Origin: Candidatus Saccharimonadota bacterium
GTDB lineage: Bacteria; Patescibacteriota; Gracilibacteria; Absconditabacterales; Absconditicoccaceae
Assembly: GCA_965231145.1 (NCBI GenBank)
Contig: OZ246420.1
Span: forward strand, 930,001 to 962,000
Length of the DNA stretch: 32,000 nucleotides
Direction of reading: 5' to 3'
Shown: positions 1 to 32,000 of the stretch, piece after piece
How the letters are laid out: each line of letters starts with the position of its first letter
How positions within the stretch are numbered: the first letter of the stretch is position 1
Notes under the pieces: model-generated
What the model was told of the DNA's origin: nothing
What the model saw: the letters and a program-made list of their open reading frames with translations, nothing else
Database searches by the model: none
Position numbers and translations under genes: made by a program

Positions 1-108
1 AGAGGCTAAAAACAAGCAGCCAGAAAAGAGACGAACATACTATTCACACCCCTCGAACAACAATGTAAAAACACTTGTGTCCATTTAATTCTCTTGCATA
101 ACACACTT

Positions 109-138
109 AAAAGCCTCCGTATCTGCGGAGGCTTTTTT
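109..138. terminator. Bidirectional intrinsic-terminator-like hairpin downstream of recG and of a + strand gene ending near the window edge
   Basis: AAAA, GCCTCCG (113-119), 6-nt loop, CGGAGGC (126-132), TTTTTT (133-138). The stem is 7 bp and GC-rich. An A-run on one side and a T-run on the other let it act on either strand. Confidence 0.6.
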
Positions 139-267
139 CTTATGGAGATAATGAATAAGTCTAAAAAATCATGAAATAAGATTTTTTAAGACGCATGAAT
201 ATTTCTTCAAGGAAATACTGGGTCAGAATAGCAGATGTCATAAAGAAATACACTTATCAGTATTTCC

Positions 268-2403
268 TTACGATCAAATATTTCAGATGCTGTCTTTCAG
301 TGATTCACGAAGTTCATCGAGACCATCGAGTCATGGATATTTGTCGAGAAGCCATAAGGCTGCTGATTGTACTTTCTCGAGGAATTCCATGTTACCAATC
401 ACTGAAAGCGGGATGTCTGTTTCACCACTCTGGCGAACTCACAAAATCTCTCACGTCCCGCGTAACTGCATATCCATCTCTGCAAGCTTAAATCCATCGT
501 GCGTTTTTTCCAAAGCACGAAGTCTCTTGTATGCATCTCACGACTTATACTTCGTCTCGAGGAAACAATACGACTGCAGATCACTTCTTCCCACACGTCC
601 ACGAAGCTGATGTAACTGTGCAAGTCCAAATCTTTCTGAATTTTTAATAATCATCACGGTTGCTTCCGGTACATCGATACCTACTTCGACGACGGTTGTC
701 GAGACGAGGAAAACAAGTTTTCCTTCTTTAAATTGTTTCATGACAAGATTTTTTTCTGCAGGCTTCATCTTTCCGTGAAGGATACCGATCTTTCACTTGA
801 GCTCAGGATAGAGATCGACGACATTGTGAAACTCCTGTGTCGCAGACGCAAGCTCCATTTTCTCACTCTCTTCAATGAGCGGTGCAATGAGAAAGATTCT
901 TTGTCACTGAGAAATTCTGGTAAGAATCCACTGTTTCAATTTTTTAAATTCTGACTCAGAAATAATTTTCGTATAGATCGGTTTACGACCCTTAGGCATC
1001 TCATCAATGACCGACACATCGAACTCACCGAAAAATGCGAGCGCCATGGAACGTGGAATTGGCGTCGCAGTCATTTGTAAAATATGTGGTGAGCCAAACT
1101 GTTTAAAGAAACCACGCTGACGCACACCAAATTTATGCTGCTCGTCGATGACAGAAAAAAGTAGCTTATGAAAGCCAATGCCCTCCTGCAGCAGCGCATG
1201 TGTTCCGACAACGATGTCGATAAGTCCCTGCTGAAGCTTTTGTTTGAGTTCGTCCTTTTGTGCTTTGCTGACTGAGCCAGTGATAAGTTCTACACGAACT
1301 CAAAGAGGGAGTAAGAGCGCAGCAAGTGAGCGATAGTGTTGCTGCGCGAGCACTTCGAGCGGCGCGAGAAATGCTGACTGACCGCCCATTTCCTTCATCA
1401 CATAATACGCGGCTATCGCCGCGACAATAGTCTTTCCGCTTCCCACATCTCCCTGGAGCAAACGAAGCATTGGACGGTCTTTATGAATATCATCGATGAC
1501 TTGTTTCAGTGCTTTCTTCTGCGCATTCGTCAGTGTAAACGGCAACTTTTCAATAATATCTGACACCGTCTGCCACTGCGCATCAGAGACACCAAATTGT
1601 TTTTCTCACTGATATGCAGCCTTATTGAGCAACGATGAAAGCTGTATTTGCAAAAGCTTATCGAAGAACAAACGATGCTGCGCTTTTTCTTGAAGTTCTC
1701 TTGAATCAGGATAATGCAGATTTCTTATCATCGTTGGAATATCTATGAGCTCATACATCTCCAGCAATTCTTTCGGTAAATGTTCGTGAAAAAACTCAGG
1801 GATGTGTCATATATTTTCCCACATCTTCTTCGCAAACCATACGGGCGAAATCCCGCTTAGTTCTGGGTATATTGGGTATAATCTTCCGACGTTAAATAAT
1901 TTGTCGCTAGTCTCCTCTAGCTGCTGATTGCTAGTCAATGATTCCTCCGAATTTGATTCTAAATTCTGATCTTTGATTTCTGAATTATCAATTGATTCCG
2001 GCGCTTCAGTCGGAATAAGTTCAGGGTGCCAGAACATAATTTTATTCTTGTCTCTTTTCGGTTTGCCGACAACAACGTATCGTTGGTCGGTCTTCAGAGA
2101 AGACAGAAGAAACCCGTTGGAGAAAAAGTTAACCGATGCTTTTGCACCTGCAGTATCGACGACCTGTAATTCGATAATTTTCTTCCCACGTGGAGTTTTA
2201 ATAAGCGTTTTCTTTTGTACAAACACTTTGACGCTATAGACCTCTTCCTCACTCACCATATCGTGCAGCAGTACCATATTTTTTCTATCCTCGTATGCTC
2301 TCGGGAAGTACTGCAAAAATTGCCTAAGGGTAGTGATACCATTGGCTGCGAGAAGGCTGATATATTTGGGTGTGGTTTTAAGATACTCTTTCAGCGGTTG
2401 CAT
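268..2403 (-). CDS. recG: ATP-dependent DNA helicase RecG (711 aa under table 25)
   Basis: Track fragments 538-768, 904-1125, 1300-1566 and 1807-2478, plus the tail 268-537, lie in one minus frame (offsets from 268 are multiples of 3). They join through 11 in-frame TGA codons (1807, 1606, 1300, 904, 793, 538, 451, 439, 331, 283, 274) with no TAA/TAG. Motifs read directly: GDVGSGKT (Walker A), VIDEQHKFG (DEQH box), [46 protein letters not shown] 2401-2403 ([40 protein letters not shown]) is preferred over the TTG at 2478. Stop is TAA 268-270. Confidence 0.9.
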
Positions 2404-2440
2404 ACTCTTATATATAGGCAATTTGCCTTTCAATACCATC

Positions 2441-2468
2441 AAAAAAAGCGCCGGCAATAACCGGACGC
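2441..2468 (-). terminator. Hairpin plus T-run between the upstream hypothetical gene and recG
   Basis: The minus strand reads GCGTCCGG-ttatt-GCCGGCGC followed by TTTTTTT. On the + strand this is A7 at 2441-2447 then gcgccggcaataaccggacgc. The stem is about 7 bp with one bulge. Confidence 0.4.
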
Positions 2469-2496
2469 TTAGGGTCAATAGGTGGTGGCATTTTCT

Positions 2497-2850
2497 TTAT
2501 GCTGCTGCAACTTCCTTCATCATATCACAGAATTTGATTGGCATGATAGAATGTTCTACATGTAGATGCATAGTAATTTGCTCTACAACATTTTCATGAC
2601 AAATCACATAGAAGTCCTTCACAACAATTGCATCCAGGTTATTATCATCGAGAATACTATAAAATACAGCGTTCATAGATTCGTCTATGTATGAATCTGG
2701 TATTTCATAATAGACATTTCCCTTGGAGTCTTTTTTTACTACTATTTGCCCCTCCTGTCTTGACGAACCAAGATGAACAATAAATGTGTTGATCTGTTCT
2801 TTTGTTTTTAATTGTATCGTGCTCATAAAGATATGTTTTAGTCCAAACAT
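2497..2850 (-). CDS. Hypothetical protein (about 110-117 aa), no family recognised
   Basis: Uninterrupted ORF ending at a true TAA (2497-2499). Candidate ATG starts are at 2850 and 2826 (MSTIQLKTKEQINTF...). The track start at 2859 is a GTG. It sits directly upstream of recG on the same strand. Confidence 0.55.
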   Translation of the reverse strand: MFGLKHIFMSTIQLKTKEQINTFIVHLGSSRQEGQIVVKKDSKGNVYYEIPDSYIDESMNAVFYSILDDNNLDAIVVKDFYVICHENVVEQITMHLHVEHSIMPIKFCDMMKEVAAA

Positions 2851-2914
2851 TATACGCACTTTTAACTAGAAATCAACCTCCACTATTCCCCGTTCCAATC
2901 TAGAAGGATTTCCT

Positions 2915-2930
2915 TATAATAGTACCAATG
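2915..2930 (+). promoter_or_regulatory. Consensus -10 box placed 7 nt from the LysE start codon (possible leaderless mRNA)
   Basis: TATAAT at 2915-2920, then agtacca, then ATG at 2928. There is no room for a Shine-Dalgarno sequence. Confidence 0.3.
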
Positions 2931-3557
2931 TGGCATGCTATCGTACAAGGAGTAAGTATTTGACTGCTAATCTGTGTACTGGTTGGACCAGTTTTTTTCG
3001 CTATGCTGGGGATTGCCATGCGCTACTCAAGGCGCGCTGCGATACGGTTTGCAGCAGGCATGCTCCTCAGTGATATGGTGTATGGCGTTCTTGCATATGC
3101 AGGATTCAGTGCGTTTATCGTCGAATGACCACGAAAAACATGGATGTATATCTTCGGAGGCATCATCTTCATGATTATGTGAGGGCATATGATATACACA
3201 ACCCTTCGTCGCCGTCGTGAGGACCCTGCCGAAGTTCATCTGAGAACTCACCCTCATCGAAGTAACTTTCTCGGACAAGGGTTTATTACCAATACGCTCA
3301 ATCCCGGAGTTGTCTTTCTCTGGATCGGGATCGTAGGAACTTCAGTTCCACATTTTGATCATATTTCTACTACCATTATCTTTTTCCTAGCCATTTTTGT
3401 AACTATATTTGGAACTGACTTGCTCAAAATCATACTTGCCCACTCTATCAAACACCTTCTCAATAAAAAAAATCTCTATATTCTTCATCTTATCACAGGC
3501 GGCGTACTGATCATGCTTGGCTTGTTTACGATCGTCAAAACTCTTATCCACATATAA
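2928..3557 (+). CDS. LysE/RhtB-family amino-acid exporter (209 aa under table 25)
   Basis: ATG 2928 is in frame with track ORF 3189-3557 (offset 261). The two join through TGA at 2961, 3126 and 3180. The joined product starts MWHAIVQGVSIGLLICVLVGPVFFAMLG and contains FLGQGFITNTLNPGVVFLW, typical LysE-translocator motifs, with multiple hydrophobic helices. Stop is TAA 3555-3557. Confidence 0.8.
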
Positions 3558-3613
3558 ACATAATTACGAATTAACAATTACGAGTTACGAATAAAAGAAG
3601 GAGAAAGAAGAAT

Positions 3614-3675
3614 AATTCAAAATATAGAATTCAAAATATAGAATTTAAAATTATTTTAGTAAGTAAGTTATAAGT
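3614..3675 (+). promoter_or_regulatory. AT-rich tandem repeat plus conserved leader module upstream of the methyltransferase gene
   Basis: Three tandem units of about 14 nt (aattcaaaatata / gaattcaaaatata / gaatttaaaatta) are followed by TTATTTTAGTAAGTAAG and ATG at 3676. The same ATTCAAAAT..TTTAAAATTATTTT(T)AGT(T)AGTAAG module recurs at 27917-27959. A shorter version recurs at 27503-27539. Confidence 0.35.
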
Positions 3676-4776
3676 ATGTTATTTATCATATCGTGTCCTG
3701 GTGGGGCGTCACAGTTAGTAAAAAATGAGTTGAAGGTACTCGGATATCCAAAGTCACAAGTACTTTCTCCAAGCACCATCCAGTGTGAGGCGGACGAGTC
3801 CGCTATCGCGAAGATCAATCTCCGAAGCAGATTGGCAAACAAAGTATATCTCGTAGTCGGTTCATGAATAGCACCAACTTTTGAGAGGCTTTTTGATATT
3901 GTGCATCGTATCGAGTGGGAAAAATATATTGAAGAAGGACAACCATTTATCGTGACTGCTCGTAGTGATAAATCCATGTTGACCAGCACTCCCGCATTGC
4001 AGGCGATGGGGAAGAAGGCGATAAGCAAAAAACTGACGGGAAATGATGAATGGCGCACAGAAGATGAGACACGCGAGCCAGTAGAGATTATGTTATCGCT
4101 CAATAATAATACTGTGCAAGTATTGCTCAACACAACGGGCGAATCACTTCATAGACGCGGATATCGTTCTCATACCGGAGACGCTCCGCTGAAGGAAAAT
4201 GTGGCTGCTGCACTCGTTATTTCATCTGGATGGAAGTTTCATGAGCCACTCTATGATATCACGTGCGGAGCTGGAACTATATTGATCGAAGCCGCAATGA
4301 TCGCGAAGAATATTGCTCCTGGATTACAGAGATATTTCGCATTTGAAAAGTTTGCATGGTATGACAAAGAGATACTCAGCACTGAGATAAAGCGTGCAAA
4401 CGAGGTTATCATCAAAGATAAAGAGCATGTTATCATCGGAAGCGATATAGATCCTACCGCAATAGCGATTGCAAAAGAAAACGCTGAGAATGCATGAGTC
4501 GATGAGTATATACAATTTTCAGTGCAAGATATGAAGCTTACGCGCAATGGTCGCGGTTGTTATATAAGCAATCCTCCCTATGGCGAGAGGATGAATCCAG
4601 CTGATCTTGATGAGATCTATCAGACATTCGACCAGTTGTTTAGCATGCCTGAAAATTACGGTGGTATCATCACTAGTTACGATTGGCAGCCACATGGCGA
4701 ATTTGATGCAAAGACATTTTATAATGGACCAGACAAAGTAACATTCTTTAAGTTCAGAAAACTATCCAGCAATTAG
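3676..4776 (+). CDS. THUMP-domain class I SAM-dependent RNA methyltransferase (RlmL/UPF0020-like, 366 aa)
   Basis: Track ORFs 3676-3867, 3901-4497 and 4522-4776 are in one frame (offsets 225 and 846) and join through TGA at 3865 and 4495. Motifs: DITCGAGTILIEAA (SAM-binding motif I), IIGSDID, ISNPPYGERM (NPPY motif IV). The N-terminal part is THUMP-like. The second TGA falls in ENAENA-G-V. Stop is TAG 4774-4776. Confidence 0.85.
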
Positions 4777-4841
4777 ATTTTAGATAGTAGGTTATAGCAG
4801 CGCTGCCAACATCTATAATCTAACATCTATCTGCTATGAAT

Positions 4842-4867
4842 AAAAAAATCCGCATATGCGGATTTTT
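4842..4867. terminator. Bidirectional intrinsic terminator between convergent genes
   Basis: A7, then ATCCGCATATGCGGAT (perfect palindrome, 4848-4863), then T5. It lies 4 nt from the TAA of giant gene 1 and about 70 nt after the methyltransferase stop. Confidence 0.75.
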
Positions 4868-4870
4868 CTA

Positions 4871-5425
4871 TTATCTTGATTCCTTTTCTAGTTTCTGCGC
4901 CAGTCTGTACAGTGTTAAGAACGGTACAAATCTCTGAGCTTTCACCATTGGTTCTTTTCTGTTGATCAATCATTCTGAATACAGCTTCTCCATATGATAC
5001 TCGTAGAATGGATGTTCTTCGCTTTCTACGTTCGTCTGCTCATACTTCTTGCCATACAGCATTCTTGAAAGCACAGTCATATACTCTCCTCTTGTTAATA
5101 TGTCATTTGGTCTGCTTGTATTCATCAGTCCGAGCTGACACGCTTGGATCATATATGCTTTTAGTCCATCTGGATCTTCTCCGCTGAATACGCATTGCTT
5201 ACTTGTATCTGGCAGCTTGCCTAATATGTTCTTCGCAAACTCTCCCATGATCTTTGCAAGCTGCGCTCTCGTGATCTGATCGTAATAACGTGCTTGTAGG
5301 AATGTAGGCATCGTCGTTGACCCAATAGCACGATTGAAACAGTATGATTGTTGCTCTTCTCCCTTCAATGCTCTACACTTTGCTAATGCGAGACGCAGAA
5401 TATCTGAAGTTAAATCAGGCAATCA
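4871..5425 (-). other. C-terminal wall-anchor region of giant protein 1: three SLH-like repeats (approximate bounds)
   Basis: The translation contains ...YYDQITRAQLAKIMGEFAKNILG..., FSGEDPDGLKAYMIQACQLGLMNTSRPNDILTRGEYMTVLSRMLYG and HPFYEYHMEKLYSE-G-LINRKEPMVKAQRFVPF. These fit the S-layer-homology pattern (aromatic/acidic start, GI/GL core, xTRxE/Q helix). The Gly of the third G-L/I core is a TGA (4970-4972). Confidence 0.5.
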
Positions 5426-8400
5426 TGCACTACTACATGTTCTGTCATAGTAGCTCAGCGAGTAATCTCCGTTTGGACAGACATCCTTCGTCAGATACAC
5501 TCATCCGCCTCCTCATGCCGATTGTACCGATGGAGTTGTGGCTAATGGCACTCCAAATATACTAAAGTTTGAGAAGTGCGGTGTATCACATGTCACCGTC
5601 TTATTGACCATATCCACCACACAATTATCTAACTCTGACCAGCTTGTTCCATCATGACTATATATCTTCAACGTGCTTTCATCTACTCAACTCACATCCT
5701 GATCACGATAACTTAATGTCAGCGTCAATCCCGTATCAAAGTTCGTCACACGCTCTACGTCTCCACTATATGCTTGTAAGTCATATAACGCTCCTACTTG
5801 AATAAGCGATGGATTGGGCAATCCAAGCGCTACCATAGCAGCTCCCGTATCCAACTGTTTTCCCTGGAAGATAAGAGTCGGTGCCGAAGCAACCACATCC
5901 GCAGGAATAATAAGTTCTAATATTGTTCCTATATCCGCAACCATAGAGAATATGGCTCATACAGGAACATCTATGATATCTTGTTCTTGAGTTACAATAT
6001 CAGAATTGTTGGGGCACCCTAGAGTAGTAAACGAATAATTAGTTCCTGTATAGCGGCTTCCCAACATATCTGTACCTATAAACCTATACGTATAGGTTGT
6101 ACATGCAAACAAACCAGAGATAGATCAACTATGTGTTGTGACACGAGGAGAAACATCCCCTTCCGCGCTCTGCAAGCCATATCATGTCGATATACTATAC
6201 TGAATTTGCGTAGAAGAAGGTATCGTTGTTTCCCAGTTAAAAAGCATAGATGTCATTCATGTAAGATGACTCATTCATGTAGCATATGCTGCAAGTATAT
6301 TTGGCATGACTGAAACTGAATCACCAGGTCCCTCTCCTTGTGCATTGACTGCTGAGACCGTGAACACATATGACACACCATTTGCCAATCACGTGAAGAT
6401 AATCGGGCTATTTGTTCCGGTCTTTACCAACAATCACGTATGCGATCTTATTGTATAGTAATCTATAAATAATCCTCCGTTATCTAATGGCGGCGCAAAC
6501 GTGAATATAGCCGCGCCACTTGCAGCTTTTGCTGCTATATCAAGAGGAGCTGTTACTGGTGCAGTTGTTGGCGTCGTTATGGTTAACGTCACAGCCCCAC
6601 TTGCCCCTTCTCACTGTATATTAAATGCAGAAATAAAGAACGTATGAGTTGTACCGTTGATAAATCCTGTCACCGTAATAGGAGAAGTTGATGATGTTGC
6701 TACGACCAATCAAGTAATCGATGTTATCCTATATCATAGTATAGCCGATCATCAACTGGTTAATGGTGGATCAAAATCAAACACCGCCTCACCATTTGTA
6801 CCTGCTGCTTCAATATTTTGTGGAACACCTGGAACTGTTACCGGAACGACACTATTTGAAGGAGCACTTAACACTCATGTAGTTACAGAAGTTTGCGCAA
6901 CAACAGTGAATGTATATGTCACACCATTCGTTAAGCCCTCAACAGTAATTGGACTATCTGTTCACGTCGCAATGATATTTCACGGAGACGATCTCACTAT
7001 GTAGTAGAGAATAGGAAATCCTCCATCGTCGGTCGATGCGTTAAATGATATGGTTGCCTGTTCATTTCCTGCCACAGCCGTCACACTCGTAGGTGCATTT
7101 GCTATAGTTGACGGAATAGTAGCATTTGAAGCACTACTTACTTCTCAGGTTCACACGCCATTTCTTGCCACTACGGTAAATGTATATGAAACTCCGTTCG
7201 TCAATCCTGGCACTGTAATCGGACTTCACAATCATGTCGCCGCAACATTTCATGGTGATGATGTCACAATATATTCAATGATGCCTGTTCCACCATCATA
7301 CGTCGCCCCACTAAATGCAATAGTTGCCTCTTGATTTCCTGCTATCGCCGTCACATTTGTCGGCGCATTTGGCAACGAAAGAGCGACGACTTCACTTGCT
7401 ATAAAGCTCTCGGTTCCTGTTCCAATAGCATTTACCGCAGCCACTGAAAATATATAAGGAGTACCGTTTCTCAGTCAGGTAATGGTAATCGGGCTATCGT
7501 CTCACGTTACCATGAAATCTCCAGTATTTGAGCCAACAACATAATACAAAATATTTGATCCTCCACTGTTAGTAGATCAACTAAATGATATGATTGCTTG
7601 TCAACTACTCACTTCTGCCACCACATTTGTTGGTTCACTTGGAACCGTTGCCACAAGCACGCTGTTTGAAGCCGCACTTTGCGCTCAAAATCACACACTA
7701 TTTCTTGCCATGACAGTGAATGTATAGAAGACACCGTTTGTCAATCAATTCATGATGATAGGCGCCCCACCAGATGCCACAATAAAACTACCTGGACTCG
7801 ACGTCACAAGGTATTCGATGATTCCTGTTCCTCCATCACTTACTGGCGGCGCAAACCAGATTGAAGCTGATTCATTACCTCACGTTGCAATGATATTTAT
7901 AGGCACCCCTGGTACTGATACTGGAATGATGCTATTTGAAACACTGCTTGCTGGTCATGTTCCGATCGCATTCACTGCTACCACAGTAAATGTATATCCG
8001 GTACCATTAGTCAATCAAGTAAGGCGTATAAAACTACCTCAACCAGTAAATGAAATATTCCCAGGATTTGATGTTGCTACATAGTACAAGATGTTTGATC
8101 CTCCGCTATTCGTTGAGCCACTGAATCTTACCGTTGCCTGACCATTTCCTCATGTTGCTGTTACATTTGTCGGCGCATTTGGCACCGTTGCAGGAATGAC
8201 GCTATTTGATACGCTACTTGCCGTTCATGTACCAATTGCATTAATAGCTCTTACCGTAAATGTATATGATGTTCCGTTTGTCAATCATGTGATTGTAATT
8301 GGACTTCATGTTCATGTGAAACTTATGTTTCACGGTGACGACGTCGCTATGTAATAAAGAATATCTGAGCCTCATGTATACGTTGAGCCACTGAATGAGA

Positions 8401-11400
8401 TAAGCGCCTGTCAACTACTAGCTGTCGCGAAAACATTTGCCGGCGCATTTGGCACCGTTGCAGGAATGACGCTATTTGATGCGCTACTTACGGTTCATGT
8501 TCACGCAGCATTGAGTGCAACTACAGAGAATGTATATGAGACGCCATTAGTAAGTCATGCGATGATAATTGGACTTCATGTTCATGTGAAACTTATGTTT
8601 CACGGTGACGATGTTGCTATGTAATAAAGAATATCTGAGCCTCATGTATACGTTGGAGCAACGAATGAAACGGTTGCCTGCCCGCTTGAGCCAGTTGCCA
8701 CTAAGCTCGTTGGTTCATTCGGTGTTCAGATTGGCGTAACATTGTTTGAAACATTACTCCACGTTCCTGTTCATGCTCCATTCACAGCTGCTGCCCTAAA
8801 AGAGTATGTCGTGCCGTTAATCAGTCATGTAATCGAGATCGGACTTCATGTTCAAGTCACCACAATACTTCATGGCGATCATGTGAGAATATAATAGAGA
8901 ATAGTTGATCATCATGTATACGTTGGTGCGATGAATGAAATGATTGCTTGTCCACTTGATCAGGTTGCGACTAGACTTGTCGGCGCATTTGCTACGGATA
9001 TTGGCGTCACACTACTTGATGGATTACTTACTGGTCCAGTTCCAATTGCATTGACCGCTGCAACTGTAAACGTATAAGACAAACCATTGATCAGACCTGA
9101 TAAAACTACCGGACTATCACTTCCCGTATATGAAATACCTCACGATGACGACGTAACAACATAATAAAGGATATCAGAACTTCCACTATATGTTGAACCA
9201 CTAAAGGACACCGTTACTTGTCAGCTGCTTGTCGCAGTTGCTACTACGTTCGTTGGTGCATTTGGAACACTCATAGGAGTAACGCTATTTGATCCACTGC
9301 TTGCCGATCCTGTTCGAACGCTATTTCTTGCGGTAACCGTAAAAGTATACGATACACCATTGGTCAATCACGTTACCGTGATTGGACTTCCAGTCCCGGT
9401 AAATGATATGTTTCCCGGATTTGATGTCGCGATATAATAGATAATTCATGTGCCACCATCATCGGCAGATCAACTAAATGAAACTGTTGCCTGACCACTT
9501 GCTGCCACCGCAGTTACATTGGTTGGCGCACTAGGAGGAAGAATTTCACTTGCAATTGGCTCCTCAAATGTGATAGACCAATTGTACAATGGTAATCCTG
9601 TACTATTTGACGCCAAAGAGACGCTCTCATCACTATCGCGGATGTTTCATCATACAGCGGTTGCAAGAGTCGAACTTCAACACGTTCCCAATCCAGCAGC
9701 CGGGCCCGTAGGACAAGACCATGCATAACGAAGCATCTGATGAGTTCCATTTGCAGCTCCACTGAGTTGGATCTGCACCTGAGTATTTCCACTCACCAAT
9801 GAAACCCCACTAATTGTGGTTGTACTACCGCCACTCTGCACAAATTCAAAACCATAGTTCGTACGTTGGGCAACATTTCATGTATCAATATTGAGTGTTC
9901 CTACTGGGATATTATAACTTACCGTAATCACGCTCCCTGACCTCACCACTGACGTAGGCATAAGAGGATTCCACGACTGTCCCTGAAATACTACTTTATT
10001 TATCACCTTTGCAAACATTTCTCCGACATGTTTGGATGACGTGCTTGTCAGACGAACTTTATCTCAAAGGTATGGATACTGATATTTTGGACCGACAAGG
10101 ATGATCTTCCCTGGGTTATTTTTATGTGCACTCAATTGTGCTACTGCTATACTACCACTCCACGTAGAATTTACCTGATTGATAAACATAGGCAATAAAA
10201 CTCCTGTGGTTCACATCAGGGCATTAATATCAAGTTGGTAATCTCTCTGCCACTCAACCAAAAATGCTTCATACCCGGCAGTAACAGATAGCGCATCACT
10301 TTCTCCATGAACAATAGTTACAGCAAGAGGTTTATAAATCCCTCCCGTTGCTTCTACTAAAGATTTTGAAATAGAGGCTTGCGCCATACCTTTTGCATAA
10401 GGAGCCGTTCCTTTCTTCAGTCAAGAATATGATGCATTTGCACCATGGAGTCCTACAACAATAGGACGGGCCAACACTCCTGTATACGCCCTAAGAGAGT
10501 TTGCGATACCTGCTGATGGCGTTTCCGCACCAGATTCTATGAGCAATCAAAGTTGATTTCACGTACCCTGTGGGTTTCCTCAACTAAGAGCGAGATTGTT
10601 ATAGGGCTGAAAAACACTAATCGCTGAGGAATTCAGTCCATAAGAGAGACTCTCTCCATTGGAAAGAATATGATAATATGTTTGGGTGTTTGTTGCTACC
10701 GCACTAGTGATAGATCCGCTTCCTACTCACTTACTATTTATAGCAGAAACCCTGAAATCATACGCTATATTATTAAAAAGTCACGTCACCGATCAGGTAA
10801 GTTCTGTACTTATACTATCTGAAAACACCGTCCAACTTGATCATGTAGAAAATTTATATTCTATCTGATAATCAAAAACCGGATCTATTGTAGAAAGTCA
10901 TGACCACGCCAAATGCACCACTCAACTTCCTACAGATGTTACGTAAAAATTTCTAGGAGCCCATGGTGTTGTTGCAGAAACACCTGGATTTCCTTCATAC
11001 ACCGATTGTATTTGCTGAGGAGTAAGAATTTGATCCCACAACTGCGCATCATCCATAAATCACGACCACATATGAGCTCCGCCGTTATATGTTCCTATAT
11101 ATGCTATCGTACTCGCGGCAGGAAGATTCGGCGCTATCCCACTTGCAACATATGCTCAGTTTTTATAAAGTGTATATTTCCTTGTTGTACCATCAAAAGT
11201 CATTGCAGCATGCACCCATGATCCGAGAGTGAGCGATACAGGATCGGTGGCCCAAGCAGTACCTCAAGCTGCTCCATGCCCTGCAATCAGCGAATTACTC
11301 ACAGAGAAAAAACTAGGATTATTCGCGTTTCCGTTAGTAATGATACTACGTGTAGCAAGAACAGTGCCTGTTGGAATAAACACCCATGCTGCCTTACTAA

Positions 11401-14400
11401 ATCCAGTAAGATTCATACTTGCTCACACACTTACAAAATTAGTCGTTCCATTGAAACGAGCTACATTACCACGAGTAGCATCATTGACTATAACCGTACC
11501 ACTATTTATACCATTATTTCGATTTGCAGAAGAGTCCAAGTAATTACCTTCGAAACGCAGAAAGAATTGAGGATGTGGCACATATACATCTATTGGAGTT
11601 ACATTTATTACACTACTTGCACTACCGGTTCCGACAGTATTGACTGCTGAAACCCTGAAATCATACACTATGTCATTGAACAATCATGTAACTACCACTC
11701 ATGTGTTTGTACTTATACCATCTGACAACACAGTCCATGTTGCTCATGTATTGAACTTATATTCAATTTGGTAATCTGTCACCGGCGAGGCAGCAACAGC
11801 CCCTGACCACGTAATTCTTACCTGCCCACTGACAGCTGCCACTCCTGTAAGGTTCGTTGGAGCAGAAGGTGCAGGAGGCGTTGCTCCATTTTCTCCTGAA
11901 TAAATAGCCGTTATCTGCGCAGGAGTAAGAGCGACATTCCACATTGCAGCATCATCAATATATCATGACCAAAAATTGAGGATTCAGAGGTAACTTCCGA
12001 TATACGTTCCTGTACTTGTTATAGGTCCATGAGGTGCTGTTCCACTTGCTGCATATACACCATTTTTATAGAGATTATATTTTCTGGTTGGATAATCAAA
12101 AGTGATAGCAACATGCACCCATGCTCCACTCGTAAATGTTGCAGAATCATTGACATACGTATTATTAGTATGTCCTCCAGCCAATGAATTATTTACCCAA
12201 AAGAAATTTGCATTAGCATTATTAATAATATTACGAGATGTAAGAGTTGTTCCTGTTGCGGCAAATACCCACGCCGCTTTCGTAAAATTTCCTCCTGACG
12301 TTAAAGGAGCTGGAACCATAACAAAATTGGTTGTTCCGTTGAAACGAGCGACCAATCAACGACCTGGATCATTTATCAATACCGTACCACCATTTACACC
12401 ATCATTTCCATTTGCAGAAGAGTCCATATAATTACCTTCAAAACGCAGGAAGAAGGCAGGTTCTGGAATTGGCGATGGCGCAAGAGTGATAGTACTACTT
12501 GCTGTTCCCGTTGCCACTGAATTAACTGCAGAGACTCTGAAATCATATGAAAGATTATTTATCAGTCACGTTATTGTTACTCATGTGTTTGTACTTATAC
12601 CATCTGACAACACAGTCCATGTTGCTCATGTATTGAACTTATATTCAATTTGGTAATCTGTCACTACAGGATCAGCAGTTACTCCTGACCAACTAAGAAC
12701 CGCCTGCCCACTTCCTCAAATGGCTCCTGTAAAATCTGTTGGAGCATTAGGAGGAGCTATATTTAATCAAAGATTACCTTCATATACTGCCTGCATCTGC
12801 CCCGATGATAACACACCTCTCCACTGCTGCATGTCATCCATATATCCCAGCCATGTACTTACACCAGGGTACCTTCATAGATTGGTACCTACCCCTCCAT
12901 CTGGCGAAGTACCAGCTACACCACTCGCTACATACGCACCATTTTTATACAGTGTATATTTTCTTGTTGCTGCATCAAACGTCTCTGCAACGTGCACCCG
13001 CTGTGCAACAGGAAAAGTAGTAGGGTCGCCAGCAGGTGAAGGTTGACCAGCATGTCCGGCGGTGAGATTTACTGTTCCATTTAGCCACAAAAACGTAGAT
13101 GCATCACCAAAAATCGCTCTAAAATAAAATGTCGGAGACAAAGATCAGAAACCCGTTGTGTATACCCAACCAGCCCTTGAAAACGATCATGTGCCTATTC
13201 CTGTACCAACACTAACAAACGATGCTGACTGAGCATTCTGCCCACCATCAAAAGAGCCGACTTGTCCACGAATCGGTTCTGTGACAACAGTCACTCCTCC
13301 ACTAACAGTACCGTGATTATTATTTGTTGTAGAGTCATTAAAGTTTCAGTTGAATCTCAGAAGAAACTGTGGCTCCGGGACTCATGCTTCAGCTGAAATA
13401 CCTGTACTTGCAAACCCGGCTCCGCTGGCATTGATTGCTGAAACTCTAAAATCGTACGACATGGGACTTATAAGCCCAGTGTTTATGACGACGCCCGTAG
13501 CTGTACTAACGCCATCATTATAAACCTGCCATGATGTTGACGAACCGGTAGTAAATTTATATTCAATCATATAGTCTGTTACGGCAGGCGTCGCTGAAAC
13601 AGGAGCCCAATTTACACGAACTCTTCCATTGGTGATAGAAACCGCTGACACATTTGTTGGTGCTGCAATAGCCCAATTTTGCGCCATCACTTCTTGTATT
13701 TCAGCTTCTGTCAAAACAGCATTCCACATCTGTACATCGTCTATCCACCCACTCCATGAAGAAGCATATGTGATAGCGCCACCTGAAACAGTATTAGTTG
13801 CAATAGCACCAACAACCTGAGCCAAACTAAAGGGATTTATTATACCGGTAGCACTGCTCACCAAGACACCACTCTGATATAGTTTATAATCCTTTGTGAC
13901 CGCATCAAACGTAACCGCCACATGCATCCATTGTCATGTAGGGAAAGCTCATGTTGAAAATACAGGATATATATTACTATTTGGTGGCGGGATATCACGA
14001 GGTCCAGCCTTGAGAGTATAAATACCGGCAGGTCCAGCGAAATTAGAATTGGCAACCGCAAACAAGTCGCTGCTATTTGCTGCATAATAAGAACCTGCAG
14101 CTAAAATGGAATAATTAGGAGCCGTAGGATTCGCTATCCCCAATTTCACCCAGGCCGCTTTTGTATAACTTCAAGAAAGCATGTTGGTAACTCTTACGAA
14201 CGCATCAGCATAGCCTGTAAGCCACAAAACCTTTCCACGAACAGAATCATTGAAAATGAGAGCTCCTGTTCCGGCTGTAGTGGTTTTATTATTTCCACCA
14301 CGATCAGTAAAATCCCCGTTGAAAGGCAGAAAATACGACGGTGCAGGAATAGCAGCATATACTTTTCCTGGTGCAATAGTTATAATTAACGCGAAAAATA

Positions 14401-14470
14401 CCTGGAAACAAAAAATCCCCAATGTTGTTCGTCTTGAAAACATAGATTTCGACTTACGGTTTAGATTCAT
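4871..14470 (-). CDS. Giant secreted cell-surface protein 1 (3,199 aa): signal peptide, 4x(LamG_3-Fn3), SGNH/SASA-like esterase, 12 tandem Fn3, stalk, 3 SLH-like repeats
   Basis: Ten track fragments lie in a single frame: 14171-14470, 13949-14149, 13382-13927, 12875-13141, 11984-12355, 11744-11944, 11423-11683, 7250-7444, 5687-5944 and 4970-5422. All offsets from 4871 are multiples of 3, and 14470-4871+1 = 9600. I hand-scanned every gap codon by codon and found only TGA, no in-frame TAA/TAG. Start is ATG 14468-14470 and stop is TAA 4871-4873. The N-terminus MNLNRKSKSMFSRRTTLGIFCFQVFFALIITIAPGKVYA/AIPAP is a Sec-type signal peptide. Domain evidence is in the sub-features below. Confidence 0.85.
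6305..9545 (-). repeat. Coding tandem array of 12 fibronectin type III domains, period about 270 bp (about 90 aa)
   Basis: Repeat starts fall near 9540, 9270, 9000, 8730, 8460, 8190, 7900, 7640, 7370, 7100, 6830 and 6560. Each unit reads like (V)PNAPTNVxAxxxSGQAxVSFxxPxxxGGSxIxYYxVTSSPGNISxTGTGSPITxTGLTNGxxYTFTVxAxNxxGTGxxS. A 13th, divergent purple-acid-phosphatase-type Fn3 follows at about 6010-6300 (WETT..IQYS..YG..THSGSISGL..TTYTYRF..FTT). Confidence 0.85.
9550..10690 (-). other. SGNH / sialate-O-acetylesterase (SASA, DUF303)-like carbohydrate esterase domain plus C-terminal beta-sandwich, embedded in giant protein 1 (approximate bounds)
   Basis: The translation reads YYHILSNGESLSYG (GDSL/GQSN-type nucleophile block), IVVGLHGANASYS, AVTIVHGESDA (QGESD-type block), LSAHKNNPGKIILVGP, DKVRLTSTSSKHVGEMFAKVI, then ...GGNIRDSDESVSLASNSTGLPLYNWSITFE. 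I recognise these motifs by eye only. No equivalent segment exists in giant protein 2. Confidence 0.45.
10700..14360 (-). repeat. Four LamG_3 (concanavalin-A-like lectin) domains alternating with four Fn3 domains, module period about 880-900 bp
   Basis: Each LamG reads FxGxxxFVxVxxxLxxxFTKAAWV...G/W-VHVAxTFDxxTxKYxLYKNGVxVASG...G-YIDDxxxWNxxLTxxQIxAxY. Each Fn3 reads APTNxxxxxxxGxVxxxWSxxxxxPVTDYQIEYKFxT..W.....STxT...ITGL....YDFRVSAVN. Segments 11697-11782 and 12579-12664 are an identical 86-nt stretch. Confidence 0.8.
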
Positions 14471-14508
14471 TCTCTATTCGATCACTAATAATGTATAATA
14501 CAAAATAA

Positions 14509-14536
14509 GTAATAAGAATCTGCTCTGCGATGTCAA
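14509..14536 (-). promoter_or_regulatory. Sigma-70-like promoter of giant gene 1
   Basis: The minus strand has TTGACA (14536-14531), a 16-nt spacer, then TATTAC (14514-14509), about 35 nt upstream of ATG 14470. The -10 context TTCTTATTACTT also appears upstream of giant gene 2. Confidence 0.4.
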
Positions 14537-14589
14537 TCAATTCATGGTAACATCAGTGTAATAAAGAGTCTTTTCTCGCAATTCATGAG

Positions 14590-14615
14590 AAAAACTCCCT
14601 CAACGGGAGTTTTTC
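14590..14615 (-). terminator. Intrinsic terminator of giant gene 2
   Basis: The minus strand reads AAAAACTCCC-gttga-GGGAGTTTTT. On the + strand this is ACTCCC 14594-14599 and GGGAGT 14605-14610. It begins 2 nt after the TAA at 14618-14620. Confidence 0.7.
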
Positions 14616-14617
14616 TG

Positions 14618-17600
14618 TTACCTACTTTCTTTCTCTAGTTTCTGTGCCAGTCTGTACAGAGTGAGGAATGGCACAAACCTTTGCGCTTTCACCATTGGTT
14701 CCTTTCTGTTGATCAATCATTCTGAATACAGCTTCTCCATATGATACTCATAGAATGGATGTTCTTCACTTTCCACATTCGTCTGCTCGTACGTTTTACC
14801 ATACAGCATTCTTGAAAGCACAGTCATATACTCTCCTCTTGTTAATATATCATTTGGTCTTGTCATATTCATCAGTCCTAACTGACATGCCTGGATCATA
14901 TATGCTGCTAGTCCGTCCGGATCTTCTCCTGTAAACGTACATTGCTTACTCTTATCTGGCAGCTTGCCCATAATATTTTTTGCAAACTCTCCCATGATCT
15001 TCGCAAGCTGCGCTCTCGTGATCTGATCGTAGTAACGTGCCTGCATGAATGTAGGCATCGTCGTTGACCCAATAGCACGATTGAAGCAGTATGATTGATG
15101 CTCTTCTCCATTTTGTGTTGTACATTTGTTCAACGCGAGGCGAAGTATACCATCTTCAAGATTCGGAAGACCTATGCTACTACATGTTCCATCATAATAA
15201 CTCAGTGAGTAATCTCCGTTTGGACACACATCCTTCGTCAGATACACTCATCCTCCTCCTCATGCAGATTGTACCGATGGAGTTGTGGCTAATGGCACTC
15301 CAAAAATCGTGAAGTTTGAAAAGTGCGTTGTGTCACATGTTACCGTCTTCGCTATCGTATCTACTGAACAATTATCCAGCTCTGACCAGCTTGTTCCATT
15401 GTGACTATAGATCTTCAACGTACTTTCATCTACTCCATCCACATCCTGATCGCGATAACTTAACGTCATCGTCAATCATGTATCAAAGTTCGTCACACGT
15501 ACTGTATCTCCACTATATGCTTGCAAGTCATACAATGCTCCTACTTGAATAAGCGATGGATTAGGCTTTCACAATTCATTTATTGCCGCATCTGCATCAA
15601 GTTGCTTTCCTTGGAAAACAACGAGTGGAATAGAACTCAGTACATCAGCAGAGATAATCATATCAAGCGTTGTTCCTATATCTGCTGTCATACTAAACAA
15701 ACCTCCTACCGGGACATCTATAATTTTTTGCTCCTGATTGACAATATTTGAGTTGTTTGCACAGCCTAATGTCGTAAAAGTTTGATTTGCTCATGTGTAG
15801 CGATTCCCGAACAGATCGGAGCCGACAAATCTATAGTTATAAGTTGTACAAGCAAATAAGTTCGCAATAAACCCACTATGAGATGTGACGCGAGTTGAAA
15901 CATCTCTCTCTATACTCTGAAGTCAATAGCCTGTTAATATACTATACTGTATCTGAGTCGACGCAGGGACTGTCGTAACCCAATTGAAGATCATATTCGT
16001 ATTTCACGTCATATTGGCCATTCAACTTGCGTACGCCGCTAGAATATTAGGCATAGCCTGTACTGATCCGCCTGGCCCTTCTCCCTGAGCATTCACTGCT
16101 GAGATAAAGAAGGTATAGAGCTCTCCATTGGTAATTCATGTAAGAGTTAAAGAGGTGGTTGCTCCTGTCTTAATAAGCATTCCTGTTATAGATCTTATTC
16201 TATAATAGTCAATAAGCAATCATCCATTATCTAATGGTGCTGCGAACGTAAAGACAACACCTCCACTTCCTACTCTCGCGACTATATCCAAAGGCTCTGA
16301 ACCTGGCGCCGTTGTTGGTGTGGTAATAGTCAACGTTACCGCGCCACTCGCGCCTTCTCACTGTGCATTTACTGCTGACACAAAGAATGTATGGGTTGTA
16401 CCATTGATAAATCATGTTACTGTCATTGGACTTGTTGATGATGAGGCGACAATCAATCATGTCATCGATCTGATTCTATATGACAATATCTCTGATCATC
16501 CACTCGTCAACGGCGCATCAAACTCAAATATCGCTTCTCCATTGGTCCCGGCTGCTTCAATGTTCTGTGGCACTCATGGCACCGTCACCGGCGTCACACT
16601 ATTTGATGGTGCACTTGAAACACCAGTTCACAATGCTGTTCTTGCCGTTACCACAAAGGCATACGACACTCAATTAGTAAGACCATCAATTAAAATAGGA
16701 CTTGATAGACCGGTAAATGCTATATCTCCCGACGTAGACGTAACTATATAATATAATATTGGCGAACCACCATCATCTGTTGAGCCAACGAATGAAACCA
16801 CGGCAGATTCATTTCAGGTAGCAGCCATAACACTTGTTGGAGCGTTTGGTATGGTAAATGGCGTCACACTATTTGAGCCAGTACTCAATGCGCCTGTTCA
16901 TGCTCAATTGACTGCGTAAACAGTGAACGTATACGACAATCCATTAGTCAATCAGGTGAGGATTATTGGGCTTCCCGTTCACGTAAATGATATATTTCCT
17001 GGAGACGAAGTAACAACATAGTAAAGTATATCTGAACCTCATGTATAGGTTGGCGCGACAAACGAGACTATTGCCTCCTGATTTCAGCCTACTGCAGAAA
17101 TACCCGTTGGCGCATTTGGTGTACTTATCGGCGTCACACTATTTGAGCCTGTACTCAATGTCCCTGTTCACGCTCCATTGATTGCGGCGATCCTAAAAAC
17201 ATAGGTTACACCATTGGTCAATCACGATACCGTGATGGGACTTCCAGTCCCGGTAAATATAATATTTCCTGTATTTGCCGTAAGCCTGTAATAGAGAATA
17301 TCTGATCAACCACTATACGTTGAGCCACTAAACGACACAACTGCTTGTCAGCTACTTACGACTGCAACAATATTTGTCGGCGCATTTGGCAATCCTGCCG
17401 GCACTATAGCATTTGACGGCCCACCAATTGAACCAAATCACACCGCATTTCTTGCCACGACAGTAAATGTATACGATACTCCATTTGTCAGACCGCTCAT
17501 GATAATAGAGGTTCCCGAACCAGCTTGCATAAAACCTCATGGCGACGACGCAGCTATATATTCTATAATACCCGTTCCCCCATTATTTGCAGGAGGATCA

Positions 17601-20600
17601 AAAGAAATTATTGCATAACCACTTCAAGGCGCAGCCGTAATATTTTGCGTGACATGTGGTACAGAGACGGGAACAACATTGTTTGAAGCTGCACTTCGCG
17701 CACCTGTTCATGCTCCATTGACCGCTGCAACACTGAAAGTATATCCACTACCATTTGTGAGTCAGTTTACGGTAATTGGACTATCAAATCATGTAAAGAT
17801 AATACTTCCTGGAGAACCAGTGAGCACATAGTAAAGTATGTCTGAACCTCATGTATAAGTTGGCGCAACAAATGAGACAAGAGCCTGCCCACTACTTACT
17901 GTCACCGCTATACTCGTCGGCGCATTTGGAGCTCAAACAGGAACCACGCTATTGGAAACACTACTTCGTTCTCATGTTCATGCGCCATTTACCGCCACTA
18001 TTCTAAATGTATATGTCGTTCCATTGGTCAATCATGTCACCGTTATCGGACTTCCATTTCACGTTAGCACTATTCCTCATGGCGCTCATGTCAGAACATA
18101 GTATGAAATATTTGAGCCTCACGTATACGTTGGTGCAGCAAACGAAATGATTGCTTGTCAGCTACTTCACGTCCCCAACAAACTTGTCGGTGCATTTGGT
18201 GTACTTATTGGTGTCACACTATTTGAGCCGCTACTTCGTTCTCATGTTCATGCGCCGTTTACTGCCGCTACTCTAAATGTATATGTCACTCCATTCGTCA
18301 GTCATGTAATTGTCATCGGATTACCATTTCAGGTCACCAGAATATTTCCTGGTGATCACGAAAACACATAATACATGATTGATGATCATCCATTATATAC
18401 TGGCGCAGTGAATGACAATATTGCTTGCCCACTCGATCCTGTTGCTACCACACTTGTTGGCGCATTTGCGATACCCATTGGAACAACGCTATTTGATCAA
18501 GTACTCGGCGTTCCGACACCGATACCATTGACTGCTGTTACCGTGAAAACATACGAAATCCCGTTAGTCAGTCATGTTATCGTGATAGGACTTCATGTTC
18601 ATGTAAATGAAATATCACCTGTGGATGACGTTACTACATAGTAGAGAATTGTCGAATTTCCGCTGTCCGTAGAACCACTAAACGAAACTATTGCTTGTCC
18701 ACTACTCGCCGTCGCCACGATATTAGTAGGAGCATTTGGAACAGTTGGGATAATCACTCATAATGCAGCTCCTTCATATAAAGCCTGGATTTGCAATGGC
18801 GTTAACACACTATCCCACATCTCTGCGTCATCTATGTATCAGCTCCAGTTAGAAGTATTGTATGCACCAACTGTCGTTCACGTACTACTCAATGGCAACT
18901 GACTAGCTATATTACCCGTCACAAACACTCCATTTTTATAAATTCTATGCATACGAGTAGCCGAGTCAAAAGTCGATGCTATATGCACCCACTGTCACAG
19001 CGGAAATGTAGCAGGATCTGTTGCGGATATTGTGATAAATCAACCCACAAAATTTCCAACAACTAATTTTCAGACAGTGGTTGCAAGATAGTCGGACAAA
19101 CTTCCGCCAAAACCGGCATTGGATATAATACCACGCAAACTAGTCATATTTGTACCTACAGGAGCATAGACCCATGCAGCCTTCGTAAAATTTGATGGTA
19201 AAGGAACAGGAACAGCTACATAACTTGTCGTTCCATTGAAACGTCACACCTGCCCACGAACTTCGTCTGTCACTATCGTCGCTCAATTGTTGATACCATG
19301 CTTATTATGACTTGTTGAATCTTGATAGTCTCACTCAAAACGCAACAGAAATAGTGGTTCAGGAACACCTATTGGATTAGTCATTCACGTAACACTGCTG
19401 GCTGCACCTGTACCTATAATATTTACGGCTGACACCCTAAAATCATAAGATAAATAGTTTGTCAGTCCCGTAATCGACACAGACAATCATGTGCTTATAC
19501 CATCAGAGAGTGTCGTCCATGTCGATCATGTGCTTATTTTATATTCTATCTGGTAATCCGTCGCTGATGGAATTGCTGCTGCTCCTGACCATGATAATAT
19601 TACCAATCAACTAGTCGCCGACGTTGTTGTCAAATTTAAAGGAGCGCTGGGGATCCCGTTTACTTGAACACCGACATTTCCTTGATATAAAGCCTGGATT
19701 TGCGATGGTGTTAACACACTATCCCACATCTCTGCGTCATCTATGTATCAGCTCCAGTTAGAACTTGCACCGTACGCACCAACTATCGTTCACGTACTAC
19801 TCAATGGCAACTGACTAGCTATATTACCCGTCACAAACACTCCATTTTTATAAATTCTATGCATACGAGTAGCCGAATCAAAGGTTGATGCTATATGCAC
19901 CCACTGTCACAGCGGAAATGTAGCAGGATCCGCTGCGGATATTCTATTTGCTCAACCTGCAGTAAAATTTCCGGCAGTTAGTTTTCAAACAAGAACGGAA
20001 AGATAGTCAGATAACATTACATTGGATATAATACCATGGAAACTACTCACATTTGTACCTACCGGAGCATAGACCCATGCAGCCTTCGTAAAATTTGATG
20101 GTAGCGGAGCAGCAACACCTACATAGCTTGTCGTTCCATTGAAACGCCCCACTTGTCCACGGTCTCCGTCTGCCACTATCGTCGCTCAGTTGTTGGTAGT
20201 AGCCTTTCATATTACATCAGAGTAGTCTCACTCAAAACGCAACAGAAAGCTCGGCATAGGGACAAAAGTAGTTCTTCAGGTAGCTACACTACTTACGCTA
20301 CCCGTCCCACTTGCATTAATCGCAGACACCCTAAAATCATATAAAAGGTCATTTATCAATCATGTGATAAATCATGTTGTATTTGCAGAAACACCATCAG
20401 AGTGTGTTGTCCATATTGATCATGTACTTATTTTATATTCTAAAGAATAGTCTGTGACTGGGAGTGTTGCAGAAACACCTGACCATGACAACAATACTAC
20501 TCCAGAAAACTGAGAAAGTGCAGTCACATTGGTTGGCGCACTTGGAAGAGAGACATCGACTCATAAATTTCCTTCATAAACCGCCAATATCTGAGTTTCA

Positions 20601-22243
20601 TTGAGAACACTATTCCACGAGGCAACATTATCCATATATCCTCACCGTGAAAAATTACCGGCATAGTATCCGATTCTCATACCGGTATTTGCAGCGGGAA
20701 GTCATGGAGATACTCAGCTTGCAACATACACACCATTTTTATAGAGAGTATATTTCTGAGAAACAGGATCAAAAGTCTCAGCAACATGTACCCACTCTCC
20801 TGTTACAAAGTTATCAGGATCTGAGGCATATGTTACTCCTACACCAGCTGGCACGTGTCATACCGATAATTTTCATGCATTCACATACATAAAATTTGAT
20901 GACGATCATCCATACGCATCGTGTCAAAATATGAAACGGAAATTGGGAGAGATACCTGTAGCAACCATAACCCAACCAGCCTTCGTAAAACCTGTTGTTC
21001 ATAAGGGAGCTGGAACAGTAATTGATACATCTGCTCCTGTAAAGTATGCAACTAGTCAACGAGTTCCATCTGTTACGATACTCACACCAGAGCTTATACC
21101 ATGAAAACCGCGAGATGAAGAATCGTTATAATTTCCTTCAAAAGGCAAGATAAATTGTGGCTCGGGAACCGCAGCCCATGCTGCTGTACCCGAAACGATA
21201 CTACTTGCAGAACTAGTTCCGCTTGCGTTGATTGCAGATACTCTAAAATCATATGTCATACCCGTAATAAGAGACGTCACACTTCATGTATATCTTGTGT
21301 TTACTCCATCTGAAAAAACATTCCAGCCTCATCCTGTAGTAAATTTATATTCAATTTGATAATCTGTCACACTTGGCGCTACCGAAACAGGCGTCCAACG
21401 AAGATTTACTCTTCCATTTGTAGTCGTGGTTACTCTTAAACCTAGAGGAGCACTTGGCAAGGAAGGCGTAATACCATCTCCATTATTTTGATTCATCACC
21501 TCGACTATCTGCAATGCAGTCAGTGCACCAGACCAGAGTTGTACATCATCCATTTGTCAGCTCCAGTTATGGGCGATGTTATTTTCATCAGCAGCAAAAG
21601 CTCCAATTACCTGTTTTGTACTGCTTGGGGCTGTCGTTGTTCCCGTAGATATACCAACCAAGACACCACTCTGGTAGAGCGAGTATTGTTTTGTCGCAGC
21701 ATCATAAGTTACCGCCACATGCGTCCATTGTCATGTGGTGAAGGTACCAGTACTTTGAACACCATTTGCTGTAGTATTATTGAGTGGTCATGCTTTCAAC
21801 GTCCAGTTAGAAACTCCTCAAAGCAGATTAGTCGCGACCCAAAAAAAGTCACTATTTCATCATAAAGTGGTTCCATTGGACAAAATACCATAGTTTTGAG
21901 TATAGTTAGCAACTCCTAATTTAACCCATGCAGATTTTGTATAACTTGGCGGAAGAGAGTTGGTCACACTTATATAAGAGATATTTGTCCCTCCAATAAG
22001 ATTTAATACTTTTCCACGTACCGGATCTGTCACAATAGACGCACCCGTACCCACCACAACAGGCTTATCATTACCCGAGTGATCGATAAAATCACCATTA
22101 AACGGAAAAAGATACATCGGTGTAGGCACCGCTGCATACACTTTTGCAGGCATAATAGTTATACCCAATGCAAAAAATATATAAAAACAAAAAATAGCCA
22201 ATATAGTCCAGCCCGAAAATGTGCGTGGGGGCTTATGATTCAT
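14618..22243 (-). CDS. Giant secreted cell-surface protein 2 (2,541 aa), tandem paralog of protein 1 without the esterase domain
   Basis: Track fragments 21860-22264, 21329-21553, 21056-21280, 19985-20176, 15260-15475 and 14717-15247 lie in one frame (offsets from 14618 are multiples of 3). I hand-scanned 15421-19990, 20161-21060, 21241-21330 and 21541-21860 and found only TGA, no in-frame TAA/TAG. ATG 22241-22243 (MNHKPPRTFSGWTILAIFCFYIFFALGITIMPAKVYA/AVPTP, aligning with the protein 1 signal peptide) is preferred over the TTG at 22264. Stop is TAA 14618-14620. Confidence 0.85.
16050..18765 (-). repeat. Coding tandem array of about 10 Fn3 domains, period about 270 bp
   Basis: The + strand landmark (c)ttgt(c/t)gg(c/t)gcatttgg recurs near 16840, 17110, 17380, 17920, 18190, 18460 and 18730. 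Minus-frame translation gives the same PNAPTN...SGQA..SF...YY..TSS.G.IS.TGTGSPIT.TGLTNG..Y.F.V.A.N..G.G units as in gene 1. Confidence 0.8.
18766..22130 (-). repeat. Four LamG_3 domains with three interleaved Fn3 domains (module period about 900-910 bp)
   Basis: Motifs match gene 1: FTKAAWVYAPVG, QWVHIASTFDSATRMHRIYKNGVFV, G-YIDDAEMWDSVLTP.QIQALY, TDYQIEYKISTG..W, YDFRVSAVN. Modules at about 18781-19330 and about 19691-20240 are near-identical at the nucleotide level. Confidence 0.8.
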
Positions 22244-22288
22244 ATCTTTTATTCTGTCTACCAAATAAACGAAAATCTACTATCTCAA

Positions 22289-22316
22289 GTAATAAGAAAA
22301 CCCATAACTATTTCAA
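22289..22316 (-). promoter_or_regulatory. Sigma-70-like promoter of giant gene 2
   Basis: The minus strand has TTGAAA (22316-22311), a 16-nt spacer, then TATTAC (22294-22289) within TTTTCTTATTACTT. This is the same architecture and -10 context as upstream of giant gene 1. Confidence 0.4.
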
Positions 22317-22353
22317 CGGTTTGTCACAAAAAAAGACATTTTTCTCAAATAAG

Positions 22354-22379
22354 AAAAACACTTCCGAAGAAGCGTTTTT
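22354..22379. terminator. Terminator-like hairpin downstream of the RRM gene
   Basis: AAAAA, ACACTTC (22358-22364), cgaa, GAAGCGT (22369-22375), TTTTT. The stem pairs 6 of 7 positions. Runs on both sides fit termination of the minus-strand RRM transcript. Confidence 0.55.
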
Positions 22380-22405
22380 CATAGACGTCTTATAGTAAGG
22401 TGAAA

Positions 22406-22738
22406 TTATGCATTCATATCATCACCATGTGAGTGACCATGATCATCAAATCTTCTTTCACCAAATGGCTTTCTTTCTCTTTCTTCGGCCATAGAAACGC
22501 TGATAAGTCTTTCTGAAGGAGCAATAGTCTTTTCATTTGACTCAGCAATTGCTTTCTGCGCATCTTCTTCAGTGACATATTCTACGAAACCGAAGCCTCT
22601 CTTTCTCCCGAACTTATCCAAAGGAAGTTTAACTGAGGCAACCTCACCAAATTGGGAAAAATATTGATGTACTTGTTCTTCGTTAAGATTCCAGTCGAGG
22701 TTTCTTACGAACAGTTTTTTTGTCTCAAGTTGTGTCAT
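22406..22738 (-). CDS. RRM-type (RNP-1/RNP-2) RNA-binding protein, 110 aa
   Basis: RNP-2 is KLFVRNL and RNP-1 is RGFGFVEY, at canonical spacing. The C-terminal tail is acidic and His-rich. No in-frame TGA. Stop is TAA 22406-22408. Confidence 0.85.
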   Translation of the reverse strand: MTQLETKKLFVRNLDWNLNEEQVHQYFSQFGEVASVKLPLDKFGRKRGFGFVEYVTEEDAQKAIAESNEKTIAPSERLISVSMAEERERKPFGERRFDDHGHSHGDDMNA

Positions 22739-22887
22739 AGTCGTAGTGATAATAACGTTTAAAGACGCCTTATCAAAAAGGCACCGCCAATATAGGGATG
22801 ACCCTACTATTTACAAGTGGAAATAGCACAGCTTGCAACACGATTATCTTTTGAAAATATTTTTTCATTTTTTTATTATTTTTTTCC

Positions 22888-23024
22888 AAAAAAAAATAGG
22901 CGCTTGCGATCAAGCACCATAGCGTTCCCGTCAAACACACATTCGGATATGAGTAGATAAAAGGCTTGGGAACAGTCGCCTATTTCTACAAAACCAACTC
23001 TACTCTTTAAAAAATTTTTTGCAA
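22888..23024 (-). ncRNA. Candidate small structured RNA or attenuator upstream of the RRM gene (promoter, about 100-nt structured body, U9 tail)
   Basis: Minus strand: TTGCAA (23024-23019), 16 nt, TAGAGT (23002-22997). The body follows as AAATAGGCG-ACT-GTTCCC...GGGAAC...GCTTGatcgCAAGC-GCCTATTT with T9. Long-range pairs are 22894-22902 with 22977-22985 and 22924-22929 with 22968-22973. The body is GC-richer than the flanking poly-A/T sequence. Confidence 0.3.
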
Positions 23025-23031
23025 AAGATAT

Positions 23032-23060
23032 AAAAAAAACGATCCGGGGTTACCGGATCG
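23032..23060 (-). terminator. Intrinsic terminator of the membrane-protein gene
   Basis: The minus strand reads CGATCCGG-taacc-CCGGATCG (8-bp stem, 23040-23047 with 23053-23060) followed by T8 (the + strand A-run 23032-23039). Confidence 0.75.
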
Positions 23061-23085
23061 CTTAGTAAAATAATGTATACGATAT

Positions 23086-23658
23086 TTATACCAACTTTGG
23101 CGTCATACGGTGGAGCCAATAGTTATACCCTAACGATAGCGCCAAAATGCGTCCAACGGGCGTCGGATAAGCATGTTCCATCGCAAATACGAACACCATG
23201 AGTTCTTGCTCATGTGTACTGTTCTCGTACTTTTTGAGAAATGACTCATCCTTATCAACTGTATTTTTGAAAAGCGCCGCATCTTCGATGCCTGTAAGGA
23301 TTATTTTACGGCGACCGATATTTGACTTTTCCTCCTCTACCTTCTGGGCATAATTCTGCCAGGCGATGATAGATGCTTTCATGTATGAAGTATTTCTAAG
23401 CACTCTTACCCCTACGAAAAAGGCTAAATACAAAATGTATCCAACCAAGGCAGTAGCGCCAATAGCTGCGCTATATACCGCCAAGGGGCCATAAGTAGAG
23501 ATAAGAGGACTACTTATGAGCGCTGCCGCCAAAGATAAGCAGAATGAGAACATCGGCAAACTCCACATAAAGAGAGCTGACTTAAGACGACGTTCTACCG
23601 CTTTCCATGAGAATACATCATCTGCTATTAATTGTGTGCTTTGATTCATTGTTTTCAT
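23086..23658 (-). CDS. Hypothetical membrane protein, 190 aa
   Basis: Uninterrupted ORF with ATG 23656-23658 and TAA 23086-23088. Two hydrophobic helices (LPMFSFCLSLAAALISSPLI and AAIGATALVGYILYLAFFVGV) are followed by a soluble C-terminal half. No family recognised. Confidence 0.65.
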   Translation of the reverse strand: MKTMNQSTQLIADDVFSWKAVERRLKSALFMWSLPMFSFCLSLAAALISSPLISTYGPLAVYSAAIGATALVGYILYLAFFVGVRVLRNTSYMKASIIAWQNYAQKVEEEKSNIGRRKIILTGIEDAALFKNTVDKDESFLKKYENSTHEQELMVFVFAMEHAYPTPVGRILALSLGYNYWLHRMTPKLV

Positions 23659-23998
23659 AAACTTGTGTCTTTTGTTTTATGGTTATCGTTTTTTGTTAAC
23701 TCTGATATTTTACTGTTCAAAACGACTTTGTCAAGCACTCTTCTTGCTCTTGCAAACGAGCGCAAAATCGCTACATATGAGGCATGTACTACTACTTATG
23801 CAATAATAATACAAATAATAATTCGGCACTCTAAAGAGGTAGCAGATTTTGTATTGATTGCATGCAAGTCTTCTACCGGTCCGGTGGGAGATTTTTTTAT
23901 ACTAGTCGCTAGACATCAGACACAAGTCGCTAGAAAATTCTAGAGACTAGCGTCTAGTAGCTAAAGACTAAACCATTTATTCTGTAAGTTATGAGATA

Positions 23999-25285
23999 AT
24001 GTTAATCAAGCACATTACACAGGAATATGTTGATCAGGAAATCACCCTGCAAGGGTGGATTGCGCAGACGCGCTCGTCTGGTAAAGTAGTGTTTATCAAC
24101 CTTCGTGATGGTTCATGATTTATCCAATGTGTTGCCGAACCGCAATTTGTTGGTCAGGAAAAATTTGATGAGTTGGCGGGATTGAATATTGAATCTGCTG
24201 TAGAGCTCAAAGGTATTGTTTCAAAGCATCCGAAAAAAGATGAGTATGAACTCCAGATTCGTTCGTTCATCGTCTATCACTCAACGAAAGACTACCCTCT
24301 TGGACAGAAGGAACACAACCCAGATTTTCTTTTCGACGAAAGACATCTCTACCTCAGATCGAAGTCACAATGGGCAATTCAACGTATTCGTGATACGATC
24401 ATCCATGCAACATACGACTGGATGAGAGCACATGATTTTATTAAAATTGATGCGCCAATTTTCACACCAAGCGCATGTGAAGGAACGACTGAACTATACG
24501 AAGTGGAACATGTGAACGGAGAAAAGATGTATCTTTCTCAATCGGGGCAACTCTATATTGAAGCAGCTATCGCTGCACACGCACGCGTGTTCGATTTTGG
24601 TCCTGTGTTCCGCGCAGAGAAAAGCAAAACAAGAAGACACTTGAATGAGTTCTGGATGATGGATGCTGAGATGGCATTTTGTGGACAAGATCAGAACATG
24701 GTCTATCAGGAAGAACTCATCTACTATATCATCCAGGAAGTGCTTGCAAAACATAGAGCAGAACTCGCAATTCTCGAGAGAGACACGAAGCCACTCGAAG
24801 CTATCAAGCTTCCATTTGTGAGAATGACTCACGATGAGTGGATCGACGATCTTATAGCAAAAGGATTTGATGCGAAGCATGGTGAAGACATCGGAAGCGA
24901 TATCGAGATGCAGTACATGGAAAAAGTTGATCAACCAATTTTCGTGACACACTTCCCTATCGGCATCAAAGCATTTTACACAAAAGAAGATCCAAACAAA
25001 CCAGGCTACGGTCTGTGTGCCGACCTCCTCGCTCCTGAAGGATGCGGTGAAGTCATCGGAGGTGCTCAGCGTGTGGATGACTATGAGACACTTCTTGCAA
25101 AGATAAAAGAGCACGGACTTAAAGAAGAAGACTTCAACTGGTATCTCGACCTCAGAAAATACGGTTCAGTTCCCCACGCAGGATTTGGTTACGGTCTCGA
25201 AAGACTCGTGAGATGGATGTGTGGATTGCATCACATACGTGAAACTATTCCGTTCCCAAGATATGCGAATAGAATTAGACCGTAA
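23999..25285 (+). CDS. asnS: Asparaginyl-tRNA synthetase (428 aa under table 25)
   Basis: ATG 23999 is in frame with track ORF 24173-25285 (offset 174) through a single TGA at 24116-24118, inside [16 protein letters not shown] (family consensus RDG(S/T)GF(I/L)Q). Class II motifs: [24 protein letters not shown] (motif 2) and [12 protein letters not shown] (motif 3). The N-terminal part is an OB anticodon-binding domain. Confidence 0.92.
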
Positions 25286-25312
25286 TAGAAAATAATAGAT
25301 AAGAAATAAGAG

Positions 25313-25347
25313 ACTATAGGTAATTAATATTATCTATAGTTTTTTTG
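25313..25347 (+). terminator. Intrinsic terminator of asnS
   Basis: ACTATAG (25313-25319), a 14-nt AT loop, CTATAGT (25334-25340), then T7-8. Confidence 0.6.
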
Positions 25348-25423
25348 TATCTCATTTTGAGATCTATGAAAAAACTTATATGCTGGGCAAAATTTTTACT
25401 TGCTCTACAAAAACTTATGCAAC

Positions 25424-25514
25424 CAATCCCCCTTCCTCCACACTTCGGTGGAGTTCATCCCCCTTTGGAAATGAAAAAGGGGGAAGCCCCGCAGAAGTGC
25501 GGGGAGAGGGATTG
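25424..25514 (+). other. GC-rich 91-nt four-way-junction (cloverleaf-like) element at the 5' side of the DUF559 gene
   Basis: Closing stem CAATCCC (25424-30) pairs with GGGATTG (25508-14). Three hairpins follow: CTCCAC-acttcg-GTGGAG (25436-53), TCCCCCTTT-9nt-AAAGGGGGA (25458-84) and CCCCGCA-gaag-TGCGGGG (25487-504). That is 29 bp in 91 nt within AT-rich surroundings. Under table 25 it lies in the same open frame as the DUF559 ORF. Confidence 0.35.
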
Positions 25515-25557
25515 AGCATATAGCAATGATGAGGCTCGTGTTGAGCCGAAATGTCGC

Positions 25558-25935
25558 ATGCTCTACGATAGAGACCTAGTAAACTATAGAGGTCTTACGC
25601 GAAAGTGATGACACATTCCTTACAGTAAAAGACTCAAGCAACGAGGCAGAGATATGAGAAACAACTTGACAAAGGCAGAATCCATTTTGCGAAAAAGATA
25701 TCTTAAACGACTAAAAGTTCCTGTCCTCAGACAAAAGCCGCTAGATCATTATATTGCAGATTTTTATATACCTTCGGCGAAACTAGTGATTGAAGTAGAT
25801 GGACTGATTCACTCTACGCAAAAAGCCATAGCATACGATAAGAAAAGAACAGAGTTACTTATGCAATATGGCATAAGAGTCATAAGATTTACCAATGAAC
25901 AAATATGTGACTGAAAGAAGTGAGTGAAATTATAA
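25558..25935 (+). CDS. DUF559 (Vsr-like endonuclease fold) domain protein, about 125 aa; start uncertain
   Basis: The track ORF 25654-25914 extends both ways under table 25. Upstream it passes TGA-TGA at 25606-25611, giving ...RKGGHIPYSKRLKQRGRDMRNNLTKAESIL, which matches the family N-terminal pattern IPYN.xLxxxARxLRxNxTxxE. Downstream it passes TGA 25912 and 25921 to TAA 25933-25935. The core reads RQKPLDHYIADFYIPSAKLVIEVDG...RFTNEQI. In-frame ATGs are at 25558 (preferred), 25417 and 25366. Confidence 0.7.
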
Positions 25936-26012
25936 GTTCTTATATTGAAACTCCTTGTGATTAAATAGCCGAATAAGTACAATACTTTCATTAGTAATGA
26001 CTAACATTTCTC

Positions 26013-26234
26013 ATGCCTCATCCACAACCGAATAATCCCCTTCACTGAGTGACTCTCAAAGAGATAGTCACTTTTCTGGTAGAAAAATATGGGTGGATGA
26101 AATTGGGAAATATGATACAGATAAATTGTTTCAGAAATGATCCGAGCATCCACTCCTCTCTTACATTTCTGAGGAAGCATGAGTGGGCAAGGACAGAGGT
26201 TGAAGAGCTGTATGTGAGAACCAAAGGTAAGTAG
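26013..26234 (+). CDS. DUF2132 (VF530-like) small protein, 73 aa
   Basis: ATG 26013 gives [67 protein letters not shown]. The TGA at 26046-26048 supplies the Gly of the family motif PLHGVTL. The track had started at the GTG just after it. Confidence 0.75.
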
Positions 26235-26264
26235 CTAGATCGCATGGCATAGATAAAGGTAACA

Positions 26265-26297
26265 ATATTCCCATAGAAATATGGGGATATTTTTTTA
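26265..26297 (+). terminator. Hairpin plus T-run after the DUF2132 gene
   Basis: ATATTCCCAT (26265-74), agaaat, ATGGGGATAT (26281-90) form a 10-bp stem including one G-U pair, followed by T8. It overlaps the ATG at 26281, which argues for the 26308 start of the next gene. It leaves almost no promoter space, so read-through or attenuation is possible. Confidence 0.45.
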
Positions 26298-26307
26298 TTA
26301 TGGTTTC

Positions 26308-26985
26308 ATGAAACTTCACCCTGCGACATTTGAATTTTTGAAAGCAATCAATGAGCACAACTCAAGAAAATTTTTTGCTTCCGCAAGAGGACTCTATGAT
26401 GAGATCTGGGAAAATGTGCAGGAAATAGCCGCAGCGCTGATAAGTAACATAGCCAAGTCAGATAGCGACTATGCTGATCTACAGCCAAAAGACTGTCTGT
26501 TTCGCATCTACCGCGATGCAAGAAGAATAAAAGATGGTGATCCGATCTATAAGAATAATTTCGGTATGGCTATCGGACCATGAGGAAAGAAAAGCACCCT
26601 ACCCTGATATTATCTACATATCCAGTCAGGCAATAAATCATTTTTCTGATGAGGTGTTTATTGGCCGACCAATGAGGAGTTATTCAACCTCAGAAACTAC
26701 ATCAAGACACACGGAAAAGAATACAAGAAACTCGTAAGCAATTCCGCTTTCAAAAAATATTTTGGCGAGGTCGAAGGAAAAAAGTCGATCAGAGTGCCGG
26801 CGTGATTTAAGGAACAGGATCCATTTTTGGAAATTATCATGAAGAAGCAGCATTTGTTTTTCACACATATTACCGACAAAGAGATGCTGCAATGTGACAT
26901 CGTAGAACTCTGCATGGAACGCGTCAAAGCATCGAAAGAGCTTATGGATTTTCTGATGAGAGGCTGCACGACCAAAGCAAAATAA
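26308..26985 (+). CDS. DUF2461 (TIGR02453) family protein, 225 aa under table 25
   Basis: MKLHPATFEFLKAINEHNSRKFF... then FRIYRDARRIKDGDPIYKNNFG. The frame continues through TGA at 26581, 26605, 26647, 26650 and 26803, giving GP-G-GKKSTLP-G-YYLHIQSGNKSFF-GG-GVYWP ... RVPA-G-F. These are the family's PGYY, GGG and P.GF glycines. Stop is TAA 26983-26985. Confidence 0.8.
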
Positions 26986-27048
26986 ATGATTGCTATCAGA
27001 GCTCTTTCAGGTATACATATGGTGCTTTAGTTTTTATGCATAAGAACG

Positions 27049-27468
27049 ATGAAAATAGGACCTTACTTACACTTTCACGGGAAGGCAGAAGAAGCGATGA
27101 ATTTTTATAAAGATATTTTCAATGCGCAAATCGTTGGTGAGATCAATAGATATGGAAATGCGCCTGCTGAATATGCAAAAGATGAATCTATGAAAAATTG
27201 GATCATGCATGCATTCATCAAGTGGGAAAACAATGAAATAATGTTTGCTGACTCTCCGGAATCAGATATGAAATTTGGAACAAACAACTATATCTCTGTG
27301 ACGTGTGATAGTGAAGAACAAGTAGATAGAGTCTATGCAAAGCTCAGTGAGAACGCTCAGCAGATTCAAATGGAACTTGCAGATACATTTTGGGGATCTA
27401 AGTTTGCAAGTCTTATCGACAAGTTTGGTGTCGCATGGTATCTTGGATGGGACAGACCACAAACGTAG
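27049..27468 (+). CDS. VOC-superfamily PhnB-like protein (glyoxalase/bleomycin-resistance fold), 139 aa
   Basis: MKIGPYLHFHGKAEEAMNFYKDIF ... IMHAFIKWENNEIMFADS ... FWGSKFASLIDKFGVAWYLG fits the PhnB/3-demethylubiquinone-methyltransferase-like domain pattern. No TGA. Stop is TAG 27466-27468. Confidence 0.7.
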   Translation: MKIGPYLHFHGKAEEAMNFYKDIFNAQIVGEINRYGNAPAEYAKDESMKNWIMHAFIKWENNEIMFADSPESDMKFGTNNYISVTCDSEEQVDRVYAKLSENAQQIQMELADTFWGSKFASLIDKFGVAWYLGWDRPQT

Positions 27469-27539
27469 CACGCCATAGCAAATAAAAAATAAGAGATAAC
27501 AAATTAAAAATATATTTTAGTGGTTAGTAAACATACCAT

Positions 27540-27830
27540 ATGAAGCAAAGCGTATTAGAGTTTCTGAATACCATTCCTCGCGGAAAAGTGACGACATATA
27601 AGGCACTTGCGGAGAAATTTAAGACTCATCCGAGAGCTATAGCAACGTATATGAGAACGAACAAGGAAATAGACACCTATGCGTGCTACAAGGTAGTAGG
27701 AACTGATGGATGACTACGCGGGTATGTTGCTGGAGTTGATAATAAGACAAAAAGACTGGAAAATGACGGTGTAAAAATACATAATGGCGTGGTCGATAAA
27801 GAATATATTATTACTCATTGGCCAGCGTAA
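27540..27830 (+). CDS. MGMT-family (alkyltransferase DNA-binding domain) protein with non-canonical active-site motif, 96 aa
   Basis: This gene is absent from the track because of the TGA at 27711. ATG 27540 gives MKQSVLEFLNTIPRGKVTTYKALAEKFKTHPRAIATYMRTNKEIDTYACYKVVGTDG-G-LRGYVAGVDNKTKRLENDGV... ending at TAA 27828-27830. The IP.GKV.TY, RA(V/I) and G.L.GY..G...K..LL..EG patterns are present. PCHR is replaced by ACYK. Confidence 0.7.
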
Positions 27831-27959
27831 AACTAAAAACTCAAATCTCAAAACAGCTTTTGGTTTTCAGGTAGTGAGCTCAATAAAAAGCACCTTATTA
27901 TATTTAAAATTTAGCATTCAAAATTTAAAATTATTTTTAGTTAGTAAGCATAACAAGCA

Positions 27960-28460
27960 ATGTACGGAAAAGATCATCTTATCAAAGCTATCGAAAACGA
28001 ATTTAACATCCTCAAGCATCTTGGTAACAAAGTAGAAGAACAGTATCTCGGGCATAAGTTTACCGAGAAGCAAAGAACTATTCATGAGCTTATGGCTTAC
28101 CTTGCATTCTCTATTGAAAAGCAGGTGCAGATTATTGTTATCGGACACTGGGAGCCAAGCATCTTTGATAATATGGATGCGCTGACAAAGACATTTGACT
28201 ACAGAAAATGGGATGATCTTCTCGATACAGAAAACGAGCATATTGCAAAAATGATTCGTAGTCTCGACGACGAAGCCATGCAAAAAGAGATCTCAGTCTT
28301 CGGCAAGACAGGACCAAGAAGCATGTTCCTCGTAGATTATCTTCTGACGTTCTTTGGAGCATATAAGATGCAGCTTTTCCTTCAGCTTAAGCACGCAGGA
28401 AGATCTGAGCTTGGTATGTATAACCTCTGGGCAGGCATGGATGCGCCTCAAACAAACTAA
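27960..28460 (+). CDS. Hypothetical protein, 166 aa (possibly a DinB-like helical bundle)
   Basis: Uninterrupted ORF with ATG 27960 and TAA 28458-28460. It is predicted helical with scattered His residues (ILKHLG, HELMAYL, IGHWEP). The family assignment is only a guess. Confidence 0.6.
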   Translation: MYGKDHLIKAIENEFNILKHLGNKVEEQYLGHKFTEKQRTIHELMAYLAFSIEKQVQIIVIGHWEPSIFDNMDALTKTFDYRKWDDLLDTENEHIAKMIRSLDDEAMQKEISVFGKTGPRSMFLVDYLLTFFGAYKMQLFLQLKHAGRSELGMYNLWAGMDAPQTN

Positions 28461-28506
28461 AAACTTAAACCTCAAAACTGAAAACCGCTTTAGGTCTTAA
28501 GTTATC

Positions 28507-28692
28507 ATGAGAAAAATAACTTTCTTTTTAGCGTTTTTGGTTTTTATCGTGCATGGTTCACATGCCTTTTTGGGCATTCAACCATCTATCGGTGCCCGAA
28601 ATATTCCCACTCGAATAAGTTGGCTTTTTACCTTCTTTAGCGGATGGGTTATGGGAAGGATTATCTATCATAACAAAAAAAAGAAGCAGTAA
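28507..28692 (+). CDS. Small membrane protein, 61 aa
   Basis: The N-terminal hydrophobic segment is ITFFLAFLVFIVHGSHA. A second segment is ISWLFTFFSGWVMGRII. The tail is Lys-rich (HNKKKKQ). The TAA lies in the terminator loop. Whether it is coding is unverified. Confidence 0.4.
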   Translation: MRKITFFLAFLVFIVHGSHAFLGIQPSIGARNIPTRISWLFTFFSGWVMGRIIYHNKKKKQ

Positions 28693-28707
28693 GATGCTTC
28701 TTTTTTT
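28674..28707. terminator. Bidirectional terminator between convergent genes
   Basis: An A-run, GAAGCA (28683-88), gtaaga, TGCTTC (28695-700), then T7. Confidence 0.6.
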
Positions 28708-29425
28708 ATCTTGGAACATATTGCTTGTCTCTTATAAGCGCTTCAAGAGCATCGAGAAATTTATTGTAGCTAATACGATGATCAAGAGCCTTTTTTGCCA
28801 TATTATTATATTCGACAAATGACTCCCACAAAAATGTTTCTTTTTTCTCATCCACACACGAAGACTCATTTCTAACGGCCAAATAGTTTTCTACTTGTCT
28901 TATCTCACGAACTATAGAAGAGCACGCACCAGCAAATGCAATTTTTTCCAGATCAGTGATAGAAAATGGAGCAACAAGATCTTTCGTCTCACAAACTACC
29001 GCAATCCACGGCTGAATTTGCACTTTTATATTCCAATATTTCTTTTGTATTTTTTCGTCGTTCTCTAGCTTACGCATAGTCGTTACGCGCCTTTTAGCTT
29101 TCTTCATTCCCTTTTCGTCTGCAACTATTGATTGTACATGCCGCAGGAAAGGCTCAGACAAGTTTATATATTCATCATATACCTGCTCATTATGTTCATA
29201 GATCATCTGGCCATCATCTCTGAACGCATGTAAAATCTGAGCTTGCGTATCTGCCACAATAAGTGCTTCATGCCCTGACCACTCTTTTCCATTCAATAGA
29301 AAAAATAGCTCATGTGCCACAAAATTGCCTATATCTGTTTTTACACGGTACAGTTCTGGCTGATTTTCATTGTTTTCGACACCATATATCGTAGCTACTT
29401 TACGAGCTAATCAAGTTGTTTTCAT
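28706..29425 (-). CDS. Hypothetical protein, 239 aa under table 25, tightly coupled to the upstream glycosylase gene
   Basis: The track ORF 28706-29320 starts at a GTG. The frame stays open upstream through one TGA (29411-29413) to ATG 29423-29425 (MKTT-G-LARKVATIYGVENNENQPELYRVKTDIGNFVAHELFF...). Only one codon separates this ATG from the TAA of the preceding gene. No family recognised. Confidence 0.55.
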
Positions 29426-29428
29426 CGT

Positions 29429-30247
29429 TTACTTATCACACAAAAACAAATATGCTCCTCTTCTTTCTATGATTTTTTCTTTTATCATTCCTTTAATTAC
29501 TTCATGAAACTTCTCATGCGGATACATTTTTTCAATATCTGCTATTTTTCATTTTTTATTTTTTATTAAATATTTAATCGTGTTTCCTCTCACTCGTCTT
29601 GTGGAACCGACGAACTGCGACTGAGGTGCAGAACGTATACCTGTCTTCTTACTCGTTAACACGAGTGCACCATAATCCATGAGTGCATTGTGTCGCTCAC
29701 GCGATTTGCCAGCTGGAATAAGTGTCTTAGCCACCTCTCTGAGTTCTTTATCACTCAGTGTTGGATCGAGACCAAGCTCGGTGATGATCACACGCTTAAT
29801 GTTAATATCTAGCACCGGGACTTCAGCATTATATGCAAATGCCATGACCGCATGCGCAGTGTAGTAGCCTACTCCCGTAAGAGCCAATAAGTCCTCTTCT
29901 GTATGTGGAAAATATTTCTTATCTTTTATCTCTGATCTCTTATTGGAGATTTGTATACCAGCTTTCCATAAATTAAGTCCACGACGATTGTAGCCGAGAC
30001 CAGACCACATTTCGAGTATCGTAATCTGTGATGCCTGAGCAAGATCTTCGACTGTGGGAAATTTCTCCAGCCGAGCTTTGTATTTGGTCTTTACTCTTTC
30101 TACCTGTGTTTGCTGCGACATAATCTCCGAAACTAAAATCTTGTAAGGATCGGTTGTCCTACGCCATGGTAAATCACGAGCATTGGTTTCATATCGTGAG
30201 AGTATCTTTGTCTGTAGCGCTTTTTTCTTTGTTGCATTGATTATCAT
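29429..30247 (-). CDS. MutY/EndoIII-superfamily HhH-GPD DNA glycosylase without Fe-S cluster cysteines and with a winged-helix-like C-terminal extension (272 aa)
   Basis: LPWRRTTDPYKILVSEIMSQQTQVERV is the MutY N-terminal signature including the catalytic Glu. LTGVGYYTAHAVMAFAY is the HhH motif. VPVLDINIKRV holds the catalytic Asp. After HNALMDYGALV there is no C-x6-C-x2-C-x5-C; the sequence is instead FVGSTRRVRGNTIKYLIKNKK. The frame continues through TGA 29549-29551 (KK-G-KIADIEKMYPHEKFHEVIKGMIKEKIIERRGAYLFLCDK) to TAA 29429-29431. Confidence 0.75.
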
Positions 30248-30672
30248 ATCCTGATAATAGTAAAATACACATGAAGAACAATTTATTTTTATAGTCTATT
30301 GTTTTTCTTCGTCCTGCCGGACGGGCGTTACTTTTTAGCATATCCCTAAAACCCCCGTAGTAAATACGGGGAAAAAGGTCTAGCAGATTTTAGCACTACG
30401 AGCCTGTGAGTTATTCACATATTGACTACTAAAGCCTTTCGTTCTCACGAACTCAATGCTCTTCGCATGAATCATTATTCACGGACTGGCTAAAGGAGAC
30501 GCAGGAAAAATCGGCATGTGAGAAACTTTTACCCCATCTCCGGCAGGAGAAAAGAAAATGCAAAATCCAGAGCAATAATATCATCTTCTGCCTTTATCAG
30601 AGCCGTTTTTGCGCTACGCCTTGCATCAAAAAGGCTAATCTGTATAGTGGTGACTACGTTTAGCTTATTACT

Positions 30673-31014
30673 ATGGTAACTATGGATTTTACAGGAAAGA
30701 TCATCTACAAAGGAGCAAAAGAGACTGTTGGACAAAATGGTTTTGAAAAACTTTCAATCGTACTCGAAGAAGTTACAGATAAAGATTATAAATCATCTCT
30801 TATGATAGAGTTCTTCAAGGATAAAATTGAACTTGCGGCACCTTTGAAGATGGGAGACACTATTAAAGCGTATGTTAACCCACGCGCAAAAGAATACAAT
30901 GGTCGTTGGTATAACAGCGTATCATGCTGGAAGATTGATATGATCTCTCAAGGATCTGGAAAAGCTACAAGTTCTGAAGACTCATATGATGACAATGAAG
31001 ATCTTCCGTTTTAA
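30673..31014 (+). CDS. DUF3127 OB-fold protein with SSB-like acidic C-terminal tip, 113 aa
   Basis: (MVT)MDFTGKIIYKGAKETVGQNGFEKLSIVLEE...MGDTIKAYVNPRAKEYNGRWYNSVSCWKID matches the DUF3127 pattern (i.GKii....g..f.k.efvle....gd.v.v.f....re.nGRw.....aWki). The tail is ...SSEDSYDDNEDLPF. An alternative ATG is at 30682. Confidence 0.75.
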   Translation: MVTMDFTGKIIYKGAKETVGQNGFEKLSIVLEEVTDKDYKSSLMIEFFKDKIELAAPLKMGDTIKAYVNPRAKEYNGRWYNSVSCWKIDMISQGSGKATSSEDSYDDNEDLPF

Positions 31015-31023
31015 TGGTAGAAC

Positions 31024-32000
31024 GTGAAAACGTTTTATCGTTTGATCGTATCATCCATCTCTATGAAATTACTTAAAGTTTCTTTCCCATACGAAAAGAT
31101 AACGCCACTTGCCATCAAAAGCATCACGGCTGCATATTTTCGCGGACATAAGAATCGCCCTTCTATGCAAGAGGCGTTTCTTTTTTCGCACATACAGAAA
31201 CACGCCGATACAGCCTTTGGAAGTGTGCATGATCTCTCCAGAGTCGACTCTGTTGAAGCTTTTCAAAGAGCAATTCCTCTCCAGCATTATGAAAGCATCT
31301 ATCCGCGGATCGAGCGCTGCCTGCGTGGAGAAAAAGATATACTTGTACGTGGAAAGATAGACCGGTTTGCTACATCATCGGGAACAACAGGGAAAAACAA
31401 GTATATTCCTGTGACGAAAGCTGCATTGAAATATAATCACTATCGTGCTGGAACGGATATGATTATGGCGTATGCAAGGGAAAATCCGACGACGAAAATG
31501 TGGCCTGGACAGGCGCTTGGCATTGGCGGATGATTTTCGTACAACCCATTTACCGGTAAGAAAAACGTTGGTTTCATCTCTGCCATACTGCAGCGCAATA
31601 TGCCACTACTCGTAAGGATGATGAAACAGCCTAAGGCAAATATTTCATACTTGAGTGACTGGCAAAAGAAAGTAGAGAAGATGATCGAGGTCACGAAAGA
31701 GAAAAATATTACCTCAATCTCCTGACAACCATCGCGATGCTCTGCGTATCTTGAGAAGATGCTCGCACATACAAAGAAAAAAAACATATTGGAAGTATGG
31801 CCGAACTTTGAGCTCGTCATACGATGAGGCATGGCAATAGACCTTTACAAGCCTATTTTCGAGCGTCTGCTCCCTTCGGAGCAAGTAAGATATTGCCAAG
31901 TCTACAACGCAAGTGAATGATTTTTTGCAGCCCAGCATGAAAACAATCGTGACGACATGCTTCTGTTTGTTGAGCATGCAGTATTTTATGAGTTTATACC
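31024..32000 (+). CDS. GH3 auxin-responsive-promoter family (acyl-adenylate-forming) protein, 3'-truncated by the window edge
   Basis: FATSSGTTGKNKYIPVT is the GH3/ANL P-loop-like motif. The frame stays open to position 32000 through TGA at 31531, 31723, 31825 and 31918 (GIGG-G-F, SIS-G-QPS, IR-G-GMA, NASE-G-FFA). The start is either GTG 31024 or ATG 31063. Confidence 0.75.

Follow-up and report, generated by a model that had tools for sequence, protein, structure and literature searches.

The window, by which we mean the whole 32,000-nucleotide stretch analysed here, comes with a probability of about 0.85 from the chromosome of an uncultured bacterium of Absconditabacterales type, in which UGA encodes glycine, CGA and CGG encode tryptophan, and UAA and UAG are the only stops. 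The three codon meanings are read from alignment columns and paralogous repeats, and the termination pattern and the lineage are likewise established here. The phenomenon was known already and is seen here in a further member of the clade: Shulgina and Eddy (2021, eLife 10:e71402, PMC8629427) predicted UGA as glycine and CGA/CGG as tryptophan in Absconditabacteria, and PMC13092985 and a 2026 bioRxiv preprint repeat the CGA/CGG account.

With TGA as a sense codon, the longest stop-to-stop ORF grew from 388 aa (code 11) to 3,200 aa; treating TAG or TAA as sense in its place gave 388 and 389 aa, respectively. Greedy non-overlapping gene sets comprised 58 genes under code 11 (density 0.61, mean 113 aa) and 20 genes with TGA as sense (density 0.93, mean 499 aa). 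This gain of 0.32, which bears out the claim of the sequence-only reading that TGA fragments the reading frames, was matched by the response of 11 recoded relatives, whereas 10 standard-code CPR control loci stayed at about 0.9 whichever way TGA was read. Public code-11 calls on the identical Logan contig break up AsnRS, DUF2461, GH3 and LeuRS. The 9,511 codons of the accepted set of 17 genes include 239 in-frame TGA and no TAA or TAG, against two out-of-frame counts over the same genes of 236 and 274 (TGA), 174 and 201 (TAA) and 189 and 145 (TAG). Every complete tabulated gene ends in TAA (13 of 16) or TAG (3 of 16), and the statement that only these two codons close frames therefore holds. 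All 12 TGA codons cited earlier (1300, 451, 439, 24116, 26605, 26647, 26650, 26803, 26046, 27711, 31918 and 4970) were found with the triplet, frame and context quoted for them. TGA accounts for 26.5% of the glycine codons of the window and for 29-32% in two giant surface proteins, and is absent from some housekeeping genes. Its presence in almost every gene was a slightly generous description, as six genes lack it. The genes are as follows.

268..2403, minus strand: recG, 711 aa; 11 TGA, one CGA (2080); PDB RecG 1gm5, E 6e-126.
2497-2859: gene without TGA.
2928..3557, plus strand: LysE-type translocator, 209 aa; 3 TGA, 2 CGA, 1 CGG; Pfam LysE, E 5e-18.
3676..4776, plus strand: RlmL/THUMP-type methyltransferase, 366 aa; 2 TGA, CGA at 3823-3825; Pfam UPF0020, RlmL_1st, THUMP.
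4871..14470, minus strand: giant protein A, 3,199 aa, Laminin_G_3 and Fn3 modules plus Fn3 arrays; 105 TGA, 3 CGA, 1 CGG (12998).
14618..22264, minus strand: giant paralogue B, 2,548 aa; 99 TGA, 3 CGA, 1 CGG (20645).
22406..22738, minus strand: RRM RNA-binding protein, no TGA; Pfam RRM_1, E 6e-21.
23086-23658: gene without TGA.
23999..25285, plus strand: asnS, 428 aa; one TGA (24116-24118), no CGA/CGG; PDB AsnRS 5zg8, E 5e-125.
25345..25935, plus strand: DUF559 (Vsr-like endonuclease) ORF, start uncertain; 5 TGA, 4 CGA; Pfam DUF559, E 5e-21.
26013..26234, plus strand: VF530/DUF2132, 73 aa; TGA 26046; Pfam VF530, E 2e-30.
26281..26985, plus strand: DUF2461, 234 aa; TGA 26581, 26605, 26647, 26650, 26803; Pfam E 3e-50.
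27049..27468, plus strand: glyoxalase / 3-dmu-9_3-mt family protein (Pfam match), no TGA.
27540..27830, plus strand: MGMT DNA-binding-domain protein, 96 aa; TGA 27711; Pfam DNA_binding_1, E 2e-18.
27960-28460: gene without TGA.
28706..29425, minus strand: hypothetical protein, 239 aa, ORF under TGA as sense, without a match in the Pfam search; 1 TGA, 1 CGG (29141).
29429..30247, minus strand: MutY-like HhH-GPD glycosylase, 272 aa; 1 TGA, CGA 30194, 29693, 29594, CGG 30071.
30673..31014, plus strand: DUF3127 protein, no TGA; Pfam DUF3127, E 5e-19.
31024..31998, plus strand, running off the window end: GH3-family adenylating enzyme; 4 TGA (including 31918), CGG 31306 and 31363, CGA 31735 and 31822; Pfam GH3, E 1e-42.

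Judged from the sequence, UGA is a glycine codon and termination is by UAA and UAG only. In four large alignments with standard-code homologues, the conserved columns under a window TGA were glycine seven times, alanine once and serine once, and comparison of RecG, AsnRS, VF530 and the RlmL-like protein with solved structures gave seven TGA columns with invariant glycine and none with tryptophan. The recG codons at aa 500, 651 and 655 correspond to glycine in T. maritima RecG, E. coli RecG and Mfd and the one at aa 369 to glycine in E. coli, the remainder lying in variable regions, with tryptophan at none. The asnS column is glycine in three solved AsnRS and in 44 of 46 standard-code homologues, 2jvw reads NNPLH-G-ITL at the position matching the VF530 codon, and aa 273 of the RlmL-like protein is glycine in 4/4 solved homologues. 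Among 87 distant DUF2461 homologues the five columns hold, in order, Gly in 39, Gly in 76, Ala in 65 with Gly in 20, Gly in 82 and Gly in 72, with no tryptophan, and among 70 distant GH3 homologues the four columns hold Ser in 57 and then Gly in 62 each. Non-glycine columns include aa 64 of the RlmL-like protein (Phe/Phe/Phe/Cys in the four solved homologues) and the serine column of GH3 (aa 157), though the latter is glycine inside the clade; the MGMT column and several in RecG and DUF559 are variable. Thus the proposal that TGA falls on family-conserved glycines stands for 7 of 9 conserved window columns but not for MGMT, where codon 27711 faces serine or a gap in solved proteins. The same preference was seen beyond the window: in a comparison of 31 recoded with 46 standard-code AsnRS genes, 66% of the 142 TGA codons in the recoded genes lie on glycine (background 5.9%), rising to 70/81 at columns at least 80% conserved. 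At the 125 TGA codons in match columns of 29 Fn3 copies from giants A and B, the other copies have glycine in 58%.

These counts also decide between the other readings of TGA. In table 4, the code of Mycoplasmatales, Entomoplasmatales and some insect endosymbionts, UGA is tryptophan. As in the window, UGA is then clearly sense and RF2-independent termination is expected, and many public database translations of the relatives do put tryptophan at TGA positions; the latter is a translation artefact, as seen from the code-25 NCBI entry P0019 (0 Trp, 11 Gly) beside P0010 (13 Trp, 3 Gly). The lineage is unrelated, however, the amino acid here is glycine, and the tryptophan columns that would speak for table 4 are absent, no TGA column of the standard-code homologues being tryptophan. 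Tryptophan content would also reach 3.7%, against 1.2% from TGG alone, and together with the conserved TGA columns of the clade this leaves table 4 refuted and scarcely credible. Least credible of all is a standard code with TGA codons arising by pseudogenisation, assembly error, selenocysteine or programmed read-through. Its only support is that TGA occurs in frame at all, and it is refuted by the absence of in-frame TAA and TAG beside 239 TGA, by the recurrence of the window sequence without mismatches in independent assemblies from three runs, and by the non-random placement of TGA on glycine columns, repeated in 30 related genomes. The glyoxalase / 3-dmu-9_3-mt sequence is identical on Logan contigs of ERR4405440 and ERR4405441.

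The window uses CGA and CGG sparingly (19 and 7 codons, or 19.5 and 7.2 per 10,000, against 121 for TGG); together they make up 18% of its tryptophan codons. The main arginine codon is AGA. CGA and CGG fall on tryptophan columns at aa 50 of the RlmL-like protein (4/4 solved homologues), aa 74 of DUF559 (CGA 25690; 30/31 homologues) and aa 18 of the MutY-like protein, compared with PDB 8uuc (E 3e-37) and E. coli MutY, the latter having tryptophan at aa 18; at CGA aa 185 the residue is tryptophan in 8uuc or phenylalanine in MutY, while CGG aa 59 lies on a Phe column and CGA aa 218 on a Gln column. In GH3 the two CGG codons lie on a Tyr/Phe/Trp column and on a tryptophan column (aa 101, 54/70 homologues) and the two CGA codons on a tryptophan column (aa 225, 65/70) and a His column (59), and three recoded relatives carry TGG or CGR at these columns. 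The CGG at aa 491 of giant A is tryptophan in 7/7 other LamG repeats and the CGA at its aa 14 aligns with a TGG tryptophan of giant B; by sequence reading, CGA aa 1343, 1433 and 1523 of giant B correspond to tryptophan in the most similar A repeat (aa 1828-1917), and CGG aa 540 is on the conserved tryptophan of the motif W-S-G-Y-I-D-D in an ungapped reading only. Other window sites fall on Phe/Tyr columns, and about 10 of the 26 lie in variable or unevaluated columns. The DUF559 sites besides aa 74 and CGA 25642 are variable. By comparison, the conserved columns under CGT, CGC and AGA codons of the window hold arginine in 31 of 38 cases, and those under CGA/CGG in none. Over nine genuine genes of the window genome and its relatives, CGR was paired about 83 times with TGG and never with another arginine codon, and in the AsnRS of the relatives 30 CGA and 4 CGG codons lie on tryptophan columns. 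Two invariant tryptophan columns are encoded by CGG in L001, the closest relative (88% identity).

Two readings keep arginine for CGA and CGG. NCBI table 25, the Candidate Division SR1 and Gracilibacteria code (Campbell et al. 2013 and Rinke et al. 2013, as cited in PMC8629427), alters UGA only; it shares with the window glycine for UGA, stops at UAA and UAG alone and the host clade, and its UGA assignment is fully supported. It is also consistent with the relatives L005-L007 (76% AsnRS identity), which have CGA/CGG at invariant arginine columns, supply all 12 arginine cases among the relatives' AsnRS and agree with the table as written, with CGA 25642 (DUF559 aa 58), where arginine is the plurality residue (14/31 homologues), and with a PPDK gene that lies 8 kb beyond the right end of the window on its contig and has CGG at the invariant catalytic Arg of PVT(I/V)-R-LLDPP. 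The tryptophan columns, the pairings and L001 nevertheless argue against it, and we consider it a poor candidate. Genetic code 25, as the window had been described, is thus right for UGA but only partly right overall, because the table is incomplete here: translation with it would still give arginine at 26 window positions. Somewhat better placed, though still improbable, is an ambiguous or gene-dependent CGA/CGG, with PPDK and perhaps DUF559 tolerating or needing arginine. The syntenic relative L083 has CGA at the same catalytic Arg although the two PPDKs are just 57% identical, and a second CGA at VPIA-R-LAAAQ; L089 apparently has CGR at YR-R- and RL-R-SEKG, which by eye we take to be arginine sites of the family. 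In addition, one DUF559 gene combines CGA on a tryptophan column with CGA on the arginine-plurality column, and PMC8629427 cautions that it would take experiments to rule out ambiguous translation. With 2-3 codons in each PPDK gene, however, the counts are low, and PPDK is the only gene to pair CGR with arginine codons (3 against 0 with TGG), every other gene being consistent with tryptophan only. Its composition is atypical (G+C 0.49 against 0.41; CGT and CGC 75% of non-CGR arginine codons; no TGA among 40 glycine codons) and fits a gene that may have been horizontally acquired and incompletely adapted. A CGG at the invariant PPDK arginine was not found described in the accessible portions of the literature on this code.

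Gracilibacteria and Absconditabacteria are united in one GTDB class inside the candidate phyla radiation. Their suggested relationship to the window was borne out by AsnRS, whose nearest relatives (64-88% identity) come from MAGs labelled Absconditabacterales, Gracilibacteria and "Peribacteria" and have in-frame TGA at glycine columns in all except L016, which has none; the DUF2461 matches include the SR1 genome Aalborg_AAW-1. Because no tRNA or release-factor gene lies within reach, we infer the decoding mechanism from the clade literature: UGA would be read by tRNA-Gly with anticodon UCA, release factor 2 would be absent, CGA and CGG would be read by tRNA(UCG) and tRNA(CCG) bearing tryptophan identity elements, and CGU and CGC would be kept as arginine via tRNA-Arg(GCG). 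Neither a tRNA gene nor prfA or prfB turned up in the window or in the flanks searched (about 4 kb on the left, about 9.5 kb on the right). A decoding search over the loci of 36 relatives likewise reported none, yet tRNA-Arg(GCG) is present in L033. The tRNA(UCG)/tRNA-Arg(GCG) scheme is that of PMC8629427, which also gives rare CGA/CGG usage as a sign of early-stage reassignment and a G+C of 0.26-0.38 for CGA/CGG-reassigned clades. The window agrees with this Absconditabacteria (SR1) code in the three reassignments, the rarity of CGA/CGG, AGA as main arginine codon and the Absconditabacterales label of its relatives, and differs in its slightly higher G+C (0.41) and in the CGG at the invariant arginine of the neighbouring PPDK.

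The two giants are surface-type proteins encoded by tandem paralogues. Giant A matches Pfam Laminin_G_3 four times as well as fn3, and the "SLH core" assigned to it earlier is backed by a sub-threshold Pfam match (E 0.008; 16.6 bits, where the cut-off is 20.8 bits). As described in PMC8080830, Vampirococcus lugosii and other Absconditabacteria encode membrane-anchored proteins of several thousand residues with fibronectin-type adhesion domains. Compared by description, the giants resemble these in multi-thousand-residue size, membrane anchoring, fibronectin-type domains and an Absconditabacteria-type genome, and differ in architecture, the two tandem paralogues combining Laminin_G_3/Fn3 modules with Fn3 arrays.

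Treating TGA as a sense codon transformed the window (G+C 41%): the longest stop-to-stop frame rose from 388 aa under the standard bacterial code to 3,200 aa, whereas freeing TAG or TAA instead left it at 388 and 389 aa. Re-prediction with greedy, non-overlapping gene sets, one per code reading, gave 58 genes with a coding density of 0.61 and a mean length of 113 aa under code 11, and 20 genes with a density of 0.93 and a mean of 499 aa with TGA as sense, in line with the sequence-only reading, which had assigned the window to code 25 with UGA as glycine. Ten standard-code CPR loci used as controls kept a density of about 0.9 under either reading, and 11 loci from relatives of the window behaved as the window did. 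This density control took the place of a crude ratio of total ORF length per locus, which at high G+C failed to tell recoded loci from standard ones. The 17 accepted genes (9,511 codons) held 239 in-frame TGA and not one in-frame TAA or TAG, while in the other two frames the three triplets were about equally abundant (TGA 236 and 274, TAA 174 and 201, TAG 189 and 145). The 16 complete genes tabulated close with TAA (13) or TAG (3), as had been proposed; 13 genes carry TGA and six are free of it. Every TGA for which the earlier reading gave a coordinate proved to be a TGA in the frame and peptide context claimed for it. The window DNA was found without mismatches on Logan contigs of three sequencing runs, thus assembly error is not the cause. 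The fragmentation expected under code 11 is visible in the public gene calls on the first of these contigs, which break AsnRS, DUF2461, GH3 and LeuRS apart.

Gene identities were obtained from Pfam and solved-structure searches and are listed below; since the content is housekeeping, the window comes from a bacterial chromosome rather than from a phage.

Genes of the window (coordinates, strand, identity).
268-2403, minus: recG
2928-3557, plus: LysE-type transporter
3676-4776, plus: RlmL/THUMP methyltransferase
4871-14470, minus: giant paralogue A, 3,199 aa, Laminin_G_3 + Fn3 modules, then Fn3 arrays
14618-22264, minus: giant paralogue B, 2,548 aa
22406-22738, minus: RRM protein
23999-25285, plus: asnS
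25345-25935, plus: DUF559
26013-26234, plus: VF530/DUF2132
26281-26985, plus: DUF2461
27049-27468, plus: glyoxalase-fold protein
27540-27830, plus: MGMT DNA-binding-domain protein
27960-28460, plus: TGA-free ORF, DinB-like by eye, without a Pfam match
29429-30247, minus: MutY-like glycosylase
30673-31014, plus: DUF3127
31024 to past the window end, plus: GH3-family enzyme

The TGA-sense reading also creates long shadow ORFs opposite real genes, which reach 647 aa and contain as many as 31 TGA, and a naive longest-ORF caller prefers some of them to the true MGMT-domain, DinB-like, RRM and DUF3127 genes.

Shadow ORFs (coordinates, strand); the last three were rejected as genes, Pfam-supported genes lying on the opposite strand.
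6935-8704, plus
10361-12304, plus
16757-18067, plus
27714-28475, minus
22400-22762, plus
30529-30951, minus

Each of the two tandem giants combines a hydrophobic N-terminal segment with four Laminin_G_3 + Fn3 modules and some 12 short Fn3 repeats, and their C-terminal 480 aa are 81% identical. The C-terminal match, previously labelled an SLH core, is SLH-like but falls below the Pfam threshold, so that the label was dropped. The 17.4 kb pair is lineage-specific, since the flanking RlmL and RRM genes adjoin in the syntenic relative L083. Short-read Logan contigs break within the pair, and the repeat assembly there is in need of checking. The DUF559 ORF is unusually dense in reassigned codons (five TGA and four CGA in 196 codons), and about 90 aa at its N-terminus have no counterpart in homologues. 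Its start and gene integrity are uncertain. The 96-aa MGMT-domain protein (27540-27830) lacks the N-terminal domain and carries 'ACYKV' in place of 'PCHRV', the active-site motif of the methyltransferases; for these two reasons the protein is possibly a homologue that binds DNA without being catalytic.

UGA is a glycine codon in this genome, on which five lines of evidence agree. In comparison with solved homologues, the TGA at RecG aa 500, 651 and 655 correspond to Gly in T. maritima RecG, E. coli RecG and Mfd, the single TGA of AsnRS to Gly in three AsnRS structures, and that of RlmL-like aa 273 to Gly in 4/4 structures; the solved homologue of VF530 reads NNPLH-G-ITL at its TGA. As a PDB search with DUF2461 gave no real match, homologues were searched for instead, and among 87 distant proteins its five TGA columns hold Gly 39, Gly 76, Ala 65/Gly 20, Gly 82 and Gly 72. 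Plant GH3 structures aligned too weakly over the columns of interest, so bacterial homologues were used: among 70 distant proteins the first of the four GH3 TGA columns holds Ser 57 and the other three hold Gly 62 each. We then pooled AsnRS, DUF2461, GH3 and DUF559 (whose solved structure spans the C-terminal part only) and kept the columns with at least 60% agreement among standard-code homologues. The window's TGA fell on Gly 7, Ala 1 and Ser 1 (7/9 Gly), and its GGN codons on Gly in 34/39. The expectation that TGA marks family-conserved glycines thus held for most conserved columns; the MGMT column varies, as do several columns of RecG and DUF559, and RlmL-like aa 64 faces Phe/Cys. None of the window's off-Gly TGA columns holds Trp.

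The same picture was obtained from the clade. An AsnRS scan of the genome collection returned 80 loci, with 1-11 in-frame TGA in the 30 closest and zero in more distant CPR genes. The 142 AsnRS TGA codons occupy 41 columns, in which 46 standard-code AsnRS have 66% Gly vs a background of 5.9%, Trp lying outside the eight commonest residues listed there; in columns conserved to at least 80%, 70 of 81 clade TGA meet Gly. Within the window, the Fn3 arrays provided an internal comparison that bore out the assignment made there: across 29 copies from both giants, 125 TGA occupy match columns in which the other copies have 58% Gly vs 8% overall, and the canonical 'G-L' column has TGA in 20 copies and GGN in eight. 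One Fn3 column is Trp in the long subtype and Gly or TGA only in the short one. Reading UGA as Trp (code 4) would raise Trp to 3.7% of residues vs 1.2% from TGG alone, and this code was ruled out, no Trp being present at any TGA column in standard-code homologues. TGA makes up 26.5% of the Gly codons in the window overall, 29-32% in the giants and 3% in AsnRS.

Code 25 describes UGA correctly, as a glycine codon that never terminates; its other 63 codons are standard, and here the assignment did not stand, since CGA and CGG behave as Trp. We examined these codons (CGR) because both were predicted as Trp in Absconditabacteria by Shulgina and Eddy (eLife 2021, PMC8629427); later papers take the variant as established by prediction. 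Among 9,752 window codons CGA (19) and CGG (7) are rare and AGA (144) is the dominant Arg codon (CGT 92, CGC 37, AGG 27; TGG 118), as expected of the Absconditabacterales code. The window's AsnRS has no CGR.

CGR positions of the window and the residues they face (gene and residue, codon, counterpart).
RlmL-like aa 50, CGA: Trp in 4/4 solved homologues
MutY-like aa 18, CGA: Trp of the 'W-Y...LPW' motif, E. coli MutY
MutY-like aa 185, CGA: Trp (8uuc) or Phe (MutY)
MutY-like aa 59, CGG: Phe
GH3 aa 101, CGG: Trp 54/70
GH3 aa 225, CGA: Trp 65/70
GH3 aa 82, CGG: Tyr/Phe/Trp
DUF559 aa 74, CGA: Trp 30/31
Giant A aa 491, CGG: Trp in 7/7 other LamG repeats
Giant A aa 14, CGA: opposite TGG of giant B

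In the pooled conserved columns the window's CGR fell on Trp 3, His 1, Tyr 1 and Arg 0, and its CGT, CGC and AGA on Arg in 31/38; a counter-example is the CGA of DUF559 aa 58, with Arg in 14/31 homologues. When GH3 DNA of the window genome was compared with that of three recoded relatives, CGR and TGG interchanged freely at the same columns, and a His column had CGA in 4/4. Across nine genuine genes common with relatives (AsnRS, GH3, LeuRS, MutY-like, DUF3127, DUF2461, the DinB-like ORF, RRM and a TsaC-like ORF named by position only, matching Sua5/YciO/YrdC genes of L083), CGR stood opposite TGG about 83 times and opposite AGR/CGY 0 times. As CGR sit on Trp columns and pair with TGG, the window uses the Absconditabacterales variant and not table 25 as written.

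Over the conserved columns of the relatives' AsnRS, CGA met Trp in 30 cases and Arg in 10, CGG met Trp in four and Arg in two, while CGT, CGC, AGA and AGG were on Arg in 480/494. All CGR-on-Arg cases come from the three genomes L005-L007, which have CGR at invariant Arg columns and hence follow table 25 unchanged; none of the remaining 27 recoded relatives has CGR on a conserved Arg column, and most of them, including the closest, L001 (88%), place CGR on invariant Trp columns. Since the AsnRS of L005-L007 is 76% identical to that of the window, the boundary of the CGR reassignment runs among close relatives.

The best AsnRS matches, at 64-88% identity in this single gene, are MAGs titled Absconditabacterales, Gracilibacteria, 'Peribacteria' and unclassified Patescibacteria; one DUF2461 relative is SR1 bacterium Aalborg_AAW-1. 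Gene order is as in GCA_030429145.1 (RlmL, RRM, AsnRS, DUF2461, HhH-GPD, DUF3127, GH3, LeuRS, PK, PPDK). Similarity and the shared code suggest a placement within Absconditabacterales. UGA = Gly has been known in the clade since 2013 and CGR = Trp predicted since 2021 (PMC8629427); the window adds one more lineage with the triple reassignment, its AsnRS being 88% identical to the nearest genome representative.

The codon meanings and termination by UAA and UAG only are observed in the genes themselves. On the scheme of PMC8629427, UGA would be read by a tRNA-Gly(UCA), expected to show G1:C72, C2:G71, G3:C70 and U73, with RF2 lost, CGA and CGG by tRNA(UCG) and tRNA(CCG) with Trp identity, and CGU/CGC would be served by tRNA-Arg(GCG). 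Using ARAGORN, we found no tRNA(UCA), tRNA(UCG) or tRNA(CCG) in the window, about 13.5 kb of same-genome flanks and 36 relatives' loci. The relatives' tRNAs seen, in L025, L029 and L033, were unrelated ones; L033 has a tRNA-Arg(GCG). The flanks were recovered by exact-protein look-ups (about 9.5 kb right, 4 kb left), and neither they nor the window, about 45 kb of genome altogether, contain any tRNA or release-factor gene. The left flank, on the Logan contig L120 from ERR4405439 (window 1-4985 and 4 kb leftward), encodes a DksA/TraR zinc-finger protein and RecJ.

In the right flank (L086, a contig of the window's own genome), LeuRS (about 12381-15212, minus) is interrupted by a NUDIX domain whose Nudix box is perfect and has three of its Gly encoded by TGA; the LeuRS of relatives L083, L084 and L085 have the same insertion, and some add hydrolase or His_Phos_1 domains. 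Beyond it, pyruvate kinase, enolase and PPDK (16014-18799 and 18958-20471, both minus) have zero TGA in about 1,400 codons with 111 Gly codons; compared with the window average of 26.5%, this suggests that highly expressed genes avoid TGA.

PPDK alone has CGR opposite Arg codons (three vs 0 opposite TGG); elsewhere these codons stand for Trp. Located on the same contig some 8 kb to the right of the window (near window coordinate 40,000; L086 18958-20471, minus), the gene carries CGG where the motif 'PVT(I/V)-R-LLDPP' has its invariant catalytic Arg, a residue common to all solved PPDK. In L083 the syntenic PPDK (20308-21527), only 57% identical, has CGA at the same column and a further CGA at 'VPIA-R-LAAAQ'. 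A metagenome scan with PPDK returned one close relative only, L089 (4729-7542), thus the anomaly could be followed in few genomes only; L089 has a non-CGR Arg codon in the catalytic column and, from the sequence read by eye, apparently CGR at other Arg positions.

The anomaly would be explained by a horizontally acquired gene incompletely adapted to the host code, or by some incorporation of Arg at CGR, and the numbers are too small to decide between them. The composition of PPDK is atypical (G+C 0.49 vs 0.41; rich in CGT, CGC and GGC, with zero TGA); a recent transfer from a sampled donor is not supported, since identity to the best matches outside the clade is only about 45%. In L089 a TGA comes after the C-terminus of the family; it may be the stop codon inherited from the donor, which is read through today. 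That CGR decoding in the lineage is dual or context-dependent, with both Trp and Arg, and not cleanly Trp, appears improbable to us. If it were true, a natural sense-codon reassignment would still be at an ambiguous intermediate stage; the alternative is a host that retains a gene gained by horizontal transfer and still in the code of its donor. PPDK is a modest lead, offering a concrete, testable site for ambiguous decoding.

The main value of the window is practical, namely its correct translation and a warning on mistranslated entries. Annotation with table 11 shatters its genes, as the public Logan calls do; table 4 would place Trp at 239 glycine positions, and table 25 still gives Arg at 26 positions of tryptophan, among them conserved Trp of the RlmL-like, MutY-like, GH3 and DUF559 proteins. 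The public collection is inconsistent in code for one organism, since the calls on L120 are full length (RecG 723 aa, RlmL 366 aa) and those on the sister contig from ERR4405440 are code-11 fragments. Public protein collections already contain many mistranslated relatives, which contaminate alignments and family profiles and can mislead them. Among the database relatives of the DUF2461 and GH3 genes (P0001-P0018 and P0121-P0169, homologues of window 26281-26985 and 31024-31998) many translations are wrong, with Arg at Trp(CGR) columns or with Trp at Gly(TGA) columns owing to code-4 translation, as in P0010 with 13 Trp and three Gly.

What the first reader, a model, noticed from the sequence alone, without database searches (positions are those of the whole stretch)
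4871..14470. A 9.6-kb, 3,199-codon surface-protein gene is hidden behind roughly a hundred UGA codons
Under the standard code this region looks like scattered ORFs of 60-180 aa on both strands. Under code 25 it is a single open frame with no TAA/TAG across 3,199 codons, which cannot arise by chance in AT-rich DNA. The architecture is: Sec signal peptide, four LamG_3 lectin domains alternating with Fn3, an esterase-like domain, 12 tandem Fn3, a beta-rich stalk ending in HFSNFSIFG, a GGGG linker, a Cys motif (CPNGDYSLSYYDRTC) and three SLH-like repeats. This is a fibre with a wall-anchored base and lectin/enzyme domains at the tip. In CPR lineages with episymbiotic or predatory lifestyles it is the obvious candidate for the host-attachment or S-layer apparatus.
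Basis: partly seen in the sequence, partly recalled or inferred. Interest (0 to 1): 0.85.

Follow-up and report, generated by a model that had tools for sequence, protein, structure and literature searches.

The report
Giant wall-anchored surface fibre gene
This is a real 9.6-kb gene, readable only when UGA is translated as glycine, that encodes a giant wall-anchored surface fibre with sugar-binding tips in a tiny, probably predatory SR1-group bacterium; such fibres are already known from this group, so it is a good example and not a new kind of thing.

Summary
On the minus strand, ATG 14470 to TAA 4873..4871 is one 3,199-codon frame with 105 in-frame TGA and no TAA/TAG (chance about 1e-63). 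TGA means glycine (code 25): it aligns to Gly 70 times and to Trp never between paralogs, and to Gly in 35 of 36 AsnRS orthologs. dN/dS of 0.16 shows purifying selection. The source is an Absconditabacterales (SR1) bacterium.

SASA and SLH fall below Pfam thresholds in this protein. Both were recovered through homologs and structure models of close relatives.

New details: the esterase's near-invariant catalytic His is Arg, so it is probably a binding module and not an enzyme. A 2,541-aa tandem paralog lacks that domain. The stalk–Gly–Cys motif–SLH base recurs under different tips in related lineages.

The protein is most likely an adhesion fibril. Giant Fn3/ConA/SLH surface proteins are already reported for this family, so it is a new member of a known kind and interest is moderate to low.

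The parts
4871..14470 (-). Gene P1: 3,199 codons plus a TAA stop, with 105 in-frame UGA(Gly) codons
14351..14470 (-). Signal peptide (aa 1-40). It has a basic n-region, a 17-residue hydrophobic core and a VYA|A cleavage-type site, and it is conserved in the paralog.
   Evidence: Read from the sequence. No signal-peptide predictor was available.
10691..14350 (-). Four Laminin_G_3 (ConA-like) domains, each followed by an Fn3 of the 'DYxIEYK...YDFRVSA' type. LamG at aa 41-262, 364-563, 668-857 and 964-1158; Fn3 at aa 269-361, 574-665, 868-959 and 1169-1260.
   Evidence: Pfam PF13385 x4 at E 5e-53 and PF00041; domain boundaries
9548..10687 (-). SASA/SGNH-family carbohydrate-esterase fold plus a C-terminal beta-sandwich (aa 1262-1641). 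Ser1274 and HGESD (aa 1388-1392) are kept, but block I reads GES instead of GQS and block V reads DKVR instead of DxxH.
10052..10054 (-). CGT codon for Arg1473, at the position of the family's near-invariant catalytic His (His in 27 of 27 aligned homologs)
6302..9535 (-). Twelve tandem Fn3 domains (aa 1646-2723), each about 90 aa. Two neighbouring units (8163-8668) are still 85% identical at the DNA level.
6026..6286 (-). Thirteenth Fn3-like domain, of the Pur_ac_phosph_N type (aa 2729-2815)
   Evidence: Pfam PF16656 at E 1e-13
5552..6022 (-). Beta-rich 'stalk' domain (aa 2817-2973) ending in HFSNFSIFG. Its fold was not determined.
   Evidence: Weak TIGR04213 PGF-pre-PGF hit at E 0.004, below cutoff. 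Homologous stalks occur in L002, L035 and P0206.
5480..5551 (-). Linker containing GGGGG (aa 2986-2990, codons TGA GGA GGC GGA TGA)
   Evidence: the equivalent linker is disordered in the AF2 model of relative P0063
5435..5479 (-). Cys junction motif CPNGDYSLSYYDRTC (aa 2998-3012); family consensus [DE]xCPxGDxSxSYYDGxC
   Evidence: It recurs in the same position in L002, L021, P0078, P0091 and P0206, and in 15 of 53 representatives with a C-terminal cassette. No Pfam or NCBIfam model matches it.
4874..5434 (-). Divergent triple SLH wall-anchor module (aa 3013-3199), with TRAQ (aa 3067-3070), TRGE (aa 3126-3129) and KAQR (aa 3177-3180) at the TRAE-motif positions
4844..4867 (-). Hairpin plus T-run (AAAAATCCGCATATGCGGATTTTTTT) directly after the stop codon; a likely intrinsic terminator
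14618..22243 (-). Tandem paralog P2: 2,541 aa with 99 UGA. It has the same signal peptide, 4 LamG, 3 interspersed plus 10 tandem Fn3, PAP_N, stalk, Gly5, Cys motif and SLH, but no esterase domain. It has its own terminator-like hairpin at about 14590-14614.

Best explanation
P1 is a Sec-exported, cell-wall-anchored giant fibril of an Absconditabacterales (SR1, code 25) bacterium. The C-terminal triple SLH module fixes it non-covalently to a wall polymer. The stalk and 13 Fn3 domains form a long spacer, several tens of nanometres if extended. The N-terminal third presents four ConA-like lectin domains plus a tailspike-type SASA esterase fold at the distal end. That esterase fold has probably lost catalysis and acts as a further glycan-binding module. 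The most likely job is binding surface polysaccharides of another cell, meaning host or prey recognition and attachment.

Shown: the gene is real and under purifying selection, UGA encodes Gly, and the domain identities and their order are established.

Inferred: export, extension of the fibril, wall binding, loss of catalysis, and the adhesion role.
For: Gene reality:
- The frame is 3,199 codons with 105 TGA, with a chance probability of about 1e-63.
- dN/dS is 0.16 against P2 over 2,498 codons and 0.15-0.19 against an ortholog from another sample, L002.
- TGA encodes Gly.

Anchor:
- A 45%-identical module (L001) passes the Pfam SLH threshold, and an Absconditabacterales protease (L026) with the same module scores 31.6 bits.
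- 23 of 33 family members hit PF00395.
- The AF2 model of relative P0063 (pLDDT 90-96 over the module) matches only triple-SLH structures (SpaA, Sap) at TM 0.63-0.70. The next hit has E 0.37.
- Arg-containing TRAQ and TRGE motifs occupy the TRAE positions, whose Arg binds pyruvylated wall polymer in SpaA and Sap (PMC6081394).
- The standard-code relative in L035 has PG_binding_1 in the same terminal position.

Tip:
- Laminin_G_3 x4 at E 5e-53.
- The esterase family is linked to PF03629. The model of a 57%-identical homolog (pLDDT 94) matches the Pan3 phage tailspike (E 2e-21), XAC1771, SIAE, CE20 and NanS. It also matches phage tail proteins in BFVD at E about 1e-30.
- His to Arg and Gln to Glu substitutions sit at catalytic-motif positions.

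Context:
- Giant Fn3/ConA/integrin surface proteins and 8-10 SLH proteins per genome are described for Absconditicoccaceae predators and are proposed to mediate host contact (PMC8080830; PMC13059738).
Against: - There is no expression, localisation or binding data.
- No signal-peptide predictor was run.
- The window's own SLH score is sub-threshold (16.2 bits).
- Whether this genome makes a pyruvylated wall polymer (csaB) could not be checked.
- The lifestyle of this particular organism is unknown.
- The His to Arg change is a single CGT/CAT difference in a single assembly and could be a sequencing error or a tolerated variant.
- The fold of the stalk is undetermined.
Confidence: 0.65

Rival explanations
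1. P1 is a surface-displayed active carbohydrate O-acetylesterase. The fibril holds a working enzyme away from the cell so that it can de-acetylate prey or host polysaccharide (capsule, O-acetylated peptidoglycan) during feeding or penetration, as phage tailspike esterases do.
For: The SASA/SGNH fold matches tailspike esterases best. The Ser nucleophile, the HGESD block and Asp1470 are retained. LamG domains could serve as substrate-targeting modules.
Against: The block V His is Arg here, while 27 of 27 aligned homologs have His. The block I Gln is Glu, while 27 of 27 have Gln. The paralog P2 lacks the domain altogether yet keeps the rest of the architecture under selection.
Confidence: 0.15
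2. P1 is an S-layer or self-cohesion component. It would form or decorate the organism's own surface layer, or glue sister cells together (Vampirococcus forms stacks of cells), and would not recognise a host.
For: SLH anchors are typical of S-layer proteins. Two tandem paralogs share a near-identical anchor. Stacked cells and a fibrous surface are described in PMC8080830.
Against: No lattice-forming domain was detected. Long Fn3 arrays with lectin tips are typical of adhesins and not of 2-D lattice subunits. The same SLH cassette sits on proteases and many unrelated proteins, so it marks wall attachment and not S-layer identity.
Confidence: 0.15
3. The frame is not a functional gene. It would be a decaying pseudogene, or an assembly or reading-frame artefact that happens to lack TAA/TAG.
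For: The only support is the absence of expression data.
Against: The chance probability is about 1e-63. dN/dS is 0.15-0.19 in three comparisons. All domains are intact. The gene has its own terminator. An ortholog exists in an independent sample.
Confidence: 0.01

Closest known systems
Giant surface proteins of Absconditicoccaceae predators (Vampirococcus lugosii, PMC8080830; Strigamonas methylophilicida, PMC13059738; Absconditicoccus praedator as cited there)
   Same: Same lineage and same genetic code. They are proteins of more than 1,500 aa with a signal peptide and fibronectin III, concanavalin-A-type and other adhesion domains, and these genomes carry several SLH-domain proteins. They are proposed to mediate host recognition and attachment.
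   Different: Those reports list domains per protein. They do not describe this particular architecture (4×LamG/Fn3, a dead SASA esterase, 12 Fn3, stalk, Cys motif, SLH). No ortholog was found next to AsnRS in the closest genomes. No direct sequence comparison with those published proteins was possible here.
SLH-anchored surface proteins of Firmicutes (Paenibacillus alvei SpaA and SlhA, Bacillus anthracis Sap; PDB 6CWC, 3PYW, 6BT4)
   Same: They share the triple-SLH three-pronged-spindle fold. Arg-containing TRAE-type motifs are present in units 1 and 2. The module is used as a non-covalent wall anchor at a protein terminus.
   Different: The sequences are very divergent: 12-17% identity, and the window's own Pfam score is below threshold. 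The GIIxG motif is degenerate. The ligand is unknown. The cassette is preceded by a Cys motif not described for Firmicutes.
Phage tailspike and tail-fibre SGNH/SASA esterases (cyanopodophage Pan3 tailspike 9VYH; Vi-phage tailspikes) and cellular SASA esterases (XAC1771 7KMM, SIAE 8F9P, NanS 3PT5)
   Same: They share the catalytic-domain fold plus the C-terminal beta-sandwich, with sequence-level similarity to 9VYH at E 1e-4. The domain sits at the distal end of a fibre that contacts another cell's polysaccharide.
   Different: The catalytic His is replaced by Arg and the block I Gln by Glu. The domain is embedded in a cellular SLH-anchored protein and not in a trimeric virion spike.
L035 protein of a standard-code Patescibacteria MAG (JAGORJ010000011.1, 1,705-aa open stretch)
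   Same: It has Fn3 of the same 'YDFRV' type, a LamG-like domain, the same esterase (39% identity, with DxxH intact), a PAP_N Fn3 and a stalk ending HFSTFAVFG (34% identity).
   Different: It uses the standard code, has no Cys motif, and ends in PG_binding_1 instead of SLH. It has far fewer Fn3 domains.

Membership tests
Genetic code 25 (UGA = Gly; SR1/Gracilibacteria) | In-frame UGA occurs at positions where homologs have Gly and not Trp | tested here: met
   Gly 70 times and Trp 0 times between the paralogs. AsnRS residue 40 is Gly in 35 of 36 standard-code orthologs. All flanking genes carry in-frame TGA.
Genetic code 25 (UGA = Gly; SR1/Gracilibacteria) | The organism belongs to the SR1/Gracilibacteria lineage | tested here: met
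   The best AsnRS matches (79-89% identity) are Patescibacteria or Ca. Absconditabacterales MAGs.
Genetic code 25 (UGA = Gly; SR1/Gracilibacteria) | A tRNA-Gly with a UCA anticodon, and loss of RF2 | not testable with these tools
   The window contains no tRNA gene, and the rest of the genome is not available.
SLH domain (PF00395) wall anchor | Sequence match to the SLH profile above the gathering threshold | tested here: inconclusive
   The window's own module scores 16.2 bits against a cutoff of 20.8. Its 45%-identical homolog scores 21.5 bits, L026 scores 31.6 bits, and 23 of 33 family members hit at E of 0.01 or better.
SLH domain (PF00395) wall anchor | Three tandem units folding into the three-pronged spindle | tested here: met
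   The AF2 model of homolog P0063 matches only SpaA and Sap SLH trimers, at TM 0.63-0.70. The model is of a relative and not of the window protein.
SLH domain (PF00395) wall anchor | A TRAE-type motif with the conserved Arg | tested here: met
   TRAQ (aa 3067-3070) and TRGE (aa 3126-3129) are present. Unit 3 has KAQR. Motif roles are taken from PMC6081394.
SLH domain (PF00395) wall anchor | Binding to a pyruvylated secondary cell-wall polymer, with csaB in the genome | not testable with these tools
   This needs the whole genome and a binding assay.
SASA / SGNH carbohydrate esterase (PF03629) | Homology to the family and the same fold | tested here: met
   There is no direct Pfam hit. Homologs at 39% identity carry PF03629. 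The model of a 57%-identical homolog matches XAC1771, SIAE, CE20 and NanS.
SASA / SGNH carbohydrate esterase (PF03629) | The block I nucleophile Ser in the GQS motif | tested here: met
   Ser1274 is conserved, although the motif reads GES instead of GQS.
SASA / SGNH carbohydrate esterase (PF03629) | The block V DxxH catalytic His | tested here: not met
   The sequence is DKVR, with Arg1473 (CGT) where 27 of 27 aligned homologs have His. The domain is therefore filed as having an esterase fold and not as an esterase.
Fibronectin type III (PF00041) | Profile match above threshold, in a tandem array | tested here: met
   E 5e-114 with 15 matched stretches. 17 units were delimited.
Laminin_G_3 / ConA-like lectin (PF13385) | Profile match above threshold | tested here: met
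   E 5e-53 with 4 matched stretches. Sugar binding itself was not tested.
Giant host-attachment proteins of Absconditicoccaceae | Longer than 1,500 aa, with a signal peptide or TM segment plus adhesion-type domains, in this lineage | tested here: met
   the criteria are those used in PMC13059738
Giant host-attachment proteins of Absconditicoccaceae | A demonstrated role in host contact | not testable with these tools
   This is not demonstrated experimentally in the cited papers either. It is an inference there too.

The most novel reading that the evidence does not exclude
The C-terminal 'stalk – Gly run – [DE]xCPxGDxSxSYYDGxC – triple SLH' unit may be an undescribed, lineage-wide anchoring cassette of UGA-recoded Patescibacteria. 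Different tips would be swapped onto it. Here the tip includes a phage-tailspike-type esterase converted into a lectin, so these predators might read the same prey-surface glycans that phages do. The near-identical anchors of the two tandem paralogs would then reflect concerted evolution of the base while the tips diversify.
Probability: 0.2. Interest if true: 0.55.

Novelty: new member of a known kind. Interest (0 to 1): 0.3.

Why it matters
This is a clean, fully parsed example of how code-25 genomes conceal their largest and most informative surface proteins. One large public protein collection holds this genome's giant genes only as code-11 fragments. It holds relatives as code-4 translations with Trp in place of Gly.

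The parse gives concrete handles for experiments on how SR1-group epibionts attach to other cells:
- a defined SLH anchor
- a recurrent Cys junction motif
- lectin-type tips
- an apparently dead tailspike-like esterase

It does not reveal a new kind of system.

Tried and rejected
- **Code 4 (UGA=Trp).** Rejected: TGA never aligns with Trp in the paralog comparison, and the AsnRS TGA aligns with Gly.
- **Direct Pfam and NCBIfam scans of the mid domain, stalk and C-terminus.** There were no significant hits. Sequence searches of the PDB with the C-terminus alone and as a profile also found nothing.
- **Modelling the window's own sequences.** The structure tool refuses code-25 translations, and DNA references that contain TGA are rejected. 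Close homologs were modelled instead.
- **"The C-terminal module is nearly unique."** The first search gave 3 hits. This was overturned by the exhaustive search, which found 1,143 representative clusters at E of 1e-30 or better.
- **Scan of species-representative genomes with C-terminal peptide patterns.** It found nothing, probably because the Gly in the pattern is TGA-encoded or the source genome is not a representative.
- **Conserved synteny of a giant gene next to AsnRS.** Not found. The closest relative, L003, has none there. The giant ORFs in L010, L022 and L043 share no detectable similarity with P1.
- **Promoter scan.** The number of sigma-70-like sites is not above the shuffled expectation, so no promoter is claimed.
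Full report
**1. Observation**

ATG is at 14470, TAA is at 4873..4871, and there are 3,199 sense codons with 105 in-frame TGA and no TAA/TAG. On the plus strand the same coordinates contain 38 TAA/TAG. Under table 11 only two ORFs of 150 aa or more fall in the region.

With TAA/TAG expected at 0.044 per codon, the chance of such a run is about 1e-63. The two alternative frames of the same strand hold 137 and 134 TAA/TAG. The longest run in 200 shuffles of the window was 329 codons.

**2. Genetic code and organism**

A second giant frame lies immediately upstream on the same strand (22243..14618; 2,541 aa; 99 TGA). Aligning the two, TGA sits opposite Gly 70 times and opposite Trp never. The commonest partner codon is GGA.

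In the neighbouring class II aaRS gene (AsnRS type), the single TGA aligns with Gly in 35 of 36 standard-code orthologs. All flanking genes carry in-frame TGA: RecG, LysE, an RlmL-like methyltransferase, HhH-GPD and GH3. The code is therefore 25 and not 4.

The closest species-representative genomes by AsnRS (79-89% identity) are Patescibacteria or Candidatus Absconditabacterales MAGs. The source genome itself is a 1.1-Mb NCBI contig that I could not name.

**3. The gene is real**

dN/dS between the paralogs is 0.16 over 2,498 aligned codons, with synonymous sites near saturation. Against the C-terminal 711 aa of an ortholog from an independent sample (L002, 15 TGA) it is 0.15-0.19.

Each paralog ends in its own hairpin plus T-run.

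**4. Architecture**

Pfam gives fn3 at E 5e-114 (15 stretches), Laminin_G_3 at E 5e-53 (4 stretches) and Pur_ac_phosph_N. A repeat HMM built from the protein itself delimits the domains:

| Element | Residues (aa) |
|---|---|
| Signal peptide | 1-40 |
| LamG domains | 41-262, 364-563, 668-857, 964-1158 |
| Fn3 after each LamG | 269-361, 574-665, 868-959, 1169-1260 |
| Mid domain (esterase fold) | 1262-1641 |
| Twelve tandem Fn3 | 1646-2723 |
| PAP_N-type Fn3 | 2729-2815 |
| Stalk, ending HFSNFSIFG | 2817-2973 |
| Linker with GGGGG (two of the five codons are TGA) | GGGGG at 2986-2990 |
| CPNGDYSLSYYDRTC | 2998-3012 |
| C-terminal module | 3013-3199 |

**5. The mid domain**

Pfam and NCBIfam find nothing. 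A sequence search of the PDB gives the cyanopodophage Pan3 tailspike at E 1e-4.

A homolog search returns 60 proteins. The closest (about 50% identity) are roughly 520-aa proteins, several with a T9SS sorting tail. Those at about 39% identity carry PF03629 (SASA).

A model of a 57%-identical homolog (pLDDT 94) matches the Pan3 tailspike (E 2e-21), the XAC1771 acetylesterase, sialic acid esterase, CE20 and NanS. In the viral library it matches phage tail proteins at E about 1e-30, with TM 0.79-0.85.

In the alignment the window keeps the Ser nucleophile, the HGESD block and the block V Asp. It deviates from only 5 of 54 near-invariant columns, and two of those are catalytic-motif positions:
- GQS becomes GES.
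- DxxH becomes DKVR (Arg1473, CGT).

I therefore file it as an esterase fold that is probably catalytically inactive and retained for binding. A single-base sequencing error cannot be excluded. The paralog P2 lacks this domain.

**6. The C-terminal module**

Its own SLH score is sub-threshold (16.2 bits against 20.8), but several other lines link it to SLH:
- A 45%-identical homolog in the same position (L001) passes at 21.5 bits.
- An Absconditabacterales trypsin-like protease with the module at its N-terminus (L026) scores 31.6 bits.
- A profile search retrieves 44 proteins, many with PF00395, one of them named as an SLH protein of Absconditabacterales.
- 23 of 33 members hit SLH.
- A model of relative P0063 (module pLDDT 90-96) matches only SpaA and Sap SLH trimers at TM 0.63-0.70, after which E jumps to 0.37.

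TRAQ and TRGE occupy the TRAE positions, whose Arg binds pyruvylated wall polymer in SpaA and Sap (PMC6081394).

An exhaustive search shows the cassette is common: 1,143 representative clusters at E of 1e-30 or better, at either terminus of proteins up to about 2,500 aa. This corrects my earlier impression of rarity.

**7. A modular base**

A standard-code Patescibacteria protein (L035) has the same esterase (39% identity, DxxH intact), PAP_N and stalk (HFSTFAVFG), but it ends in PG_binding_1.

A 2,516-aa relative (P0206, mistranslated with Trp for UGA) has a different N-terminal array on the same base: stalk, linker, CATRDCSISYYDGIC, then SLH.

The Cys motif precedes the SLH cassette in 15 of 53 representatives with a C-terminal cassette and in 0 of 68 with an N-terminal cassette. 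It has no Pfam or NCBIfam model and no relevant literature hit.

In the window, paralog nucleotide identity rises from about 56% at the 5' end to about 90% over the last 420 nt and collapses at the stop codon. This is consistent with concerted evolution of the anchor or with very strong constraint on it.

**8. Mechanism**

The order of parts (export signal, lectin-type tip, long Fn3 spacer, stalk, flexible linker, SLH) and the interchangeable wall-binding end support a wall-anchored fibril that presents glycan-binding domains distally.

Adhesion to another cell's surface polysaccharide is the most likely role. That is how similar proteins of Vampirococcus and Strigamonas are interpreted (PMC8080830; PMC13059738). 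Nothing here demonstrates it.

The rivals are an active displayed esterase, an S-layer or self-cohesion role, and a non-functional frame, which is effectively excluded.

**9. Novelty**

Giant Fn3/ConA-type surface proteins and multiple SLH proteins per genome are already described for this family.

This gene is a well-resolved new member. The added details are the probably dead tailspike-type esterase, the tandem paralog, and the recurrent stalk–Gly–Cys motif–SLH base. Interest is moderate to low (0.3).

Noticed in passing
window 14618-22243 (minus strand): A second giant code-25 gene (P2, 2,541 aa, 99 TGA) lies in tandem with P1. It is about 60% identical to P1 and lacks the esterase domain and three Fn3 units. 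Identity to P1 climbs to about 90% at the nucleotide level over the last 420 nt and ends at the stop codon, which suggests gene conversion of the anchor or extreme constraint on it.
   Followed up: partly
window 5435-5479 and the equivalent site in P2; L002; L021 1-1746; L043 1433-9478; P0078, P0091, P0206: The Cys motif [DE]xCPxGDxSxSYYDGxC recurs between a Gly-rich linker and the SLH cassette. It is found in 15 of 53 proteins with a C-terminal cassette and in 0 of 68 with an N-terminal one. It has no Pfam or NCBIfam model and no relevant literature hit. In L043 it occurs without a following SLH module.
   Followed up: partly
L035 4409-9523 (JAGORJ010000011.1): A standard-code Patescibacteria relative has the same Fn3 type, an esterase with an intact DxxH, a PAP_N Fn3 and the stalk, but it carries a C-terminal PG_binding_1 domain instead of SLH. 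It also lies next to AsnRS, in a different orientation.
   Followed up: partly
P0061, P0063, P0206 (public protein collection): The collection holds this genome's giant genes only as code-11 fragments; P0061 is a 176-aa piece of P2. It holds relatives as code-4 translations with Trp wherever UGA(Gly) occurs. That inflates Trp content and weakens profile matches, which is a general annotation hazard for this lineage.
   Followed up: partly
L043 1433-9478; L010 1448-7273; L022 10276-15108: Other Absconditabacterales loci near AsnRS carry unrelated giant ORFs of 1,600-2,700 aa with 74-90 in-frame TGA. By eye, the L043 protein has repeated DUF11-like units and a sortase-like C-terminus (LLLYTCTP). 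No HMM test was run on these.
   Followed up: no
window 8163-8668: A 270-bp tandem DNA repeat (1.9 copies, 85% identity) corresponds to two adjacent Fn3 units. It indicates a relatively recent unit duplication within the Fn3 array.
   Followed up: no
window 22406-22738 (minus strand), 25345-25935 and 31021-32000: The flanking genes include an RRM_1 RNA-binding protein, a DUF559 (endonuclease-like) protein preceded by an odd Pro/Gly-rich leader, and a GH3-family N-terminal domain protein that runs off the end of the window.
   Followed up: no
window 14471-14617: The 147-nt spacer between the P2 stop and the P1 start contains the P2 terminator-like hairpin and then an AT-rich stretch with TTGACA. 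The two giant genes therefore look like separate transcription units. The promoter scan was not above the shuffled expectation.
   Followed up: partly

What the first reader, a model, noticed from the sequence alone, without database searches (positions are those of the whole stretch)
9550..10690. An SGNH/sialate-O-acetylesterase-like enzyme domain is inserted in only one of the two giant adhesins
Between the last LamG-Fn3 module and the Fn3 array, gene 1 carries about 380 codons with no counterpart in gene 2. In gene 2, LamG-4 runs straight into the Fn3 array near 18766-18790. The insert has esterase-like blocks: NGESLSYG (nucleophile Ser), HGESDA, SKHVGEMFAKV, and a tail GGNIRDSD...GLPLYNW that I associate with SASA/DUF303-type carbohydrate esterases. 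A glycan de-O-acetylase displayed on a lectin-rich fibre suggests enzymatic remodelling of a host envelope glycan during attachment. Candidate substrates are O-acetylated peptidoglycan, capsule or sialic-acid-like sugars. This would be analogous to receptor-destroying esterases of viruses and phage tailspikes.
Basis: partly seen in the sequence, partly recalled or inferred. Interest (0 to 1): 0.7.

Follow-up and report, generated by a model that had tools for sequence, protein, structure and literature searches.

The report
Catalytically disabled esterase-fold module in adhesin
One of two tandem giant surface proteins of a bacterium that reads TGA as glycine carries a sugar-acetylesterase-fold domain, but two key catalytic residues are replaced in this copy, so it more likely binds a glycan than cleaves it.

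Summary
The genes lie on the minus strand and can only be read with genetic code 25 (TGA = Gly). Gene 1 (14470..4871, 3199 aa) has 485 codons that gene 2 lacks. These are one extra Fn3 plus a 380-aa domain (10687..9548).

The domain belongs to a large, unnamed family with SASA/CE20-like features: 3832 clusters at E<=1e-30. A family profile matches the cyanophage Pan3 tailspike (PDB 9vyh, E 4.5e-25). An AlphaFold model of a 57%-identical homolog (pLDDT 95) matches 9vyh, the CE20 esterase XAC1771, mammalian sialic acid esterase and NanS. The same order, LamG-Fn3-domain-Fn3, occurs in surface proteins of other Patescibacteria.

The enzymatic reading fails for this copy. Of 254 distinct family domains, 251 carry Gln-Ser...His at the catalytic positions. 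The window copy carries Glu-Ser...Arg. The general-base His is CGT (10054-10052) and the oxyanion-hole Gln is GAG (10654-10652). It keeps 36 of the 39 most conserved columns and shows no faster divergence than its relatives. An independent assembly contig is 100% identical across this region.

Best reading: a pseudo-esterase kept as a glycan-binding module. This is a new variant of a known kind, of moderate interest.

The parts
4871..14470 (-). Gene 1: giant surface protein, 3199 aa under code 25. Order of parts: signal peptide, 4 x (LamG - Fn3), SASA-like domain, 12 x 90-aa Fn3 array, C-terminal domains with a weak SLH-like tail.
   Evidence: Open frame with TGA as the only in-frame 'stop'. 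Translation. Pfam finds Laminin_G_3 x4 and fn3 x5 in the first 1734 aa. Repeat spacing is 90 aa. SLH hit is weak, E 0.008.
14618..22243 (-). Gene 2: paralogous giant surface protein, 2541 aa, lacking Fn3-4 and the SASA-like domain.
   Evidence: BLASTP and MAFFT of gene 1 against gene 2. Junction at 18769..18740.
10691..10978 (-). Fn3-4 (gene 1 residues 1165-1260). It is part of the 485-codon segment absent from gene 2.
   Evidence: MAFFT gap covering residues 1161-1645. Pfam fn3 stretches.
9548..10687 (-). SASA/CE20-like esterase-fold domain (gene 1 residues 1262-1641). Sub-parts, mapped from the P0001 model: alpha/beta/alpha SGNH-type part about 10687..9986, beta-sandwich about 9961..9722, C-terminal extension 9721..9548.
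   Evidence: Homologs at E 5.6e-121. Profile versus PDB 9vyh at 4.5e-25. AF2 model of the 57%-identical P0001 with pLDDT 95. Foldseek hits to 9vyh, 7kmm, 8f9o, 1zmb, 2apj, 3pt5.
10649..10657 (-). Block I, G-E-S (residues 1272-1274). Ser1274 (AGT) is kept. The oxyanion-hole Gln is replaced by Glu1273 (GAG; Gln would be CAG).
   Evidence: Codons. The column is Gln in 113/117 homologs. Q-S-H occurs in 251/254 domains. Role of the Gln is described in PMC9487903.
10295..10309 (-). Block III, H-G-E-S-D (residues 1388-1392), conserved.
   Evidence: H127, G128, E129 and D131 are nearly invariant.
10052..10063 (-). Block V, D-K-V-R (residues 1470-1473). The catalytic His is replaced by Arg1473 (CGT at 10054-10052; His would be CAT).
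   Evidence: Codon. His in 60/60 proteins, 73/73 genomic copies and 117/117 non-identical domains. The Logan contig is identical here.
9629..9652 (-). Family-specific C-terminal motif G-G-N-I-R-D-S-D. Both Gly residues are encoded by TGA.
   Evidence: G347, N348, R350, D351 and D353 are nearly invariant. TGA codons at 9652 and 9649. Column 347 is Gly in 116/117 homologs.

Best explanation
Gene 1 encodes a secreted fibrous surface protein of a code-25 Patescibacterium (Gracilibacteria or Absconditabacteria, lineages thought to live attached to other cells). It may be anchored to the cell wall. Four LamG(lectin-like)-Fn3 modules are followed by a domain from a large, uncharacterised SASA/CE20-like family of Ser-His carbohydrate O-acetylesterases. 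The family has an SGNH alpha/beta/alpha core, a beta-sandwich and a conserved GN.RD.D tail. The same family forms the distal part of the cyanophage Pan3 tailspike.

In this copy two catalytic residues have been replaced. The general-base His of block V is Arg, and the oxyanion-hole Gln next to the nucleophile is Glu. The rest of the conserved core is intact.

The most likely function is therefore not deacetylation but non-catalytic recognition of the family's glycan ligand on a partner or prey cell surface. It would act as one more lectin module, placed between the distal LamG modules and the Fn3 stalk.

Shown: the domain's presence, family, fold (by proxy model), residue replacements, module order, conservation pattern and reproducibility. 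Inferred: loss of activity, glycan binding, and the nature and location of the ligand.
For: Family and fold:
- 60 homologs were returned, down to E 5.6e-121.
- 32 of 61 aligned sequences pass Pfam SASA. The matches cover the profile's C-terminal half, including block V.
- The family profile hits the PDB 9vyh tailspike at 4.5e-25, with GQS, HGE and D..H aligned.
- The AF2 model of P0001 has pLDDT 95. Foldseek matches it to 9vyh (7e-21), XAC1771/CE20 (3e-12), SIAE (5e-11), 1zmb, 2apj and NanS, and to viral tailspikes including those of the Vi phages.

Catalytic loss:
- The block V His is present in 60/60 proteins, 73/73 genomic copies and 117/117 non-identical domains. Only the window has Arg.
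- Q-S-H is found in 251 of 254 distinct domains.
- The Gln adjacent to the Ser forms the SASA oxyanion hole, and substituting these residues abrogates activity (PMC9487903).
- In CE20 enzymes the block V His deprotonates the block I Ser (PMC12313940).

Retained constraint:
- 36 of the 39 columns that are at least 95% conserved are kept.
- Mean identity to distant members is 38.4%, against 37-40% for intact close relatives.
- TGA-Gly use and GC content match the rest of the gene.
- The 3199-codon frame is intact.

Not an artefact: Logan contig ERR4405439_398645, seen in 2 samples, is 100% identical over window 11726..8626.

Context: LamG-Fn3-domain-Fn3 proteins with intact Q-S-H exist in Saccharibacteria, Paceibacteria and other Patescibacteria.

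Coupling: the only other His-to-Arg member, P0201 from a different subclade, also has Gln-to-Glu. Chance co-occurrence is 3e-5 if the two changes were independent.

Precedent: the active site of a related SGNH esterase, CtCE2, mediates non-catalytic glycan binding (PMC2661963).
Against: - No activity or binding assay exists, and no family member has been characterised biochemically.
- The Ser nucleophile, the block V Asp and block III are all kept, so residual or altered chemistry cannot be excluded.
- I could not model this exact sequence because the structure tool refuses code-25 translations. The geometry of Ser, Glu and Arg is therefore unknown, and the catalytic role of the His rests on motif position, invariance and homology, not on measured distances.
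- No ortholog from a sister strain could be retrieved. It is unknown how old the substitutions are or whether they are maintained by selection.
- The comparison P0201 sits on a 3.3x-coverage contig with likely frameshifts.
Confidence: 0.55

Rival explanations
1. One reading: the domain is an active glycan de-O-acetylase displayed on the fibre. It remodels or destroys an O-acetylated receptor on the partner cell, using a non-canonical catalytic arrangement.
For: Ser1274, Asp1470 and the HGESD block are retained. The domain shows no accelerated divergence. The family is used in a phage tailspike. SGNH and CE20 enzymes tolerate variation at the acid position, for example a water-mediated triad or a backbone carbonyl (PMC12313940).
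Against: The variation documented in that literature concerns the Asp, not the His. Here the His itself is Arg. In addition, the oxyanion-hole Gln is replaced by a negatively charged Glu, and substitution of these SASA residues abrogates activity (PMC9487903). 251 of 254 family domains keep Q-S-H. The sequence has no Pfam SASA or SGNH hit.
Confidence: 0.2
2. The domain is a recently inactivated relic with no ligand function of its own. It is carried along as a spacer in the fibre, and the adhesin works through its LamG modules only.
For: Only this lineage and P0201 show the loss. P0201 lies on a contig with apparent frameshifts. No orthologs are available to show that the state persists.
Against: 36 of 39 highly conserved columns are intact, including the family-specific GN.RD.D tail. 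There is no rate acceleration. The frame is intact. The same two substitutions recur in a separate subclade, which suggests a specific change and not random decay.
Confidence: 0.15
3. The two substitutions are sequencing or assembly errors, or minor population variants, and the real gene encodes a normal Q-S-H esterase.
For: Each change is a single nucleotide (CAT to CGT, CAG to GAG). The window comes from a metagenome-type assembly, and at least two strains are present in the related runs.
Against: An independently assembled Logan contig, seen in two samples, is 100% identical over 3101 nt that include both codons. Two errors both landing on catalytic positions of a 380-codon domain is very improbable.
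Confidence: 0.05

Closest known systems
Cyanopodophage Pan3 tailspike, residues about 309-737 (PDB 9vyh)
   Same: It contains a homologous two-part domain: an SGNH-type core plus a beta-sandwich. The family profile matches it at E 4.5e-25 with GQSLS, HGE, D..VH and RG.IRD aligned. Foldseek gives E 7e-21 and TM 0.76 to the proxy model. Both are displayed on a fibre or spike that contacts another cell's surface.
   Different: The tailspike keeps Gln-Ser...His. It is a virion protein, not a cellular LamG/Fn3 surface protein. Identity is only about 18%. Its own activity is not documented in the papers I could search.
CE20 carbohydrate acetylesterases: XacXaeA/XAC1771 (7kmm), Fl8CE20_II and PpCE20_II (9h4u, 9ega), mammalian sialic acid esterase SIAE (8f9o)
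   Same: SGNH fold with a GQS(N) block I and a block V His. Foldseek E values are 3e-12 to 3e-7. These enzymes de-O-acetylate glycans (PMC8245568; PMC12313940).
   Different: Identity is about 13-16%. CE20 enzymes with the X448 ancillary domain have it inserted inside the SGNH domain, whereas here the beta-sandwich follows the core. The window copy lacks the His and the Gln.
SASA / CE6 family (Pfam PF03629): E. coli NanS (3pt5), At4g34215 (2apj), CAC0529 (1zmb)
   Same: The Gln next to the catalytic Ser and an H(Q)GE-type block III are the SASA hallmarks (PMC9487903). Both are family features here, as GQS and HGE. 32 of 61 aligned sequences pass Pfam SASA.
   Different: Pfam matches are marginal (25-30 bits against a cut-off of 24.8) and cover only the C-terminal half of the profile. 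The window sequence gives no match at all. The family adds a beta-sandwich and a GN.RD.D tail that Pfam SASA does not contain.
LamG-Fn3-(SASA-like)-Fn3 surface proteins of other Patescibacteria (loci L002 Saccharibacteria, L003, L008 Paceibacteria; L019 and L027 larger)
   Same: The module order is the same, with 52-59% domain identity, an N-terminal signal peptide and a C-terminal wall-binding region.
   Different: They use the standard code, are shorter (1150-2637 aa), end in PG-binding-type repeats or clear SLH domains, and all keep Q-S-H. None has been characterised.
SGNH esterase sites used for binding: CtCE2 (PMC2661963)
   Same: An esterase-fold active site serves as a carbohydrate-binding site within a multi-domain surface or secreted protein.
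   Different: CtCE2 keeps its Ser-His dyad and remains active. Here the His is lost. Binding by the window domain has not been tested.

Membership tests
SASA / SGNH carbohydrate esterases (Pfam PF03629, CAZy CE6/CE20) | Significant match of the sequence itself to the Pfam SASA or another SGNH-clan HMM | tested here: not met
   hmmscan of the 405-aa segment gives 0 families at E<=10. NCBIfam gives nothing relevant and PDB phmmer gives nothing. The link is only transitive: 32 of 61 aligned sequences hit PF03629, best E 3e-7.
SASA / SGNH carbohydrate esterases (Pfam PF03629, CAZy CE6/CE20) | SGNH alpha/beta/alpha fold | tested here: met
   Tested by proxy. The AF2 model of P0001 (57% identical, ungapped across the motifs) has pLDDT 95 and pTM 0.94. 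Foldseek probability is 1.00 to 7kmm, 8f9o, 1zmb, 2apj and 3pt5. The window sequence itself could not be submitted.
SASA / SGNH carbohydrate esterases (Pfam PF03629, CAZy CE6/CE20) | Block I nucleophile Ser at the start of helix 1 | tested here: met
   Ser1274 (AGT, 10651-10649) aligns with the family Ser. In the model, strand 8-16 is followed by a helix from residue 18, with the Ser at 18.
SASA / SGNH carbohydrate esterases (Pfam PF03629, CAZy CE6/CE20) | Gln adjacent to the Ser, forming the SASA-type oxyanion hole | tested here: not met
   Glu1273 (GAG). The column is Gln in 113/117 homologs. Role of the Gln is described in PMC9487903.
SASA / SGNH carbohydrate esterases (Pfam PF03629, CAZy CE6/CE20) | Block III H(Q)GE motif | tested here: met
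   H1388-G-E-S-D1392. H127, G128 and E129 are nearly invariant in the family.
SASA / SGNH carbohydrate esterases (Pfam PF03629, CAZy CE6/CE20) | Block V catalytic His (D-x-x-H) | tested here: not met
   The motif reads D1470-K-V-R1473 (CGT). The column is His in 117/117 non-identical homologs and in 73/73 genomic copies.
SASA / SGNH carbohydrate esterases (Pfam PF03629, CAZy CE6/CE20) | O-acetylesterase activity | not testable with these tools
   This needs a biochemical assay.
Phage tailspike receptor-modifying esterase domains (Pan3 tailspike 9vyh; Vi-phage tailspikes) | Homologous esterase-fold domain | tested here: met
   Profile E 4.5e-25 to 9vyh_m. Foldseek 7e-21 to 9vyh. BFVD top hits have TM 0.79-0.85, and ViI and Vi06 proteins are also listed.
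Phage tailspike receptor-modifying esterase domains (Pan3 tailspike 9vyh; Vi-phage tailspikes) | Virion context: N-terminal particle-binding domain and phage neighbourhood | tested here: not met
   The host protein is a LamG/Fn3 cell-surface protein. Neighbouring genes are cellular: AsnRS, an RRM protein and an HhH-GPD glycosylase. An exact 33-nt search of the viral contig collection gave 0 matches.
Patescibacterial LamG-Fn3-(SASA-like)-Fn3 surface proteins (uncharacterised architecture seen in L002, L003, L008) | Signal peptide, LamG-Fn3 module(s), SASA-like domain, Fn3, C-terminal wall-binding region | tested here: met
   Architectures were read from the ORFs. The C-terminal SLH-like hit is only weak, E 0.008.
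Pseudoenzyme (catalytically dead fold member retained for binding) | Loss of essential catalytic residues with the rest of the conserved core retained | tested here: met
   Two catalytic columns are changed while 36 of 39 highly conserved columns are kept. There is no rate acceleration.
Pseudoenzyme (catalytically dead fold member retained for binding) | Demonstrated ligand binding without turnover | not testable with these tools
   This needs glycan-array or cell-wall pull-down experiments.

The most novel reading that the evidence does not exclude
A coupled Gln-to-Glu and His-to-Arg switch, found twice in separate subclades, turns members of a very large, unnamed family of surface-displayed glycan esterases into lectin-like modules. 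That family is shared by Patescibacteria, DPANN-labelled MAGs, myxobacteria, Bacteroidota proteins with a T9SS sorting domain and cyanophage tailspikes. The window would then hold the first pseudo-esterase adhesin module described in a code-25 candidate-phyla bacterium, and it would point to O-acetylated envelope glycans as the recognition target of these cells.
Probability: 0.35. Interest if true: 0.6.

Novelty: new variant of a known kind. Interest (0 to 1): 0.45.

Why it matters
How candidate-phyla bacteria recognise and hold on to their host cells is largely unknown, and their giant surface proteins are the main suspects (PMC8080830). This locus shows that a tailspike-type glycan-esterase domain is a recurrent building block of such proteins. 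It also provides a natural pair of paralogs to compare, one with the module and one without. Because the module here is a natural active-site variant (Glu/Arg in place of Gln/His), it is a direct test case for whether these organisms use the fold to cut or to grip a glycan. The family has thousands of clusters, no dedicated Pfam model in the copy searched and one solved structure, so it deserves biochemical characterisation in its own right.

Tried and rejected
- Table-11 ORF listing shows no long ORF between 5.4 and 22 kb, and plus-strand translations are full of stops. This was resolved by using the minus strand and code 25.
- Code 4 (TGA = Trp) was rejected. TGA aligns with Gly in the repeats and at invariant Gly columns.
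- Direct Pfam, NCBIfam and PDB sequence searches of the insert gave nothing useful.
I used the closest homolog, P0001, instead. No model coordinates are returned, so Ser-His distances could not be measured.
- Recent horizontal import of the domain from a code-11 donor was rejected. TGA-Gly usage (23%) and GC content match the rest of the gene.
- A phage origin of the locus was rejected, because the neighbours are cellular and there is no match in the viral contig collection.
- The search for orthologs or sister strains, to date the substitutions, failed. The metagenome scan's best hit is 53% identical. The genome scan's best hit is 59%. Exact look-ups of code-11 fragments returned only contigs identical to the window, or nothing. 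An NCBI 1.107-Mb contig from a close relative exists, but the gene 1 region could not be reached.
- A paper search for 9VYH returned nothing. A run-accession prefix search (ERR44054) returned one paper, which cites a different run, so nothing relevant was found and the sample environment stays unknown.
- No tRNA gene in the window could corroborate the code.
Full report
**1. What is at the coordinates**

Standard-code ORF calling finds nothing longer than 223 aa in the window, and the plus strand of 9550-10690 is closed in all three frames. In that frame the only in-frame 'stops' between 22279 and 14620, and between 14476 and 4873, are more than 200 TGA codons.

TGA lines up with Gly in the Fn3 repeats, for example TxLTNG against SGLTNG. 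Within the insert it falls on columns that are Gly in 102/117 and 116/117 standard-code homologs, and never Trp. The window therefore uses genetic code 25, the code of Gracilibacteria and Absconditabacteria.

Two tandem genes result:
- Gene 1: 14470..4871, 3199 aa.
- Gene 2: 22243..14618, 2541 aa.

Other genes in the window are ordinary cellular genes: AsnRS, an RRM protein, an HhH-GPD glycosylase and others.

**2. The insertion**

A global alignment of the two proteins leaves gene 1 residues 1161-1645 without a partner. This segment is one extra Fn3 (1165-1260; window 10978..10691) plus a 380-aa domain (1262-1641; window 10687..9548). The gene 2 junction is at 18769..18740.

The domain has no significant similarity to gene 2 and occurs once in the window. 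Its TGA-Gly usage is 10 of 44 Gly codons, and its GC content matches the rest of the gene. It is therefore a long-resident part of the gene, not a fresh import from a standard-code donor.

The order LamG-Fn3-domain-Fn3 recurs in Saccharibacteria (L002), an unclassified Patescibacterium (L003) and Paceibacteria (L008). Loss of the 'Fn3 + domain' unit from gene 2 is thus at least as likely as gain in gene 1. This point is an inference.

**3. What the domain is**

The sequence itself has no Pfam, NCBIfam or PDB sequence hit. It does have strong homologs, down to E 5.6e-121.
- The closest homologs (49-57% identity) are proteins of about 500-580 aa, several with a T9SS sorting domain or an Fn3.
- The 36-43% tier often carries a marginal Pfam SASA match. 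That match covers the C-terminal half of the SASA profile up to just after the D-x-x-H motif.

A profile of the family finds one solved structure, the cyanopodophage Pan3 tailspike 9vyh (E 4.5e-25), with GQSLS, HGE, D..VH and RG.IRD aligned.

An AlphaFold2 model of the closest homolog, P0001 (57% identical; pLDDT 95, pTM 0.94), has three parts: an alpha/beta/alpha core, a beta-sandwich and a C-terminal extension. Foldseek matches it to:
- 9vyh (7e-21);
- the CE20 founder XAC1771 (3e-12);
- mammalian sialic acid esterase (5e-11);
- CE6/SASA structures 1zmb and 2apj, CE20 enzymes 9h4u and 9ega, and NanS 3pt5.

Among viral models it matches three unnamed proteins at TM 0.79-0.85, plus proteins of Salmonella phages ViI and Vi06.

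A full HMM scan of 1.84 billion cluster representatives finds 6554 members at E<=1e-3 and 3832 at E<=1e-30. Of the 144 newly returned sequences among the 150 best hits, 57 are at least 1000 aa long.

Genomic hits come from many Patescibacteria, Myxococcota and Bacteroidota, and also from a Micavibrio MAG and two contigs of a Woesearchaeota-labelled MAG.

**4. Why this copy is probably not an enzyme**

The family has the SASA signature:
- block I G-Q-S;
- block III H-G-E-x-D;
- block V D-x-x-H, immediately before the last core helix.

In SASA enzymes the Gln next to the Ser forms the oxyanion hole. It is held in place by block III, and substituting these residues abrogates activity (PMC9487903). 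In CE20 enzymes the block V His deprotonates the block I Ser (PMC12313940).

The window copy reads G-E-S and D-K-V-R. Glu1273 is GAG at 10654-10652 and Arg1473 is CGT at 10054-10052. Each is one nucleotide away from the consensus residue. The local alignments are ungapped and unambiguous:
- window GPKYQYPYLGDKVRLTSTSSKHVGEMFAKV against L002 GPKYQYEYHTDHVHLTNTNSRHMGEMFAKV;
- window YYHILSNGESLSYG against L002 YFHVLSGGQSLSIG.

The His column is His in 60/60 proteins, 73/73 genomic copies and 117/117 non-identical domains. Over 254 distinct domains, 251 are Q-S-H. The window is E-S-R, P0201 is E-D-R and P0175 is A-S-H.

It is not the catalytic His.

**5. Why the domain is still likely functional**

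- Of the 39 columns that are at least 95% conserved, the window keeps 36. The exceptions are the two catalytic positions and one Pro in the beta-sandwich.
- Its mean identity to the distant half of the family is 38.4%, inside the 37-40% range of its intact close relatives. There is no sign of relaxed constraint.
- The substitutions are not a one-off assembly error. A Logan contig from run ERR4405439, recorded in two samples, is 100% identical to window 11726..8626.
- The only other His-to-Arg member, P0201, also has Gln-to-Glu. It is 42% identical to the window domain but 55-57% identical to Q-S-H members, so it belongs to a different subclade. If the two changes were independent, the chance that both Arg cases fall on the two Glu cases is 3e-5.
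- This suggests a coupled change, possibly a Glu-Arg salt bridge filling the former oxyanion hole. That is speculation. P0201 also lies on a 3.3x-coverage contig with likely frameshifts, which weakens the comparison.

**6. Mechanism proposed**

Shown: gene 1 has an N-terminal signal-like segment, four LamG-Fn3 modules, the SASA-like domain, twelve 90-aa Fn3 repeats and a C-terminal region with a weak SLH-like match.

Inferred: the protein is anchored by its C-terminus to the cell's own wall and projects the LamG modules and the SASA-like domain outward. The intact family enzymes remove O-acetyl groups from envelope glycans of other cells. That role would fit their occurrence in a tailspike, in myxobacteria, in Bacteroidota proteins with a T9SS sorting domain and in Patescibacteria. 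In this copy the pocket has been converted from catalysis to binding, which adds a further lectin specificity to the fibre.

The use of an SGNH esterase active site for non-catalytic glycan binding has a precedent in CtCE2 (PMC2661963). Giant surface proteins are proposed host-attachment devices in the code-25 predator Vampirococcus (PMC8080830).

The ligand is unknown. Possibilities are O-acetylated peptidoglycan, capsule or EPS, O-antigen, or nonulosonic acids.

**7. Rivals**

- An active esterase with a non-canonical base (0.2). The kept Ser, Asp and block III favour it. The lost His and the Glu in the oxyanion hole count against it.
- An inert relic or spacer (0.15). It is disfavoured by the conservation pattern.
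- Sequence error or minor allele (0.05). It is disfavoured by the independent contig.

**8. Comparison and novelty**

The domain works like, and is homologous to, SASA/CE20-type glycan acetylesterases and a phage tailspike module. As a family member it passes the fold, Ser and block III tests. It fails the direct HMM test, the oxyanion-Gln test and the catalytic-His test.

The esterase-on-a-fibre idea is already known from phages and, as shown here, is common in Patescibacterial surface proteins. What is new is the natural Glu/Arg active-site variant in a code-25 giant adhesin, and the size of this family, which has no dedicated Pfam model in the copy searched. I rate it a new variant of a known kind, with interest 0.45.

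Noticed in passing
window 1-32000 (whole window): The window is readable only with genetic code 25 (TGA = Gly). Table-11 ORF calling splits both giant genes into fragments below 200 aa, and public assemblies of the same DNA (Logan) carry them as dozens of tiny code-11 'genes'. No tRNA gene is present in the window.
   Followed up: yes
window 4871-14470 versus 14618-22243: The two paralogs diverge unevenly. The C-terminal 1375 aa are about 70% identical, but the N-terminal LamG-Fn3 region is only about 42% identical. This suggests faster evolution of the distal modules or gene conversion in the stalk and anchor. Gene 1 also has two extra 90-aa Fn3 repeats (residues 1734-1824 and 2118-2207).
   Followed up: partly
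L081 1684-3225 (protein P0201; ENA ERZ2470813 NODE_24501): This is the only other family member with Arg at the catalytic His. It also has Glu for the oxyanion Gln, plus Asp for the nucleophile Ser. It sits in a different subclade (42% identical to the window domain, 55-57% to intact members). The contig has 3.3x coverage and shows likely frameshifts around the gene.
   Followed up: partly
loci L002-L072 (genome-contig scan): The family is concentrated in lineages that attack or attach to other cells: many Patescibacteria, many Myxococcota, a Micavibrio MAG, and two contigs of a Woesearchaeota-labelled (DPANN) MAG (L043, L060). It also occurs in Bacteroidota proteins with T9SS sorting domains. 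The pattern hints at a bacterial-envelope glycan substrate, but it was not tested statistically.
   Followed up: no
L022 124-1230 and 1482-2615: A Myxococcales contig carries two tandem copies of the domain. Both have intact Q-S-H.
   Followed up: no
window 4871-5500 (gene 1 C-terminus) and the equivalent region of gene 2: The last ~200 aa contain ITRAQ/LTRGE-type motifs and give a weak, sub-threshold SLH match (E 0.008, 16.5 bits against a cut-off of 20.8). Relatives end in clear SLH (L027) or PG-binding-type repeats (L002, L003, L008). This region is the likely wall anchor, but that is not established.
   Followed up: partly
window ~20074 (inside gene 2); Logan contigs ERR4405440_238384 and ERR4405439_94963: Both public contigs end at the same point inside the Fn3 array of gene 2, so the repeats break short-read assemblies. 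The two runs carry slightly different strains (187-aa versus 190-aa product at 23086-23658, and a 367-aa versus 370-aa AsnRS fragment). An NCBI contig of 1,107,293 bp from a close relative carries proteins identical to window 27960-28460 and 22406-22738.
   Followed up: partly
window 6296-9535 (gene 1) and the gene 2 array: TGA encodes 40% of Gly codons in the Fn3 array but only 18% in the LamG region, and 6 of 9 in Fn3-4. Use of the reassigned codon is therefore uneven along one gene.
   Followed up: no

What the first reader, a model, noticed from the sequence alone, without database searches (positions are those of the whole stretch)
14618..22243. A second giant gene sits directly upstream: a head-to-tail paralog pair covering 54% of the window
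Gene 2 (2,541 codons) has the same signal peptide (PAKVYAAVPTPMYLFPFNGDF versus PGKVYAAIPAPSYFLPFNGDF), the same LamG/Fn3 logic, about 10 tandem Fn3 and the same C-terminal stalk and anchor. It has its own promoter and terminator. The two genes are colinear and similar over the last 1.9 kb or so (4871 to about 6800 versus 14618 to about 16600). They are close to identical over the final 560 nt or so, but diverge in the N-terminal lectin half. A conserved anchor with divergent tips is what is expected of alternative or complementary adhesins, or of antigenic or host-range variation.
Basis: partly seen in the sequence, partly recalled or inferred. Interest (0 to 1): 0.8.

Follow-up and report, generated by a model that had tools for sequence, protein, structure and literature searches.

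The report
Tandem giant wall-anchored lectin-stalk surface proteins
Two neighbouring giant genes, readable only if the stop codon TGA means glycine, encode long secreted surface fibres with sugar-binding-type heads and a shared cell-wall anchor; such fibres are already described in this group of tiny parasitic bacteria, so this is a well-resolved new example, not a new kind of system.

Summary
Gene 2 (14618-22243, minus strand, 2,541 codons) is an open frame only under genetic code 25. It has 99 in-frame TGA and no TAA or TAG, and TGA aligns with glycine. Gene 2 encodes a signal peptide, 4 LamG_3 domains, 3 interspersed Fn3, 10 tandem Fn3, a Cys-rich base and a divergent triple SLH-like wall anchor.

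Gene 1 (4871-14470) is its head-to-tail paralog. It is colinear over the whole length, not just 1.9 kb. It carries two extra tandem Fn3, plus a 475-aa gap in gene 2 holding a fourth LamG-linked Fn3 and a 385-aa SASA-esterase-like domain.

The anchor/tip contrast is real: about 50% amino-acid identity in the heads and 85-92% in the last 300 residues. However, the final 560 nt are 84% identical, not nearly identical. Synonymous divergence drops sharply at codon 2229 (0.63 to 0.23), so the conserved 3' end is a roughly 940-nt gene-conversion tract as well as a constrained one.

dN/dS stays below 0.4 throughout. I found no DGR, no cassette system and no close relatives to survey.

Best reading: paralogous host- or prey-binding surface fibres of an Absconditabacteria/Gracilibacteria-type bacterium. 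That makes them a new member of a known kind.

The parts
14618..22243 (-). Gene 2 coding sequence: 2,541 aa under code 25 (TGA=Gly), about 263 kDa, pI 5.0
   Evidence: It runs from ATG to TAA with 99 in-frame TGA and no TAA or TAG. TGA aligns with Gly. Prodigal on an independent Logan contig also starts at 22243.
22133..22243 (-). Sec-type signal peptide (aa 1-37; K/R n-region, hydrophobic core WTILAIFCFYIFFALGITIM, VYA|A cleavage site)
   Evidence: This is the only strongly hydrophobic 19-mer in the protein (Kyte-Doolittle 2.4 at aa 13). The sequence is shown. SignalP was not run.
18770..22129 (-). Head region: LamG_3 x4 (aa 39-252, 359-558, 661-855, 960-1158) with Fn3 after the first three (aa 263-353, 567-656, 865-956)
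   Evidence: Pfam gives Laminin_G_3 E=5e-60 with 4 stretches, and Pentaxin E=5e-13. Domain boundaries come from self-built HMMs. The LamG profile's best PDB hit is 4qvs, 'S-layer domain-containing protein' (1.5e-10), followed by pentraxins.
18776..20188 (-). Intragenic homogenised segments: LamG3 (aa 686-853; 19685-20188) and LamG4 (aa 987-1156; 18776-19285)
   Evidence: The two segments are 81% identical in amino acids and 80-100% in nucleotides, and include a 91-nt exact repeat. The mismatch spectrum is dominated by transitions and is not A-biased.
16046..18739 (-). Stalk: 10 tandem Fn3 domains (aa 1169-2066, period 90 aa / 270 nt)
   Evidence: Pfam fn3 scores E=1e-101. HMM hits are listed. 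The 270-nt direct-repeat family is 60-81% identical.
15263..16015 (-). Base: Fn3-like domain (aa 2077-2143, Pur_ac_phosph_N-type) followed by a ~185-aa region with no family assignment, ending in ...THFSNFTIFG
   Evidence: Pur_ac_phosph_N is a weak hit. Homologous stretches occur in Patescibacteria proteins P0001, P0003 and P0004 at 35-40% identity. In P0001 and P0004 this region is followed by PG_binding_1 rather than SLH.
15107..15262 (-). Gly-rich hinge (SAGGGGG) and Cys motif KDxCPNGDxSxSxYDGxC
   Evidence: The motif is conserved across homologs. All Cys outside the signal peptide lie in the C-terminal 410 residues, and all ten are shared with gene 1.
14621..15106 (-). Divergent triple SLH-like cell-wall-binding module (aa ~2380-2541; TRAQ at 2409, TRGE at 2468)
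   Evidence: Pfam SLH scores E=0.0076 and 16.7 bits, below the 20.8 cut-off. Homologs P0007 and P0035 pass it. The top 8 PDB hits of the family profile are all SLH proteins. The AF2 model's top 13 Foldseek hits are all SLH domains, at probability 0.91-0.99. The motifs are located.
14618..15559 (-). 3' gene-conversion tract, gene 2 copy (partner in gene 1: 4871-5812)
   Evidence: Fourfold-site divergence is 0.23 here against 0.63 upstream. The changepoint is at codon 2229, with likelihood ratio 61, matched by 0 of 500 permutations. Nei-Gojobori pS is 0.35-0.49 here against 0.60-0.84 upstream. Nucleotide identity is about 85% here and about 67% upstream.
14588..14616 (-). Intrinsic-terminator-like hairpin with flanking A and U tracts, directly after the gene 2 stop
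   Evidence: Free energy is -20.2 kcal/mol, z -5.07, matched by 0 of 200 shuffles. The consensus scanner did not flag it.
22289..22316 (-). Promoter-like element of gene 2: TTGAAA-N16-TATTAC, containing the 12-mer TTCTTATTACTT (22287-22298)
   Evidence: The 12-mer occurs only twice in the window, once upstream of each giant gene. The sequence is shown. Function is inferred only; the scanner missed it because the -10 hexamer ends in C.
14509..14536 (-). Promoter-like element of gene 1: TTGACA-N16-TATTAC, containing the same 12-mer (14507-14518), within the 147-nt spacer
4871..14470 (-). Gene 1 coding sequence: 3,199-aa paralog (105 in-frame TGA). Same plan, with a 4th LamG-linked Fn3, a 385-aa insert and 12 tandem Fn3
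9536..10690 (-). Gene 1-specific insert (aa 1261-1645): SASA/SGNH-esterase-like domain in which the family-invariant His is Arg (DKVRL, codon CGT)
   Evidence: There are 63 homologs, up to 55% identical over 98% of the insert. Many carry PF03629 (SASA) or PF18962 (T9SS tail). Alignment columns are shown. The profile hits the phage tail spike PDB 9vyh at 5e-28. The codon is given.
4839..4872 (-). Terminator-like hairpin after gene 1
   Evidence: Free energy is -17.3 kcal/mol, z -6.2.
22353..22380 (-). Terminator-like hairpin of the upstream RRM-protein gene (22406-22738, minus strand), which separates that gene from the gene 2 promoter region
   Evidence: The RRM_1 gene call appears on the Logan contig.

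Best explanation
The window comes from a bacterium that reads TGA as glycine (genetic code 25). That code is used by the Absconditabacteria (SR1) and Gracilibacteria, which are small episymbiotic or predatory Patescibacteria.

Genes 2 and 1 are tandem paralogs. Each appears to have its own promoter-like element and terminator hairpin. Each encodes a giant secreted cell-surface fibre.

Proposed mechanism:
1. An N-terminal Sec signal peptide exports the protein and is cleaved.
2. The C-terminal divergent triple SLH-like module holds the protein non-covalently on the cell-wall polymer.
3. A Cys-rich base and a stalk of 10 (gene 2) or 12 (gene 1) Fn3 domains project the N-terminal head away from the cell. 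The head consists of four concanavalin-A-like LamG_3 domains spaced by Fn3. A fully extended fibre would be roughly 60 nm long; this figure is my inference from typical domain sizes.
4. The heads most likely bind glycans or proteins on the surface of a host or prey cell.
5. The two genes offer two different head sets (about 50% identity). Gene 1 adds a SASA-esterase-like, phage-tailspike-like domain.
6. Both use the same wall anchor. A ~940-nt gene-conversion tract at the 3' ends, together with purifying selection, keeps that anchor alike.

Shown here: the genetic code, the reading frames, the domain architecture, the paralogy, the divergence gradient and the conversion step.

Inferred: secretion, wall binding through the SLH-like module, the outward orientation and the host-binding function.
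For: **Genetic code**
- Only TGA interrupts the frames.
- TGA aligns with Gly, both between the paralogs and in the RecG TRG motif.
- Several database homologs carry W where others carry G, the mark of code-4 mistranslation of code-25 genes.

**Architecture**
- The N-terminal signal-peptide core is the only strongly hydrophobic segment (top Kyte-Doolittle 19-mer 2.4 at aa 13). Gene 2 has one other window just above 1.6 (aa 2192) and no C-terminal hydrophobic segment.

**Anchor**
- The family profile's top 8 PDB hits are all SLH S-layer proteins.
- The top 13 Foldseek hits of the AF2 model are all SLH domains.
- Homologs P0007 and P0035 exceed the Pfam SLH cut-off, and one is annotated as an SLH protein of an SR1 bacterium.
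- TRAQ and TRGE motifs are present.
- The same module ends other giant code-25 ORFs of 1,577 to 2,638 aa.
- In other Patescibacteria the homologous base is followed by PG_binding_1, a different wall-binding module in the same position.

**Heads**
- The LamG profile matches a LamG domain from an 'S-layer domain-containing protein' (PDB 4qvs) and pentraxin lectins.

**Evolution**
- The identity gradient is shown.
- dN/dS is 0.05-0.35 throughout.
- Synonymous divergence steps down at codon 2229.

**Separate transcription units**
- Hairpins and promoter-like elements support this.

**Literature**
- Giant membrane/surface proteins with fibronectin domains are proposed to attach Vampirococcus to its prey (PMC8080830).
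- Absconditicoccaceae encode 8-10 SLH proteins and surface proteins over 1,500 aa with Fn3 and concanavalin A domains (PMC13059738).
Against: - No expression, localisation or binding data exist.
- The window's own SLH-like region is below the Pfam threshold (16.7 against 20.8 bits).
- The AF2 model is of medium quality (pLDDT 68) and lacks the last 33 residues. Foldseek E-values are weak (0.1-0.5) and TM-scores are 0.41-0.46.
- Nothing in the window shows that the cell makes a pyruvylated wall polymer or an S-layer.
- LamG_3 domains also occur in enzymes and structural proteins, so 'lectin' is a fold-level inference.
- The organism could not be placed more precisely. The nearest AsnRS representative is 59% identical and unnamed.
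- The middle of gene 2 (14733-20073) has no independent assembly support.
Confidence: 0.65

Rival explanations
1. The proteins are structural envelope components rather than host-binding adhesins. They would be S-layer or S-layer-associated spacer proteins that build the fibrous coat of the cell. The two paralogs would be alternative or co-assembling coat subunits.
For: - They have an SLH-like anchor.
- They have an acidic pI of 5.0.
- The LamG profile's best solved relative comes from an 'S-layer domain-containing protein'.
- The giant proteins of Vampirococcus are said to account for its fibrous surface.
Against: - At 263 and 331 kDa they are far larger than typical lattice-forming S-layer proteins (my own knowledge).
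- Four lectin-fold domains at the distal end, and an esterase-like or tailspike-like domain in gene 1, suggest ligand recognition.
- The heads are the fastest-diverging part, which is unusual for a lattice-forming surface.
Confidence: 0.15
2. The proteins capture or process glycans for nutrition, in the way that wall-anchored polysaccharide-binding or esterase scaffolds serve SLH-anchored enzymes of Firmicutes. They would not be cell-cell adhesins.
For: - LamG_3 belongs to the concanavalin A-like lectin/glucanase superfamily.
- The LamG profile hits an extracellular arabinanase domain, PDB 5hon.
- Gene 1 carries a SASA-type carbohydrate-esterase-like domain.
Against: - Gene 2 has no catalytic domain at all.
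- The gene 1 esterase-like domain has Arg in place of the His that the other 23 aligned family members all keep.
- Organisms using this code are described as host-dependent with minimal metabolism.
Confidence: 0.12
3. The pair is an antigenic-variation or phase-variation system. Recombination between the two genes, or within their repeats, would switch tips on a constant anchor and so generate chimeric alleles.
For: - The genes lie in tandem, head to tail, with a shared 3' tract that has recombined at least once.
- Intragenic homogenisation of LamG3 and LamG4 shows that recombination acts within gene 2.
Against: - The conversion tract is itself old (fourfold-site divergence 0.23) and covers the anchor, not the tips.
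- The heads are only ~50% identical, with saturated synonymous sites, so they offer little substrate for ongoing exchange.
- Exact repeats are at most 91 nt.
- There are no DGR signatures.
- dN/dS is below 0.4.
- Three independent runs give 100% identical sequence wherever it could be compared.
Confidence: 0.05
4. The feature is not real. It would be either a stop-riddled pseudogene or non-coding repeat region under the standard code, or an assembly artefact that placed two strain variants in tandem.
For: - Under table 11 the region is broken about every 25 codons.
- Short-read Logan contigs break inside the genes, at 20074, 14732 and 12635.
Against: - There are 204 TGA and no TAA or TAG in 5,740 codons.
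- TGA sits at Gly positions.
- Pfam domains are intact across the TGA positions.
- dN/dS is well below 1.
- Every Logan contig end lies inside an exact repeat longer than 31 nt: 20064-20103, 14703-14749 and 12579-12664.
- One Logan contig from a different run spans the gene 2-gene 1 junction at 100% identity.
- The two genes are only 63% identical and differ in domain content, which is too much for strain alleles.
Confidence: 0.03

Closest known systems
Giant cell-surface proteins of Absconditicoccaceae (Vampirococcus lugosii, PMC8080830; Strigamonas methylophilicida, PMC13059738; Absconditicoccus praedator as cited there)
   Same: - They come from the same code-25 lineage type.
- The proteins are over 1,500 aa, carry a signal peptide or membrane segment, and contain adhesion-type domains including fibronectin type III and concanavalin A.
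- Those genomes also hold multiple SLH-domain proteins.
- Their proposed role is recognition of and attachment to the host or prey.
   Different: - Sequence homology to those particular proteins was not tested here.
- The head region has no close homolog in 5.8 billion proteins.
- The tandem paralog arrangement, the 4x(LamG_3-Fn3) head and the 3' conversion tract do not appear in the passages of those papers that I read.
SLH-anchored surface proteins of Firmicutes (B. anthracis Sap, PDB 3pyw/6bt4; P. alvei SpaA, PDB 6cwc; G. stearothermophilus SbsB, PDB 4aq1; C-terminally SLH-anchored proteins of Clostridium thermocellum, from my own knowledge)
   Same: - A three-repeat helical module of about 160 aa with TRAE-type motifs.
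- These are the best sequence-profile and fold matches.
- The module gives non-covalent attachment of a large extracellular protein to the wall.
   Different: - The module here is very divergent: 16-18% identity, and below the Pfam cut-off in this protein.
- It is preceded by a lineage-specific CPNGD...YDGxC cysteine motif.
- The wall ligand in Patescibacteria is unknown.
Repeat-stalk giant adhesins of other bacteria (SiiE, LapA and MpIBP exported by type I secretion; LPXTG-anchored Ebh and SasG 'periscope' proteins; from my own knowledge)
   Same: The working principle is shared: an anchor, a long stalk of tandem Ig/Fn3-like domains, and distal ligand-binding domains.
   Different: - Secretion and anchoring differ. 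Here there is an N-terminal Sec signal and a C-terminal SLH-like module.
- There are no RTX repeats and no membrane tail, and gene 2 has no LPXTG-type motif.
- The stalk repeats are only 60-81% identical at the DNA level, so they are not length-variable periscope repeats.
Phage tail spike protein PDB 9vyh and SASA (PF03629) sialate-O-acetylesterase-like proteins (relevant to the gene 1 insert only)
   Same: - The insert family profile matches the tail spike C-terminal 430 residues at E=5e-28.
- Many homologs carry PF03629.
- The GxS and HGExD motifs are conserved.
   Different: - The gene 1 copy has GES instead of GQS.
- It has Arg where all 23 aligned relatives have His in the D-x-x-H motif, so it may bind rather than cleave.
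- Gene 2 lacks the domain altogether.

Membership tests
Genetic code 25 (TGA = Gly; SR1/Absconditabacteria and Gracilibacteria) | TGA occurs in frame inside genes, while TAA and TAG remain stops | tested here: met
   There are 99 and 105 in-frame TGA and no TAA or TAG in the two giant genes. Nine of the 13 flanking ORFs checked also contain TGA, and the 12 complete ones all end in TAA or TAG.
Genetic code 25 (TGA = Gly; SR1/Absconditabacteria and Gracilibacteria) | TGA positions correspond to glycine, not tryptophan (code 4) | tested here: met
   Between the paralogs TGA aligns with Gly 70 times and with Trp 0 times. In RecG 'RGT@EIL@VRQSG' both TGA fall on TRG-motif glycines.
Genetic code 25 (TGA = Gly; SR1/Absconditabacteria and Gracilibacteria) | A tRNA-Gly with anticodon UCA is present and release factor 2 is absent | not testable with these tools
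   No tRNA gene lies in the window. The rest of the genome is not available.
Fibronectin type III (PF00041) | Score above the Pfam gathering threshold | tested here: met
   333.7 bits against a cut-off of 25, with 12 stretches. Self-built HMMs resolve 13 units.
Laminin_G_3 / concanavalin A-like lectin-glucanase (PF13385) | Score above the Pfam gathering threshold | tested here: met
   202.5 bits against a cut-off of 27.6, with 4 stretches.
Laminin_G_3 / concanavalin A-like lectin-glucanase (PF13385) | Actual carbohydrate or other ligand binding | not testable with these tools
   Only fold-level similarity to pentraxins and to a LamG domain of an S-layer protein is available.
SLH (S-layer homology, PF00395) wall anchor | Score above the Pfam gathering threshold | tested here: not met
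   The window's own sequence scores 16.7 bits against a cut-off of 20.8 (E=0.0076). Homologs of the same module pass: P0007 scores 22.9 and P0035 scores 22.5.
SLH (S-layer homology, PF00395) wall anchor | Three tandem ~55-aa helical repeats forming the SLH fold | tested here: inconclusive
   - The top 8 profile-to-PDB hits are all SLH proteins, but the best E-value is 0.007.
- The AF2 model (pLDDT 68, truncated at a TGA) has SLH domains as its top 13 Foldseek hits, with probability 0.91-0.99, TM-score 0.41-0.46 and E-value 0.1-0.5.
SLH (S-layer homology, PF00395) wall anchor | TRAE-type motif in the repeats | tested here: met
   TRAQ is at aa 2409 and TRGE at aa 2468. The family consensus is LTRA and VTRAE.
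SLH (S-layer homology, PF00395) wall anchor | Binding to a pyruvylated secondary cell-wall polymer, with csaB present in the genome | not testable with these tools
   The window holds no such gene, and no biochemistry is available.
LPXTG sortase-anchored adhesins | C-terminal LPXTG motif, hydrophobic segment and basic tail | tested here: not met
   Gene 2 has no LPXTG-type motif and no C-terminal hydrophobic segment.
Type I-secreted RTX giant adhesins (LapA, SiiE, MpIBP) | RTX or Ca-binding repeats, a C-terminal secretion signal and no N-terminal Sec signal | tested here: not met
   Pfam finds no RTX or cadherin-like families, and an N-terminal signal peptide is present.
Periscope-type length-variable repeat proteins | Tandem repeats that are near-identical at the DNA level | tested here: not met
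   The Fn3 units are 60-81% identical in nucleotides. The longest exact repeat in the array is 46 nt.
Diversity-generating retroelement target protein | A reverse transcriptase nearby and a template/variable repeat pair differing at adenines | tested here: not met
   No reverse-transcriptase-like ORF was recognised in the window's translations, though they were not scanned against Pfam. The mismatches between LamG3 and LamG4 are mostly transitions, and only 11 of 62 fall where the LamG3 copy has A.
Giant surface proteins of Absconditicoccaceae | Over 1,500 aa, a signal peptide or TM segment, and adhesion-type domains (Fn3, ConA-like) | tested here: met
   Searches show these features. The criteria are as described in PMC8080830 and PMC13059738.
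Giant surface proteins of Absconditicoccaceae | The source organism belongs to that family | tested here: inconclusive
   - Relatives of the C-terminal module are named SR1, Absconditabacterales, Absconditicoccaceae and 'Peribacteria'.
- The nearest AsnRS representative is 59% identical and unnamed.

The most novel reading that the evidence does not exclude
The pair is a two-member host-range module of an uncultured code-25 episymbiont or predator. Two receptor-binding fibres would share one wall anchor. Recurrent 3' gene conversion would keep that anchor interchangeable, while the lectin heads diverge freely.

Gene 1 would have gained a phage-tailspike-like SASA esterase domain, which sits next to a fourth LamG-linked Fn3 that gene 2 also lacks. 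The closest relatives of the esterase-like domain include free-standing proteins with T9SS sorting tails, which I read as Bacteroidota-type. Its catalytic His has become Arg, which would turn an enzyme that destroys a receptor into a module that binds it.

On this reading the bacterium recognises its host's surface glycans with the same kind of tool that phages use.
Probability: 0.2. Interest if true: 0.6.

Novelty: new member of a known kind. Interest (0 to 1): 0.35.

Why it matters
How Absconditabacteria and Gracilibacteria recognise and hold their host cells is still largely inferred from gene lists.

This pair supplies two concrete, fully resolved candidate attachment fibres, each with a defined head, stalk and anchor. 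It also gives a testable prediction: SLH-like wall binding at the C-terminus and glycan binding at the LamG heads.

The pair documents gene conversion confined to the anchor. That explains 'conserved anchor, divergent tip' patterns without invoking selection alone.

There is also a practical lesson. Under the standard code these genes vanish into fragments of 20-180 codons. Surveys that do not apply code 25 will therefore miss the largest surface proteins of these organisms.

Tried and rejected
**Searches and look-ups that gave little**
- **Close relatives, for copy number and chimeric alleles.**
  - GTDB representative genomes gave at best 35% identity over a full-length match to the C-terminal module (3 loci).
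  - JGI metagenomes gave 1 locus at 35%.
  - The word-indexed protein search with the C-terminus gave at best 40%.
  - The same search with the head matched only single Fn3 domains.
- **Exact-protein look-ups of code-11 fragments from the middle and 3' part of gene 2.** Nothing was on record. The same was true of one gene 1 fragment. So 14733-20073 lacks independent assembly support.
- **Structure prediction with the code-25 translation.** I used the 176-aa TGA-free stretch instead, which cuts off the last 33 residues.
- **Consensus promoter and terminator scan.** It found nothing at the gene 2-gene 1 spacer and only weak sites upstream of gene 2. The elements reported here come from folding and motif search.
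- **tRNA scan and Rfam scan of the window.** Both found nothing.
- **Taxonomic placement through AsnRS.** The best representatives are unnamed metagenome proteins.
- **Literature search for the run accessions.** It returned nothing relevant.

**Ideas rejected**
- TGA = Trp (code 4) is ruled out.
- A DGR target is ruled out.
- Sortase or membrane anchoring is ruled out.
- Recent duplication with near-identical 3' ends is ruled out.

Full report
**1. Is the gene there?**

Under the bacterial code (table 11) it is not. The longest ORF in the whole window is 370 aa. Translating 14618-22243 on the minus strand gives 99 internal stops, and translating 4871-14470 gives 105.

Every one of these stops is TGA. 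Neither frame contains a TAA or TAG before its terminal TAA, over 2,542 and 3,200 codons.

When the two translations are aligned, TGA faces Gly 70 times, TGA 37 times and Trp never.

The flanking RecG gene gives independent support. Its sequence reads 'RGT@EIL@VRQSG' (@ = TGA), and both TGA fall where the conserved TRG motif of RecG has glycine. The motif is my own knowledge; the codons are.

Nine of the 13 flanking ORFs I checked also contain in-frame TGA, and the 12 complete ones all end in TAA or TAG.

The window therefore uses genetic code 25 (TGA = Gly). That code is used by Absconditabacteria (SR1) and Gracilibacteria.

**2. Anatomy of gene 2 (263 kDa, pI 5.0)**

- **Signal peptide.** Residues 1-37 have a basic n-region, the only strongly hydrophobic segment of the protein, and a VYA|A site.
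- **Head.** There are four Laminin_G_3 domains (aa 39-252, 359-558, 661-855, 960-1158). The first three are each followed by an Fn3 (Pfam E=5e-60 and 1e-101; boundaries).
- **Stalk.** Ten Fn3 domains lie in perfect tandem (aa 1169-2066, period 90 aa).
- **Base.** An Fn3-like domain (Pur_ac_phosph_N type) is followed by a ~185-aa region with no family assignment, a Gly-rich hinge and a cysteine motif, KDVCPNGDYSLSYYDGTC.
- **C-terminal module.** The last ~160 residues form the module discussed in section 3.
- **Cysteines.** Apart from one in the signal peptide, all cysteines lie in the last 410 residues. All ten are conserved in gene 1.

**3. The C-terminal 'anchor'**

There is no C-terminal hydrophobic segment, and gene 2 has no LPXTG-type motif (gene 1's one loose match, LPDTS at aa 3086, lies inside this module). 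Several lines point to a divergent SLH triplet:

- Pfam gives a sub-threshold SLH hit (16.7 bits against a 20.8 cut-off).
- A protein search with the last 478 residues found 40 relatives. None is closer than 40% identity. They include proteins named 'S-layer homology domain-containing protein [candidate division SR1 bacterium]' and proteins from Absconditicoccaceae and Absconditabacterales.
- The module is mobile. It ends proteins with beta-helix or LRR heads, or it follows the signal peptide of ~400-aa proteins.
- Two homologs pass the Pfam SLH threshold.
- A 16-sequence profile of the module returns only SLH S-layer proteins as its eight best PDB hits: Sap, SpaA and SbsB, with a best E-value of 0.007.
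The model has pLDDT 68. Its top 13 Foldseek hits are all SLH domains, with probability 0.91-0.99 and TM-score 0.41-0.46.
- TRAQ and TRGE motifs sit where SLH repeats carry TRAE.

I therefore call it a divergent SLH-like wall-binding triplet. Formal Pfam membership is not met for this sequence, and ligand binding is untested.

Two further observations fit an anchoring role. The same module terminates other giant code-25 ORFs of at least 2,268, 1,577, 1,821 and 2,638 aa, whose heads are unrelated. In other Patescibacteria, proteins homologous to the base region end instead in a PG_binding_1 domain.

**4. The paralog pair**

Gene 1 (3,199 aa) has the same plan. The two proteins align end to end, at 63% identity over 2,501 positions.

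Four large gaps in gene 2 account for the length difference:
- two adjacent gaps of 259 and 216 aa, which together hold a fourth LamG-linked Fn3 and a 385-aa insert;
- two single extra Fn3 units of about 90 aa each.

Amino-acid identity by region is:
- about 50% in the heads;
- 60-70% in the Fn3 array;
- about 70% in the base;
- 85-92% in the last 300 residues.

Nucleotide identity is about 85% for the last 960 nt, then drops to about 67%. It falls to random immediately beyond the stop codons. The last 560 nt are 83.6% identical, so 'close to identical' is an overstatement.

**5. Why the 3' end is conserved**

Nei-Gojobori analysis under code 25 gives dN/dS of 0.05-0.35 in every interpretable window. 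Synonymous differences are saturated (pS 0.60-0.84) everywhere except the last three 100-codon windows (pS 0.35-0.49).

At fourfold-degenerate sites, divergence is 0.63 over codons 1-2228 and 0.23 over the last 313. The maximum-likelihood changepoint is at codon 2229, which is window ~15559 in gene 2 and ~5812 in gene 1. The likelihood ratio is 61, and none of 500 permutations reached it.

A step in silent-site divergence cannot come from protein-level constraint. The last ~940 nt of the two genes share a much more recent ancestor than the rest, which means gene conversion or an equivalent recombination. The tract is still old, so this is not ongoing rapid homogenisation.

Recombination also acts within gene 2. 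LamG3 and LamG4 are 81% identical in amino acids and 80-100% in nucleotides over ~500 nt, including a 91-nt exact match. By contrast they are 48-52% identical to any gene 1 LamG. The mismatch spectrum there is ordinary and shows no adenine bias, so a DGR is unlikely.

**6. Transcription units**

Each gene is followed by a strong A-tract/hairpin/U-tract structure:
- gene 2: 14588-14616, -20.2 kcal/mol, z -5.1;
- gene 1: 4839-4872, z -6.2.

The upstream RRM-protein gene (22406-22738) has its own hairpin at 22353-22380.

Both giant genes are preceded by TTGA(A/C)A-N16-TATTAC. This lies within the 12-mer TTCTTATTACTT, which occurs only twice in the window, 37-55 nt before each ATG.

They are sequence inference only, and the consensus scanner did not flag them.

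**7. Is it an assembly artefact?**

Independent Logan assemblies of three runs are 100% identical to the window over 20074-32000 (ERR4405440), 22444-28306 (ERR4405441) and 12635-14732 (ERR4405439). The last of these spans the gene 2 stop, the spacer and the gene 1 start.

All three contig ends that fall inside the giant genes lie within exact repeats of 40, 47 and 86 nt. That is expected for a short-k assembler and does not contradict the window.

No exact repeat exceeds 91 nt, and the Fn3 units are only 60-81% identical. Collapse is therefore unlikely.

The stretch 14733-20073 could not be checked independently.

**8. Function**

The evidence fits a secreted fibre. The SLH-like module would hold it on the wall, and an Fn3 stalk would present four ConA-like domains. 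The LamG profile's nearest solved relatives are a LamG domain from an 'S-layer domain-containing protein' (4qvs, 1.5e-10) and pentraxin lectins.

The literature on cultured or well-resolved relatives describes this class of protein:
[quoted passage not shown] They carry fibronectin and other adhesion domains and are proposed to mediate prey attachment (PMC8080830).
- Strigamonas encodes 8-10 SLH proteins. It also has surface proteins over 1,500 aa with fibronectin type III and concanavalin A domains (PMC13059738).

The pair is therefore a new member of a known kind. The rivals cannot be excluded without experiments but fit less well. They are a structural coat protein, a glycan-harvesting scaffold and a variation system. 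Pseudogene and artefact readings are effectively excluded.

**9. Gene 1's extra domain (outside the given coordinates)**

The 385-aa insert has 63 homologs, up to 55% identical over 98% of its length. They are mostly free-standing 400-600-aa proteins. Many carry PF03629 (SASA esterase) or a T9SS sorting tail.

The family profile matches a phage tail spike (PDB 9vyh) at 5e-28.

In the alignment, the D-x-x-H histidine is kept by the other 23 aligned sequences but is Arg (CGT) in gene 1. The GQS motif is GES in gene 1. This suggests an esterase fold converted to a binding module, and it is the most interesting lead in the locus.

**10. Verdict**

The anchor/tip contrast is real and an adhesin-like role is plausible. 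However, the anchor is SLH-like, its conservation is partly due to a conversion tract, and nothing supports antigenic variation.

Interest is moderate to low for a specialist (0.35).

Noticed in passing
window 9536-10690 (gene 1, minus strand, aa 1261-1645): Gene 1 carries a SASA/SGNH-esterase-like domain that gene 2 lacks.
- Homologs are up to 55% identical, and many carry a T9SS tail or PF03629.
- The family profile hits the phage tail spike PDB 9vyh at 5e-28.
- The family-invariant His of the D-x-x-H motif is Arg (CGT) in gene 1, and GQS is GES.
- The domain may be an inactivated esterase now used for binding, possibly acquired horizontally.
   Followed up: partly
window 18776-19285 and 19685-20188 (gene 2, LamG4 and LamG3): Intragenic homogenisation: the two LamG domains are 80-100% identical in nucleotides over ~500 nt and include a 91-nt exact repeat. 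All other LamG pairs are 35-59% identical in amino acids. In gene 1 as well, LamG3 and LamG4 are each other's closest relatives (59%), which suggests concerted evolution within each gene.
   Followed up: yes
window 14507-14518 and 22287-22298 (minus strand): The 12-mer TTCTTATTACTT occurs only twice in 32 kb, each time 37-55 nt upstream of a giant-gene ATG and 16 nt after a TTGACA or TTGAAA. This may be a conserved promoter, or a promoter plus operator, shared by the pair.
   Followed up: partly
whole window; genes at 268-2478, 23999-25285, 4871-22243: TGA supplies 29-32% of glycine codons in the giant genes and 23% in RecG, but only 1 of 29 in AsnRS. Use of the reassigned codon is very uneven between genes.
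   Followed up: no
window 22406-22738 (minus strand): A 110-aa RRM_1 RNA-binding protein gene lies directly upstream of gene 2 on the same strand, with its own terminator hairpin at 22353-22380. My greedy code-25 ORF list had wrongly preferred an overlapping plus-strand ORF here.
   Followed up: partly
window 6935-8704, 10361-12304, 16757-18067 (plus strand): Under code 25, long antisense ORFs of 590, 648 and 437 codons lie opposite the giant genes. They are probably a by-product of the biased codon content of the repeats rather than genes.
   Followed up: no
proteins P0008, P0010, P0018, P0027 and others: Many database homologs of the SLH-like module carry W where close relatives carry G (for example KWDLSPS against KGDLSAS, and RWYVMLM against RGYVMLM). 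These appear to be code-25 genes translated with code 4 in public collections.
   Followed up: no
L002 5924-10657 and L003 4982-10447 (MAGs labelled 'Candidatus Peribacteria'): Giant ORFs of 1,577 and 1,821 aa that end in the same module contain 46 and 32 in-frame TGA. These genomes therefore also read TGA as sense, whatever their label implies.
   Followed up: no
window 12635, 14732, 20074: The ends of the independent Logan contigs fall exactly inside exact repeats of 86, 47 and 40 nt that are shared within or between the giant genes. Public short-k assemblies fragment this locus systematically.
   Followed up: yes
window 23999-25285 (AsnRS): The nearest of 1.84 billion representative proteins is only 59% identical, the next are 47-48%, and none carries an organism name. 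The source organism appears to be a poorly sampled lineage.
   Followed up: partly
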